Origin: Oikopleura dioica | Taxonomy: Eukaryota; Animalia; Chordata | Length of the DNA: 64,000 nt | Assembly: GCA_907165135.1 (NCBI GenBank) | Contig: OU015567.1 | Span: forward strand, 1,612,001 to 1,676,000 | Reading direction: 5' to 3' | In this document: piece by piece, positions 1 through 64,000 of the stretch | Layout of the letters: the number at the start of each line of letters is the position of its first letter | Position numbering within the stretch: position 1 is the stretch's first letter | Position numbers and translations under genes: made by a program | The notes under the pieces: model-generated | Seen by the model: the letters and a program-made list of their open reading frames with translations, nothing else | Told to the model about the DNA's origin: nothing | Databases searched by the model: none

Positions 1-108
1 CGCTTTATTCGGTTTTTAGACCAATCAGATCAAAGTATTTTCTGTCCTGTCGAATTATCAGTCTTCTATTCGCCCCAAATAAACAGTAAAAAATTAAAAT
101 ACATTCAG

Positions 109-2573
109 TTTCATCATCAATCAAGCAAGTACAAAGCCAAGCCGGAACCGACTACCAAACAGATTTCGATGATTTCGGCAATTACGGCGACGAGGAGCTT
201 GGTTCTGGATTTTTACAAGATTCGATGATCAACAAGCGTCTCGCACCTGGCTCAAATGTCAACCCCTTTTTTAACCTTATCCAAGAATCGGACAAGGACA
301 CGGGCAATATTATGGAAAGGGCTAGTTTCCGGGAGCTTCTTGAGGAACGGATTTATCAGAAAGAAAATTTAGATATCAAATCTTAAAAATTGATAAAACC
401 AAAATCAGCAAAATAAAAATCTCTTCGCATCATCCCAAAATCGACTCCAAAATCGTCCAAAGAAAAACCGTCGTGAGAAGAAAGACAAAAGAAAGCGCAA
501 AGAGAAAGTTATGGAACCCATCATTGTGAATGAATACGGAATTGCCACAAATTATGTAGAATCTCCCTCTGAAAAAATGTCAGGCAAGGCTTTTCGAAAG
601 AAAAATTAAGAGCTCAGAAAGCGGGATTGTTGATAAGCCAGTCTATAGACTTCCAAGGGCGGCTAGAAGGATTCAACATCAATAAATATAGCGACTCGCC
701 GATTGTTCAAAAAATTCGACAGGCGACCATTGCCAAAGAAGTGACGATTTCAGACAGGAATCGCGAGCCTGGCGCTGGACTCAGCTCGATTAACTCTGGA
801 AAAACAGGTTTGATTTACCCCAAATTTTTTTTTCTTCAAAATATCCCTTTTTCTAGGAGAAATCGGCAGCGAAGAACAAGCGAATGCAAAGAAACTAGAA
901 GTGATTATGAAAATGACGATGTTTCTCCAAGCGTAAATCGTTTTTGGACTTGCTTTTCGTTTAAATTGGTTATTCAGCGATCCGAACTTCGAGAAAGTGT
1001 ACAAATACGGCTGCTGGTGCTTCCGAAACGGTGAGAAATCTGTTTTAGGTGGAAGTGGCAACACTATCGATGGAGCAGATAGAGCTTGCAAGGCGTACCA
1101 GCAGTGCCACAAATGCATGGACAATGACTACAACGATTGCCCAGCTTGGGTGCCCTATCGCTTCGAAGGTATACAATAATCCACGTCAAACGAAAACCCC
1201 TACTTTTAGGTAAAATAAACGATGATGGAAGAAAGACGATCACATGCCTGAATCAAGAAGGAAGTTGCCGTCGAAATCACTGTGAGTGCGACAAAAAACT
1301 CGCCGAAGATCTCGCTCTTCATGAAATGACCTTGAATCCTTTGAACAGACGAGATTTTGGATTTGAGCCGGAGCAAGCTTGCAAAAAGTAAGGATCATAA
1401 CTTATGATTCATAAGCGCAAGAAATACTGATTGATCCAATTTTGTAGAGCTGATTCAAGAAGCATTTCCACCAGCCATGCGACGGAGACAAGTTGCTGTG
1501 GTGTTTATCCGAACAGATTTCCGTAAGTATCATAAATAACAGTCTTTAAATTGATTTTAACTTGAATTAAGGGTACTACCGTCGATTACCCCAATGACCG
1601 GTTATGTTAAATTTTTCATCGGAAATGAATTCCTCATAAAATTTTGACCAAAAAAGGTTCGAACGTTTCATTCATAAAGTCAACCGTTTTCATAATAATA
1701 AGAGTTTTAATTTATTTCTGTACTAGAAAGAATTTTTTCCGAAAAAAATTTTGGTGTCCGATACTTTCAAATAAGGGCTCGATTTGAAGCTTAGAACAAG
1801 ATGAGGATTATGGTAAGATCATTAATTCTTGAACTAAGATATTTTAGCTTCTAGAGACAAAAATGCGTCGCCAAATTTTGAAAAATGCTCAATTTTAGCA
1901 AAATCATAGAGACACAATTTTCAAAAAATTAATTTTGGTATTTTTCTTTTTTCAATCAAGAAAACCTTCTGTCATTTTTAAGATGAAGGTTCAATTTACA
2001 TATAAAAAATAAAATCAGGCTGAGTTTTCAAGCTACTTTTCGAGCTATTTCGCCGTTTATTCAGTCTATTTTTGCAACAATGATATTTTTAAGCGAGAAA
2101 TTAGCCGACTTTCTATTGAGCTATTCAAAAACGCCTCTGACAGATTAAAGATCTAAGATAGTTTAACTTTTAGAGGCCATATGATACCCGCTATCCATGC
2201 CATGTAAAGGGTTATTCAAGGCTAAAGTTGGGGAAATCGAAGGTAGTACCCTTAAGTAGATTTTAAGTAAATTTTCCAAGATAGAACCTGATGACCGGGA
2301 ACTACTTGCTTTTAAAGTTGAACTATTTCTATCATCGGCTATTTGAATTAATATCTATTTAAAAACTAAAGAAAAAATGCTTTTATTGTGTCCAGAAAAA
2401 ATCGCTGTTCTCTATTTGAGTACTTTAAGTAGCCATCTTTTTCTAGATTCGTCTCGAACCGAAATCAAGGAGAATCCCTCCGAAAATGCTGCTTGAACAA
2501 AACCTACGATCCAAGAAAACTCGCCTGCTGCCCCGGCCACGAAGTGAAAAACCACGGAACTTGTGGGGTTTAA
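109..2573 (+). CDS. Secreted PLA2-like (probably non-catalytic) protein with Cys-rich CC-repeat tail; multi-exon, 5' end outside window
   Basis: YGCWC...DRACKAYQQCHKC...CRRNHCECDKKLA PLA2 Cys pattern across exons near 997-1168 and 1211-1387. Tail CCGVYPNRFP|FVS...CCLNKTYDPRKLACC joined over intron 1523-2446; stop 2571-2573. Confidence 0.75.
1571..2251. mobile_element. Non-autonomous DNA transposon (MITE), TTAA TSD, GG termini (Kolobok-like), inside a PLA2-like intron
   Basis: 24-bp TIR GGGTACTACC(G/T)TCGATT(A/T)CCCCAA; TTAA at 1567-1570 and 2252-2255. Confidence 0.85.
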
Positions 2574-3534
2574 TCGAATTCGCCAAGAAAAACACCATCG
2601 CTGAAAAATTCAAACGACGAATGCGAATTCGATGCTTCTCGAATAGAGCGAGTAACTAGGAGTCGATCTATTCCAGAAAATTAATTTTAATTCGAAACAT
2701 CAGATTTGCGACTTTGAAGAAGTAAGCCGCTGACTGTAAATATGCATTTTTTAAGAAGAACCCTGAATTTGGGATTTGTGGACGAAAAATGCTCAACTTG
2801 GCCGAGTGGAAGCATTTTTCTCCCTGAATAAATTTTCATACAAAATCATGCTTTTTATTGAATAATATTCACACAGGCAATTTCCGAAGCTTCTGTTTCC
2901 GCTTTTCATCAAGGCCAAGAAACCACTTCGGTCCAATCCCAAAAGCAAATGGCAAATTCAAAATCAGAGGCTAAAAATTTGATCAATTATTGAACTGCAA
3001 AGTTGACTTACGAGAGCTCGAAAAACGCCAGAAATCCAAATGCTTAGCTTCAAGGCATCCAAGGTCCCAGTTTCTTCCCTCTTCGTCACCTTCTTCGTCC
3101 CCTCTTGCTGTCTTGGAAAATTTACCCTTTGTGAAGGTTACGATGATGCCGTAAATGATCATTAAACAACCCGCGAGGGTGGAACCAGACTCCTCGATCA
3201 ACTGTCGATTCTGTTCTATAATTGATCGATTATTTTGTTGACTGCAGAATTTTAACTACTGTACCGATAACTTGGCTCATTAGGGCTAAAAGATTGGTAA
3301 TTATCAATTTGCCGCTTGAAAAAGCGAAAAGTGCTGAAAACCAATTTGGATTGAGTAAAACTCTCATCTTCGAAAAGAACCCTTTGCAAGAAGAGTCTTC
3401 TATGATTTCATCATTTTCTTCTCGATCTTTCTCGATAAGCGGCAATTTTTCTTTGAAAACAGCATCAAGGAGGGTTTTTCAATTATTCTTTTGTCAATTA
3501 AAATATAAAAAATTCAGTATTTAGTTTTCATTAA

Positions 3535-6019
3535 GGAGGTCGTCCTCGCTTTTTGGGATTTCGGCACTTTTTGAACAACGCTCACACAAATTTGGGCTTA
3601 TCAAGGAGGATAAAAACTTCTGTTTTAAAAAAGACTCTCCGAGGTCTAGAGTTGCCACTCCACAAAAGAAAATTTAATTAATCGCGTAAGGAGTTAGAAA
3701 GCAATTTACTAGCCTATATGCTAAGTTTTTCACGCTTGGTCTTCCAGCAGGGTGAGTCCTCCGGGGGTCCTCCAAGGTGTCATGTGATCAAGGAAATTCC
3801 ATTAAATTATTTTTTTACAATTATATTTATATGCTCGAAAATGTTTTAAAATTATTCTTCTTCCAGCAAGATTTTGTCTTCCACCAGTATTAAATGAAGG
3901 TCCTCCGGGCGATTCCTGATCGATCAGAAACCCTAGCACTAAATTTTTTTCTTCCAAGATGATCAGAATTTCAAGGCGCATCGATTGAGAGTACTTTCGT
4001 CCTCATAGCTCGGTGCGTTCGGAAAATGGTATTTTCGGTGAGTTTAAATGGTGCTAGAAATTTACCACGTGATCATTGGGAAATTTTTCTTTCGAAAATG
4101 TCATCCATGTGTCTTGGACACATGTGTTACAAATTTTTAGCCTCCCACGACCATCCATTAAAAAGTTGATTTTTTGTAAGTTTACCCTACATATAGGGTG
4201 GCGCGCAAAAAAAAATCAACTTTGGCATCATATATCGTATAGGGATCATTTTTAGATATAATAGGACGGTGGAAATTCCGAATCTGAAAAAAGAAATTTT
4301 GTGCGACCTCAGAAAGTACTATTTTTTAGTACTCGAAAAGCTATTTTCTGACCGCCTGCAGATAGAGAAAAAATTTTAGGCTCGTTTGGACACTCGGGTG
4401 GGGAAACACGGATTGAGTTGGCCCACTCCGCACGTGGGGCTAAGGCACAGAAGGTGTCAAGCCGAGAGTCAATAGATGCAAGGGACCACGCCGCCGATGC
4501 GAACTCCTGCAGAGTCCAGTTCGGGGCCAAGTTTGGAGCAAGTCTCGGTGTGAGACCTTGAGTAAACAGAATCAAGGGTCACATTGAGCCCGAGATTAGG
4601 ATCAAGCTCATCCTCGGATCAGCCCTAAAAATGAAGATATAGATGACCGAAAAATAGAATTTGATGAAACTACGCCCAATAGGGTAATCAGGGGCGTAGA
4701 ATCCGAATCTTTGATCGAAAAAGACTTTTAATGACAAATAAGCCACGGGCAGTAATCTTTAGAACAATTACTGCCCTTAATTTCTGAAAGTATTTCCTAG
4801 TTCCGGAGAGGCTCATTTCTTATGAGAGCAGTATTTGTTGTAAAGATTACTGCCCTTGGTTATCTAGTATTTTCTGGATCCTGAGCGTCATTTTTTTGAA
4901 GTTCTTTTATTAAATCTTTTCCTTAATTAGTTATTTGTTCTATCAGCTGCTTGATAAAAGTTTGTCAATCTTAATTGCTTCCGATTTGAAAATTAAAAAG
5001 ACAGTTGCGACATATAACTTGCAGCTAAAGACTCAAACAGAAGGCAGAAAAAGGGCAGTAATTGTTGTAAAGATTCCTGCCCTTGGCTCATTTGACATTA
5101 AAAGTCTTTTTCGACCAAAGATTCGGATTCTACGCCCCTGATTACCGTCTATGGCGTAGTTTCATCAAATTTTATTTTTGGTCGTCTTTATCTTCACTTT
5201 AAGGTCTTATCCGGAGATGAGCTTGATCCTGATCTCGCGCTCAATGTGACCTTTGATTCTGTTTACTGAAGGTCCCACACCGGGACTTGCTCCAAACTTT
5301 GCCCGGAACCGTACTCTGCAGGAGTTCGCCCCGGCGGCGTGGTCCCTTGCATCTATTGACTCTCGGCTTGACACCTCCTGTGCCTTGGCCCCACGTGCGG
5401 AGTGGGCCAACTCAATCCGTCGTCTGCCCACTCGGGTATCTCCAACATATCCGAAAATGAGATATCTAGCTCTTTTATATCAAAAGCTGAATTTTTTGCG
5501 TGCCACCCTACTAACATATCTCTGCCAAAATCGTCATTTTGACCTATTTTTGAACACGCGTAGAACCACCAAAACTCAATCGCGAATTCGAACCGTAAAT
5601 ATTTTTGAAAGCTTATACGCTGGTCTAAAGTTGCCATATAAGAAAATTTGAAAATTCAAAAAAAATCATTTTGTAATACAATCGATCAAACCTTGAGTCT
5701 CAAAAACTTGAAAAAATGAGTTTTTGAAAGAAGGTTTATCTTATATAACCTTTACACAAGAAATACTATTTATCATTTTTATCTTCTAGAGACCATCATA
5801 AATAAAAATAAGGCAATAACTTTCGATGAAAAAGTCACAAATTTTCGAGTTTTTCAAATTTTTCATCAAAATCTCACTTTTCAAGTGCGATTTTGGGGGC
5901 TTTCCTCTGGCTTTTTAAAAAACTGATCAACACAAACTTTGCAGCTCTTTTATCGAGCTTTTAAAATCTGGAAAGAAAATTTGAAAATTCCGATTTTCTC
6001 AAAACCGAGGACTACCTCC
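3535..6019. mobile_element. 2.5-kb non-autonomous TTAA-TSD element (Kolobok-like) with an internal inverted module pair
   Basis: TIR GGAGGT(C/A)GTCCTCG(C/G)TTTT; TTAA at 3531-3534 and 6020-6023; no transposase ORF. Confidence 0.85.
4385..5446. repeat. Inverted repeat with ~390-bp arms (4385-4778 / 5051-5446)
   Basis: ggattgagttggcccactccgcacgtgggg... matches the reverse complement near 5390-5419; the homologous ORFs 4309-4575(-) and 5253-5651(+) are a by-product. Confidence 0.9.
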
Positions 6020-6903
6020 TTAAAACCGTTTCTATTAGACTCGTAAAAGAATCCTTCGATTCCAAATTGTACCAAGGCATGAAGAGGAGTGAAAAAATTG
6101 TGGACAAGACCATCATTCCCGCAAAGCCATGCAAAGCAAAAGAGCGGAAATCGTTAGGCTCGTCATATTGAAAAGTCGCGGAAGTTGAAGGTAGAATAAA
6201 AACATTGAGATTGCTGATCCGTATTGAATGGTCCATCCGTAGAGCAAGTTATCCGACACGCCTGGCTCTGCAACAGCTAGAAGAATGTACCCGACAGTAA
6301 CAGAGGATTTAAAGATATGAAGGCCTAAGCCAAAGCCAAGATTGTCACTTAATAAGCCGGCAATCATCAGAAAAACTCCTCCAAGGGCGCCTGAAAGTGA
6401 CACGATCTTGCCAAGTTGTGCGGTTTGGCTTGGGCAAGGCTGGTTTTCTTGACACTCATCAGCGAAGAAACCACTTTTGGAGTAGATTTCGTCGAAGGTA
6501 CTCCATGCATAGGGTTCGCGCCCAAAAATTAAGTGCTCGAAATTCAAGATTATTACAAGTCACAACATAAATGCAAACCTTGTTAAACGTGCTGACATTG
6601 AGGAAGTCCAAATAATATCAATTAAAAAATCTGACTGCAGAACCGGGCTGCCCGCCACCCCTTATAATTCATAAATAAAGGTGAAACGGGGTCATATGTT
6701 AAGATGGCTGACAAGAAATTCAGCTGAAAGCGATGGTTTACTGCTTTATTAGATATATAAAAAAGACTCCATTCTTGTTGAGAATGTTATTTAATTATCG
6801 AAGAATTATTTTCAACTAAGAGACTCGAACTTTATTTGGACAATTCAAGAGGGAGTTTTCCTCTTATAAGAATTATAATAATTTCATAAACGGCACCGAT
6901 TTT

Positions 6904-8814
6904 TTAATAATTGGTGACTGTCTCATGAATCCAGGATTTGGCGACAAAAACAGACGAGTAAATAGCAGGAAATCCTTCTGCAGCACATATGAATCCCCTA
7001 GAAACAACACCACTAAGCGTGGCTCGACCGTTGATCGGACAAATAAGGGGTCCACCAGAGTCACCCTGGCACGGACTCTTGCCGCCATCAGTAATATTGT
7101 CACCGTTGAGATCGGGGACACCAACGCAAATATCGTCCGCGACCAACCTCAAGATTTTTCCATAATAACCTTAAAAATATTAATCTCACGGATGAAAAGC
7201 TCTCAAAAAGACTTACTTTTGTTGGTGCAGTATTCTTGGCTCATTATGTTAACTCCAACAGATACTAGTTCGTCAGATCCAGTCGTTCCTCCTTATTAAA
7301 TGAAAAAAATAATTATGTTTTTCGATCTCTTACCAGGAGACGTAAGGCCCCATCCAGCGGTCCAACACGCTTCCCCGTGATCCGGCTCAGCGTCTGGAAG
7401 ACAAGCGATTCTTGTTTTTTTTTCTGGGTCTGCAGCAATGATATTATTGTCAAATTTGATCAGACACCAATCTGAGTTAGCTCCAGTGCCGTCTGACATG
7501 TTGCCATATTCTGGGTGGTTGTAAAATTCGGTTGATCGGAGAAAATACTGGTCTGAGTCATAAGTGTCAGAATCGATATCACCAAATGTCGCGTAGATCT
7601 CCACCATGTCCTCGCAGCAATGTGCAGCACTCAACACCCAATTGTTGTGGATGATAGTGCCACCGCATCCACGTCCACCTCCGCTACCAATCGTTTCTCG
7701 TAAGAAAAGTCGAGTTATCCAAGGCCACGAGTTCTCACTAGCTGCGACACCACCGACAATCCTCGACATTTCCCCTGTCTCTGTTATATTGCCGGAAGGA
7801 AAGTTGACGTTGTTGGTGCAGCTGTCGAGGTCGACAGTGAGAATTTCAGTCAGGGGCTTAAACTCCGAGGCAGAAGTTGTTTGTGCCTTAGTTGATGTTG
7901 TGCCTGGTTCAGTTGATTCCTCTGTTGGTTGAACAATTGGTTCCTCGGTTAGCGGTTCAGTTGATGGCTCTGTTGGTGGTTCAGTTGGTTGCTCTGTCGG
8001 TGGCTGAGTTTGTGGTTCTGTCGGTGATTCCCTAGGTTGCTCTGTCGCTGAAGCAGTTGGTGGTTCTGTCGGTGGTTCAGTAGGTGGCTCTGTCGGTGGT
8101 TCAGTAGGTGGCTCTGTCGCTGGTTCAGTTGGTAGCTCTGTCGCGGGTTCCATAGGCGACTCTGTCGCTGGTTCAGTTGGTGGTCCTGTCGGTGGCTCAG
8201 TAGGTGGCTCTGTCGCTGGTTCAGTAGGTGGCTCTGTCGCTGGTTCAGTAGGCGGTTCTGTTGCTGGTTCAGTTGGTGATTCAGTAGGTGGGTCTGTCGG
8301 TGGTTCAGTAGGTTGTTCTGTCGGTGGTACAGTTGATTGCTGCGTCGGAGGTTCAGTTGTTGGCGGATCTGTTGGTGGCTCTGTCGTTGGCGTCTTCGGC
8401 GGCTCAAATGATGGCTCTGTTGATGGTTGAAATGGTGCTTCCGTGGGTGAATCAGTTGGTGGCTTTGTCGTTGTTGGTTCTGCTGGTTGTTGGATAGTCT
8501 CTGCATCAGGTACCATGCCGGATTTACGACGGTCAAGTATCTCTTTGAGTTTTTTCCGCATGTAACGAAAAACGATCATTTGCTTTATCCATCGATGTAA
8601 GGCAAACTAAATATAAAACGTTGTTATATGTTTAAGGTTAACCCTCAAATAAAGATGAAGGAACCATGATTTTTTTATAAAATGTATTCCTTCAGTCTGC
8701 TGGTGAATGCGGATTCTTAGAAAGTTAACTCACTTGCCGCGATCTTTGATTACTTTGTTGTTGAATAATCCCGGCATAAGCGAATGCAAAGATAACAAGT
8801 ATTGTAATTCTCAT
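6904..8814 (-). CDS. Secreted S1 serine protease with N-terminal TEPP mucin-like repeats
   Basis: Signal peptide MRITILVIFAFAYAG (ATG 8814); R|IVGG activation site; catalytic motifs SAAHC, SDWCL and GDSGGP. Confidence 0.92.
7940..8490 (-). repeat. Coding minisatellite (12-bp units) encoding TEPP/TEPA repeats
   Basis: Repeated ggtggctctgtc / ggttcagtaggt units; PTEPPTEPATEP in the translation. Confidence 0.9.
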
Positions 8815-9156
8815 AACGATATTTTATCGTTCCATTATATTTTTGCTCTTTAAATACTATCAGTAAAAGCGAGACTGATGGCGAGCAAGAGCTAAATAAA
8901 ATTTCAAAAAATTGACTTTCAAATCTGAACTTATATTTCCCCCTTAGCTAGAGTGACAGATCTTGTCACGGACCGAATGTATCGGAAGCATAAATTGACA
9001 TATTCTGAAAAGTTTCAAGTGTAGTAATATATCTCAAAGTCATGGCATGACTAATCCGGAATCGCAGGAGATACAGACTATAGAACTTGTCTTCATCCAC
9101 GTTTTCTGTCGCAATTTTCACATAAAGATTTTTGGAAGAGAATTTATTTTCATTCT

Positions 9157-9740
9157 TTAAGAATAACGTTTGACAAAATTGCAAAGTTTTTGAATCGCAT
9201 CAAACATTGTTTTGACTTCTTTTTCAACAAAATCTTCCGGGAGCGATTTTTCCAAGCCAATTTTTTCTGATGCTTTCATGGCATCGCCTCCGTTGAAATC
9301 TGAAAAAAACAATCGTCATTTTAAATTTAACTTAACGAAACCAATGTAACAAAGTCGAGAAGTTAGCTCCTCTTCCGGCCTAAGAAAAGTCGAGCCACCA
9401 GGCATCAAGGCGACTTTCTCTTCTTCGAAAAGAAGATCGCACATATCTTGGCCGGTCTTGCAGCTTTTCTCAAGAAGCTTTGCTCGGCAAATTTCGAAAT
9501 CCGGGAACAGATAAAACGCAGCAGAAGCTACAAAGAGGTCATCAGTACTTCAACCAAATTTTGAGTTAACTTTCGACGATTAATTTAAATTTTTTTTCCG
9601 TCCTTGATTATTTCGACCCATTCCTGGATGGCATTTGACTCCAACTTTGACAAGTTCTTTGTAAGCATAATCAGCTACTGCTCCAAGAATTCGCTGGAAG
9701 TGCTTATTGTAATTTCGCATTTCTTCTTCGAACTTGTACA
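9157..9740 (-). pseudogene. C-terminal part of a class I/II (aspartate-type) aminotransferase; 5' part not found
   Basis: RILGAVADYAYKELVKVGVKCHPG...LFPDFE...LFEEEKVALMPGGSTFLRPEEELTSRLCY...DFNG; stop 9157-9159; no PLP-lysine exon visible immediately upstream. Confidence 0.6.
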
Positions 9741-10054
9741 ATTTCAATTTTCAGATTTCGAGCAGTTTATTTCAGATATATGATAGAAAAGGGCAAATAA
9801 GGAATATTTTCTTTTAAAATTTTTCAGAACTAAAAAGGGTTGAAGAGAAAATAAGCCCCAAAAATGGCATAAAATGGGTTGAGCATCTTAGTCAGCCCAA
9901 AATTTAAAATTTCAAAGAAGGGGATGATCAGTAGAGTTTTCTGATCATTAATTGATAAAAAAATTTTGGGAAGCATCTACGGTTTCCCTGTAATGTAGAT
10001 ATATTTAACCTGTAAAAATTTGAAAACAATACGAATTGTCTATCAAAAGATAGA

Positions 10055-10270
10055 TTTTTTGGGCGCGAACCCTATCCATGCAAAAACGAGGACAGCGTGG
10101 AAGCTAAGAATTTACTGACTTGATAGGTAAAAAGGTACTTACAGAAGATCAAAGGTCGCCCAACATAAAACGATCCAATTTTTGAGTTTCAATTTTGTCT
10201 CTTCCTTCATCTTGGTAAATTAGAAAAAAATGCCGAACTCGTTTAACTTCTTGATGAGAAGATATGGAAG
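10055..10270 (+). pseudogene. Degenerate relic of the SLC43-like gene in inverted orientation
   Basis: tttttgggcgcgaaccctatccatg matches the IFGREPYAW-coding DNA at 6504-6528(-); a further block near 10190-10260 resembles IFSLLFMPWYNLE..SFTSLIE. Confidence 0.6.
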
Positions 10271-11553
10271 ATTGGCTCGTTAATGCGGACTTTAATGGCT
10301 CTATTTTGCTCGCTCAGACGACATTTCGCAAGAAAATATTACGACAGGATGTAAAAAAGCCATTTTTTATTTGAAAATTGTTCAAAGCGCGAAATCCGAA
10401 ATAAAATAACAATAATTTTGAGAATTAAGAATACAATTGCCGAAAAATAGAATGAATGATTTATAAACCCTTCAATGTCACTAAATTGAATTGTTTTCAT
10501 CCCTTTGACGGCGGGGTGCTCTTTCGTCTTTGTGGTGCTCATTTGAATGAGCCCAGACTTTTGCCTTTTTAGCGCTGATTTTTGGATAAACCACTTTTCC
10601 AGGAAAAGGGATTTCTTTTTCATTATATAAATTGAAACTGGGAGGCTTCTTTTTTGCTTCGAAAATGAACTACAGTCACTGTTGTTAGAGAAATTACTGA
10701 TATAAAGAGATTATGATGAGAAATTCAGCTTAATTATTCAAAGTAATATTGGTGGGATCTGAATAGATACCCTTGTTAAACATATAATATACTATCTGGC
10801 ATATGCCGAGCCAGAGCGCATTGACTATTCAAAGTATCCTGCTGCTACCGACTATTTAGCAAATTATTACAGTTCGCGCTCGTTAAAAACCGCCCGAGAT
10901 TGGTGTAATCCGCGAAAAGTGGCCCGGATGAAAACATGAATATAAATCATCCCTCTTCGAAGGTGCAAATAATTGAATCCGCTGAGCCGCGGCTTGAGCC
11001 GATTCCAGCTAAGTTAAAAGCAAAATTAATAAACTGAGAAGATCTCCAAGAGCCCGGATCGATATTGGATTGATAGTCGACTCCGCTAGCACACTCCTCC
11101 ATTATTTTATTTTTCAATCATCAACCAAGCGAAAACGAAGAAAAAAAAGAGAATTTTAAAATGGCGCAAGATCGCTAGCAGACAGAAAAAAGAAAATGAG
11201 TGAGAAGAAAGAACAGGGGAAAGAAATGATCAATGAAGAATTGTACAGGGGCTGTCTTGTCTGGAAATGTCACGGGATATTACAGTAAGTGACGGTTTAT
11301 CGACAGATAATTTAATGAGAATCGTTAATTGCCAATTAGTTTGAAGGTCGTTTAATAATTTTTTCGAAGGAATAATGAAATCGATCAATTTTGGAAAAAA
11401 GAGTTGAAAGTCTGACAGACAAAAAACTAAAAATAAATATTCGCTTTTGTGAAACATGAAAATATAGCTAATAAAATTGAAATAGAAATTTCGGTGAATA
11501 ATTTTGATGAAAATTTTTAGTCGAATATGCCGGTGCCGGAATGAATATAAAAA

Positions 11554-12026
11554 ATGGGGATTGTTCGACTCGACGCTTTTATGCTGCTTTGGTTGGACTG
11601 AAAATAACGAAGGTGCGAGGCAACCGCAACTGTGTCAGCCCGAGCAAATCTACAGAACCGTTGTGGTCACGGAGCCGAGCAGAGACCCGAGTGAATATGA
11701 TGAGGCCGATTTGGAATTCATGTGCCAGGTAAACGACCAAAAATAACGGAATGCAAGAGCATTATTTTCCTTTTAGCGGGATATATCAATCGACATGGGC
11801 GTCGATGACGTCGAAGAAACAGCAATCATGGGACTTGACAATGTTGACGTGCTAGACAATGGAGTAAATGAGACTGCTGATTTAGAATATGAGATGAAAA
11901 TGTACTGCCAGGTCGATGACGCAGGTTTCAAGCTCGATTAAAAACCATTCGTTCTAAATGCCACTTTCAGGCGATACATTTGGCAACGACTATGATGCAG
12001 GCGGCGGTGGAGATGATTATTATTGA
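11554..12026 (+). CDS. Small acidic orphan protein (about 3 exons)
   Basis: GLFDSTLLCCFG...DLEFMCQ|gt ... DLEYEMKMYCQ|gt; short introns; downstream AATAAA near 12074. Confidence 0.45.
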
Positions 12027-12139
12027 ACATAGAATGGTACAAAATACTGCTGCTTTTTTTATTTATGGTGCTAAATAAATTGACAAGTTAAAAATTCTAA
12101 ATTTTAAAACAGTGAAAATCATATTATTTGCCATACTAA

Positions 12140-13757
12140 TCGGTCGGAAGGACCACCCCTGCTGTCGGAATATTCTTCGAGAGTTATGTCATCGCTTTTG
12201 TCAGCGTACCAGGCTTAAAATATATTTTATTTTTTGAAAAATAAATTTTTGGAATACCATATTTCGTTTTTTCATCTGGTCTTATAAAGTAGTATTCTTT
12301 GCTATCACTCTTTTTATAAAAATCAAAGAACCAGATGTAGCCAAATTTATCAGAATCTAAGTCAGCGAGTTTTTTGTGGTTGACAACACTTTCGTTTGTT
12401 TGATCTTTCATGAAGCTATTCAATGTAAGTTTCTATTTATTTTTTTGTATTCATTAGCTTTTCCTTTTTTATAAGCGGCAACACAACCAGCTTCTCTGTT
12501 GCAGCCATGAGTCTCGATAATGTATCGATGTTTCTTTTCCGTCGCGTAGAATTTTATTTCATGGTGTCCATCATAAACGAGCATGTTTTCACTCCGAAGT
12601 CCGCAATATGCATATTTCTAAGAAAAGATTTTACCGTAAAATTTTTACGATCGTTGAATTCGAAATAATGCTAGTACCTTATCTTTTTTATTCTTGAATC
12701 CAATGTCGTTAGGACGACATTCAGCATTGCCATTTTGATGGAGAAAACAAACTTCATCATTTTTGCAGTGATTTTCAAAGCAGGAATTATCAGACTGGCA
12801 TTCTGAACCGTACCAGCCCTCCTGACATTTGCATTTGTAAATCCCCCCATCAAGCTCGCAGTCGCCATGGTCGCTGCAACCCGTTACTTGGCAAGATCCA
12901 TGCTCGCAATAGTCGCCACCAAAACCTTCCGGACAATGGCAAATTTTGTCATCAACGCAGTGCCCACCATTTTGGCAAGCGAAAATTGGACACAAGCCAT
13001 TGATTGCTAAGCTTACTGTTGTTGGAGTCTCAATGGTAGTTGTTGTTTCGGCAAAGGTCGTTGTTAGACGACTCGTTTGAATCGTTGGCAGGTTTGTTGG
13101 CGAGTTTGTCGTGGGATTTGTTGTTGGATTCGTTGTCGGTTCCGTCGTTGGATTTCTTGCTGCATTTGTCGTGGAATTTATTGATGGAATCGTTGTTAGG
13201 CCCGCTGTTGTTTTCGTTGTTGGATTCGTTGATGGCTTAATCGTTTGGTCAGTTGTTGAGTCCGCTGTTGGATCTATCGCTTGATTAGTTGTTGGCTCTG
13301 GTTTCGAGTCTGTCGTTGGATTTGTTGTCGCATCTGTTGTCAGGTCTGTTGTTGGGCTCGTCGTTGGTCTTGTTGTTTCATTTGTTGTCAGTTCTGTTGT
13401 CGTTGAAACCTGACTCGTCCTGTCTGTCGTTTTACGATTCGAGCTAAAAGTCGTTGATGATGGACTTTCAGAAGGGTTTGTTATTCGTTGAGTTGTTGAT
13501 TGAATATCAGAAACCGTGGTTTGAGCCGTCGAACTGTGAAATTTCTCAAATGTTGTAGTTGCCGATTCCTCTAGCAATGTTTTATCTGTTGTTAGAATAG
13601 AGGTACTTGTCGTTGTTTCCACAAAGGTATCGTTTTCACTTATTCCAGCGTCATGTGATTTTTTCAGAATAACTGGGACTGTAATATTTATTGTCAAAAA
13701 TATAAGCACAAGAAAAAGCGAAAGGATTGCGCAAATCTTTCTTTTTAAAAGTGACAT
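12140..13757 (-). CDS. Type II membrane mucin-like protein: Thr-rich stalk plus three EGF-like domains
   Basis: N-terminal hydrophobic anchor, TTNP repeats, CQNGGHC..CHCPEGFGGDYC, CSDHGDC..CKCQEGWYGSEC; 3' exons uncertain. Confidence 0.8.
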
Positions 13758-14365
13758 AATTTCCTCTTAGATATTTTTGAAGTAATCTATTTTTCATTGA
13801 AGAAGTCTATTCCGGCTGCATTAAGTAGAGTCCGAACATGATAAGATGACAAACAGGTGGGTTTGCTCAAGAATAAAAAATATTCCATGTTAGCTTGCCC
13901 TAATTCGGATCGAAACGATAAGACTGTCAATTATTCAACTCTAGGACGACAGGTAAGCATAGACACCTGAATGATAAATATCTGATTTATTTTCTGAGTT
14001 CAGAATTCTGAGTGCACGAATCGAGTTACTCAAAGTTTCATAATTTTTGTGGTTTTAACGAAATACTGGTAATTCTCCCACTCGTTATTGCCACAGTCGA
14101 GTGTGTTCAGTTTTATCATTATTTGCTTATAGCAATTATAATTATAATTGATAAAAAAAACTGTCATTCGCCGATTTTCTAAAATGCTGGATGTTTACTT
14201 TTGCGCGCCCAGGTAAATCCAGGGGTGATCCGGGTTGATCCAAAAAATGAAGAAACTGAATCTGAGGCTAATCTTGCCCCCTTTTCAACAATTTTGTTTG
14301 AAGTCAAGTCTTGCTCAGAACATCAAACCCGTTTTTTTTATTCTTCAGAGAGAAAATTTTCGGAA

Positions 14366-16189
14366 ATGAAACTTTCTTCTTCCTTTTTTCTATCGGTGGC
14401 GTTTGGAGAAGTTCCAGTGATTTTGACGAAGGAGCAGATTCAAGAGACGGCGGGAAAATGGGACATGCAAATTGATAAGGCTCATAAAGGGACTTACGAT
14501 CTCATGGGAAAGTGTCATAAACAAGCATAAAAATGGGGATGGGCGACTATAAATCGCAATTTTTGAGGGAGGGGGCACGAATTTACATAAAGGTGCGTCT
14601 ATTTTATAGAAAACTTTTATCAAATTTTCGACCAATAAGATTTTTGCATTCAGCCTGTCGGCCAATCAGATTTCCTGAAAATTGTCTTAAAAATTCAAAA
14701 TATTTTTTGTACCGTTTTTGTGACTTGAGACGACATCTTTTGTTGGGATACTTTTAATAATTTTTTGACACTTCAAAAAGCCAACCAAAAATATATCCAT
14801 TGCGGCTCTAATGGCGATACCATCCGTCTTACATGCCTTGACGGATATGTTGACAACTCAATGAACAAAGACAGTATCACTGCAACCTGCAGCTGTAACG
14901 AAAGTGATTGTAAATTGAACCTTAACAAGCCCTACAAATGCATGAAGTAAGTTTTAAGAGCCTACTTGCTTCTATGGCCAATTCTTTAGACAGGGAATCT
15001 GTCCGATTCCAATTTGGCAAGGCGCATTTGGCCACTCATTGAAAGATTCCGACTCCGACTGGGCGTTGCTCGATTTCAAGCTGCGAAAAGAAGCGGCTCT
15101 TTCGGAAGACATCGTTGGATTCACTTGGGATCAGGAGCAGGTTTTAAATTTTCACCAGCTAGATTAAGAAGCTTCGAAAATGTTTTGTTGTTCCATTTTT
15201 TGAAACTTGAGAAAACAGTGGTTCCCCAAAGATGATAATTTTACACTGGTGGTGGCGTGTCCCTTCAACGTGTTTGGCTTTGAGTACGCGGAGGAAATTG
15301 ATATGGACGATATTGAACAAGTCACTAAGTAAGTAAGCATCTCTTCTTTCTTTATGGACTTTTGATCAATTATCATTAGTTTTGTCTTCATCATCATTTT
15401 AGTCAAGGAATGGAAATGCTCAAAACATGTCAAAGCGACGAACTGGCCCGATTGAACCTAAAAGAAAACTCTGCCCGAACCGCCCGAAAGAACAGAAAAC
15501 TCAAACGCCTGGCGACTCGAGCTGCGAAAAAGGGTCGAAAAGCAAGAATGAATGGAGATTTTACAGACAAACTGTGCGAAATGGTGAAAGAAGAGCGAAC
15601 GAGATTTGATCAATACTTGAAAAGAAAGAACATTCTAGTGGAAAGAAGCTCTTGGGCGAGGGAGATGGAGTACGAAAGCGAATGTCTTTGTGAAAAAGAG
15701 GTTTGGGTTTCAAGCCATGTTAAAATTCATAAAATGATCTAGAAATGGGCTGGTCGAGAGTATTACGGAAAAATCTCAACTATTGATGGTCGAGTCACAT
15801 CTGCTTCAGCTGACGGTCGTCTTTGGACCATCGTTTCCAAGGGTAAAAATAGAGCAATCGACTTTTCAAACATCAAAATTTAAAGGAACGAAGGGAGTAG
15901 AGTCAGGAGCCCGCTCATTCAAAATCGCCATCGACATGCTCAACGAAAACTCACACATCAAATGGATGAGCAACAAGGAAATGAAAGCAGCCGGAGAGAA
16001 GAAACAGTACACTTGCGAACTTGGCATCGTTTCCGGCTACTACCCTCATCTTGCTCCTTGCCTCGGTATTTATCAACTCTCGTTTTATTTTAATTAAATT
16101 TTGTAGAAAAATTTCATGGGGGTGAGATTCACAAGTACATGAAAAACTACAAGCAAGCTAAGAAGCTCGGACTCATCAATAGAGAATAG
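14366..16189 (+). CDS. Secreted multi-exon protein with a Sushi-like Cys module (lineage-specific, possibly a house/oikosin-type protein)
   Basis: MKLSSSFFLSVAFG signal; C..LTCLDGY..ATCSCNESDC; successive + strand exons to about 16189. Could be two genes. Confidence 0.5.
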
Positions 16190-16249
16190 AATTTTTATGA
16201 CTGTAAATATAAAATAGGCATTGGTAAATAAAAATTAACGAGAATGAAG

Positions 16250-17599
16250 AACTATATGCAGGTTTTAAGAATATCCAATCCTGGTTGAGATTTCTTCGAT
16301 TCATCAATATTATGCAGATTTTGACGAATCTAAAAGTGTTTTATGCCAAAAGGGTCATTTCCAAGACTAACTTTTGATAGCACATTTGAACTATTTCTTA
16401 TTCCTTCCCAGGGCATATCTTTGAATGTTTCCCAGACGGTCGTATACGGCAGATTTTTCCAACTCAAGAAAGAGCTTCCTTGCCCATGCAACAAGGCGCA
16501 CCCTCTCTCTTTCGTTATTTTCTGACAGAAACAATCTTCTTTCAACTCGATAGTGCAAGACCGAACTCCCCAAGATCGAAGGTTCCATTCGCAGGGAAGA
16601 ATACCAAGCATCTCCTTATTCTCGTGGAAAAGAGCGTTCAAAGCGCACTGGTCAGCGAGAAAATGAGCTCTCCAGATAATATGACGGGTGATGGAGTCAT
16701 TGAGTGCTTTTTCGTAGGAGTTCTAATAGAGAATCGATTGAGTTGTTTTCCTTGTCTTACATTTGGGTCGTGATGATAAGGAGTCCTGAAAATATTTTGC
16801 CTCAGACGATCGAAATCCCAGATGTGCAGACCCCCGTTTAGGCCATATTTATTGTGAGAATATGGTCGATGCGAATAATATCTTTCGAAAGGATCGAAAA
16901 AATAACGTATTTTTACATCATCAGATTCATCATTTTTATCCTTTGCCATGCTCTTTATGAGGATGTTCTTGAGCCATTCCGATAACTGTATTATTCGGCA
17001 AATGGTCAAAAATTTCAAAAAGCTCCTCAATCGGCCTGAGAATAATCGTATCTGCATCGAGCAACATCAATCTTTTCAACTCTGGGAAAGTTTGATGGAA
17101 AACGACTTTCAAGTGGCCACAGCCTTTGAATTTCAGAGTTTCGCGAAGTGAGTCCATTTCGGGAGACGTATTGTCTTTTCGGATGTCGAAAAATGTGTGG
17201 TTCAGATCGGGTATAGAAGTGGAGATGAAGTTCTGGACAGAAATTGGGTTGTCAGTGGCGATTCGGAAGTTGATATGGCAGTTTGTGAAAGTAAGGATGC
17301 TCTTAGAAGGAGTAAATGGGGATCAATGAATGATCTTTTCCTACCTTTATCGAAACGAGGAACATATTCAGGAAGAAGTCAGTTTTCGTCCCTCCACCAG
17401 GGCAAATTATAAAACCAATATCTAGCTCTCTCATTTTTCTCTCATTATTTTGATCTTTTCGAATTTGAAGATATCTTTGTATTGAAGAAAAATCAGCATA
17501 TTGCTCGATCAGAAACGGATAGTAAAAACTTATTCCAAGCGCAGTCAAAATTATTAAAATTACCAAAATTTTTAAGAAAAGAAAAACTCTCTCACGCAT
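16250..17599 (-). CDS. Glycosyltransferase family 8, glucoside xylosyltransferase (GXYLT)-like
   Basis: N-terminal TM, LMLLDADTII (DxD), GLNGGLHIWDFDRLR, DQ..LNALFH, LPCEWNLR, LLHG. Confidence 0.8.
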
Positions 17600-17968
17600 T
17601 TTCACTGTTGTTATTATTTCTGTTTCCTAGGATTTTTACGTAACAAAGAGCAGCAATTAAAAAATCATAAGTTTTATGATGCGATGTGTCAAGGTTAAAG
17701 CGACAAAATGACGGATTTTGCTGATTTTTGTGTGAAAATTCAGAGTGTCGAAAATTTGTTCTTTTTTAAATCTTATATTATTAATAATCATTTTGATAAA
17801 ACAATTATAAGGGAAATTCGCGCTGAAAGACAAAATCCCAATTAGTAATAAGCAATAAACTTCAAAACATCATCTCAGACGCGCGATAAATCAGACTTTG
17901 ATGAATAAAATAATTTCGACTCTGCTCTCTAGAAACACAGCTTTACGCAGTTTTTATGTTTTGCAATC

Positions 17969-18401
17969 ATGGAGGAGTTAGTGAAAATGGAGGAGTATAA
18001 ATCGAGAGGAACATCTTTGAAGGCATCGATCAAGAGAAAAATAAGCTCTGAGGAGTATGTCAAGAAAGAAATTAAAATTACAGGAAACTCTCAACAAAGC
18101 CCTAGAAATGAGGACAAAATAAAAATATTTTTGAGAGTCGGATAAGTCTACGAAGAGGAGCCCTTAACCCGAAAAAGTAGCCGCACCGAAAGCCTCCCTC
18201 GAAAAACTTCGAACCTTGACGAATCCATCGACCACGACCTGGGTGGATTTATTAGATTCTGCAGCATAGGCTTGGTTCAAATTAATTTCAAGCTCCAAAC
18301 CCTAACTCATCATTTTTGACCCGATTTTGAGCTTTTTACTGCGCCTTCATCACCGCTGCTCTTTTCATGACGTACATTTTGCTTTATGTCAATCTTGGCT
18401 A
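17969..18401 (+). CDS. Possible small orphan protein with a C-terminal TM helix
   Basis: MEELVKMEEYK... start and FYCAFITAALFMTYILLYVNLG* end; splicing not resolved. Confidence 0.3.
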
Positions 18402-18465
18402 GAAAGGAAAGATGACTCGCTGTACATTTTCTGTATGACTGTATTTATTTTTAAACAAAGAGATT

Positions 18466-19367
18466 TTATACAAATTCTTTTCTCTGGGAATATTGAGATG
18501 AGTGGTAGGATTGAGCGTAATGGTGGCCGGATTGGTAGTTGTTTCGTTGAGCATCTGAAAATTTTTGAATTTCGACGAGACTTCTTGCTACTTACAGTCG
18601 ACGTCGTACTCGTCCTCTTCATCATCCTTGCTGCCGCAGCAACCCATAAACATAATGATAGCGACACCGATATAAATGGCAGATGCGCACCATCCAGCGT
18701 AAATTGCCGCTCCCAGAGTCCATTGAGTTCCCTAAAATCTCCACTATAAAAAGCCTCTAGAATCGTTACTTACAGCATTGACTTGCATTCCTCCACCATA
18801 TCCGCCACCGCCCATAGCAAGCATTTTGTACCTTCTAATGATGCTATGAGCGGCCCAGGAAGTAGCGGCAAGAATCAAGAAACCCGCGACGGAAAAGCAA
18901 CCGGCAGCGCCGCCAGCTGCTCGATTTTTGTCTTTTTTGGTGCTGGCGATGTTGACCGATTCGGAAGAAGCGACGCCGGAAACAAATCCGCAGGTTCCAG
19001 CGATGCAGCCGAGGATGACAAGGGCTCTTAGTGGAATATAAGTAAGGGTTGAAAAGGGTCTTTTCTTATTACCGAAAACCGACTATTCCATATTGAGCTA
19101 ACTGAGCAATACCGAATTGAGAAAGACTCTGGCATTGATAATTTCCAGCATTAGCTGGCTTCTCACAGTATTTCCACAAGCCGAGGGCCTTGGTTTGTGA
19201 TGTCTGGATTCCTTAATATCTTCGTTGATATCATTTGATTGAATTTGAATCTGCTCACCTGCCATATTAGAGACATTTGTAGCCCAAAAAGGTGTGATCA
19301 GACAATAAAAACTCAAAAAGACTGCGCAAAAGCCGAGAAAGATGCCTACTGTTCTTGCAAACCCCAT
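18466..19367 (-). CDS. Claudin-family tetraspan protein
   Basis: TPFW...GLWKYC...YQC signature, four TM segments, WTLGAAIYAGW, C-terminal KEFV* PDZ-type motif. Confidence 0.88.
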
Positions 19368-19557
19368 TTTCAACGAATTCTCTGCTCACTCGACAACGGA
19401 AATTTGAATATTGCGGGTGCGCCGGATTGATGAACAAATACGAATTTGGCCTCCGTAATTGGCAAGCAAATGGTAGAAGGGAAAACAAATACCAGTATGG
19501 CGGGACAATGAGAGAATAAAATAAATATGAACAACAATTTTCTTAGATTGATTCCAA

Positions 19558-20460
19558 CTATAAACGAAAAAGAAAATCGTATGGTTTCCCAACATTCCCC
19601 AGTTTTCGTGATATTGCTTTCAAGTTCTCTTGAAATCGCTCTTTATAGCTCATTATACTTTTTTCAGCGAGTGTAACTTCGGTTAAATGATGGAGTTCTT
19701 TGAATATTTCATCCAAAATATCTGCCATTTGCGTCCGAAAGAAGGACTCGTATCTGATTATTATTTTCCCACAATCATTGTGCCATTTTCGTGCCTGATT
19801 GATCAATTGATGCGTCTCCGTTTCCCATCTTTCTTTCAGGCTTATTTCTTCGATAGCCTGGAGTCGCATGTTATCTACTTCTTCTTCAATATTTTTTTGA
19901 GTTTTGAATAGAGTTTTGAAATAAGACTCAAATCGAACTTGATGCATATTCAGATATTCTAGATTATCATCGATATAATCATTTTCAGTGATAACTCTTT
20001 CGAATATTCTTTTTATCTTTTGTCCCAGTTCCAGAATGTTGGTTTCAAGCTCAGTAGACGTTTGTACAGCGTCAGATTCTAGTTTTTTGATAACTAATTC
20101 TTGATTTTCAAGCCTTTGCTTCAGGTCCTCATTATCCGTCTCAAGCTTTTTGATCAACGAATTCTGATCATTAATTGTGTTCTTCAAATCATATCTTTCG
20201 CTTTCAGCATCCGCTATCTTTATTGTCAGCCAGTCTGTCTTCCTTTTTACTTGTCGAATTTCATCATCAATCATTTTCTGCAAATCCCCTCTTGTTAAAC
20301 CTGAAGACTCGAAGTCGATACTTTTACTTCATGCTTTCTTACCTGGTCCAACTTCTCTATTTACTGAATCCTCAGAAAAAGAACTTTCACTTTGAGAGGA
20401 GAAATTTTCAAAATCATTAGTAACAGTATTTTCACTTGCCGTACTTTCGTTGTCAGACAT
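19558..20460 (-). CDS. Coiled-coil protein of unknown function
   Basis: 241-aa heptad-rich ORF plus an upstream exon starting MSDNESTAS (ATG 20460). Confidence 0.6.
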
Positions 20461-20633
20461 TTTCGAAAAGCTTCTCGACAAAAAATGATTTTCCCTCAAT
20501 AGAGGAGTAAAGCAAAGAGAACACCTCTTGAAAGAAATGTTAACAATCAGTATTTAAATATGAAATTCAAATACAGACTGTCATTGACATCATTTATTTC
20601 TTTTCTTATAGTTTATTACACAATAGAAAGAAA

Positions 20634-23198
20634 TCATGACCAGTTCCATTCAAGATCCCGTCTTGACGATTCTCTTGTCGTCGCTTTTAAAATATCTCCA
20701 GGAAGAAACCCCCTATCAATCCAATCTGCCGAGAATCCAAACTCACCTTCATCGACATACTCTATTTCATTTGCTATAAACATTAAGTAGGAGTTTATCG
20801 TATTCTGCATTACCTTTATAAAATAAAGTAGCAGCGGATGTTTTATAAATTTGAATTCCTCTCCTCATTATTGAAATTTCAGCTTCTGTCGATAAATGAC
20901 CGCTAAAAACATGCTCGAAACTGTAAAAATCGTCTCGTACCTTTTAATCCTACACCCAGCTAAAAGACCTTCTTTCTTGTCACCAGGGTTAACTCCTTTT
21001 TGAAACACTTTTAAAACCTCAGCTTCTCCACTTTCTTCCTCAACGATGTCAAGCGGCATTGCTTCCGCTAGATCTGCTTCGATTTCATTCATCAAATGGT
21101 AGATAACGTTGGAGTCGTAGATTTTGATGGCGTTTTCTTTGGCTTGGAAAGCGATTTTCGGATCAATTGGTTGGTTGAAATTGATAATCTGTAGCTTTGG
21201 CGTTGCTTTATGACGATTTTAAAAGAGATCTATTTAATAACTTTTCTATTGAAATCATTCCTGAAAAAGCTTCTTTTATATCAGCAGTCGAGATGGGACC
21301 AACATCAAAGTTAATAATCGACATCAAGGGCTCATCATCTTCCGGCTCGTATTTTCCAATTGCATCTCTTACTTGTTCGCAAACGAAACTCAAGAATCAA
21401 TTATAAAAGCTTGCAAACCAGACCTATGATAGCTTCAACGGAGCCAGAAACATCGCCTTTCACGAGAAACTGGAAGGACTTTTCTTTTTGAATTTCCAGG
21501 GCTTCAAGTTTTTTCGCTTGAATCATCAGATCAATGTGGGTTCTTTGCTCGGTCGTTAGTCGATAGTAGCCTTTTTCGATTTTTCGTCGCATGATTTCTT
21601 TGTCGTAGTCCATATTTTCTAAGAGAGACGTAAGCGACCGAAGAGAGTGAATAAATTGTACCTGAGGAGTTGTTTTCAATGTTGTATTGCATCTCAAACT
21701 GCTTTCTCGCTTCTGCTTCTCTGAATTTCTTCGCTTTTTCGGCAAGTGTCTTCTTTGTCGCTTGAAAAAACGCACCAGGATCTGGCCGACTTTTGAATCC
21801 AACAACAAGTCCAAACTCCCCCGGTCCAAGTTTCTTTACTTTCTTCATCTTTTCATCAAACAACTGTCTAATCTTCGCCACATGCGTTCCAGCAATCACG
21901 TGTTGCCCCGATTTCAGTTCACCACGATTGATTAAAACGGTCGAGACAAGACCGAGTCCAGTCTTCGGTGCTTGTGTTTCGAGAATGAATCCTTCTGCAT
22001 CGCCGGTTTTCGCGGCCTTGAGATTTTGTTCTTCAATACTTTCTTGGAGAAACAAGAGCATTTCTTCAACCCCTTCTCCTGTCTTTGCAGAGATTGGGAA
22101 AACATCCTCGCTGTCGAAATAGTTGCGAATTTGCGCCGTGACTCTCTCGATATCCGCTCCCTTTCTGTCCATCTTCGTGATGACAAAGGTGATTGGCGTG
22201 TTGGATTTCTTCGCAAACTCGACAGACTGGATGGTCTGTGGCATGACTCCATCATCAGCCGCAACGACGACAATAACACGGTCAACAACTGACGCGCCTC
22301 GTTCTCGAATCGCTCGAAAAGCAGCGTGCCCGGGCGTGTCCAAAAACGTCATTTTTTCTCCAAGAACTTTGACACTGAACGCAGCGATATGTTGAGTAAT
22401 TCCTCCAGCTTCCGCGTCCGCTATGAATGACGAACGGAGATGGTCCAGAAGGGTGGTTTTTCCGTGGTCGACGTGACCCATAATCGCGACGCAAGGGATC
22501 TTTTTAGTTAGATTTTTCGGATTAGTTTCTGGCGAAGCTGGGAAAAGATCGTTGTCCTGAATGAATTGGAGTTCCTTTTCGATTTCGTACTCGTGGTCGA
22601 TATTGTTTATTCTTATCGTGATGCCCATTTCTTTCGCGATCATTTGAATTATCCGCGGTTCTGGCTAAAATATGTGAAAAATAAAATCAACTTAAATTTT
22701 CCAACCTGAAAAGTTTTTTTCAACTGATGACTCTTCAAATGCGGCACATTCAAAATCCTGGCATAACTTTCAATTAACAGCAATCTATCAACATTCAAGG
22801 AATCGAAGTAATTAAACCACATCTCCCAAGTCCAGCCGATCTCCCCAAAATCACGCAACTTTGGTCCCGGAACGGTAACGATTGTTTCTTCTTGCTCGAG
22901 GCGGCGCTCAGCAGACCGGGCTTTTCGTTCGATTCCTTCGAGTTTGACGCGTTCTTGACGCTCCGATTCTTGAATGAAAGCCTTTTTCGTCTTTTCGGAG
23001 GTTCAGTAAGAGTTAAAAAAAACAAGTCATTCGAAAAAGGAGGTAGAACCTGACCATTTTCGCTTTCGCCATTCTGCCGGTGACGACACTATTTATCATC
23101 GATTCAAAGTCTTCATTTCTCAGCCTGACAGAATAACTCAGAGCCCTATTTCGCCGTAAAACGGTCCTCGCTATTCCCAATTTCGATGCAGAATTCAT
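20634..23198 (-). CDS. MTIF2: Mitochondrial translation initiation factor IF-2
   Basis: GHVDHGKTT, EAGGITQHI, DTPGH, DDGVMPQT, KGDVSGSVEAI, VGPISTADI; basic N-terminal presequence. Confidence 0.95.
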
Positions 23199-23352
23199 GC
23201 TAGAAAGAACAACTCTCAGAAGATCATTTTTCGCTGAAATCTTTCTTTATTCCTTCAATAGATACAGGTTCGTACAGGCAAAAACATTCTGTTCAGCAGC
23301 TTTTTCAATTTGAAAATGGAATAAAAATGTCGCTCGTGATTTTCTTCAAATT

Positions 23353-26300
23353 CTATCCTTGCCATTTTAACTTGCCCTTGTTTCCGACGATCTTTCTTGG
23401 GGGAGTCTTGACGCGTAAGCAGCTCTTGGTGGGCGTCACGTGAGCGTTGGGAACGGAGCTATCGCCTTGGTGCTTTCCCACGACCTCTGGCTTGTCCAAT
23501 TTCTAGGAACAAGCGGTTAGAAATGGGAATTTACTTTGTTCCTACCTTGAAGGGCTTGAACTCCGCAATCTGTTCGCGGAACTTCAATTTGAACTCCTTC
23601 GAATAGTTCTGCTTCACCGCCTCTTTGTTAACCTTCGACTGCTTCTTTTGCTTCTTCATCAGTTTCCGCTGAGCAGCTGTGACGAAGGCAGTGCCGGATG
23701 GTTCCGAAGGTTCGTCAGCGACTTTGACGAACTTGAGGTCTTCGCCCTTCAGTTTCTTGCCGAATTTCTTGCGCGGTTCTTTGCACGCGTTCACCTTGTT
23801 TAAAATGTCAGGAACGAACGAAAGGAAAGATTTGGAACTCACCCTTGGATCCTCACTCGGTATCTTGTCGATGTTCCTTCGGATCTGTTCGGCTAACTCT
23901 GCAAGGGAGGTTTTTGCCGGCTCATCTCGCTTTTTTATTTCGAGGACGATGTCCTCGTCCTCTTTTTCGTCATCGAAGAGATTTTCATCGTCGAGTATAG
24001 TATCGTCGATGGTATAATTGGGACGTTCTGGCGAGTCCCAGGGACGAGGTTGAGCATCGGTAGTGCCTTCATACCATGGAGGCGACATTCTGGCGACATC
24101 TTCGAAGACTCCCTTAAAAATTCAGTGACTGAGATGTCTTATCAAGGCCGGACGTAATTCACAGATTCTCGAAAATTCCAAAAAAATTACGAAATCGCAA
24201 TTAGAAAGAAATCAATATTTTCTTATCAGAACGATACATTTCTTTATTCATTCTTTATCTCTACATCATGCACAGAAGAATGATCACTCGTGCAGTATTT
24301 TTTCTCAATTTACCATTTTCTCGTTTTTGCTGGTTTTCTTCTTTTTCTGTGTTTTCGTCTCTTTCACTGCGGTGCGCTCAGTTGTCGCGGGCGCGGGGAT
24401 AGGCGCCGATTCATCAGCCTCTAGGATTGCGAGATTCTTGGCCACTTTCCTTTTCCTCTTTAGTTTTCGAATGACGCGCTCGACTTCCGCGCTTGGTTGT
24501 TCCAACTCGTCAGTTCCGAATCCTTCGTCTTCTTCTCCAGAAGCAATTTCGACTTCTGACCACTGCTGTTCTGCCGCCTCTTTTGCTTCCTGATTTCGGG
24601 ATTCAAAACAGTCGAAAATTCAAAGTACCTTCTATTACTTCAGTAGAAAAATGGTAAAGAAAAGGCTCTGATCCCTTCCCTGTTTTCTCCTCTTCGCTCT
24701 TTCCTTGATCTTCAACGCCTTTGGCTTCTTCTTCTCCTTCGGTTTCTTGACAACTCTAGAATCAATCTGGTCATCTTCGATGTCCAAAAACTTCTCGAGC
24801 TTCTTTGAAATATCGCCATCGATGGAATACGCTTTCTTGACGCCTATTGCAAAATGATAATCAATGCCAAAAGCGTTCATAACTAACCGTCCCACTTTTT
24901 CAATTCCTTCTTCGAGTATCCCTCTTCTGTGTGGTAGAGGAATTTGTCGACATCGTCCGTTTCCATCGTCCAGTCGCTGATCTCGTCCATTGGGCATTCG
25001 CCTTCGGCAACGCTCTTCAGTCGCTGGAGAACTCGATTCATCGCTTTCTGCTGCTTTTTGTTTACTAAAAGAATCATGAAAATAAATGGAAATGGAAAAT
25101 TGAACAAAAAGGGGACCACCTGATTCTCAAGAACTTTCGTTAACCGTACTTATCCTCTAAATAAAAAATGGATCTAGGTCAATAATCATCCCACGAAAAA
25201 AGTCACCCCGTTCTCAAGAATGTTTATTTCGTCTCAATTCCCCGCGTCGTAAACATTAAAAATTCCAGAGCCGATCTTGACCGGGTTGACAGGTGATTAA
25301 TTTTAACAAATCTGGAAACATCTTTTGCGATAGCGATCAGACTCCGGCGCTTTGAAGGAGCAGCGGAAAGGATTAAAGAAAATCTTGTAGACAATCGGAA
25401 GACAGATGGGCATAACAAGAAAGGGATGAGAGAAAAAGGATGAAAATCGGCGGAGCTGACCGGAAACAGACCATTTTTCAAATAGAATAAATTTTCCAAA
25501 ATATACAAATGTACCTATTCCTGGAAAGCCAGTCAATATTAATAAACTTGTCTATAAGACAAGTTTAGTAAACTAATCTATCTTTTCGATGGTGAATTTT
25601 GCAATTCGATCAAGCTCATTTCATAACATGCCATATCCTTCGAAGTCAGGCCCCAGAAACAAAGCGGTTTCGCCAAAAAAAAACATTTCAGTCGGCTCAA
25701 ATTTCTAGCGAAGGTACTTCGTCAAGGCCACTTTCGAAGTTTTATGTCACTTTTTTCTTCATGAGATACCTTCTAGTTTAGCTGGCATAAAATCGGATCA
25801 GGATAAATACTGAAGCCCCTAAAAACTATGCAGTTTCATAGTAAAAAACCGAATTGAGTAAATAAAAACAGTATAGCCGTCGTGTATAATTAACCCCGCG
25901 CCGTACCGACTTCACTCTCAAAACCTGGCATTGCTCCATAATTTCCCCCAAAAAAGCAACGAAAACAAGACTCACAACAAAAACCCCACCGAACAAAGGT
26001 CAACACAAGCGCCTGCCAGTGCCACTCAGCTTATCTTTTCCAAACTATCAATCCACAAAACAAAAGCGCGAAATTGAAAAATTTTTCATTACACAAAAAT
26101 TAGGGCTTATTGGATCTCTAGCGGGGCAGATGGCAATTTTTGCTTAGAGATACTTATCGCTTGATTAGCGGAAAAGAAACCACCGTCTGAAAAAACACCG
26201 CCACGATATCCCGAGCGCCACCCAGCTGCTCCTCAAGGAACCTATATAAATCCCCAAATTTTTCAAGAGAAGCATCAAAAATCAAAAATCAACGACTTAA

Positions 26301-28047
26301 AAGAAAACATGAACAACCTTTCCATCGAATACTCCGCTTTCGAAAAGATGATCACGAAGAATAAGAGACGTTCTAGCTCGCCTATCCCCTCCCGCATTCG
26401 CCTCAGTTCTCCCCAGCCCCGATTCAACGCTCCTTTGGCCGTCCGAGTCCACTCCGTTGCCCCTCAAAAGAGATCTGCTGTACAGAAGATCCTGAAGACT
26501 ATTCGCAAGAAGATCCTGATCAAGCGAAAAGAGTCCGCTGCAAGCATCGAGTTTTCCTACGCCCAGCGATCGCTCAACGGTTCCGAGCTGCGAGAAAGAA
26601 TTGAACAAACTCGCAACGAACGACTGGAGCTTCAACGAAAACTCGCCTCGATGGAGAGTAAAGCGAAATCGAGAGTTCAAGCTCCACGACGAACAGAGTC
26701 GATTAAAGAAGCGATGAAGCAGAAAGTACTGATCCAGAAACGTCTCAAAAGAAGATCTCAAGAAGCGACTCAGAATTACCATGTTTCTGCTACTATTAAA
26801 CTGAACGCTTGAAAAATACCCATTCTGTAAAATGAATAAACTGTAAATATCTCAAAATTTTAATATCTCTTCCTTAAACTATCTCTAAAATCAGAAGCAA
26901 AAAGCATGTTTGAAGCCTTACCATTTTCACTTTCTTGCATAAATTCGATCAGTTTCTGCACAAGCTGGTCGAAATCCAATTCTAGAGTTCCCTCTTCTTC
27001 CATTCCAGCGACAGTTTCCGCGATGCCCGGGTTTTCTTTCAATAGTTATTCAAAAAGAACCAGGATGCGTTAATACTCCCAGAGAGCCAGAAAATGGCAA
27101 TATTCATTCTTCAACGAAAATTAATGAATAACTTTTCCTTCGCCAGCTTTTCTCATGACTTCCATGCTCGGCTCTGACCTTTCAATCAGATCCTCAAAGA
27201 TCAGCTTTACAATTTTCTGCCGAAACGGTCCAATTTTCGTCTGAGCAGCGACCTTCGCCCAGCAGAAGATCAATTCGTGCGCGATTTCTGTCGGCATTGG
27301 CCCCTTCTCAGCCTTTGTTCCGCCGATTTTGATGAGTTCTTCTGTCCATATGTCGACGAAATGATAACGTAGGCCTAGGGGACAAGACGACTTTCCAACT
27401 GGTTGATGGAACTGTAGAGGGCCGGCGGAAAGGACGCCGATGAACCACTGTACTTCTCCGATTTTCCAAGAGTTGTTCGCCAAAGTTTCAAGGGAGAAAC
27501 GGAGGAGGAGGCGGACGAGAAGCATGAATTTTGACATTCTGAGGCGGTCGATCCCCGTCCATTCTCGGTTGATGATTTCGAGCGCGCTAGAATAAAGAAA
27601 TATGGATTGCCCAAAATAGAGAAGCCGCTTGCGGCTTCGAGACACAAAAATGAAGCCGCACTACGCGGAGCATTCTCGAGTTTAGCAATCTAGAGTTAGA
27701 AGCAAAGAGATGTACCCTTGGATGAAGTTCCACTTGCTCTTGTCATTGTCCAGCATGAAGATGATCTTCGCCATTCTTTCCGCCAGTTGCTCCTGAACTT
27801 CCAGACCGTCGGAATGCCACATCATGAAAAACATTCCTTTCCAAGCGCAGAGAGCTTCTGTTCGGGACAAAACTGTAGATCTGGAAAAAGAGGGTTAGGA
27901 AAGAGAGAAGGAAGAAGGAAGTGCTTACTTTTGAAAGACATTTTTTAAATATTTGAAGGCTCTTTCTCGTTCAGGAAGAGTGTTGGCAGCGAGATTTCTA
28001 GCGATTGTTACGTAATCGGGCTTTGTTTCTTCGATTTCGACTACCAT
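23353..28047 (-). CDS. RRP1: Ribosomal RNA processing protein 1 (Nop52/RRP1 family) with long charged C-terminus
   Basis: IARNLAAN..ERERA, WKGMFFMMWHSD, EWTGIDRLRMSKFMLLVR, LELDFDQL. Continues over intron 25065-26921 into VNKKQQKAMNRVLQRLKSVAEGECP; stop 23353-23355. Confidence 0.85.
26243..26250 (+). promoter_or_regulatory. TATA box of the nested gene
   Basis: TATATAAA about 60 nt upstream of ATG 26309. Confidence 0.6.
26309..26812 (+). CDS. Intronless basic orphan protein (167 aa) nested antisense in an RRP1 intron
   Basis: Clean ATG-to-stop ORF, TATATAAA at 26243-26250, AATAAA at 26835-26840. Confidence 0.75.
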   Translation: MNNLSIEYSAFEKMITKNKRRSSSPIPSRIRLSSPQPRFNAPLAVRVHSVAPQKRSAVQKILKTIRKKILIKRKESAASIEFSYAQRSLNGSELRERIEQTRNERLELQRKLASMESKAKSRVQAPRRTESIKEAMKQKVLIQKRLKRRSQEATQNYHVSATIKLNA

Positions 28048-28775
28048 TTCGACCTTGATCTTAATATATAAATGCAAATATTTCAAGTGTAGCTTCGAAG
28101 ACTTATTAATTTTTGCAAAACATCTAAATATAAATTTCAGCAAATTTTTTGGTCCAGGCCTCTATGATTTTTCTGCGTTCATTTTATTCGTGAAATAATC
28201 TTCAATGATGTATCAGACAACAGACCCCATTTGGGAAACATGGAGAAACCATTTTGCTTCATTTTCAAGATTCACTCATTCTCTCTCTTGTGGGAAAATT
28301 GCCAATCGAGGTGGCCAATTGGCTTCGCGCGCGGTAAATTTAGAAACGAAACGAAAAATTACCATTTTCCATTAAAAATGAATGAGAAGTGAAGAATAAT
28401 AAAATGAAGAAGCTGAAAGAAAATTAATACTTTTAGTCCATCTAAAACCAGAATCTTGCGAAATTTACACTAAGAAAATATGCAAAATTACTATTTTGGC
28501 ATAATTCATGTCCTCCCTCTTCAGAAAAAAAAACATATAAAATGATCATAATACTTATCATGATGCTTCGAAGGGAAGTTCATCTTTTCCGTTAAAAATT
28601 TTTAAATAAAATATGAGTAACTGTTGTTAAAATGCTTTTCTTAAAAAAGAATGAGAGAAAAGTTTCCTGTTCTATCTTAAGTTTCTTTTCTCAAACATTA
28701 TGTTTGAAACATACAATTAATGAACTTTTGATTAAAATAATTGTTAGACAGAAATTAATATTTTTGCTTTTTAGA
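28048..28775. promoter_or_regulatory. Putative bidirectional promoter region between the RRP1 and POLD2 clusters
   Basis: Head-to-head genes about 730 bp apart; CCAAT motifs near 28302 and 28315. Confidence 0.45.
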
Positions 28776-30483
28776 ATGGTGTTAAACTTGATAAATCGTG
28801 GCACAGAAGATATCTCAGATTCCGCTGAAATCAATAAAGATCTAAAAATCAAGTTCGAAGACAGCGAAATTGACTGGGAAACGCATCCGGAAGTGGAATA
28901 CGGGGACGATGACAAAAATCAATTGCAGTACTACAAGGTATTTTTTCTCCTCGATTCATAGTTTGACGATTCCTCTAGATATACCAATCACGTGTGAATC
29001 GACTTCGATCGCGTCTGGAAGAAGCAGTGGAGGAAAAGTTCCCAGATACTTATTCAAAGAAACTTTATCAAATGCGAATCGACGAAAAAGCCGTCGTTTA
29101 TGGGATATTCATCAAGACAATCGCCAATCAGCCTCAAGTTTTGGACGAATACGATGAAGACAGAGGTAGGAGATGCTCCTTCTACATCGTTTTCATCCTT
29201 TCTTGTAGTGCCCTATGAGGGAGATAATTTTCTATCCGAAAACGACATATTGGGCTTTGAAGATGAGTCGCAACGAATCGAGTGCTCTGGAATCACGGCG
29301 GAAAAGATCAAAAGCATTTTGACAGGAGAAGTCGTCGCGCTCTACGGAAGAGTCATCGAAACAGGCACTTTTGAGATCGAAGACTGGGTCAGGAAAGGGT
29401 TCAAAAAAGCTCTTTTTTGTGGATATATCAGAGCAATATTTTAACCAAATCAAAGTCCTGTTCCGGCGCCACCATCTAGTAAAGCTTGCACAGAAACTGT
29501 TGTTGGAATCGTTGGAGATATGAGCATTGGAAATCCAAACACAACTAGGTACTCTACCTTCACTAGCCCTTTTTGTTATTTTTAGCTCTCTTGAATATGA
29601 GTTGATGAGCAATTTCTTCACAGGAATCGCGGGCGAAGAGAATGAGCAAAAAGCAAAAGCGAAAATTTCAAGAGTGCAAATTTCCGGACTCATGTACCAG
29701 GCGGACAAGTATTTGAGGGACCGAAAGTCGTGGAAGATGAAAGGAACGGGTCCTGATTCTTACTTTTTTGAGTCAGAAATTCTGAAAGCATCTTTTGATG
29801 CAGTTTGGGATCCCTCGAATAGCTGGAGATCAGGCGTCGAGAATGAAACTGGCCGATAAATTCATCTCTTCAATTGCTAAAAACATGTCCGTCGACATTA
29901 TCACCGGCGAGGGTGATGCTGGTTCTCTCCATGTTCCTACTGCTGCTCTTCATCCCCTGCTTTTCCCAAACGTTGGTTCTTCTCTTCTCTTTGAAAAGGA
30001 CTCACACTTTGTTTATAGGCTCGCCACGGTGGTCTCAAATGTTTTCCCTCGCCGATTCAGTACAATGTCAACGGAACTTCCATCCTTCATATTTCCAACA
30101 AAGTCATGGACAAGCTGTTCGAATACGGCAACTTTGGGAACACGATTGAGGCGATGAAGAAGCTGCTGACTTGTTCTCATGCTTGTCCGATCGCTCCTGA
30201 TGTCATTCCACTCGCGCCTTTTCAAGGTGTCGATCCGTTTACGATCATGACTGCTCCAGGTACAGTCTCTATCTTGAGCGAATAGTTAATAGGGGTTGTA
30301 GATATTGTCTGGTGCGTCGGAGACGATTTTTACCAAGAAGAATTCAAATATGGAAAGATGACTGTTCTCCTAATTCAAGTTCCCCGTTTTAAATTGACGA
30401 AACAAGCGATTTTAGTCAAAACAAAACCATCGTTGACAGAAAATCCGACGGTTCAACAAGTTCACTTTGGCATCAATTTGTAA
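28776..30483 (+). CDS. POLD2: DNA polymerase delta subunit 2 (p50)
   Basis: QYYKIYQSR, VVYGIFIK, LGFEDESQRI, TGEVVALYG, VDIITGEGD..PTAALHPLLFP, HACPIAPD..DPF. Confidence 0.9.
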
Positions 30484-30600
30484 AAAGAGCACTTTTCAAT
30501 TCACGCACGTTATTTTCAAAACACTGCACTTATTTTTCACTGCCTCACTTATAGGAAATAAAAGTTTGCTGAAGATTATTCAAATTGGATTTTTGAAGAA

Positions 30601-31661
30601 ATGAGATTCGGACTTGCAAAAAAGTTGCCGTTTTCAGCGACGCATTGCGCTCAGTTGGTAAAAAAAGCGGAGTGGGAAAATTTTATGAAAAGGGTCAAAA
30701 AATATAACAAAACTTTACTTTCACTATAAAAAAGTTCAAATTGATATCGTTCGAACGAAAATTTGACCCTTTTATGAAGTTGTATTTCGAGCGTTTCGGA
30801 CATCGAAAAACGCAGAAGTCTCTTCGCTCTTCGAGCTTTTAACATCGCGATTCTTACTTCGATTGAAAAAGTCTCTCAACCGGCGTTTGCTCAAGCTAGA
30901 ATCACGTTTTTGAAAACGGGCTTGGCGGATATCTACGCGAAAGATAAGGCTCACGCTGAGCATCCGATCTTGGATGAGTTAAATTTTGCTGTTGAGAAGC
31001 ATAAATATCCAAAAGGTGAGTCTATCAATGAAAATAACATTCGTTTCTCTAATAAATTTCTAGCTTGGCTCCAGCGACTAATTTCCGAGCGGCTAAAGGA
31101 CGACCGTCTAACAAAACAGCCTTTTGAAACCCTAAAAGACTTCGAAAAATACCACGAATCGACGACCGGTTCTTTATGGCTCCTCTCCCTCATGTCCGCC
31201 AATGTCAAAGATGTCAATGTCGATGTGGCGGCTAAACACGCGGCTAGATGTATAGCTCTGGCGAATATTTTGAGAGCTCAAGCGATTATGAAAACGAGGG
31301 AGATTTTGATCCCTCTTGAGTTTATTGCCGCACATAAAGTGGATATGAGAAGATTAGTAGAAAAGAAAAATGATGAGAAAATGGAAGAGATGATTTTTGA
31401 CATCGCTACCGTGGCTCATGCTAATCTGACGAAAGTTCAGTCCCTCAGGTACGCTTTCTAAGCCTTTCGAGGATAATTCTTTTATTCAGGAGCAAAATTC
31501 CAGCGCCAGCGCACGATATCTTCAGACAACTAACTGGAGCTGAAAATTACCTGAAAAACTTGGAAGCAAAAAATTTCAACCTCTTTGATCCATCTTTGTC
31601 TGTTAGAAACGACTTTCTAGCGCTTCAACTTTTGAAAAAGAAGATGAAGCGGCAGTTTTAA
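30601..31661 (+). CDS. NDUFAF6: Complex I assembly factor 6 (squalene/phytoene synthase fold)
   Basis: HCAQLVKK, LRAFNI, HPILDEL, WLQRLISER, FETLKDFEKY, IFDIATVAHANL, NFNLFDPSL. Confidence 0.88.
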
Positions 31662-31715
31662 TTCTACTTCAAGTTTGCTTTCAAAAATTGAGAATTTTAT
31701 TTTTAGAATAGATAG

Positions 31716-34700
31716 ATGGGGCTGGTAGAGTTAGCCGTGGAAGGGAGCGGCAAAAAAGGAGCCAGGATTAATATGGGTGAGTTTTGGAAATTCTGAATTA
31801 AATTTCAATTGACTCTGACTCAATTAAATTTGAAGAGGCTCTTCTCCGGCACGATCTGGATCCGCAACCGCCGCCTCAACAATCATCTGGAATGGCAAAG
31901 AAAAAAGTAATTCAGATTTTTTGTCCGCACTCGTCTTGCACGAGCATATTGCCATATGAGCTTATACAGGAAACTATCTAACAAAAATTCTTCGTATCAA
32001 ACTTTTTTCTAATGCATGTTTTTAGGCAAGAGATCGAGAGACAGTAAGAAGTCGACAGAACAGGGTTCAAGTTCCGAAGCCTAGTCGAAAGGTAGGTTGT
32101 TTATCTCTTGAATCATTTTTCTCAAAGACTCTTTTTTAGACGCCCTTGCTCAAGAAAAATGAAGAGTTGCTCGCGACTTCGTCGACTAACCCAGCGCCGA
32201 AAGGGCCCGTTGTTGCTCCACCAGCAAAGCGCTCGACCAAGTACCAGCCTCCAAAAAACAGCGTCCCGAAAACGCAATCATCGAAAACTCTCTCTAATTC
32301 CAGCTCTCTAAAAACCCTCACCAGCACTACCTCCGCCGTGTCCAACGTTTCAAACTCTCAAAATACTCATCCAGGGATTCCAAAGTTTAAAAATACGAAA
32401 ACCGTTGTCAAGGGAAAACGACCTCCAGAAGTCAAAACGTCTTCCTCAACGAACGAGCAGAAATATGTGACGATTTCGGAGTCCCAACTTACGCAAATTC
32501 TCAATCTCGTCTCTCAAGGAATTCAAGTTCAGCAGAACTCCCTTCAAAATCTCCCTCAACAAGCTTTTCCCCAACCAGCTCCACAGCAGCCCCAACCTTC
32601 AGCCGTCCCAGTTGCACAACCTACAGAAAAACTTGCTGCTCAAACTACAGTTGCTCCAGATCCTTCAGTTCCACTAGAGCCAGAAAAAGAACCAGCGATC
32701 GTAACACGAGATGAGCTTTTGGAAACTACTCAGAAAGCAGTTCCTCTTGCGATGAAATCGAGCTTCCTCCCTTACGAAGCGATCCCAAGAGGCGATGTCG
32801 TCGACAAAGAAAGACGAGAGCAACAGCTTGCCTGGAGGCGAGAGCTAGAAAAGCAACGAGACGAGGATGTTATCCGAAAGAAGAAGGAAAAGGAAGAATA
32901 CGAAAAACACAAGAAAATCGACCATCATTTAGACCAAAAAGCGCAGTCCGAATACAAATCGTCGATAAAAATTATTCACGCTTCAGTTCCCGACTCAGTT
33001 GCCACTGGAAGTGCGGAGAATGGTACCGGTATTTCACCGAGAATGGGTGGCACTCAACCGCTCTCAATGCAGAGTAGCTTTCATCCTTCAGCAAATGTGT
33101 CAAATGTGGAAAGTTTGGATCAACAGAGGAAGGATCAGCAGCTCGCATGGCGGAGAGAACTTGAAAAACAGAGGGATGAGGATCTAGCACGAAAGAAAGA
33201 AGCAAAAGAAAGAGACCAAAAACTCAAGCTGATCGATCATCACCTTCATCAACCAGACCAGAATTATCAAAAACCATCGATAAAGCTCATCCAAGACAAT
33301 CCAAATCATCAAGGTAAAAAGATTAGTGCTTATAGATGGAACCAGTAGTTCAATTTTTATGCTATCACTAGATCATATTTCTTCGCTTGGAAGCTTTCAA
33401 TCAGCGGTAGATCAGTTGCATGGAACGCATGTCGGGGACACCGGTCATCATAGAAATATGAATGCGCTGAAAGATCCTGCAGGTAAGAATTTTTGGCGTT
33501 TTTCCTTGTTCGTTCGAATTTTCCGATGGTAAACCGGGTTTATAGAGCTCGAAAGATTAGAAAAACTGCGCAAGCAGCATGCAGAAACAGAAAGAGATCT
33601 TCAACTCCAAATTGAAGAAAAGAAACGAGCCAGGCAATCGGCTCGTGGGAACGATGATGATGGCGAGCCCTGGTGGGTGAAGCAAGATCGAAAGATCGCT
33701 AATGCAAACCGACGAAATCAGGCCCAACCAGCTCCTCAAATGCCTGATCGGCCGATTCACACTCACCAAGCACATCCGCCGAAGCAAGCCGAGCTTACAG
33801 TCGACGTTCTCCACAGCAAATTCGACACGGATACCACGACGACTCAATTGAAAGGAGAACCAATGGTCGCTCCACTGAAGCTAGAAGATCTTCTTGAGAA
33901 CTCAAGGCGATCTCCGTCTCCTCAAAGAAATCCACAAACAGCAAAGAAATCAGCGGAAGCAAAGCAGAAAACACTCCTAGAGCAGGGTTCAAAATCACCT
34001 AGTTTTTAGGTGAGGTGAGGTGAGGTGATGATTACAAAAAAGGTGCACCTTTAGGTGCACCTAAAAAAGTCCCAAATCTCGAAAATTTTAGGTGAGGTGG
34101 GTGAGGTGATAGATTGGAAAAAGGTGCACCTTTTAGGTGCACCTAAAAAAGCGAATTTTTGAAAAATTTTAGGTGAGGTGGGTGAGGTGATATTCTGAAA
34201 AAGGGTGCACCTTTTAGGTGCACCTAAAAAGAGGGATTTTGGCAGTTTTTTAGGTGAGGTGGGTGAAATTTAGGTGATAATTGATCAAGTGTGGGCACGG
34301 ATTTTGCTCCTGACTTCGATTTCGAGTCCTTTGAAATTCCTCGCAAATTTCTTCCGGGTAATCCGCAGATTTTTCTACGAGTCTGTGCGCGAGTAAATCG
34401 AGTAAATGGGTAAAGGATAATCGCGAGCTACTCGCGAAAATTTCGCCTAGAAAGAATAAAATTAGCTCGTCTGATTGCCTCGAGAAAAAGGGTTGCGGGT
34501 AATCGCGAGCTACTCGGCGGAAAGGATAAAACTAGTAGGGCGGGTAGCCCGTGAAAAGACTCTCCGCGCGAGTAACCCGTAATATGGTGCCCGAATGAAA
34601 GCTCAGCTTCTGAGCTTTTCTAAAACTGTGTCACATGACCCCTAAACTAAGCTAGAAAAATGGACCGAATTTTCATCTTATAAGCCTACTGATATTACCA

Positions 34701-35508
34701 AAGGACTCGAAATCAACAGTCAAGTTTGAATTTCAAACTTTAGAAGAACTCACCGAGAAAAAAGGTGCACCTAAAATCAAAACATTCCTAGGTGAGGTGA
34801 GGTGAGGTGATGATTTCAAAAAAGGTGCACCTTTTAGGTGCACCTAAAAAAGCATAAATCTGAAAAATTTTAGGTGAGGTGGGTGAGGTGACAATTTGCA
34901 CCTCACCTAAATTGAACAAGGTGCACCTTTAGGTGAGGTGATTTTGAACCCTGTCCTAGAGGAGCAAGTTCCGACAGATATTGAATTAAAAGCCCAGGAA
35001 AGAAATTTAGCGAAGAAAAAGAGGCAGATGGCGCTCTTAGAGGAGCAACTAAAGGTTTGCTTGGTATCTGTTCCAACCGACAGTGTTCATTATGTTTTTA
35101 TAGGTTGAAGAAAGAATACGAACGATGCGAATTCAAAAAGAAGCTGATAAGACAGCAAGAACAAATCGAGATCAAAAGGAACGATTTTAAGTTTTCTTGA
35201 CGCCCTTTGCTCTAGAATTTTCTAGAGCTCCCTCATTTAGAAATTATTCTTTGTTCGAAATCGTCTAAAAGCCATCAACTTCCCGCGAAAAACCAAAAAA
35301 TCCAACCGTCCCTTCAACTGTCCGTTCAAAACATTCCAAGCAAAACCTAACACAGAAGAAAACAGCCAGAAAAGAACCCGCTAAAGACGACTCTCACAAA
35401 TCAATGAACATTTCCTTCAATCAAAACGACACTGCAACGCTTCTCGAGCAGCTCACTTTACTGGAATCCGCGCTCAAGCATCGGCAGCACAAATTGTTGA
35501 CCAAATAA
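31716..35508 (+). CDS. CCDC66-like centrosomal/ciliary coiled-coil protein; one exon interrupted by a hAT MITE
   Basis: Two QQLAWRRELEKQ repeats, LKDPA|ELERLEKLRKQH..LQIEEKKR, C-terminal LLEQLTLLESALKHRQHKL. Confidence 0.65.
33983..34953. mobile_element. hAT-type MITE (971 bp) with 8-bp TSD, inserted in coding sequence
   Basis: TIR CAGGGTTCAAAATCACCT; TSD TCCTAGAG at 33975-33982 and 34954-34961; subterminal AGGTG and GGTGCACC arrays. Confidence 0.92.
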
Positions 35509-35799
35509 GATGGCAAAAATCAACGAATCAATTAAGCGGAGCACTACCTGTACTAAAACAAAACTTTACTACCTTTTTCATTCTATCACTTTTTTATTTC
35601 AAATCTATTTTTCCAGTTCAAAAATTTTGAGAAAAAATTTAAGTCATTTTTCTTAATTTTTCTCGTGTTGAATTTATGCAGGAAATAAGCATTCCATCAT
35701 TTAATCTAGATCGGTAGCTATCGAAAAACTACGGCATCAGGGTCATATTTTGCCGTTGCATTATGAATATTATCAAAACAATCGCATGTTCAACCCTAA

Positions 35800-36660
35800 C
35801 AGGAACAAGGAAAAGGAGAAGCCACTGCACAAAGCACGAAAAGACATTTTCCGAGATTAACTTTTTCTTCAAGGAGCTTGATTTCCAAAGCCCATTTTTC
35901 AATTCTGAAAAAAGATGCTCAGGCGACGTTCAAAAATGACGATTTTCTGATCATCGAGCAATCAGAATTGCCAATTGCAGTTTCGCTTATATGCTCTTTT
36001 TGAACGAAAATATAAGCTTATTGAGAAGAGATCGAAAGGGAGACTCGACGAGTTTTCGGAAAGGGACGATTGTTTTGACTGATGCCGAAGTCCGATCGAA
36101 ATTCAGGTTAAAAGTAGCTTGTGTAAAGGACTAACAGTTTTTTAGTACCAAAAGACCAAGACGACGATTTTATGATTGGGATCAACGGAATTTTTCTAAG
36201 GGCCCAAACACCCTTTATTTATAGAGCCTTTCAAAGATCGATCCGTTCTTACGACCTTCGATTTGCTCGATTCTCATTTGTTTATCCATCGAATTCATCC
36301 TTTTTCTTATATTGTCTGATCAAAGTAAATATCTTTCAAGTCTAAAGTGGCTTTATAAAAATATAGATCCATCAGCATTGCTCTTATTTTGGGCGGCGCA
36401 CACAGCTTTCTTCATCTCGATGATTTGGTTTTTACTCAGCAATATCGGTAGGCAAACATAAGTAGTCAATCCTAAAACGTAAAAAATATAGATCGATATA
36501 AAGTCAAAAAAGCTGTGAAGCAAAGAATCAACTACAGACAGACATTATTCCGTCACATCGCCCTCACAACTCTTATTTCACCTCAGGAAAGTCTCCTCAA
36601 AGTCTACTCGCTTATTCGAAGCTTCATTTTGGAGGATCAAAAAGATCGAACACGTGAGAT
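35800..36660 (+). CDS. Possible multi-exon orphan gene
   Basis: Stop-free exon-like stretch EQGKGEATAQ...VRSKFR (about 35802-36106) flanked by ag/gt; further pieces to about 36657. Confidence 0.3.
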
Positions 36661-37080
36661 TTCGTCGTTCAAGTTTTCCAATCCTCTCTCATGGCGAATG
36701 CATTCAAGATAGTTTGACGACCATCAATGAAAAAGCTGAAGAAAAATCACCGAAACCTCTTTGTGTAACGATTTCAAAATGTTGCGAGATAGAACCGAAA
36801 CTTCCGATGTAAAATCAAATCCTACTGTAATAAAAATTTGGATTCGGGGGAACCCAAAACTGTCGCTTATCAACGTCTCTAGAAAGCGCAATTACTTCCG
36901 AACGCACAAGTATTCGGCTAATCTAAATCGCGTTTCATTTATCACTGTTTTGAGTGTACTCGGTACCGCAAGATTTTGCTTTGTAAATCTGCTTATCTTC
37001 TCCCTTATAAAACCGCTCCCTTTCACTTTCATTTCATTATTTTGGCGAAGCAGAAAAAAAAGTAGAGACGCACGCAAAAA

Positions 37081-39329
37081 ATGAGGAGTTTGATCGTGTC
37101 GATATTTTCTGCACAGAGAACACTTGCTGCAGGATTTTTAAATTTTAATGTCGAGAAAACTAAAAAGGTACCATTCAAAAATCTTGAATACAAATTACAA
37201 TAGAAGTTTCTTTGAACAACAAAATTTTTGAAGGTCTGCGATTACGACCCCGCCTACCTCTGCGGCGAGAACAACGAATTATGTGGATCCTGGAGCTGTA
37301 ATGGAGACAGTGAAGACTCTACCTGCAATCTCATCTGCGCAGACGGCTCAACAGGCGGCTCTCGCCAATGCTCTTGCCACAAGTCCCACGGTCGCAACAA
37401 AATCTTTACCGGCTGCAAGTGGAGAGAAAGAAGCTCTCCTAGCTTTTGCCAGCCTGTACAAATCGAAGATGAAGAAAATTTTAAAGTAGAAAATGAAGAA
37501 ACTGAAGAGAAAGAAAAAGTTTTCGACGATTTTCTTTCAAAAATTATTATTGAAAAAGAAGCAATGGAAAAATCAACGATAGACGAGGTCTTCTCGGGAG
37601 TCTTTCAAAAATGCGAAGAGCAACTTCCAGGACTGGTTCATTTTTTCGTTGATAAAATTAAGAATTGAATTAAATTTTGAACCAGACCAGGGATGGAAAT
37701 CTGAGCGGCACGGCACGGCACGGCACAGCGGCATGGCACGGCACGGCACGTGCCGTACCGTGCCGTGCCGGAGAGTAAAATCTGGTTGCGGCACCGCGGC
37801 ACAGTATAATTAACCGTTCCTTGATTTGTTAATTTAAGGGGCTTGACGGCCCTTCGGGCCGTTTCAGCCCCGTTCCTTGATTTGTTAATTTAAGGGGCTT
37901 GACGGCCCTTCGGGCCGTTTCAGCCCCGTTCCTTGATTTGTTAATTTAAGGGGCTTGACGGCCCTTCGGGCCGTTTCAGCCCCGTTCCTTGATTTGTTAA
38001 TTTAAGGGGCTTGACGGCCCTTCGGGCCGTTTCAGCCCCGTTCCTTGATTTGTTAATTTAAGGGGCTTGACGGCCCTTCGGGCCGTTTCAGCCCCGTTCC
38101 TTGATTTGTTAATTTAAGGGCTTGACGGCCCTTCGGGCCGTTTCAGCCCCGTTCCTTGATTTGTTAATTTAAGGGGCTTGACGGCCCTTCGGGCCGTTTC
38201 AGCCCCGTTCCTTGATTTGTTAATTTAAGGGGCTTGACGGCCCTTCGGGCCGTTTCAGCCCCGTTCCTTGATTTGTTAATTTAAGGGGCTTGACGGCCCT
38301 TCGGGCCGTTTCAGCCCCGTTCCTTGATTTGTTAATTTAAGGGGCTTGACGGCCCTTCGGGCCGTTTCAGCCCCGTTCCTTGATTTGTTAATTTAAGGGG
38401 CTTGACGGCCCTTCGGGCCGTTTCAGCCCCGTTCCTTGATTTGTTAATTTAAGGGGCTTGACGGCCCTTCGGGCCGTTTCAGCCCCGTTCCTTGATTTGT
38501 TAATTTAAGGGGCTTGACGGCCCTTCGGGCCGTTTCAGCCCCGTTCCTTGATTTGTTAATTTAAGGGGCTTGACGGCCCTTCGGGCCGTTTCAGCCCCGT
38601 TCCTTGATTTGTTAATTTAAGGGGCTTGACATCGGCTGGGAATATTGCTATCAATCTCAGTAACGTCCCCAACCCCACCCTCACCCATTGTTTGAATAAT
38701 TCAAATTATCCAAGATTTTAATTTTATTATGGTTTTCATTTAAAATTTTGAAAATTCTATAAGTACACTAGCAGCTTTAATTTTTTTCATTTATGTAAAT
38801 AAGTTATATGATTCGAATTTGTGCCGTGCCGTGCCGTGGTGCCGCGGCACCCCATTATCGAATTTTGTGCCGTGCCGTGCCGTACCGTGCCGCGGCACGG
38901 GTATTTTGGTTGTGCCGTGCCGTGCCGGTGCCGCTGGAAAATTTTCTCATATTTCCATCCCTGAACCAGACGAAAGAAAACGCGGAAATAAGATGTAGCA
39001 TTCACGGAATTCGCCGAAAATGCGAAGTTACCTGTGGCTCGAAATCTCTCATAAACCGCTGTACCTGCATCGGTTCTTACTGTCAATGGTCGAGAAGATT
39101 TCCCAGCACATGTTCCCCTCCTCGACTAAGCGCAAGAATTGAAGAAAATCTTGAAAGAAGCAAAAGATGGGAAAGTGAAGAAAGATTGAAAGACATCTAC
39201 GGACTGGGCGACTTCAAAACGGTGATCGAAGATGGCGAGATTTATGTTCAACCGTTTGACTTGATTCAAACGATGGACAGGATCATGTACGAAATTGGCC
39301 TCTTCGACTCGAATGATGATTTAGCATGA
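37081..39329 (+). CDS. Secreted protein with two Cys-rich CxxxC..CxC..CxW modules
   Basis: MRSLIVSIFSA start; CNLICADG..CSC..CKW and CEVTCGS..CTC..CQW; exons join in frame across the 37688-38963 element. Confidence 0.7.
37688..38963. mobile_element. hAT-type (Ac/Ds-like termini) MITE of 1276 bp carrying a tandem array
   Basis: TIR CAGGGATGGAAAT; TSD AACCAGAC at 37680-37687 and 38964-38971; subterminal GGCAC/GTGCC pentamers. Confidence 0.92.
37814..38630. repeat. Tandem array of 14 full plus 1 partial 56-bp hairpin-containing units
   Basis: Unit ccgttccttgatttgttaatttaaggggcttgacggcccttcgggccgtttcagcc; only one 1-bp deletion seen (near 38120). Confidence 0.97.
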
Positions 39330-39648
39330 AACTGTAATGGACATTTCTGTACAGTTTATTTTCTGACGACTTATTGATCTCAATAATAAACCCTTTTTTA
39401 AATCAAAGATTCAATAATTAAACTTTATTATCAGAATTCTAAATAACTGTGCATCAATTTACAATTCAAATTTTCAACATTCAGGAAAGCAATATTTTTA
39501 AATGTACAAATGGAATGTCCAAAAGGAATGAAGATTTCAAGCTTGAGCCCAGAATGTGATGAGAACCTATTAGGTGAACTTTCGAGCTTTCGTTAATTTT
39601 GTAGTGTTTATGGCTTTTTGATGTTTTTCGATGTGTTTTGTTCTTTCG

Positions 39649-42590
39649 TCAAACTTGATCTTCTCGTCCAGGGCCGCTTTGGGTTCCAGTTTTATATACC
39701 ACAGCTAAAAATTAAAAAAATTTAAGAAAAAATTTTAATCATTAATTTAAAAAAATTGATCAAAAATTGATTTAATATTTTAATCAAAAAATTTTTGTCA
39801 AAAAATTTTATTTATTTATTAAAAAAATAATTTTAAGTTTTATATATTAATTTTATTCTTATTTGTTAAACTTACTTCTATGACTTTTCGCGCATCTGAA
39901 GAGCAAAATCGACAAGCAGAGTAAAACCGTCAGGGAGACAACGAGGAGAACGACCATCGTTATGCGGCTGGTGCTTATGAGAGTGAGCCAATCTGAAGTC
40001 GAAAAAATTAAAAAATAAAGCAGTCGAAATTGCTGTCCATTCTAATTCAATTGACTCTCGCTGAATAAATAAGAAATAGCTTCAAATCAGAGTCAGAAGA
40101 ATTAGGTTCAAGTGCTGTGCATTAGCCTGGCAATACAGACTTGAATCCATTACTGAATCGAAGTGAATATTTCAAATACAGTAAGAGGCATTTGTTTGCT
40201 CAACTGACATTGATAACTTATTCAAGAGCTATTTCATTCTTTATTCTTTTGAAACCGACTTACTTGTAGAAATATCAAGCAATGTAACACTCGAAACGCG
40301 CCCCAGGCTATTTTCAGCTACGCACTCGATGTTCAGTCCACTGTCAGTGAGCTTCACTTCTTCGGTTGAAATTCTGTTGCCTAAAACAAGAAGAATGATG
40401 CCTTGATAACTTGACCTTTTAATTGTTTCCAGGAGCAAGGAAAACATTCCAAGTGTTTAACCGTTCTACTCGAGTGCCTTTCATGCTCGAATTTTGGAAG
40501 ACAATTTTCTAGAGCTGTAACAGGGACATTCCACTAGCTACCGAACAAGATTTATAACTAAGAATTATATTCTCTTAAAATTTCAACCAAAAATCGAGAA
40601 GCCGCTTGCGGCTTCGAGCTAAAAGAAAGATGAGCCGCGCGTAGCGCGGCTTTTCTGTCATGTTATGCTCGAAGCCGCAAGCGGCTTCTCGATTTTCGGT
40701 AGAAATCTTAGTTCAGAGAAATCTTCCTTCTTTCTTCTCAATAAAAGAAAATATCACCTTTGCTTACCTGTTATTTTCCAGTGTGATGTATCGATGTCCG
40801 TCTTGTTTGGGTTAAACAATCTCCAAGTGTAACTGACTTCCGGAGAGCCGGAAGAAACACACTCGAAAGTCTTTTTATCCGCGCTGGCGGAGGCATCCTC
40901 CATCGAGGGTAAAATTTCACTGATCTTCGGCGAGCTTGGCTCCCACGTGACCTTTATCTCGGGGGAGAATTGACCCGAATGAGGGCCGGAAACAGTTCTA
41001 GAGCGATGGCGGACCAAACATTCGAAACTTGCGCCGGAGAGGGATTTTTCGGCAATGAGCTTAAAATTGATAGTAAAAATTTGAACTTAAATTTGAAATA
41101 CTGTTTTTCTCTAAATCTATGTGTAAATATAAGCAGATAAGTTTTATCCTATAAAGCCCACACAATAAAGACGCACTACTTTTTATCTTATCTACCTCAA
41201 GCGTGTTTATGACAGAAGATAATCCATTTTCAGCAGTAGAAGAGCTCTCCATCACGCCGTCGAAAATATTTCCATCGCGGTCACGCCACTGTATCTCCGC
41301 AGCAGGATGACTGTTTTTGGCAGTACAAGTAGCGATCTTGATTTTTGAGCCTTTTCTCGTTTCGATTTCACCATAATGCTTGAACTCGACTTCAGGAGCA
41401 ACTGAAATCATTTGGTTAATCAGATGATACCCTTAATTCTTGGCTTAGCAAATTATGGTCAAAAACTGAGTCAGGGTCCTAGAAAAGCTCAGATAAAAGC
41501 CGCGTAGCGGCTTTCTCAAAACAAAGCCGCGAAGCGGCTTCGCCAAAATTTCCCTTTTAATCTATTTTCTGTTGTTTAGGTCTACCCTTAAATGTAAGAT
41601 ACCGGATTTTGTTAAATCAAAAATTCACGAAAAAATATATAGAAGGACAACTACTAATAAATAATACAAAATGCAAGTGAATGCAAGTGAAAAAGTTAAT
41701 GTCAGAAATAATGCATGGTTAAACTATGCATTGACGTGTCCTTGTTCGGGCAAACATTCTTTTCTAAAGGGGACAAGAGTAGTTGTAGAACCTTACCGTA
41801 GATGGTGACATATGTTGTTTGTGTTCTGCGCTGCCTATTCGTGCAAATGTAAGTGCCCTTGTCCGACGCAGCTGTGTTATCTTTCCGAAGGCGTAAGCGG
41901 TCCGCAACTCTGAATAAAACAGTCACATTTTGAGCGTCAGAAAACAACGAGTTTGCAAATTAATTCCAGTCCGAAAAAAAATTTTCAAAAAAAAAAACTT
42001 TTTTTCAAAAAAAAAAAAGAATCTGGAAAGAAATTCCGCAGTACTGCCACAATACTGTTCATTCTGAATAAGCACTCAAATAGCAGAAATGAGTGACCAA
42101 ACGGACAAGAAAAGATTTGCATAATGTAGCGCGTGCCCAGTCTCGCTCATTTCGTATGCGCCATCAGTTTACCACCGCCGCGGTCTGTTCTGATGGCCAA
42201 CACTGGATTTTACCTGGCGACGCGGATTTACTTCCTTACTTTTAAAAAAAGCCCTAATTTTGATTTGTCGACACTTTGAAGAAATTTTAGCAATTAATTT
42301 TTATTAAAAAAACTGATTGTTTATTCATTTAATTTCAAAGAAAATGCTTTTCAATAAAGCAAAAGACATGAGCAAATTACCTGTCATCAATATTCCAACC
42401 GGACTCGACATAAAACGGCTCCGGCGTCATTGTGAGCAGCGTCGACTCTCGGCCGCGCTCATCAACGCGCCGAAGGTCGAGATAGACCCCGTCAAAGTCG
42501 CAGCTAATCGACAATTGACCTCCACTGTCCAAGAATACTTCGGCTTCGGTTGCTCCCAGCGCGCAGTTGATCAGAAGAATCAAAACTGAA
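39649..42590 (-). CDS. Type I membrane Ig-superfamily adhesion protein (nectin/CADM-like); first exon not located
   Basis: LSISCDF, DKGTYIC, ATCTAKNSHPAAEIQW, FECVSSGSPEVSYTW, IECVAENSLG, TM MVVLLVVSLTVLLCLSILLF. Confidence 0.8.
40557..40712. mobile_element. Short foldback element with GCCGC-nnn-GCGGC hairpins (truncated copy at 27618-27681)
   Basis: aaaatcgagaagccgcttgcggcttcgagc ... gctcgaagccgcaagcggcttctcgatttt; actaaga/tcttagt ends. Confidence 0.7.
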
Positions 42591-43634
42591 AAATCATAAT
42601 TACTCATAAAAAAGTTTATTTTTATATTAAAATGAAGGTTAATAATTGACAAAAAGTATATATCAATCATTGAATTTTCGAGATTATCACTTAAATTATT
42701 CGAAGAAAAGTGAAAACCCGTTCTGACCTCGGTAAACCCCGGAATCCCGGAATCCATTCTAATGACTCAGAATTAGTGCAAGCTGCCGCATAAATCCCTC
42801 CCTAATCCACCGGCTATCAATTATCAATTTTTCTATTTCGGCTAATCCCAAATGGAATTTCAACTCATTCTTGTAAAGGTTCATGGAAGTTCCTAAGTAT
42901 ATGCAAATTGTCACCGATATGCCAAACAAAAGAGCTTGTCCGTTCTTTTTTTTTTCTCAAAAAAAAGTTCCTTATCTTAAATATTTATTTTTGCGATAAA
43001 TTTTTGCATTATTGAGAAGCCGCTGGTGCAATCTTGGCGAAAAAGAAAGGTGCATAAACTTTCTTTATCGATAAAACAAGGCAAGAAAAAAATAGCCGAA
43101 AAGGCGAAAAAAAAACCCTGAGAAAAAAAATGACTGACCAGGAGCAGCTGCTTCGGACTATCGAAAACTTAATCGCGAGAAATTAGAATTAATGACGCTA
43201 ATTCGCATGAAACTCTGAAAATTTTTCACTTGTCAAGTTTTTTTCGTCTTGAGAAAACTTAATTCATCCCCTTTCTTGACACTTTTTTAGGTAAAAATGA
43301 AAACTTATTGGATAAAAATGTCTAAATTCGTCAATCTTTAACGCCGTTAATGTGCGATAATTACTTTTTGATAAGCTTTTTGACGTAAAGCCGAGCCAAG
43401 AAGTGGCCCAGAAAGAGGTTTTTCTCCAATAATCAATCTTCAATTATATTTTACGTCTTCCCTTTTTTACCTCCCTTGGGTCATTTATTGCGCCAACTCA
43501 CTTTGGCACATGTTTTCTAAATTATTTTTAACTTTTTCTTTGATTTTTTTGCGCTGAAAAATGACCTTCAAATCTGGGCATATTAATTGGACTGTTACTT
43601 TTGCTTTTTCAGAATAATTTATTTTACGAGTAGT

Positions 43635-43860
43635 AAGGCTGAATCAGGGTCTGGAAAAAAACTGAAATGAAAAGCCGCGTAGCGGCTTTTTTAAAAACGA
43701 AGCCGCGAAGCGGCTTCGCCAGAATTTTTGATTGATTAAAATGGTAATATCAGCGAAGCCGTTTTGCGGCTTCGTTTAAAAAAAAAGCCGCTATGCGGCT
43801 TTTCATTGTAGTTCTTTAAAACCCTGACTAAGGCTTTTTACGCAGGTTGCCGAGCCCAGG
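43635..43860. mobile_element. MITE with TCAGGG/CCCTGA inverted ends and GCGTAGC/GCGAAGC mini-hairpins (related copies at 41466-41545 and 44984-45124)
   Basis: tcagggt...aaagccgcgtagcggcttt...aagccgcgaagcggcttcg...accctga; same motif order at 41466; tagaaaacctgagtcagg/cctgactcaggttttcta at about 45003-45102. Confidence 0.7.
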
Positions 43861-46800
43861 CGAGCGCTTGAATCTTCTAGCAGCTTTTTTTCTTCCAAAA
43901 ATCATCTATCTGTTCTTTTTTTCCACTGGAAAAGGTCCAAAAATCACATTCTTGAAAAACAACTTAGGGGAAATGAGTTCGTTCAGAATTCTAGTGCTCG
44001 CCCTTCAGATTCGTCAAATTTGCTTTTGAAATGAGCGACAAAGTATCCAAAAAAAGGAAGGAGGGAACGGAAGATTCATCGCCGCGAAATAATTCAGGCG
44101 CCCTCGAAACTCTGATTCAGAAGTCTCAATTTTTAAAACGAAAAACAAGAAATGTAGACGGAAAATAAAGCAGTAAATAAATTGATATAATTAGCGCGCG
44201 ATTGTGAAAATAAAAAGCGCGATTATCGGCGAAGAATTTAGCACTGCTTTCTCAGCCAATTTTTGAGGGTCCCACTTTGAGATAAAACAAGAAAGCCGCA
44301 AACTTTTGAATTACTGCATAGTTACTGTCAAAAACTATCAAATGAGTTCAGTTTTTATCGCTTCAAATTATTTAAACAGTAGCTCAAAACATTTTTCCTC
44401 GAAAACTTGTCTGCGGCTTTAAATTTTCGGCGCGGCTAGATTGACTCAAAACGCGGCTTTTTGATTTCTTCTCGAAAATGTCTTACTTAATATTTTGGAA
44501 GTTTAAATTAGAAGAAATCTCATCACCAAGCTTTTTTCAAGAAAAGCCGCGCGCGGCTTAAAATTTCCTTTTCTGAATAAGCCGCAGAAAATCCCCTTTT
44601 TTCCTTTAAAAACCTACCTCCAAGTATTTTCATTATTCCAAAATTTTCGTTTATCTTCGATGCAGGGGGTTTCTTCTGATCTCTCTCTTTTTTCTTTGAA
44701 TTTCTTGAATTAATTGGACTGTCAAATCTTCGAAAATCCCGTCGGCAAAAGCAGAAGTCCTCGTCAAGGCGCTCTCGTCCGACGGCAATCTGTTCTCCTT
44801 TCTTTTTCACAACAGCTCTCGCGCGCGCCCTCTTCTTTCCGTATTTTTAACGCAAAAGTGAAAGTAATGATCCCTTTTCTTTTCTGCGATGTTTTCTGAA
44901 ATAAGAATATAAGTGAAGAAACTTCCTGATAAAAAAATTATTTTCATTTATAAATTTTGCCAGGTCACATGACCAAAAGGAACCAGGCCTCGGGAAACTG
45001 CGTAGAAAACCTGAGTCAGGATCTGAAAGATAATTAATGAAAAGTCGCGCCGCCGCTTTTTCGAAAACAAAGCGGCCCTTCTTACCCTGACTCAGGTTTT
45101 CTAAACAGGCTCTCGAGCTTAGGCGGGAAAATGATCAACCAAACTATAATTGAGCTATTTCTTCGAATCAATTTCCTCCAAACAGATTTTCAAAAAGACT
45201 CAGATTATGCGCCTAATTGCGGTCAGAATTTCACTCCTTTGAAGGAGCTGAATTTCAATTTTCGATAATGAGATGGAAACTGAAGAATCTTTGGGTCATT
45301 GTCAGTCAAAGCGGTCAAGCGCTTGAATTTTTAAAAGATTGAGACATTTAAGGACACAAAGAATTCCATTAAAATTAAGTCTTTTTTTTTTTCTTTTTAC
45401 CTTTTTATGTTATTTTTTTCTTAATTTCAATTCTCTTTTGTAAGAAAAAATATTGTTTTGACGAGTTTCGCTTTGCGTCCTTATTATCTCAATGTCAAGA
45501 GCTGCGATACAAGATGCACTGAAGGAAACTTTTTGGAAGAATCAACACCTAAACAAACATCAGTTTTGTTGACAAAACCAGCCACGGTGAAAAAAATTTT
45601 CGTCCAAATTTTCAAAATGAGCGTCTTCAGCTGGACGAGTTTTATTTGCGAGTTTTCCTGATAGGACAGCTTTGGAGCAGATTAAAAACGATTTGTTTTT
45701 CGAAGGAGATTTTTTTTTATCGCAGTTCAACAAAAAATTAAAGCTAAATGGTCAAATTTAATTTGTTCAAGCCACGACTTAAATTTTCAAAAAAGGCTTA
45801 AAAAATTCGAGGGAAATTATAATTTGAATAGTTTTATGCAAATTTTTGGCGTAACCTCTTTTTGGTGTGAAATCACGATTTCTTATCGAGTCCCTTTGAC
45901 CTTAATTAACCACGTGGACGATTTCATTTCCATATTCTGAAAAAATCCTGCCCAGAAAAAGAAATGCCGCAGATCCATTACACTAATTTTATGCTTTCCA
46001 TCTCGACCGTGAAAAAGATCAAAAATTTGATAGATTGGTATATTAAGCAGTTTTAAACAATTTTCTTGATTTTCATCAGTAGTTTTTTAACTCAAAGAAT
46101 TAGGATAATTAGAAAAATCTACTCAGTTCCACATTTACAAAGTCATTTACTTATAGCCTCATTTTTTTAATAATCGAACCATTTAAAAGCAAAATCGAAC
46201 CATTTTCGGAAGATTTTGCCCTATTTTATGATTTATCTGGGTCTTTTATCACAGATAAACTGTTTACACAAGTCAAACAGAAAAAATTAATGAATTTGAT
46301 TCATTTAATCAGGTTTTTTTTGTGAAAAAACAAGTCGAGCTGGAGCTTATATTTCCAGTAACAGCTGGTTTTTTTACGGATTTAGTTGATAAAGATAGAA
46401 TCGAACCAGTTTTTTGGCTATTTTTGATCGCTTATCTTTATTCTGCTACGTACAGAAAGATCGTTTTCCAAGTCGTTTTCAGAATATCGTTTTTTATTTA
46501 TTGCTATTAATTTAATACTCAGTCTGCGATACTTGTGCCTAGGCTGGAAGAGGAGCATATGGTTTGCATGCACCGACGGATTTCTAATTGCTCAATAAAT
46601 CTGCAATCGGAAGTCTTTACCGACACTAACTGTCACATAAATGACATATCATTTCTCACTGCAACTCTGGCTCAACTTATTATTTTGTTCATCGAATGAA
46701 AATATCGACAAGTTATAGTTTCTTCTGGACAAAGTTAAATGTCATCACAAAAGTGGTTCTTTTTGTTTTAGTTCGATCCTATCCTACCGTAAAAATTTCC

Positions 46801-47777
46801 TAATAAAACCCCCCAACAAACAAATTTCCACCAAAGAGAGTAAGAGCACTTTTTTAAAATGAGCCTGAAATTTGTACTTCCTCTAAGGCTTCTATAAGAA
46901 TTCATGTGTCATGATTCATGAGTCTGAAGAGAGAATTTGAATTTCTTCTTATGCCCCGAAAAACAATTCTGTACAATAAATAAATTAATAAGCCTTATCC
47001 CATACAAATGACGATGATCAGCTTGACCATTTGCTAGATGCTTTAAAAATTATAGAACAGAAAATGATTGTTATCCCCGATTACTTATCGGCCGTAACCG
47101 GTCGCTGATATCAATCTTTGTGGTGGTTCAATTTCAGTGGTTTGTTTCCCTTTCTGCATGAAATTTTCGGAATAAAAGCATGGCAGTTGCGACATTCTCA
47201 TCATAAGAAAGAAAAAAAAAGATGAAATGATTCAAAAAGCCCTAAAAGTTCTCGACCTCTGGACGACAGTATGAAGCATTTACTTAAATTTTATAAAATG
47301 ATACTTTGATTAATTCAGACATCCATTCCAAAAGTTCTTCTTAAAAGTTATTGATTTCTGAAAACCCAATGCTTTCAAATATTGTTGATTCTTTCAACGA
47401 GAGCCCTTATTTCATATTTGCTAAAATGCCAAGAAATAAATTTCATAAACAGGCTTCAAATAAGTCGGACATACGATGTCTGTAACTCTTGATTGGGCTA
47501 AGATAATTACGATCTGTAACTTACAGACTGAAGCCGGATATAAGTTTACATATTTTAAGAAGAATTTATGTCCGACTTATTTGAAACCTGTTATATTCAT
47601 TTCCGATTCCTTTGACCTCGAATTCGTTGACTTTTCAGCGGCCAGGTCAGCGTCAAATTATGCGTCCGATTTTTAACGCCTATCATCATCTCCAAAAAAA
47701 TATTTGACTTCTGGAGATCGCTCTTTCATAATTTCAAAAGCCAATTATCAGACAGAGGAAGCCGATTCTCCTGAAAA

Positions 47778-50420
47778 ATGATAAAACATAGATTGTTATT
47801 TTGTCTCTTCTTAAAAATTCTAGCGGCAAGAGAGAAAATCAACGAAGAGCAGCCAAATATCATTTTTGTTTTGGTAGATGACCTGGGCTGGAGTGATGTC
47901 AGGTGACATTTGATTTGGCGCTCGAGAATTTTGATAAATTAATATTGAAAATTCTAGCTGGAATAATAAAAAGATAAAAGCGACCCCGTTTCTTGGGCAG
48001 CTAGAAAAACATTCGGTTACTTTGACAAGTTCTTATTCGACTCACAGGAAATGCTCAAGATTCTAGTCACTAAATTAATTATAATACCGATGAAAAAAGA
48101 GATTTCTTCTCATACAGAGGAAGTCTTCCATCTGGCGGGGTCCTCCGCCGTGCATGAAAAAGCGAAATACGCTCACACGGTATCGCTATTGAAATTTCGA
48201 GCGTAGAAAAGGTGTACTCCAAGTCGAGCGTCTTTATTAACGGGGAAGTACGCCTGGCGATTTGGATTAGGGACTGACCCTATCGATGCGAACACAGCCG
48301 CAGGTACTATTTAAACTGACCCGAAGGAAAATACAACATTCAAATTCAATAGGCCTCGATCTAAAAGAAAAACTTCTGCCAGAAATCCTCAGGGAAAATG
48401 GCTACTCAACTCATCACGTGGGAAAGTGGCATTTAGGCCATTGCAACTCGTCGTATCTTCCTCACAATCGCGGATTCGATACTTTTTACGGCCACACTGG
48501 AGGAGTACTGAATTATTTTCAGCATAATCGAGCGGTGGGAAACTGCAAGTATCTCGATTATTTTGAGAACGACAAGCCTTTGGAAAAGAAGAAGGGGGTT
48601 TACTCGACTTTTGACTTTGGGGATCATGCAAGAAAGTTGTACAATGAGATTGGTGATCCGAAGTTTATTTATTTAGGACAGTTTTTTCAAGATTTTTTTC
48701 ATAAATTTAATTATTTTATCTTCTTAAAAACTCAAAAAGCCCTGAATGCGCCGCATGGACCACTCATGGCGCCGGATTATTTGATCGAAGAAATGAAAAA
48801 GTTGTACCCAGACTCGCCGAGAACTAGACTGACGTATCTTGCAATGGTGAAAGCGATAGATATGGAAATGGAAAAGCTGTTGGGAACAATTTGGATGAAA
48901 AACGAAGAAAGAGATACTATAATAGCAACGGGTTTAAGTCAAGAATAACAATTGATCGAAATCAAGGAAGAAACCCTCTGAAAGTTTTTCAATCTGACAA
49001 TGGCGGGCCTCTGTACATGAATGGGAGACCAAAGGATCTGGACCCTTCAAGATATCGGCAGGCTTGCAACTACCCCTATCTCGGCGAGAAAACGCTCTTG
49101 ACCGAGGGTGGAACGCTTTCTCCGACGATAGGTTAGCCGAGCCTTCTGTATCCTTGACACACTTATATTCAGTTTATTCGGTAAAAAATCGATTCCCGAA
49201 GCGCAATCTTCCTCACTTATTCCACATTTCTGACTGGTTCCCGACTCTTCTTAGCCTCGCTCACGTTCCTGAAGGAAAGATATTTAAATGTCAAATTCAG
49301 AATAGAGCCAAATCAAGACCACATTCTTTGTCACTTTCTAAATATCAAAATCAGCCGAATATGGAAAGCAAAAGAACTTGGACGGAATCAATCAAGTTTC
49401 AATCTTCGGATGGAAGGTAAAAGTTCTAGGAAAGATCTCTGTTGTATCATGAGGAAATCGATGATATAATACATTTTGAATATAAAAATTGGATTAAGAA
49501 AGTAGCCAAACCGCTGCGGACGAAAATGGTCTATGGCCTGACAAATCATTTCACGGTAGAAAACGGCTGGGACGTAAAATTCGTCGCAAGAGTTGGAGAA
49601 ATGAAATATTACAGTTACAAAATCGAGGTAAAACCGTTCGTACGCTTCTTGGCGAAATGAGTTTTGAAGGCACCGGTGCTGAAATGTCCAGAAGGATTCA
49701 GCAACGACAAGTTTCTGCGGCTTCTGCGAGACGACTTGGGAAATGACAATATCGTGGAGATGATGGGTCGAGTCCGAAACGCAAGTAACACGATTCTTGG
49801 GAGCAGAGTCAAAAGAGACCATAAAGGATATTCTCTTTTCAACTTGACGGCTGATCCTTTTGGTAAGACAGGTTGCCGAGACGAGCTTTTCATCAATAAA
49901 ATTCAGAGCAAAATGATCTGGCAAAAGGCGAAGCCTACCTCAAATCGGTCAACGCTCATCTCGTCGAAAAATACGGCGAAGGCATCGGTAAAAAGACAAT
50001 CAAGGTCGAAAACCGCCTCGGCTGGAAACTTCCGATAACAGGGCCAAAGCACAATTTCTGGAACCGGATCTACAGTTTCATCACTCCGCAAAGAACGAAA
50101 AAGTTTCTCGCAAAATCAGGACGAATTAACGGAAAATTGGTTGGGCTGGACTTTTGTGAAAGTAAAAAGGATGAAGAACTGATGCTTGAAATTTTAAATC
50201 CGGTACAGGTAGGGTAGAAGCTTTTTTATACAGTAAAAATTGGTGATAGAATGAATCATTTAAAACAACAAAAGTTAAAAAAAATTCAGATAAAAACTTC
50301 GAAAAGAAAGAAAAAGACGCAACACATCCTCACCAAACTCATAACAAACCAATTTCCCTCACTCGCCGTAAGTCTCGATTCATGAAAAATTCTTTCATGA
50401 AAGATGAAGCTTTAAAATTG
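47778..50420 (+). CDS. Arylsulfatase (ARSB/I/J-like)
   Basis: PNIIFVLVDDLGW, CTPSRASLLTG (formylglycine motif), GYSTHHVGKWHLG, RGFDTFYG, SDNGG, HISDWFPTL, LFNLTADP. Confidence 0.93.
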
Positions 50421-50462
50421 CCTGAAACCATCAATTCTGTAAATAAACAAGATCTATGTTTT

Positions 50463-51824
50463 TTACTCGTTGCATTTTATTTCAGAGAAGGATTTTTTGG
50501 AATGATAAGAAGGGGTTTCGCTGTTCTTCCTTGATTTCAGTGTTGAAGCTTTATATACAGGAATTGTTTCAGGGAGGGGTAGAATGAGGAAGACTTATTT
50601 ATTCGGTAGGAGCAGTCGGCTAGATAAAAAATAAGTTTCACGATTCTAGTGAGTTCTAAGGGCATCTAGGCATTTGACTAACCTTAGTCCCATTGACCAA
50701 CGGCTGGCTCATTTGAGATTCTGTGTCCATTAGTGAGGTATCAACGCTTCCGCGGGTCTAGAAATTTTTTAGGAAAAGAGTTAATTGGAAATGATTACCG
50801 GTCGAATCATATTTTTCTTCGACAATTTTCGCTCGGCTCTTCGATCGACGGATTTCTTCGTGGTTCTAGTGAGAACATAGATGAATTCCAAGACGCAGAT
50901 GAGGATCGACAAGCATGTGACCTAGAAATCTATGTTGAGTATTCTTTTTGGGTGGTGACTTACAGTAGTCATGTAGAGCATAAAAATAGTCTTCTCCCAA
51001 GGCCTCGAAACCCAGCAGGGAATGAGCGGATTCTGGGAGCAAGCGGAGTTGTCCTCAGTTTCTCCATGAGTGCACTCGTACTTTTCAGGAACCCACATCG
51101 CAGCGATTCCGACCTTTTTCGACTGTTGCTGCTGGAGAACGTAGGAAAAGTAGAGGAAGAGGATTTCGAGGAAGAGCTTGAAAAGAAGATGGACAATGTA
51201 AAAGGTGCGGATGCGAGGGGTCCATTTGACTTCGACGACGTCGGAGTTCGAAGTGATGGTGAGTTTCTGCTTCATTTTGTCCATTCCGAGCTTCTTTTCT
51301 TTCGAGTTGATTCGGGACTGGTAGGCTTTGTACTGGTCGCTTGAGAAATAATCAGCCTGAAAAACACTATCTTGGTGACGATCAAGTGAAAGGGTCTTAC
51401 CGTTCTATTCTTCTTTTCCTCATCAGCCCGCTCTTTCTTGACAAGCTCGATCTTAGCGATTTCGAACTGGGCGAAAGTCATGAAGGCCAAACTTGGAAGA
51501 CAGACGAACATCATTTGAAAGGCCCAAAAGCGCATGTGCGAAATTGGCGAAAATCGGTTGTAACAAACGTTTTGACAACCCGGCTGATTTGTATCGCAAC
51601 GGAACGCGCCCTAAAAATAATGTTCTGAAATTTTTCTCCTTTATTTTTTGAGTTTCTTGTTATTTATTGAGGCAACTTACGCTTTCATCGCCATAGACAG
51701 CTGATCCGACGACTGCAGTAATGAACATTCGGAAGGTAAAAAGCAGGAACATCCACATGTAGCCCAGCGGAGTACTGTAATGCAGCGCCTTGTTGACTGT
51801 ATTTTCTAAAATACCCCACACCAT
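50463..51824 (-). CDS. Connexin (gap-junction protein)
   Basis: [48 protein letters not shown]; [13 protein letters not shown]. Confidence 0.95.
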
Positions 51825-52801
51825 TTTGAGGTTTGTTCTCTGTCAGTCTCTTTTTTTTAACTTTTTTGTATTCTCGTTTTTCGGTTTTTGGCGCGGAAAA
51901 GAATGACAAAACGAAAAGGGCAAAATCTGATTTTGATCCTCTTTTGCGAGGGCGCCACAAATAACTGTACACAGCTGGAGACAAGGAGGGCGAGAAGTGG
52001 ACCGATCCTTATCCGGAGCGTCCCGGTTTGAGCGTAAATAAAAGCAGGGAACGTAAAATTGGGGCTTTTAGGTCACGTGACGTTTTCGAAATGGATAATT
52101 GAGACTAGTTCCATACAATTAAGAGGATCGAGAATGTTAGACATGACTCTTGATCGAGTTTTATGTCAGAGATTACAAACTTACATCCTTATTTTATCCT
52201 ACAACAGTGAAGTTGATATTGAGATCATCTGAAAGTCAACATCGAGTTATGACATAAGTGATTTTTCAAGCAGATTTTCGAAGGCCTGATTGAAGCAAAA
52301 AAATCAACTTTCGTATCCTGCCTGCTGAAAAAGGATGAAATCAATAACCAGCTTTTTTGGCTCGAAATAATTTTTCGAGAAATTATCGTCAAGGGGGTCC
52401 CTAATCCGATAAAAAGAAGAACCGGGCTCTTAATTCTGACAAACTCCGACGGAGCATAACGATCTTTTCAAATGTTAAAAGAGCGCTAATTTTACGGGAT
52501 CGTCCTTTTTTGGTTCATTCCTTGACAGTTTTTCATGGTCCTTGAGTCCAGTTTTGATTGATTACAAAAGATTTTCCCTTGAGTGTCTCAAAGGCCTATC
52601 GCATGTCTACCAGACAAATTTTTACTTCCTGGCAGATGGTGTCAACGACTTGATAAGGCTGGACGGATATTGGCTTAAGAATTTTATATTGGTTGTTCTG
52701 GAGGGTTATAAACTCAATATACAAAAAGAAGAAAAAGAGATTCTGTGTTTGTCACGTGAGTATTTTTATCAATAAACAGAGGTATATTTAGTAAAAAAAA
52801 G

Positions 52802-55600
52802 TCAAACAGATTCTTCTGGATCCGAAATTTCAACAGCTTTTTCGTTGATCACTTGAAGCCTCGGAACCATGGATATTGAATCGATAGAAATATGATCATT
52901 TGTCGAAAGAATGATGTTTTTCTTCGTCTTAAAAACAGTTGGGCAGAGAAAAAACGATCAGAGTACCTGGGGACTCCTAGCAGAGGCAGATGCATTGCCG
53001 AATGTCTTTGGCGAATGAGGACTTGACGGAATTTTTTGATCTGGACTGTACGTCCTTATTATTGGTCGTTTGGAAGAGCAAAATGAATCCTCCGTTTTAT
53101 TGGAAATCAGAGATCCTTTCGAGTCCGTGCGCTGAGAGACGAATGGCTAGGCTTACCGGACTAAATTTCGACCCCTATTTCTAGCTTAGTTAGGTGGTCA
53201 TATGATACAGTTTTAGAAAGCCTAGCTTCTGGGCTTTCATTTGGGCACAAATTTTAGGGGTCTGGGTCATGCCCGCAAGGCAATTCATGGGACCTGAAGT
53301 CCCAAAATAGGTACTAGAATCCTTTAAACTACTTTTTCGATGCCCGTCCGGGCTCGAGAGTAGTCAAGAGTCGCATATTTAGAAAGCTCAGGCTCTGAGC
53401 TTTCAGTAGAGCTCAAGAAATCTTAGCGCCAAGCCGTTTGTGGCCACCTGGAGGCGCTAGAAGCTTGCGGTGAAAATCCGGAAATGCCGGAAAACTCGGT
53501 TTTTGAGTTCTAAACTCTACAATTATATGTATAAAACATATATATACAATAATTAACGCGTTAAAAAGTTGAACCGCGGTCGAACCGGGTGGTTCAACTC
53601 TACAAACCTTCAAAAACATGGAAATATGGCCCACGATGAACCACCCGGTTGACCACCCGGTTCGACCGCGGTTCAACTTTTTAACGCGTTAATTATTGTT
53701 TATATTTGTTTTATACATATAATTGTAGAGTTTATAACTCAAAAACCGAGTTTTCCGGCATTTCCGGATTTTCACCGCCAACTTCTAGCGCCTCCAGGTG
53801 GCCACAAACGGCTTGGCGCTAAGATTTCTTGAGCTCTACTGAAAGCTCAGAGCCTGAGCTTTCTAAATATGCGACTCTTGACTACTCTCGAGCCCGGACG
53901 GGCATCGAAAAAGTAGTTTAAAGGATTCTAGTACCTATTTTGGGACTTCAGGTCCCATGAATTGCCTTGCGGGCATGACCCAGACCCCTAAAATTTGTGC
54001 CCAAATGAAAGCCCAGAAGCTAGGCTTTCTAAAACTGTATCATATGACCACCTAACTAAGCTAGAAATAGGGGTCGAAATTTAGTCCGGTAAGCCTACGA
54101 ATGGCCGACCGCGTTTTTGCTCGTTGATGTCTAAATAAAAAGGTTACGGTTACGTCTACGATTACCGGTATGATCATCTAAATGGGTATAAGTTCATTTT
54201 AGTATTTAGTAAAAATAGAGATGTTTTACATAAAAATCAAGAAAATGAAGGTGAAATCACTTTTGATGTCAATTGTCAAGGTTAATTTATACTAATTGCC
54301 TGCACGTAATTAAATAAAATACGTTATGACATTTGTCCCTACCTGCAACAGAATACGACTTCTGCGGCGGTGATTTTTTCTTCTGAGCTGGAGCGGCTGT
54401 CAAACTACTTCTTCTACTTTGCGGTCTAAAATGATCTATTCAGTGCGAACTTTGGAACGGACGTGCTCATCAATTATTCATGATAGCATTTTGTTTCTAC
54501 CTCTTGCTTGTTAGACAAACATACTGTAGCTTCTCTCTAAAAGAAATTAACCTGGAACATGGAAGAGGCATTAAAAAACCTCCTGCATCAATGGACGGTC
54601 TTGGTCCTCGGCGATGGTGGTAATTTCGGATCTTATCTTCTTCGTCTTCCTTTTTTGGGCTTCAGACAAATTCTCAATATTCACTAGAATGCTCTCCAGA
54701 ACCCGTTCCTCGACATCTGATAAATTCGAAATGCCGCCAAAGCTCAGTTGACTCCTACTCGATCTTCTTGATCCACTCATGCTCGACCTGTCGTAGCCAG
54801 TTCCAACTGAGATGCCCATAGAAATGCCCGATTCTTCAATGTCGAAATGATTTTTTCTTTTTTCACCAATATTTTGGTCGTGCGCAGATCTGATGTGAAT
54901 CGAAGTGACTGTTATTGCCATTGTCAGAATGAAGCCGATCAGTCCAATAACTGCGACGAAGAATCCAGCTAATTTTGGTTCAACAAAGGAAGTGGCAAAA
55001 AACCCGTTCAAAAACGATGAAAAATTAAGTTTTGAGGTCCAAAGCTTGAGATCCAACGACAAGTGGTGACGGTCTCACGCGATTTTCAATAAATTTTGCA
55101 AGTTAATACATGTTTATAACAGCTTTCAAATTCAATTAATGTAGAATCTAGAAGCATTTGAAAAATTCCTTCTGCCGAAATTTGTCGCAAGCTGGGTTTG
55201 ATACAAAAGCCAGCCGCCCATGGCGACTAATGTGCAACTTTTAAGAGGGAAGATCAATATTAGGCCTTAGATGAGAGTGGACTAAATCTAAAAAGATACC
55301 GCTACTACCCAAAAATTGCCGTAATCATTACAATCCCTTTCCTGGAAGCAACAAGAAGTAAAGCAGCAGTGCTGTGCAACCTAAAAAGCTTCTTCCCAGG
55401 CGACCGATCCGGCCTTCTTGAATGAATCCCAATCCCATACAGCGATAAAAGAAAGCAACCAAACTCGTAGAGGATCAAAAATATAACGATGCCCTTGGTA
55501 GAACTGTCCGTGTCCACGTAAAACTCATCCTTCCGCAACGCGATGACTGAAATCTAAATGCATCGTTCATTTCGGTTGATACGGTTCATCGCGAAGCGCA
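52802..55600 (-). CDS. Multi-pass membrane protein with long Ser-rich cytoplasmic tail; one exon interrupted by a palindromic hAT MITE
   Basis: TM exons at 55305-55538 and 54571-55062. Phase-matched chain ...KSYSVA|DINEQKRGRPF[element]VSQRTDS...RSPQ|TKKN...EESV* (stop 52802-52804). Link between TM exons and tail is inferred. Confidence 0.6.
53148..54097. mobile_element. 950-bp foldback hAT-type element with ~450-bp near-identical arms and 8-bp TSD
   Basis: Ends TAGGCTTACCGG / CCGGTAAGCCTA; TSD CGAATGGC at 53140-53147 and 54098-54105; spacer of about 57 bp. Confidence 0.95.
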
Positions 55601-56333
55601 TTTTGTTTTGCCACAAATTTTCAAGTTGCACCTTTTTTCAGAGAAAATTTTCAAATATCATTTTCGAAATCATAATTTCTTAGGAAGTTTAAATTGCAAC
55701 TTACTGTAATAACCGAGACTGTTGATTCTACCAAGCTCAAAACCAGCAAAACATTCTTCATATTATTATCTCTTTATTATCTCTGCTTTTCTATCTCTCT
55801 TTTTGTCTCTGGATGAAACTGGCGTCGGAGCAAAAACTATATGTCGAAAGAAAAAGTTGAGGAGGAACCGGTTTCGTGCAAAAATGAAGAGAACAACCGT
55901 TGTTTCTTATTCAAAGCTGCTGAAAAATTGATTACTTGCTTCAGTCACTTGTTTCTCCACAGTCGCTGAAAAGTCAAGCGGGCAATTGGGACTAAAGTGC
56001 GTCCTCCCTCGATTATATTTTACTGTATAGGCAGGAAAATACCTTCAGCAAGATTCGCATTTCATTTCTTACTTTTCGCTGTTTCGTGGATACACTGTGT
56101 TTTTAGATAAACGACGACTTCAACAACGCTAATTCGTATCAGCTGTATAAACCAAAGTCAAGTTAATCTCAAGAAACAATCGTTGCCGTTCATTTTTCGT
56201 AGATTCACTCTCTTTTCGGTTTATCATCGAATATGGCAAAGTTCATTGATAATTGCTGAATAAATTGGAGAATAAATCCATCTGGTTGAGACTCAACCGG
56301 TAAGATCATCCCTTCAACTTTCGTTATGGTCTA

Positions 56334-56548
56334 CAGTAAATACCGCTGGTTTGGGACGCTCAAAAATCCTGCTAGTCTGGGACGGTCGGGCGAAATAAGG
56401 ATCAAAGGCAAGCGCCCACGGCGAGTGTTTTTAAACTGACCGCTTTACCCCGAAAGCGAAACTGGCGCCCGAGAGTCGAAAGCGAAAATCCTGCTGGTTT
56501 GGGACGCTTTCGTGAATTAGGACCGTCCCAGACCAGCGGTATTTACTG
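56334..56548. mobile_element. Tc1/mariner (pogo-like) MITE, 215 bp
   Basis: TIR CAGTAAATACCGCTGGT(T/C)TGGGACG; TA flanks at 56332-56333 and 56549-56550; internal CTGGTTTGGGACG repeats. Confidence 0.9.
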
Positions 56549-58371
56549 TATTTGATCTCGTTATCAGACAAAAACATCTATATTTGTATTTGATAAGTCA
56601 TAAATTAAGGGTCTTACGCGTCTTAAACCGCGTGTTTCCGATGATATCATCTCTCAGGGAATCTGTAATTCACTGTTTTTGTATTTTTATGATGCCGCTC
56701 AAACGAAAAAATAAGCAAAATGGTGATATATTTATTCGAAATTTGAATTTCAAATTAAAAATTGCACTTCCTCCTCTGAAGACCTGACAGTTATCCAAAA
56801 CCTAACGTGTTCAAAAGCAGTATTTGAATACCGCTATTTCGAGGTTGTTGAGCTGATATTGAAAAGACACGAATCGCTAGAATCAGAGGATTAAGAATTC
56901 AAACTTCAGTTTAGGAGTAGCTCTCCATGAACGGTTTTGCGTGAAATGACAGAGTACCGTCCCCTTAATCCTCTGTTCACAATTCAGAATCTCGCTCTTA
57001 ATCGCCGAGTCAAAATTTAAGTGACCTCTTATTTATTTATTCCCTGAAATTTTTGATCGGTAAACTTAGTCGGGCCTTTCTTTTTTCGTTAGTAAGAATT
57101 TCTTTAAGACCGCTTGTAACACGAAATTTTCTAAGGTAGAAATGAGACTAACGCTCACAGCACGATTTTCGTTACTTAGCGAAATCCTTCGACGAAGATC
57201 TGCTAAGCTGATAAATCTTTATTTTCAAGAGAGAATTATTGTTTCCGGCCGTTCGAGGCCAAGTTTTAGACGTAACGTGTTACAGGTCTTTATTGCTCGC
57301 AAGAAAGCTAGATAATGCTTGGTAGGATAAGCAAAATTGCGAAAGGATTTTAATAAGAATCGAAGATAAACAAGATAGAGCATTCCATGCCAAGAAAAAC
57401 AAGACACGCGGTCATGCCTTCTTCGTTCATCTCTTTTTCGAAAAATCAAAATATATAAACAAGTTCACGTATAGCAAAATGCTAGCTGCTTCTTCCACCT
57501 GCCAACTTCCATGAACTTGTTTAATGTTTTGATTGTCATGGTTAAGTTTTTAAACAATTCAATCTGGCTTTTATATTTCTCAGCAAGCTCTGAATTTTCT
57601 TGAAGCATTGTTATGTTTTTGCACAATATTGTGTTGTTTGTTAAAGCTCCACGAGTCATCCTCTTACAAGGTCAAAAATACTTCTCCTCCACCTTTTTTT
57701 CTGTTTTTGAACTGAAGCTTAGCTTCAGTGTTTAACAAACGCACCAGCTATTGGTTAATACCCCTGATTTTGACCTTCCACAGCTTCAAAAAAACGCTGG
57801 TTTCAACTTTGGAACAAGGCGGTTCCCAAGAAGCCGTTTGGCTAAGAAACGTTTAGCCGTTTATTTTTTTGATAATAAAAATTTATCAAATTTGCGATTG
57901 GTTCACTGCCCTCGAATTTCTATTCAAAATTTGAATTGATTTTCCTCCTCGCCTTTGAAAATAAACAAGAACTTTGAAATAAATTAAGTTAATAGGTCGA
58001 GATTGACAATTGGATTTCCCGTTTTACCAACATCCATCGATTAAAGAATTCGAAGAGCTTTGCGAAAATAGCGTTATTTAGAGCGCAAAAAAGGATAAAA
58101 GATGCATTTTTCGGACTTGTTTTTAATATAAGGGATCGTCCAAAATTCATAAGATAATTTATCTTGCTCTTTTGCTGCTTGAAATTGCACAAGTCAGGAC
58201 GAACTGAAAATAAGAATCAGAAATTTAATTCAAGAATTTGTTTATTTGGGGTTTCCTCTTTGCTGTTTGGAAGAAAAAAAACTGAGTTCTGAAAAATAAA
58301 CTTGGTTCAAAGCAAAATATTCTGAGCGGATTAAATCAAAGTCATTTATTGAAAGTTTTCGAGAGAAAGAC

Positions 58372-59080
58372 TGGCTCACTCCGCTTTGTGTTGGTGCTAA
58401 AAACTCACAGTGGCCAGGTACGGGCAAGGTGTCAAGCTGTGCAAATAGGATGCAAGGGGTTCACCGACATGTGGTACCCACTGCGAAGTCCCGCAGAGAC
58501 TGCTCCTAGCACCAAAACTGAGCAAGGCTCGGTGTGAAGATGACAAAGTTAGCAAAAACAAGGTGAACTGAGCTGCAAAATCGGATCAAGCTCAACCGGT
58601 TAAAAGTGAAGATATAAAAGAATAAAGATTGAAATTTTATAAAATCTCGCCTTATATGGTTTTTTTACGGAGATTTCGATTATGAGCCCCAAAATCATCT
58701 CCATAAAAAATCTAGATTCCCTTGGCGGTCATCTGCTCTTTTTGCCTTGGCACATTTTTCTGGACTTTATTTTGAGCAGACAATACCAATTGGTACCGGT
58801 CTCAGAATCAAAATCTACGAAAAATTACTCTACAAGGTTTTATGAAATTCCATTTTTTTACTCTTTTAAAACATCACTTTTTGGCTTATCCTCGGCTTAG
58901 CTTGCTGATTTTGAAGCCATCTCACACCGAGCGTTGCTCGAAATTGGTGCTTGGACCAGTCTCTGCAGGACATCGCAGCAGGCTGCGCGTGTCGGTGGGC
59001 CCGTTGCATCCTATTTGCACAGCTTGACACCTGCCTGTACTTGGCCACTGCGAGTTTTTAGCACCAACACAAAGCGGAGA
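58372..59080. repeat. Diverged inverted repeat (about 58372-58690 / 58797-59080) homologous to the 4385-5446 modules
   Basis: ctccgctttgtgttggtgctaaaaactc.cagtggcca in both arms; blocks aggtgtcaagc, atgcaaggg, gcagag, ctcggtgtga and ggatcaagctca are shared with 4410-4640. Confidence 0.85.
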
Positions 59081-60160
59081 ACCCCGAAAGACTTACGTTC
59101 ACGATCAGAATAAGAACGGTAGTATTCTGATCTTAAAAATCCCTGAACGAAAATAATTTCGATCAAATTGAACAAAACTGTACGGAGAATTAAAACAGAA
59201 TCTTATTTTCGGCTGTTATGATTGATAACTTACGAAATCTTGAGAAAAGGGGGGGGACCCTTCTTCGTCATTTTACTTTCTGCATGTGCTCTCTTCTTCA
59301 ACCCAAGGCCACGTAGTCTTATTCGTATGCCGTAAGATTCCCTTTTCCTCAATAAAAAACTCCAACTACAAATTTAGGGCAATTAAAATAACGTCGAAGC
59401 AAGTGTAGACCAAAAGCAAACCATTAGAAGAAAATTATTATGCCATTAGGTTGGAAATTATGTTACTCGTATCTAATGAAAAATATCAAAATAAATTACC
59501 CGAACACAATCGCACCAAACCTTATTGATGACTTGTTACATCAAAAATTTTCACGGACATCAAACTCAACATTTGCACCTGCGCGCACGTTCTAGCGCCC
59601 TCATTACTATCAGCGCCTGTCTACCTCTTTTGAGATAATAACATGGGCGATCACGAAAAGTAACTCATTGACCGATACCACATTTACGTTTCAATAAAAC
59701 CATTTGTCAATAATTTTGAATACATCCAAAAAGATATTGGCATTTTTCAACTAACAAGCAGCGTAAAAGGAAGAGTCCGAAATAGAGAAAAATGAAGCCA
59801 ACAAAATATTTTAATTTGACAATTGTTTCTATGGCAGCAGTTTTGCAGAAGAAACGGCTTTCAGGAAAGGTTGAAAAGGTTTGGTTTATGAAAAAAGATG
59901 ATTCTTTGCGATCAACCCTAAATAGACAAGAAAATTGCTCAAACAAGGCGAAAGAAGAGAGAACTTGGTGGAGGAAGTCTGCATAGTGCAGGACTTGATT
60001 TTTCGTTCAATGGAGATAAGATGGAGGTAAATCTATCATGAAACCCGTGAGGTGTTTTCTAAAGTGCCTTGGAATGCACCTTCTGTCAAACGCCCTTATC
60101 ATCCGACCTTGCCCATGCTGTTTACGTTTTGAACCGCATGAATGCATAAATTTCTTTTAG

Positions 60161-62023
60161 ACTTGTGCCGACTTAGAAGACATTCCTGGGCGAGTTGATG
60201 AGTCGTGTCCAATGACTGGAAATTTCACCGACGGACTTGCATGCAATATCAACTGCGATAGCGGCGATACGATACCTGTTAAGTGCGAGTGTAGATATCT
60301 CGAAGATGGGCCAATGAGACTCTTTATGGGCTGTCACTACGCTTTTGAGGAGGGAGAGTGTCCCGAAGTAGAAGTCGCTGAAGAAATATCAGAAGACGAT
60401 GAGCTAGAATCACCTTCGTTGCCGACTGAAAGAATTGAAGAAAACCTTGCAACTGACCCAGAAAAATTTCACAAGCTGGAATTCGACCATCAATATCCGC
60501 ACAATTCGCTTCCTCAAAACGACCCTCCTTTAGCTCAGCATCTTCAATCGTTTTACCCAGCCAATCCCTACCCTCCTGTTCAATACCCACCTCAATATCC
60601 GTTCCAACAACATCAACAGCAGCCGTATTATCCAATGATGCAAATGCCTCCGTCCCAACTCATGCCTCCAGAAACAACCATCGAGGATCAAAATTTAGCT
60701 GACACCAAGGTACATGTGTAAATATCGAATCAACATCATGCTTCTAACCGCAAAAAGCGTGAACGGCTCGTTTATTAATTCAATATCAAATTCATTAACC
60801 AGTGTTTAGGAGCATTTTGCGAAGTTTTTCTCGGCAATGGAGAAGCAAGAAAATTCAATAATGAAGATTTCTGGTCAATTCACCCTCTCGAAGTCCTCCG
60901 AATTGTCAAAAAACATCCCGTTTGCGACACAAAAAGCTCTAATTGAGCGAGAAATCGAGTCTTTAGCTAACGACGGTCATTTTTTCGAGGACTTTTCAAT
61001 CGAATCCGCCTCTTTTCGCACTGAAAATGCTCTAGAAACCCCTTTTCTCGAGGACCATCAGAACTCATTTTTCGACTTTGACTTTACCGCCCTTATTGAC
61101 ATCAATAATGATCATAAGCTTGGCGATGATGAGTCATTAATTGACATTAATAACAACTGTGATGATAAAAAAGTATCATCCTTTTTAGAAGAAAGTTTAA
61201 AAGATTTAAACGGACTTGTTTCAAGTTCGATAATCGTTTTAAACTGCGACATGATTTCACAGGAATCTCTGAGGCTTCACTCGATAGAGAATTATTTGAA
61301 AGACATAACGATGGTAGTGCAAAGTTTCATGCAAACAAAGAAGCAATTGGAGGACCTTCAAGAAGATATTCTAAAAGAATCCATGACCACAACTCAGGTA
61401 CAAAAAATGAGAGATTTTCTGAATAAAAGTTCAAATTTTAGACTTGTTTTTGTCATTTTTATTTTTCCTTACATTCTAACAAAGCCCCAAAGAGTCTTTG
61501 GCAAAGACCATAAAACAGTTATATTTTGTATCAATAATTATTTTTATAAAAACATCCACATTGAACTGATTCTCAAATTCTTTTCAAGATAATATGGCGC
61601 CCCATTGCTTTAAAGATTAATTTATTTTTTTTAAGTCTCCATCATCAACAACGTCATCATCAGACCCGACCGACATCGAAAACTGGAAGAAAGATCTTGA
61701 AAACAGTGTTTTGGAAAAGTTCGAGGAGCTAAAAACCATGATTGCAAGCTCTAATCTACCAAAAACAGATTCCCCAAATGACTCAAAAACGGAAGACAAC
61801 GACGATTACAAGCTTGACGCAAAACTCTATGAAGACGATGCTGATGGTGATGATGATCTCGACGAAGAAATGGTAAAATATAAAAGTTCCATTTTTCGTA
61901 AAAATTTTAATTTTTCAGGCTTTTGAAATGCGTCGACGAGCGCCACTACCCGTTTTGGAAAACAACAATAATATGCGACCTGGAAGAAGACATCCGAAAT
62001 TCGTGAAAATTGTACGATTTTAA
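60161..62023 (+). CDS. Orphan protein: Cys module, Pro/Gln-rich linker and acidic region; 5' exons uncertain
   Basis: CNINCDSG..CECR..GCHY; ORFs 60212-60721, 60837-61592 and 61711-61926 with gt/ag borders. Confidence 0.55.
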
Positions 62024-62138
62024 AAACTAAACATAATTTGTAGAAAGAATATTAACAGAACAATGCGTGACTGTACAAAGTTTGTAAAAATGACGATTTT
62101 TTGAATAAATGACGATTTTTTGAATCTTTGGTTTTTAT

Positions 62139-63915
62139 TTAACAAATTATTGTTGGGCAGGAATCAATGCAAATTTCAATTGAGCAGGTCATTTCGTATG
62201 CTTCTGCGCCGGATAATCCAAATGCTTTGAATTGAAAGGTTTTGTCGGAGGAAGAAAGGAGGTCAGAAGTCAGCTCGAAGTCGAGGTATTGGGAGGCAAG
62301 GGCATTTGGGCAGTTGTTTTCGATGATTGGGAATGATGAGTCTATGTTTGTAGCACCTAAATTCAAAATAACTTTCTTGAAAAAGAAGGCATCTAATTGG
62401 TATTTGACGAAAATTTTTTGTTTCTAAGTTTATCGAAAATAGAAATTTGACAAAAAATAATTCTGTTGAATAAAGTTCATATTATGAAAACAGCATTCTT
62501 TTAATCCCATTCCACTTTTTTCAAAAACAATCAGATTGACTTTTTAGATGAACTTAATTTTCTGCCATAAACAGGATCGCGATTCAAGTCTACCGAATCA
62601 CAATTGAATTTGGACAAAATAAACATAGCGGAAACAAATCTGTTCCTGTGGAAGTTTTTTCGCAATTCTTGCGCGTTTTTCAAGAAAAGAAAACAGTATC
62701 TTACCAACAGAGCAGTCAGAAATGTAAAACTGAAATGGCGCCTCGTCGAGTCCTGTTTCGCTGAAATCATAGAGGACTGATCCATAAATAGTCGAGCCGA
62801 TAATGAAGACGTCGTGTTTTGGCCCAACGCCCATGAGATCCAGTGCAAATGACCCGCTTAGATCTCCCGTTTCTGTCGACGAAATCGTTTCCTCAAATTT
62901 CTCTAGCTCAAATTTCTCAAGAAAAGCAAACCTTTTCTTCATTTTCCATTTGAAAAGTCTTGAACATGAATGACTTAATTACAGTTTTCGCGTATTCACA
63001 TCTGATAAAAAGCTCTTCATCATGCTTCGCTTCGTTGGAGAGGTGAATGGAAGATTCAAGGATTAGACTTTCGGACTCTTCGGCGAAGGAAATTCCACAG
63101 ATGTTGAGGTCGTGAACGGATAGCTCGATTCTTACGAAATTTCTTTTGATGAGTTTTCAAAAAAATATTTTCAAACTAACCAAGATAGCAGACTACCAAA
63201 GTGCAGTAAGATGCAATTACAATTTACTCAAAATTATTGAAAAATATCAAAGCTTATCAGAAGAAAAACATCAAAATGCCATTATAAACGCGGTTATTAT
63301 GGTTTCTATTCAGAAAAAAAAACGAAAAAAATATCTTTAAAAACTCGTTCCTTTGATCTTCAAAATGCATTTCCATCTTCGAAAACTCAAGCAAGCAGTC
63401 TCCCGCGCTCAACTTCGCCCCTTCCCCTTCCTCATTAGCATGGTCGAAGATGCACTCATCGATTTCAATTCTAACACCACTTGCCAAGCAGCTATGCTCA
63501 ATTTTTTCTTCGAAAATGTCGCTCTCAAGAAAGCATCCCTTCGATGGATGAAAGTCCCAGCAAGAGCCGGGGCAGTTGGATTTTCTGACGAAGGAAAGAA
63601 GATTTTCTTGCATCGCGATTTCGGAAGATTCGATGATGGTGTTTTGGTTGAAGTCAAAGGCGGGAGTGGAGTTGAAGATTTCGAGCATGTTTTCTGGCAG
63701 AATCCAGTCACCTGAAAATCAATCGAATAAAAAATGACAAAAATCTTCCGTAAAAATTTCTTACCTACTGAAGGATCATCAATAAACATGACCAATTCTT
63801 CTCTGTTGATCACAAAATTATCTCCAAGAATCAAACTGTCCCAGTCAACAGGTTGAATTACTGAAGCTTGCAAGACTTCACAGCTCATAAAAAGCAAAAA
63901 CACCGAATTTTTCAT
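62139..63915 (-). CDS. Secreted ZP-domain-like protein
   Basis: Signal MKNSVFLLFMSCEVLQA; CPGSCW..GC; FYISDCSV, IIENNCP, FQFKAF, MTCSIEIC. Confidence 0.7.
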
Positions 63916-64000
63916 TTTTCGATTCGTTCTTTTTTAAATTTGAAAAACTGAAGTTTTGTATCTTGGAGAAAATGGGGTCAGTTATATATGGCCGGGCACT

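What the first reader, a model, noticed from the sequence alone, without database searches (positions are those of the whole stretch)
33975..54105. Pattern: all three intact 8-bp-TSD elements hit exons or splice sites and all have splice-compatible outcomes
Three different hAT-type families (ends CAGGGTTC, CAGGGATG, TAGGCTTA) lie in or on exons, while the TTAA and TA elements here lie in introns or intergenic DNA. Inference: an 8-bp TSD plus YAGG termini, combined with permissive splice-site recognition (GA-AG introns occur in this window), forms an ongoing intron-generating system that leaves 2-aa insertion scars. With n=3, survivor bias or chance cannot be excluded.
Basis: inference. Interest (0 to 1): 0.78.

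Follow-up and report, generated by a model that had tools for sequence, protein, structure and literature searches.

The report
Jumping genes landing on splice signals
Small jumping DNA elements in a planktonic tunicate sit in or next to exons, and one family prefers a landing sequence that looks like an intron's end; this likely makes one copy harmless and another removable as a new intron, but other copies likely just break their genes, so this is probably not a dedicated intron-making system.

Summary
The three elements and their 8-bp duplications (TSDs) are real, in Oikopleura dioica DNA. The pattern is overstated. A fourth intact element (6510-10074) is also exonic, has only a GAG acceptor, and sits in a gene with a frameshifting deletion; a fifth, decayed one is intronic. 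About 45% of the window is coding, and permissive splice rules give an in-frame exit at 55-91% of random coding sites. One real mechanism emerged: the family of the CAGGGATG element targets GTCTAGAC-like sites (13 of 16 half-sites carry AG at TSD positions 5-6; 1.7 expected). That explains its landing on an acceptor and, if shared, gives the CAGGGT-ended element a built-in +6-nt GT-AG exit. The TAGGCTTA element's exit is weak and arises differently. No RNA of this lineage was listed, so splicing is untested. Against a system: a public gene model ends inside the first element, two exonic relatives look null, 0 of 63 introns show relics, and a published screen lists 0 introner families for this species. 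Transposon-made introns are known here, and this scan noted similar unproven single cases in other genomes.

The parts
33983..34953 (.). E1: non-autonomous hAT-like element, ends CAGGGTTC, 81-bp subterminal repeats; TSD copies 33975-33982 and 34954-34961
33987..34959 (+). Predicted E1 intron, AGG|GTTCAA to CCTAG|; net +6 nt (LLEEQ becomes LLEQEEQ); donor 25th and acceptor 33rd percentile of curated sites; not shown spliced
31716..35508 (+). Host gene A, CCDC66-like (weak Pfam hit, E 1.5e-4, below cut-off); about 134 predicted residues lie downstream of E1; the public model P0001 ends inside E1
37688..38963 (.). E2: non-autonomous hAT-like element, ends CAGGGATG, GGCAC subterminal repeats, internal 56-bp array; TSD copies 37680-37687 and 38964-38971 each carry the acceptor CAG
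37636..38969 (+). Predicted lengthened intron of host gene B (old donor to duplicated acceptor; 50 nt becomes 1334 nt; no scar)
53148..54097 (.). E3: foldback-like element with 446-nt inverted arms, ends TAGGCTTA; TSD copies 53140-53147 and 54098-54105
53147..54098 (-). Predicted E3 intron, TTC|GTAGGC to CCTAG|; net +6 nt (PF duplicated); weak donor and acceptor; host exon inferred from frame only
6510..10074 (.).
6120..6130 (-). Approximate site of a 26-codon frameshifting deletion in the E4 host relative to the 93%-identical P0002
4194..5510 (.). E0: older element with TAGGGTGG ends and a 6/8 TSD, nested in a TTAA element (3535-6019) in a predicted intron
48677..48739 (+). GA-AG intron in a sulfatase gene (AG|GACAGT), supported by the split motif

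Best explanation
These are likely recent insertions of several unrelated non-autonomous hAT-type transposons, landing in exons about as often as a gene-dense genome allows, with outcomes predicted to differ copy by copy rather than one intron-making system. Shown: E2's family targets a GTCTAGAC-like palindrome, which puts AG at TSD positions 5-6 on either strand and so resembles a 3' splice site. Inferred: (1) landing on a real acceptor duplicates it, so E2 probably just lengthens an intron with no scar; (2) if E1's family shares this target, its CAGG|GT end plus the TSD's TAG gives 8+4-6 = +6 nt, so E1 is probably at least partly spliced as a young intron; (3) E3's weak +6 exit is probably chance; (4) E4 and two exonic relatives elsewhere are probably null alleles carried at low frequency.
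For: Target: 13 of 16 E2-family half-sites in 15 metagenome loci have AG at 5-6, against a null mean of 1.7 and a maximum of 8 in 20,000 draws; the same consensus is in print for CAGGGG-ended hATs (PMC3014272 Table 1; PMC2836564). Target weight at curated acceptors is 17 times the window mean. E1's TSD scores 5.6 (99th percentile of window 8-mers is 3.9) and E2's 2.9, while E3, E4 and E0 score -3.8, -1.0 and -4.0. Chance of a +6 GT-AG exit for E1 rises from 0.07 to 0.26 with the target preference; for E2 it is 0 under GT-AG and 0.02 under an AG|G rule; any in-frame exit under any-G donors is 0.55-0.91. Likely nulls: E4; L006, a complete E2-family copy in a FAM47-like exon whose +6 route contains an in-frame TAG; L011, a related element in a DHHC exon with the first AG 32 nt away. 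No TSD relic at 0 of 63 curated introns. Zero introner families in 3 of 3 O. dioica assemblies.
Against: All four intact 8-bp elements touch coding sequence (p 0.04-0.07). E1 and E3 both have a strict GT-AG +6 exit, with single-site chance 0.07-0.26 and 0.08, so selection for spliceable copies is possible. The target preference was measured on E2's family only; the one other E1-type half-site (L005) scores 0.7 and lacks the AG. The published screen and the gene model P0001 may miss such long introns for annotation reasons. The splice scores rest on 63 introns from my own rough, GT-favouring models, so GA and GG donor scores are unreliable.
Confidence: 0.6

Rival explanations
1. The CAGGGT-ended (E1) family is a true introner: its end supplies the donor, its preferred target supplies the acceptor, and spliced +6 copies accumulate in genes of this lineage.
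For: E1's donor and acceptor fall in the normal range (25th and 33rd percentile). The same 10-mer AGG|GTTCAAA is the predicted donor of a resident POLD2-like intron at 29399. No internal GT donor of E1 (0 of 61) reaches the median score (before four coordinate fixes). A hAT-Charlie introner with an 8-bp TSD is listed in another tunicate.
Against: One copy only. P0001 ends inside E1. No relics in 63 introns. Zero introner families listed for the species. Even with the target preference only 0.16-0.26 of exonic insertions get the +6 exit. Read ends from another lineage show E1-type subterminal repeats behind CAGGGATG ends, which lack the GT.
Confidence: 0.2
2. None of the exonic copies is usefully spliced: E1 and E3 are truncating alleles like E4, and the in-frame options are coincidence.
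For: P0001 truncates at E1. E3's sites score at the 2nd and 5th percentile. Curated introns are short (2 of 63 exceed 300 nt), so 950-1300-nt introns are unusual. The named assembly of P0001 came from one highly heterozygous male (PMC8008620 passage), which allows rare nulls.
Against: Genes A, B and C show no second lesion in the modelled parts, unlike the E4 host. E1's sites are of normal strength.
Confidence: 0.15
3. One reading: all YAGG-ended 8-bp families plus permissive GA-type donors form one ongoing intron-generating system leaving 2-aa scars.
For: A +6 option exists on paper at E1, E2 and E3. GA-AG introns exist in the window and the species (PMC7072748).
Against: Different geometries and targets. 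E4 has no +6 exit. At a CTAG-type target the AG|G rule gives E2's family +5, a frameshift. L006 and L011 look null. Only 1 of 15 E2-family loci was shown to be in coding sequence, with 3 undetermined.
Confidence: 0.05

Closest known systems
Introners that recruit splice sites from the TSD (PMC9860276, passages; Fig. 2F legend: Aureococcus, 8-bp TSD, +12 nt, four added amino acids)
   Same: Non-autonomous TIR element with TSD; one splice site from the element and one from the TSD; codon-adding outcome
   Different: Known introners are multi-copy families of spliced introns. Here there is one candidate per family, net +6, and no splicing shown.
Styela clava introner fam1, hAT-Charlie, 6 copies, TSD 8, 'co-opt both' (PMC12130899 supplement file 8 row)
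   Same: Tunicate host, hAT class, 8-bp TSD
   Different: Listed as an introner family with mostly non-canonical sites. The same study lists 0 families for O. dioica (file 7 rows).
Charlie-related hAT elements with NTCTAGAN targets, and hobo_AC with TAGGCTT ends (PMC3014272 Table 1; PMC2836564 passage)
   Same: E2's family has CAGGG ends and a GTCTAGAC consensus; E3's end TAGGCTTA resembles hobo_AC
   Different: No transposase was found here. By my arithmetic the tabulated CAGTG and CAGGGGT ends would give +4 and +7, out of frame; only CAGGGT gives +6.
Transposon-derived introns in Oikopleura (Denoeud 2010, seen only through PMC3443670 and PMC3296678) and MITE-derived introns in Fritillaria borealis (through PMC11282704)
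   Same: Same or sister lineage; intron gain by insertion of TIR elements
   Different: Those were introns with transcript support; the Fritillaria ones are non-canonical and numerous.

Membership tests
hAT superfamily, non-autonomous | 8-bp target-site duplication | tested here: met
   Perfect at E1-E4 and at L006, L007, L008; 7/8 at L013; unmatched at L012
hAT superfamily, non-autonomous | Terminal inverted repeats starting with YAG | tested here: met
hAT superfamily, non-autonomous | Cognate hAT transposase | not testable with these tools
   No genome held; no open frame of 130 aa or more was examined inside E1-E3 (skipped them)
Charlie-type hAT | NTCTAGAN target preference | tested here: met
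   Met for E2's family, 13 of 16; E1 fits in 1 of 2 sites; E3, E4, E0 do not fit
Introner | Element is spliced out of host mRNA | tested here: inconclusive
   No RNA holder listed; laid runs are a diverged lineage
Introner | Splice sites supplied by element end and TSD, in frame | tested here: inconclusive
   On paper: E1 yes, E3 weak, E2 duplicates an existing acceptor, E4 and L006 no
Introner | Many related introns at unrelated gene positions | tested here: not met
   0 of 63 window introns with relic geometry; 1 of 15 E2-family loci shown coding and it looks null; 0 families in 3 of 3 assemblies. E1's family could not be sampled genome-wide.
Introner | Empty site in an orthologue or allele | tested here: inconclusive
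   No informative joint across E1 or E3; in-frame empty sites are inferred from the TSDs

The most novel reading that the evidence does not exclude
CAGGGT-ended hAT elements that target NTCTAGAN are pre-adapted introners. The palindromic target supplies a YAG acceptor at +6 on either strand and the end supplies a donor at +4, so the outcome is always +6 nt. E1 is a young intron of such an unrecognised family in O. dioica, and the fourth to sixth bases of a hAT end predict which families can make introns in any animal.
Probability: 0.2. Interest if true: 0.62.

Novelty: new member of a known kind. Interest (0 to 1): 0.36.

Why it matters
O. dioica has gained many introns, and their source is only partly explained. 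A rule linking a hAT family's target site and terminal bases to its splice outcome would make intron gain predictable and testable genome-wide. As it stands, the window gives one good candidate (E1), one likely harmless acceptor duplication (E2) and several likely nulls. That fits ordinary transposon load better than a new system. I did not find the NTCTAGAN-plus-CAGG|GT arithmetic in the papers returned by my searches, but the two key primary papers were not held.

Tried and rejected
No whole genome is held, so no genome-wide catalogue was possible. No RNA holder listed for 29000-37680. Six of the 24 listed runs were laid. On 29000-37790 most reads were under 90% alike and no listed joint crossed E1; the tables were truncated. 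On 52700-53600 one read was laid in four runs: no test. E2's junction and E4 were not covered by reads. No homologue for gene C (longer proteins only) and no Pfam family for genes B and C. No Rfam match. My coding-potential score could not classify metagenome flanks: the DHHC exon scored 0.2. I used Pfam instead, on 34 frames and 104 chosen flank frames, mostly from the 250 listed. An apparent exon at L007 was dropped once its left end showed non-coding flanks. The 6-nt micro-exon model for E2 was considered and judged unlikely. A dipeptide-duplication scan would catch E3-type scars but not E1-type ones. Huff 2016 (PMC5684705) and Denoeud 2010 (PMC3760481) were not held. Files 13 and 14 of the PMC12130899 supplements were not searched.
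Full report
Organism. The exon upstream of the first element is 100% identical to P0001, which its source names as an Oikopleura dioica gene model. No whole genome was available. This species has very short introns (median 49 bp) and about 11% non-canonical introns (PMC8008620, passages). Its GA donors are reported in the context AG|GAA (PMC7072748, passages).

The observation. An exhaustive scan for inverted ends with flanking duplications confirms E1 (33983-34953), E2 (37688-38963) and E3 (53148-54097), each with a perfect 8-bp TSD. It also finds a fourth intact element, E4 (6510-10074), and a decayed fifth, E0 (4194-5510, TSD 6/8), nested in a TTAA element. E1 lies in an open frame of a CCDC66-like gene (weak Pfam hit), with about 134 predicted residues downstream. 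E2's TSD holds the AG of a predicted acceptor, and the flanking exons join in frame. E3 lies in an exon inferred from frame continuity over five exons; it has no homologue or read support. E4 lies in a coding exon of an MFS-type transporter gene. A GA-AG intron at 48677-48739 is supported because it splits a sulfatase motif.

Is the placement unusual? My rough gene models put 45% of non-element DNA in coding sequence. Three of three touching coding sequence has p 0.09-0.13, four of four 0.04-0.07, and four of five 0.13-0.20.

Is splice compatibility unusual? I inserted each element with an 8-bp TSD at 15,834 site-orientation combinations in 20 coding stretches and looked for an in-frame, stop-free exit within 12 nt. 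With any G-starting donor the chance is 0.55 (E1), 0.55 (E2), 0.91 (E3) and 0.59 (E4). With GT-AG only it is 0.27, 0.07, 0.24 and 0.26. The permissive form of the claim therefore carries little information. Against 63 curated introns (61 GT, 2 GA; chosen by me from GT-favouring models), E1's donor and acceptor rank at the 25th and 33rd percentile. E3's rank at the 2nd and 5th, with a stronger acceptor giving -9. E4's only nearby acceptor (GAG) ranks below all of them.

The target site. A scan of metagenome contigs with a motif from E2's ends, which puts no constraint on the flanks, returned 15 loci. I take them to be the same species because their ends match read ends from runs with the same species label. 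They give 16 half-sites: L012's two unmatched ends were counted separately, and the outer elements of other subfamilies in L009 and L011 were left out. The consensus is GTCTAGAC. Thirteen of 16 have AG at positions 5-6 on at least one strand, against a null mean of 1.7 and a maximum of 8 in 20,000 draws. This target is in print for Charlie-related hATs with CAGGGG ends (PMC3014272 Table 1; PMC2836564 passage). E1's and E2's TSDs fit it (5.6 and 2.9); those of E3, E4 and E0 do not. A second E1-type half-site in L005 scores only 0.7.

How it likely works. The target resembles an intron's 3' end, and its weight at real acceptors is 17 times the window mean. Inferred for E2: it landed on an acceptor and duplicated it, so the old donor can splice to the second copy with no scar. 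Inferred for E1: the TSD's TAG plus the CAGG|GT end give +6 nt, and the chance of that exit rises from 0.07 to 0.26 under the target preference. The same donor 10-mer is the predicted donor of a resident intron at 29399. E2's family has no GT in its end: its +6 exit has chance 0 under GT-AG and 0.02 under an AG|G rule, and the AG|GG donor gives +5. E3's +6 comes from a different geometry, with TSD bases completing both GT and AG. There is no single system, and GA permissiveness is not needed for the two best cases.

Results against an ongoing system. The E4 host lacks 26 codons with a frameshift relative to the 93%-identical P0002. L006 is a complete E2-family copy in a FAM47-like exon (weak Pfam hit). 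Its empty site is in frame, but its +6 route contains an in-frame stop, and the only open in-frame exits use low-scoring sites and delete 15-27 nt. L011 has a related element in a DHHC exon (E 6.5e-19) with the first AG 32 nt downstream; its other end is off the contig. Of 15 E2-family loci, 1 was shown to be coding. By eye, 5 are in or beside other elements, 6 look intronic or intergenic, and 3 are undetermined. P0001 ends inside E1. None of 63 curated introns shows 6 or more of 8 TSD matches in either geometry. A published screen lists 0 introner families in 3 of 3 O. dioica assemblies (PMC12130899 supplement file 7), though annotation may limit it.

All four intact elements touch coding sequence. 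E1 and E3 both have strict GT-AG +6 exits. Genes A, B and C show no second lesion in the parts modelled. Survival of spliceable copies remains possible.

What is known. Introners recruiting sites from TSDs, including an 8-bp-TSD family that adds four amino acids, are described (PMC9860276, passages). A hAT-Charlie introner with an 8-bp TSD is listed in the tunicate Styela clava. [quoted passage not shown] PMC13326754 and PMC3488318 were seen as passages and added only context. The primary papers by Huff and by Denoeud were not held, and their supplements may already describe these families.

Verdict. The elements are real, the pattern is overstated, and splicing is untested. E1 is a good candidate for a young hAT-derived intron with a clear arithmetic basis. 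The finding is a new member of a known kind, interest 0.36.

Noticed in passing
window 6510-10074: E4 carries a complete-looking trypsin-like gene with a PTEP repeat stalk (Pfam PF00089, E 5e-22) and the 3' part of a second gene (aminotransferase-like by recalled resemblance; no Pfam hit). It looks like a gene-capturing hAT element and may deserve its own study.
   Followed up: partly
window 2870-10220 (-): The MFS-type transporter gene (SLC43-like by recalled resemblance) looks dead: E4 insertion, frameshifting deletion, and a TTAA element with two nested elements. P0002 reads through the TTAA site as if empty.
   Followed up: partly
window 34575-34688: The interior of E1 holds a 76%-identical relic of E3's terminal 114 nt.
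   Followed up: no
window 37814-38630: A 56-bp tandem array, 14.6 copies at 99% identity, inside E2; the complete metagenome relatives L008 and L012 show no match to it.
   Followed up: no
window 27036-27137 (-) and 35179-35271 (+): Two further predicted GA-AG introns with the AG|GAA context, inferred from frame only.
   Followed up: partly
window 40576-45117: Several small hairpin elements sharing a GCCGC..GCGGC dyad, in non-coding DNA.
   Followed up: no
L005, L009, L011: E2-family copies lie inside or beside other CAGGG-ended elements, suggesting nesting hotspots; the outer element of L009 may also be exonic (by eye).
   Followed up: partly
window 58379-59079: An element with long inverted arms related to the inner element of E0 (about 70% identity over 115 nt); no clear TSD.
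   Followed up: no
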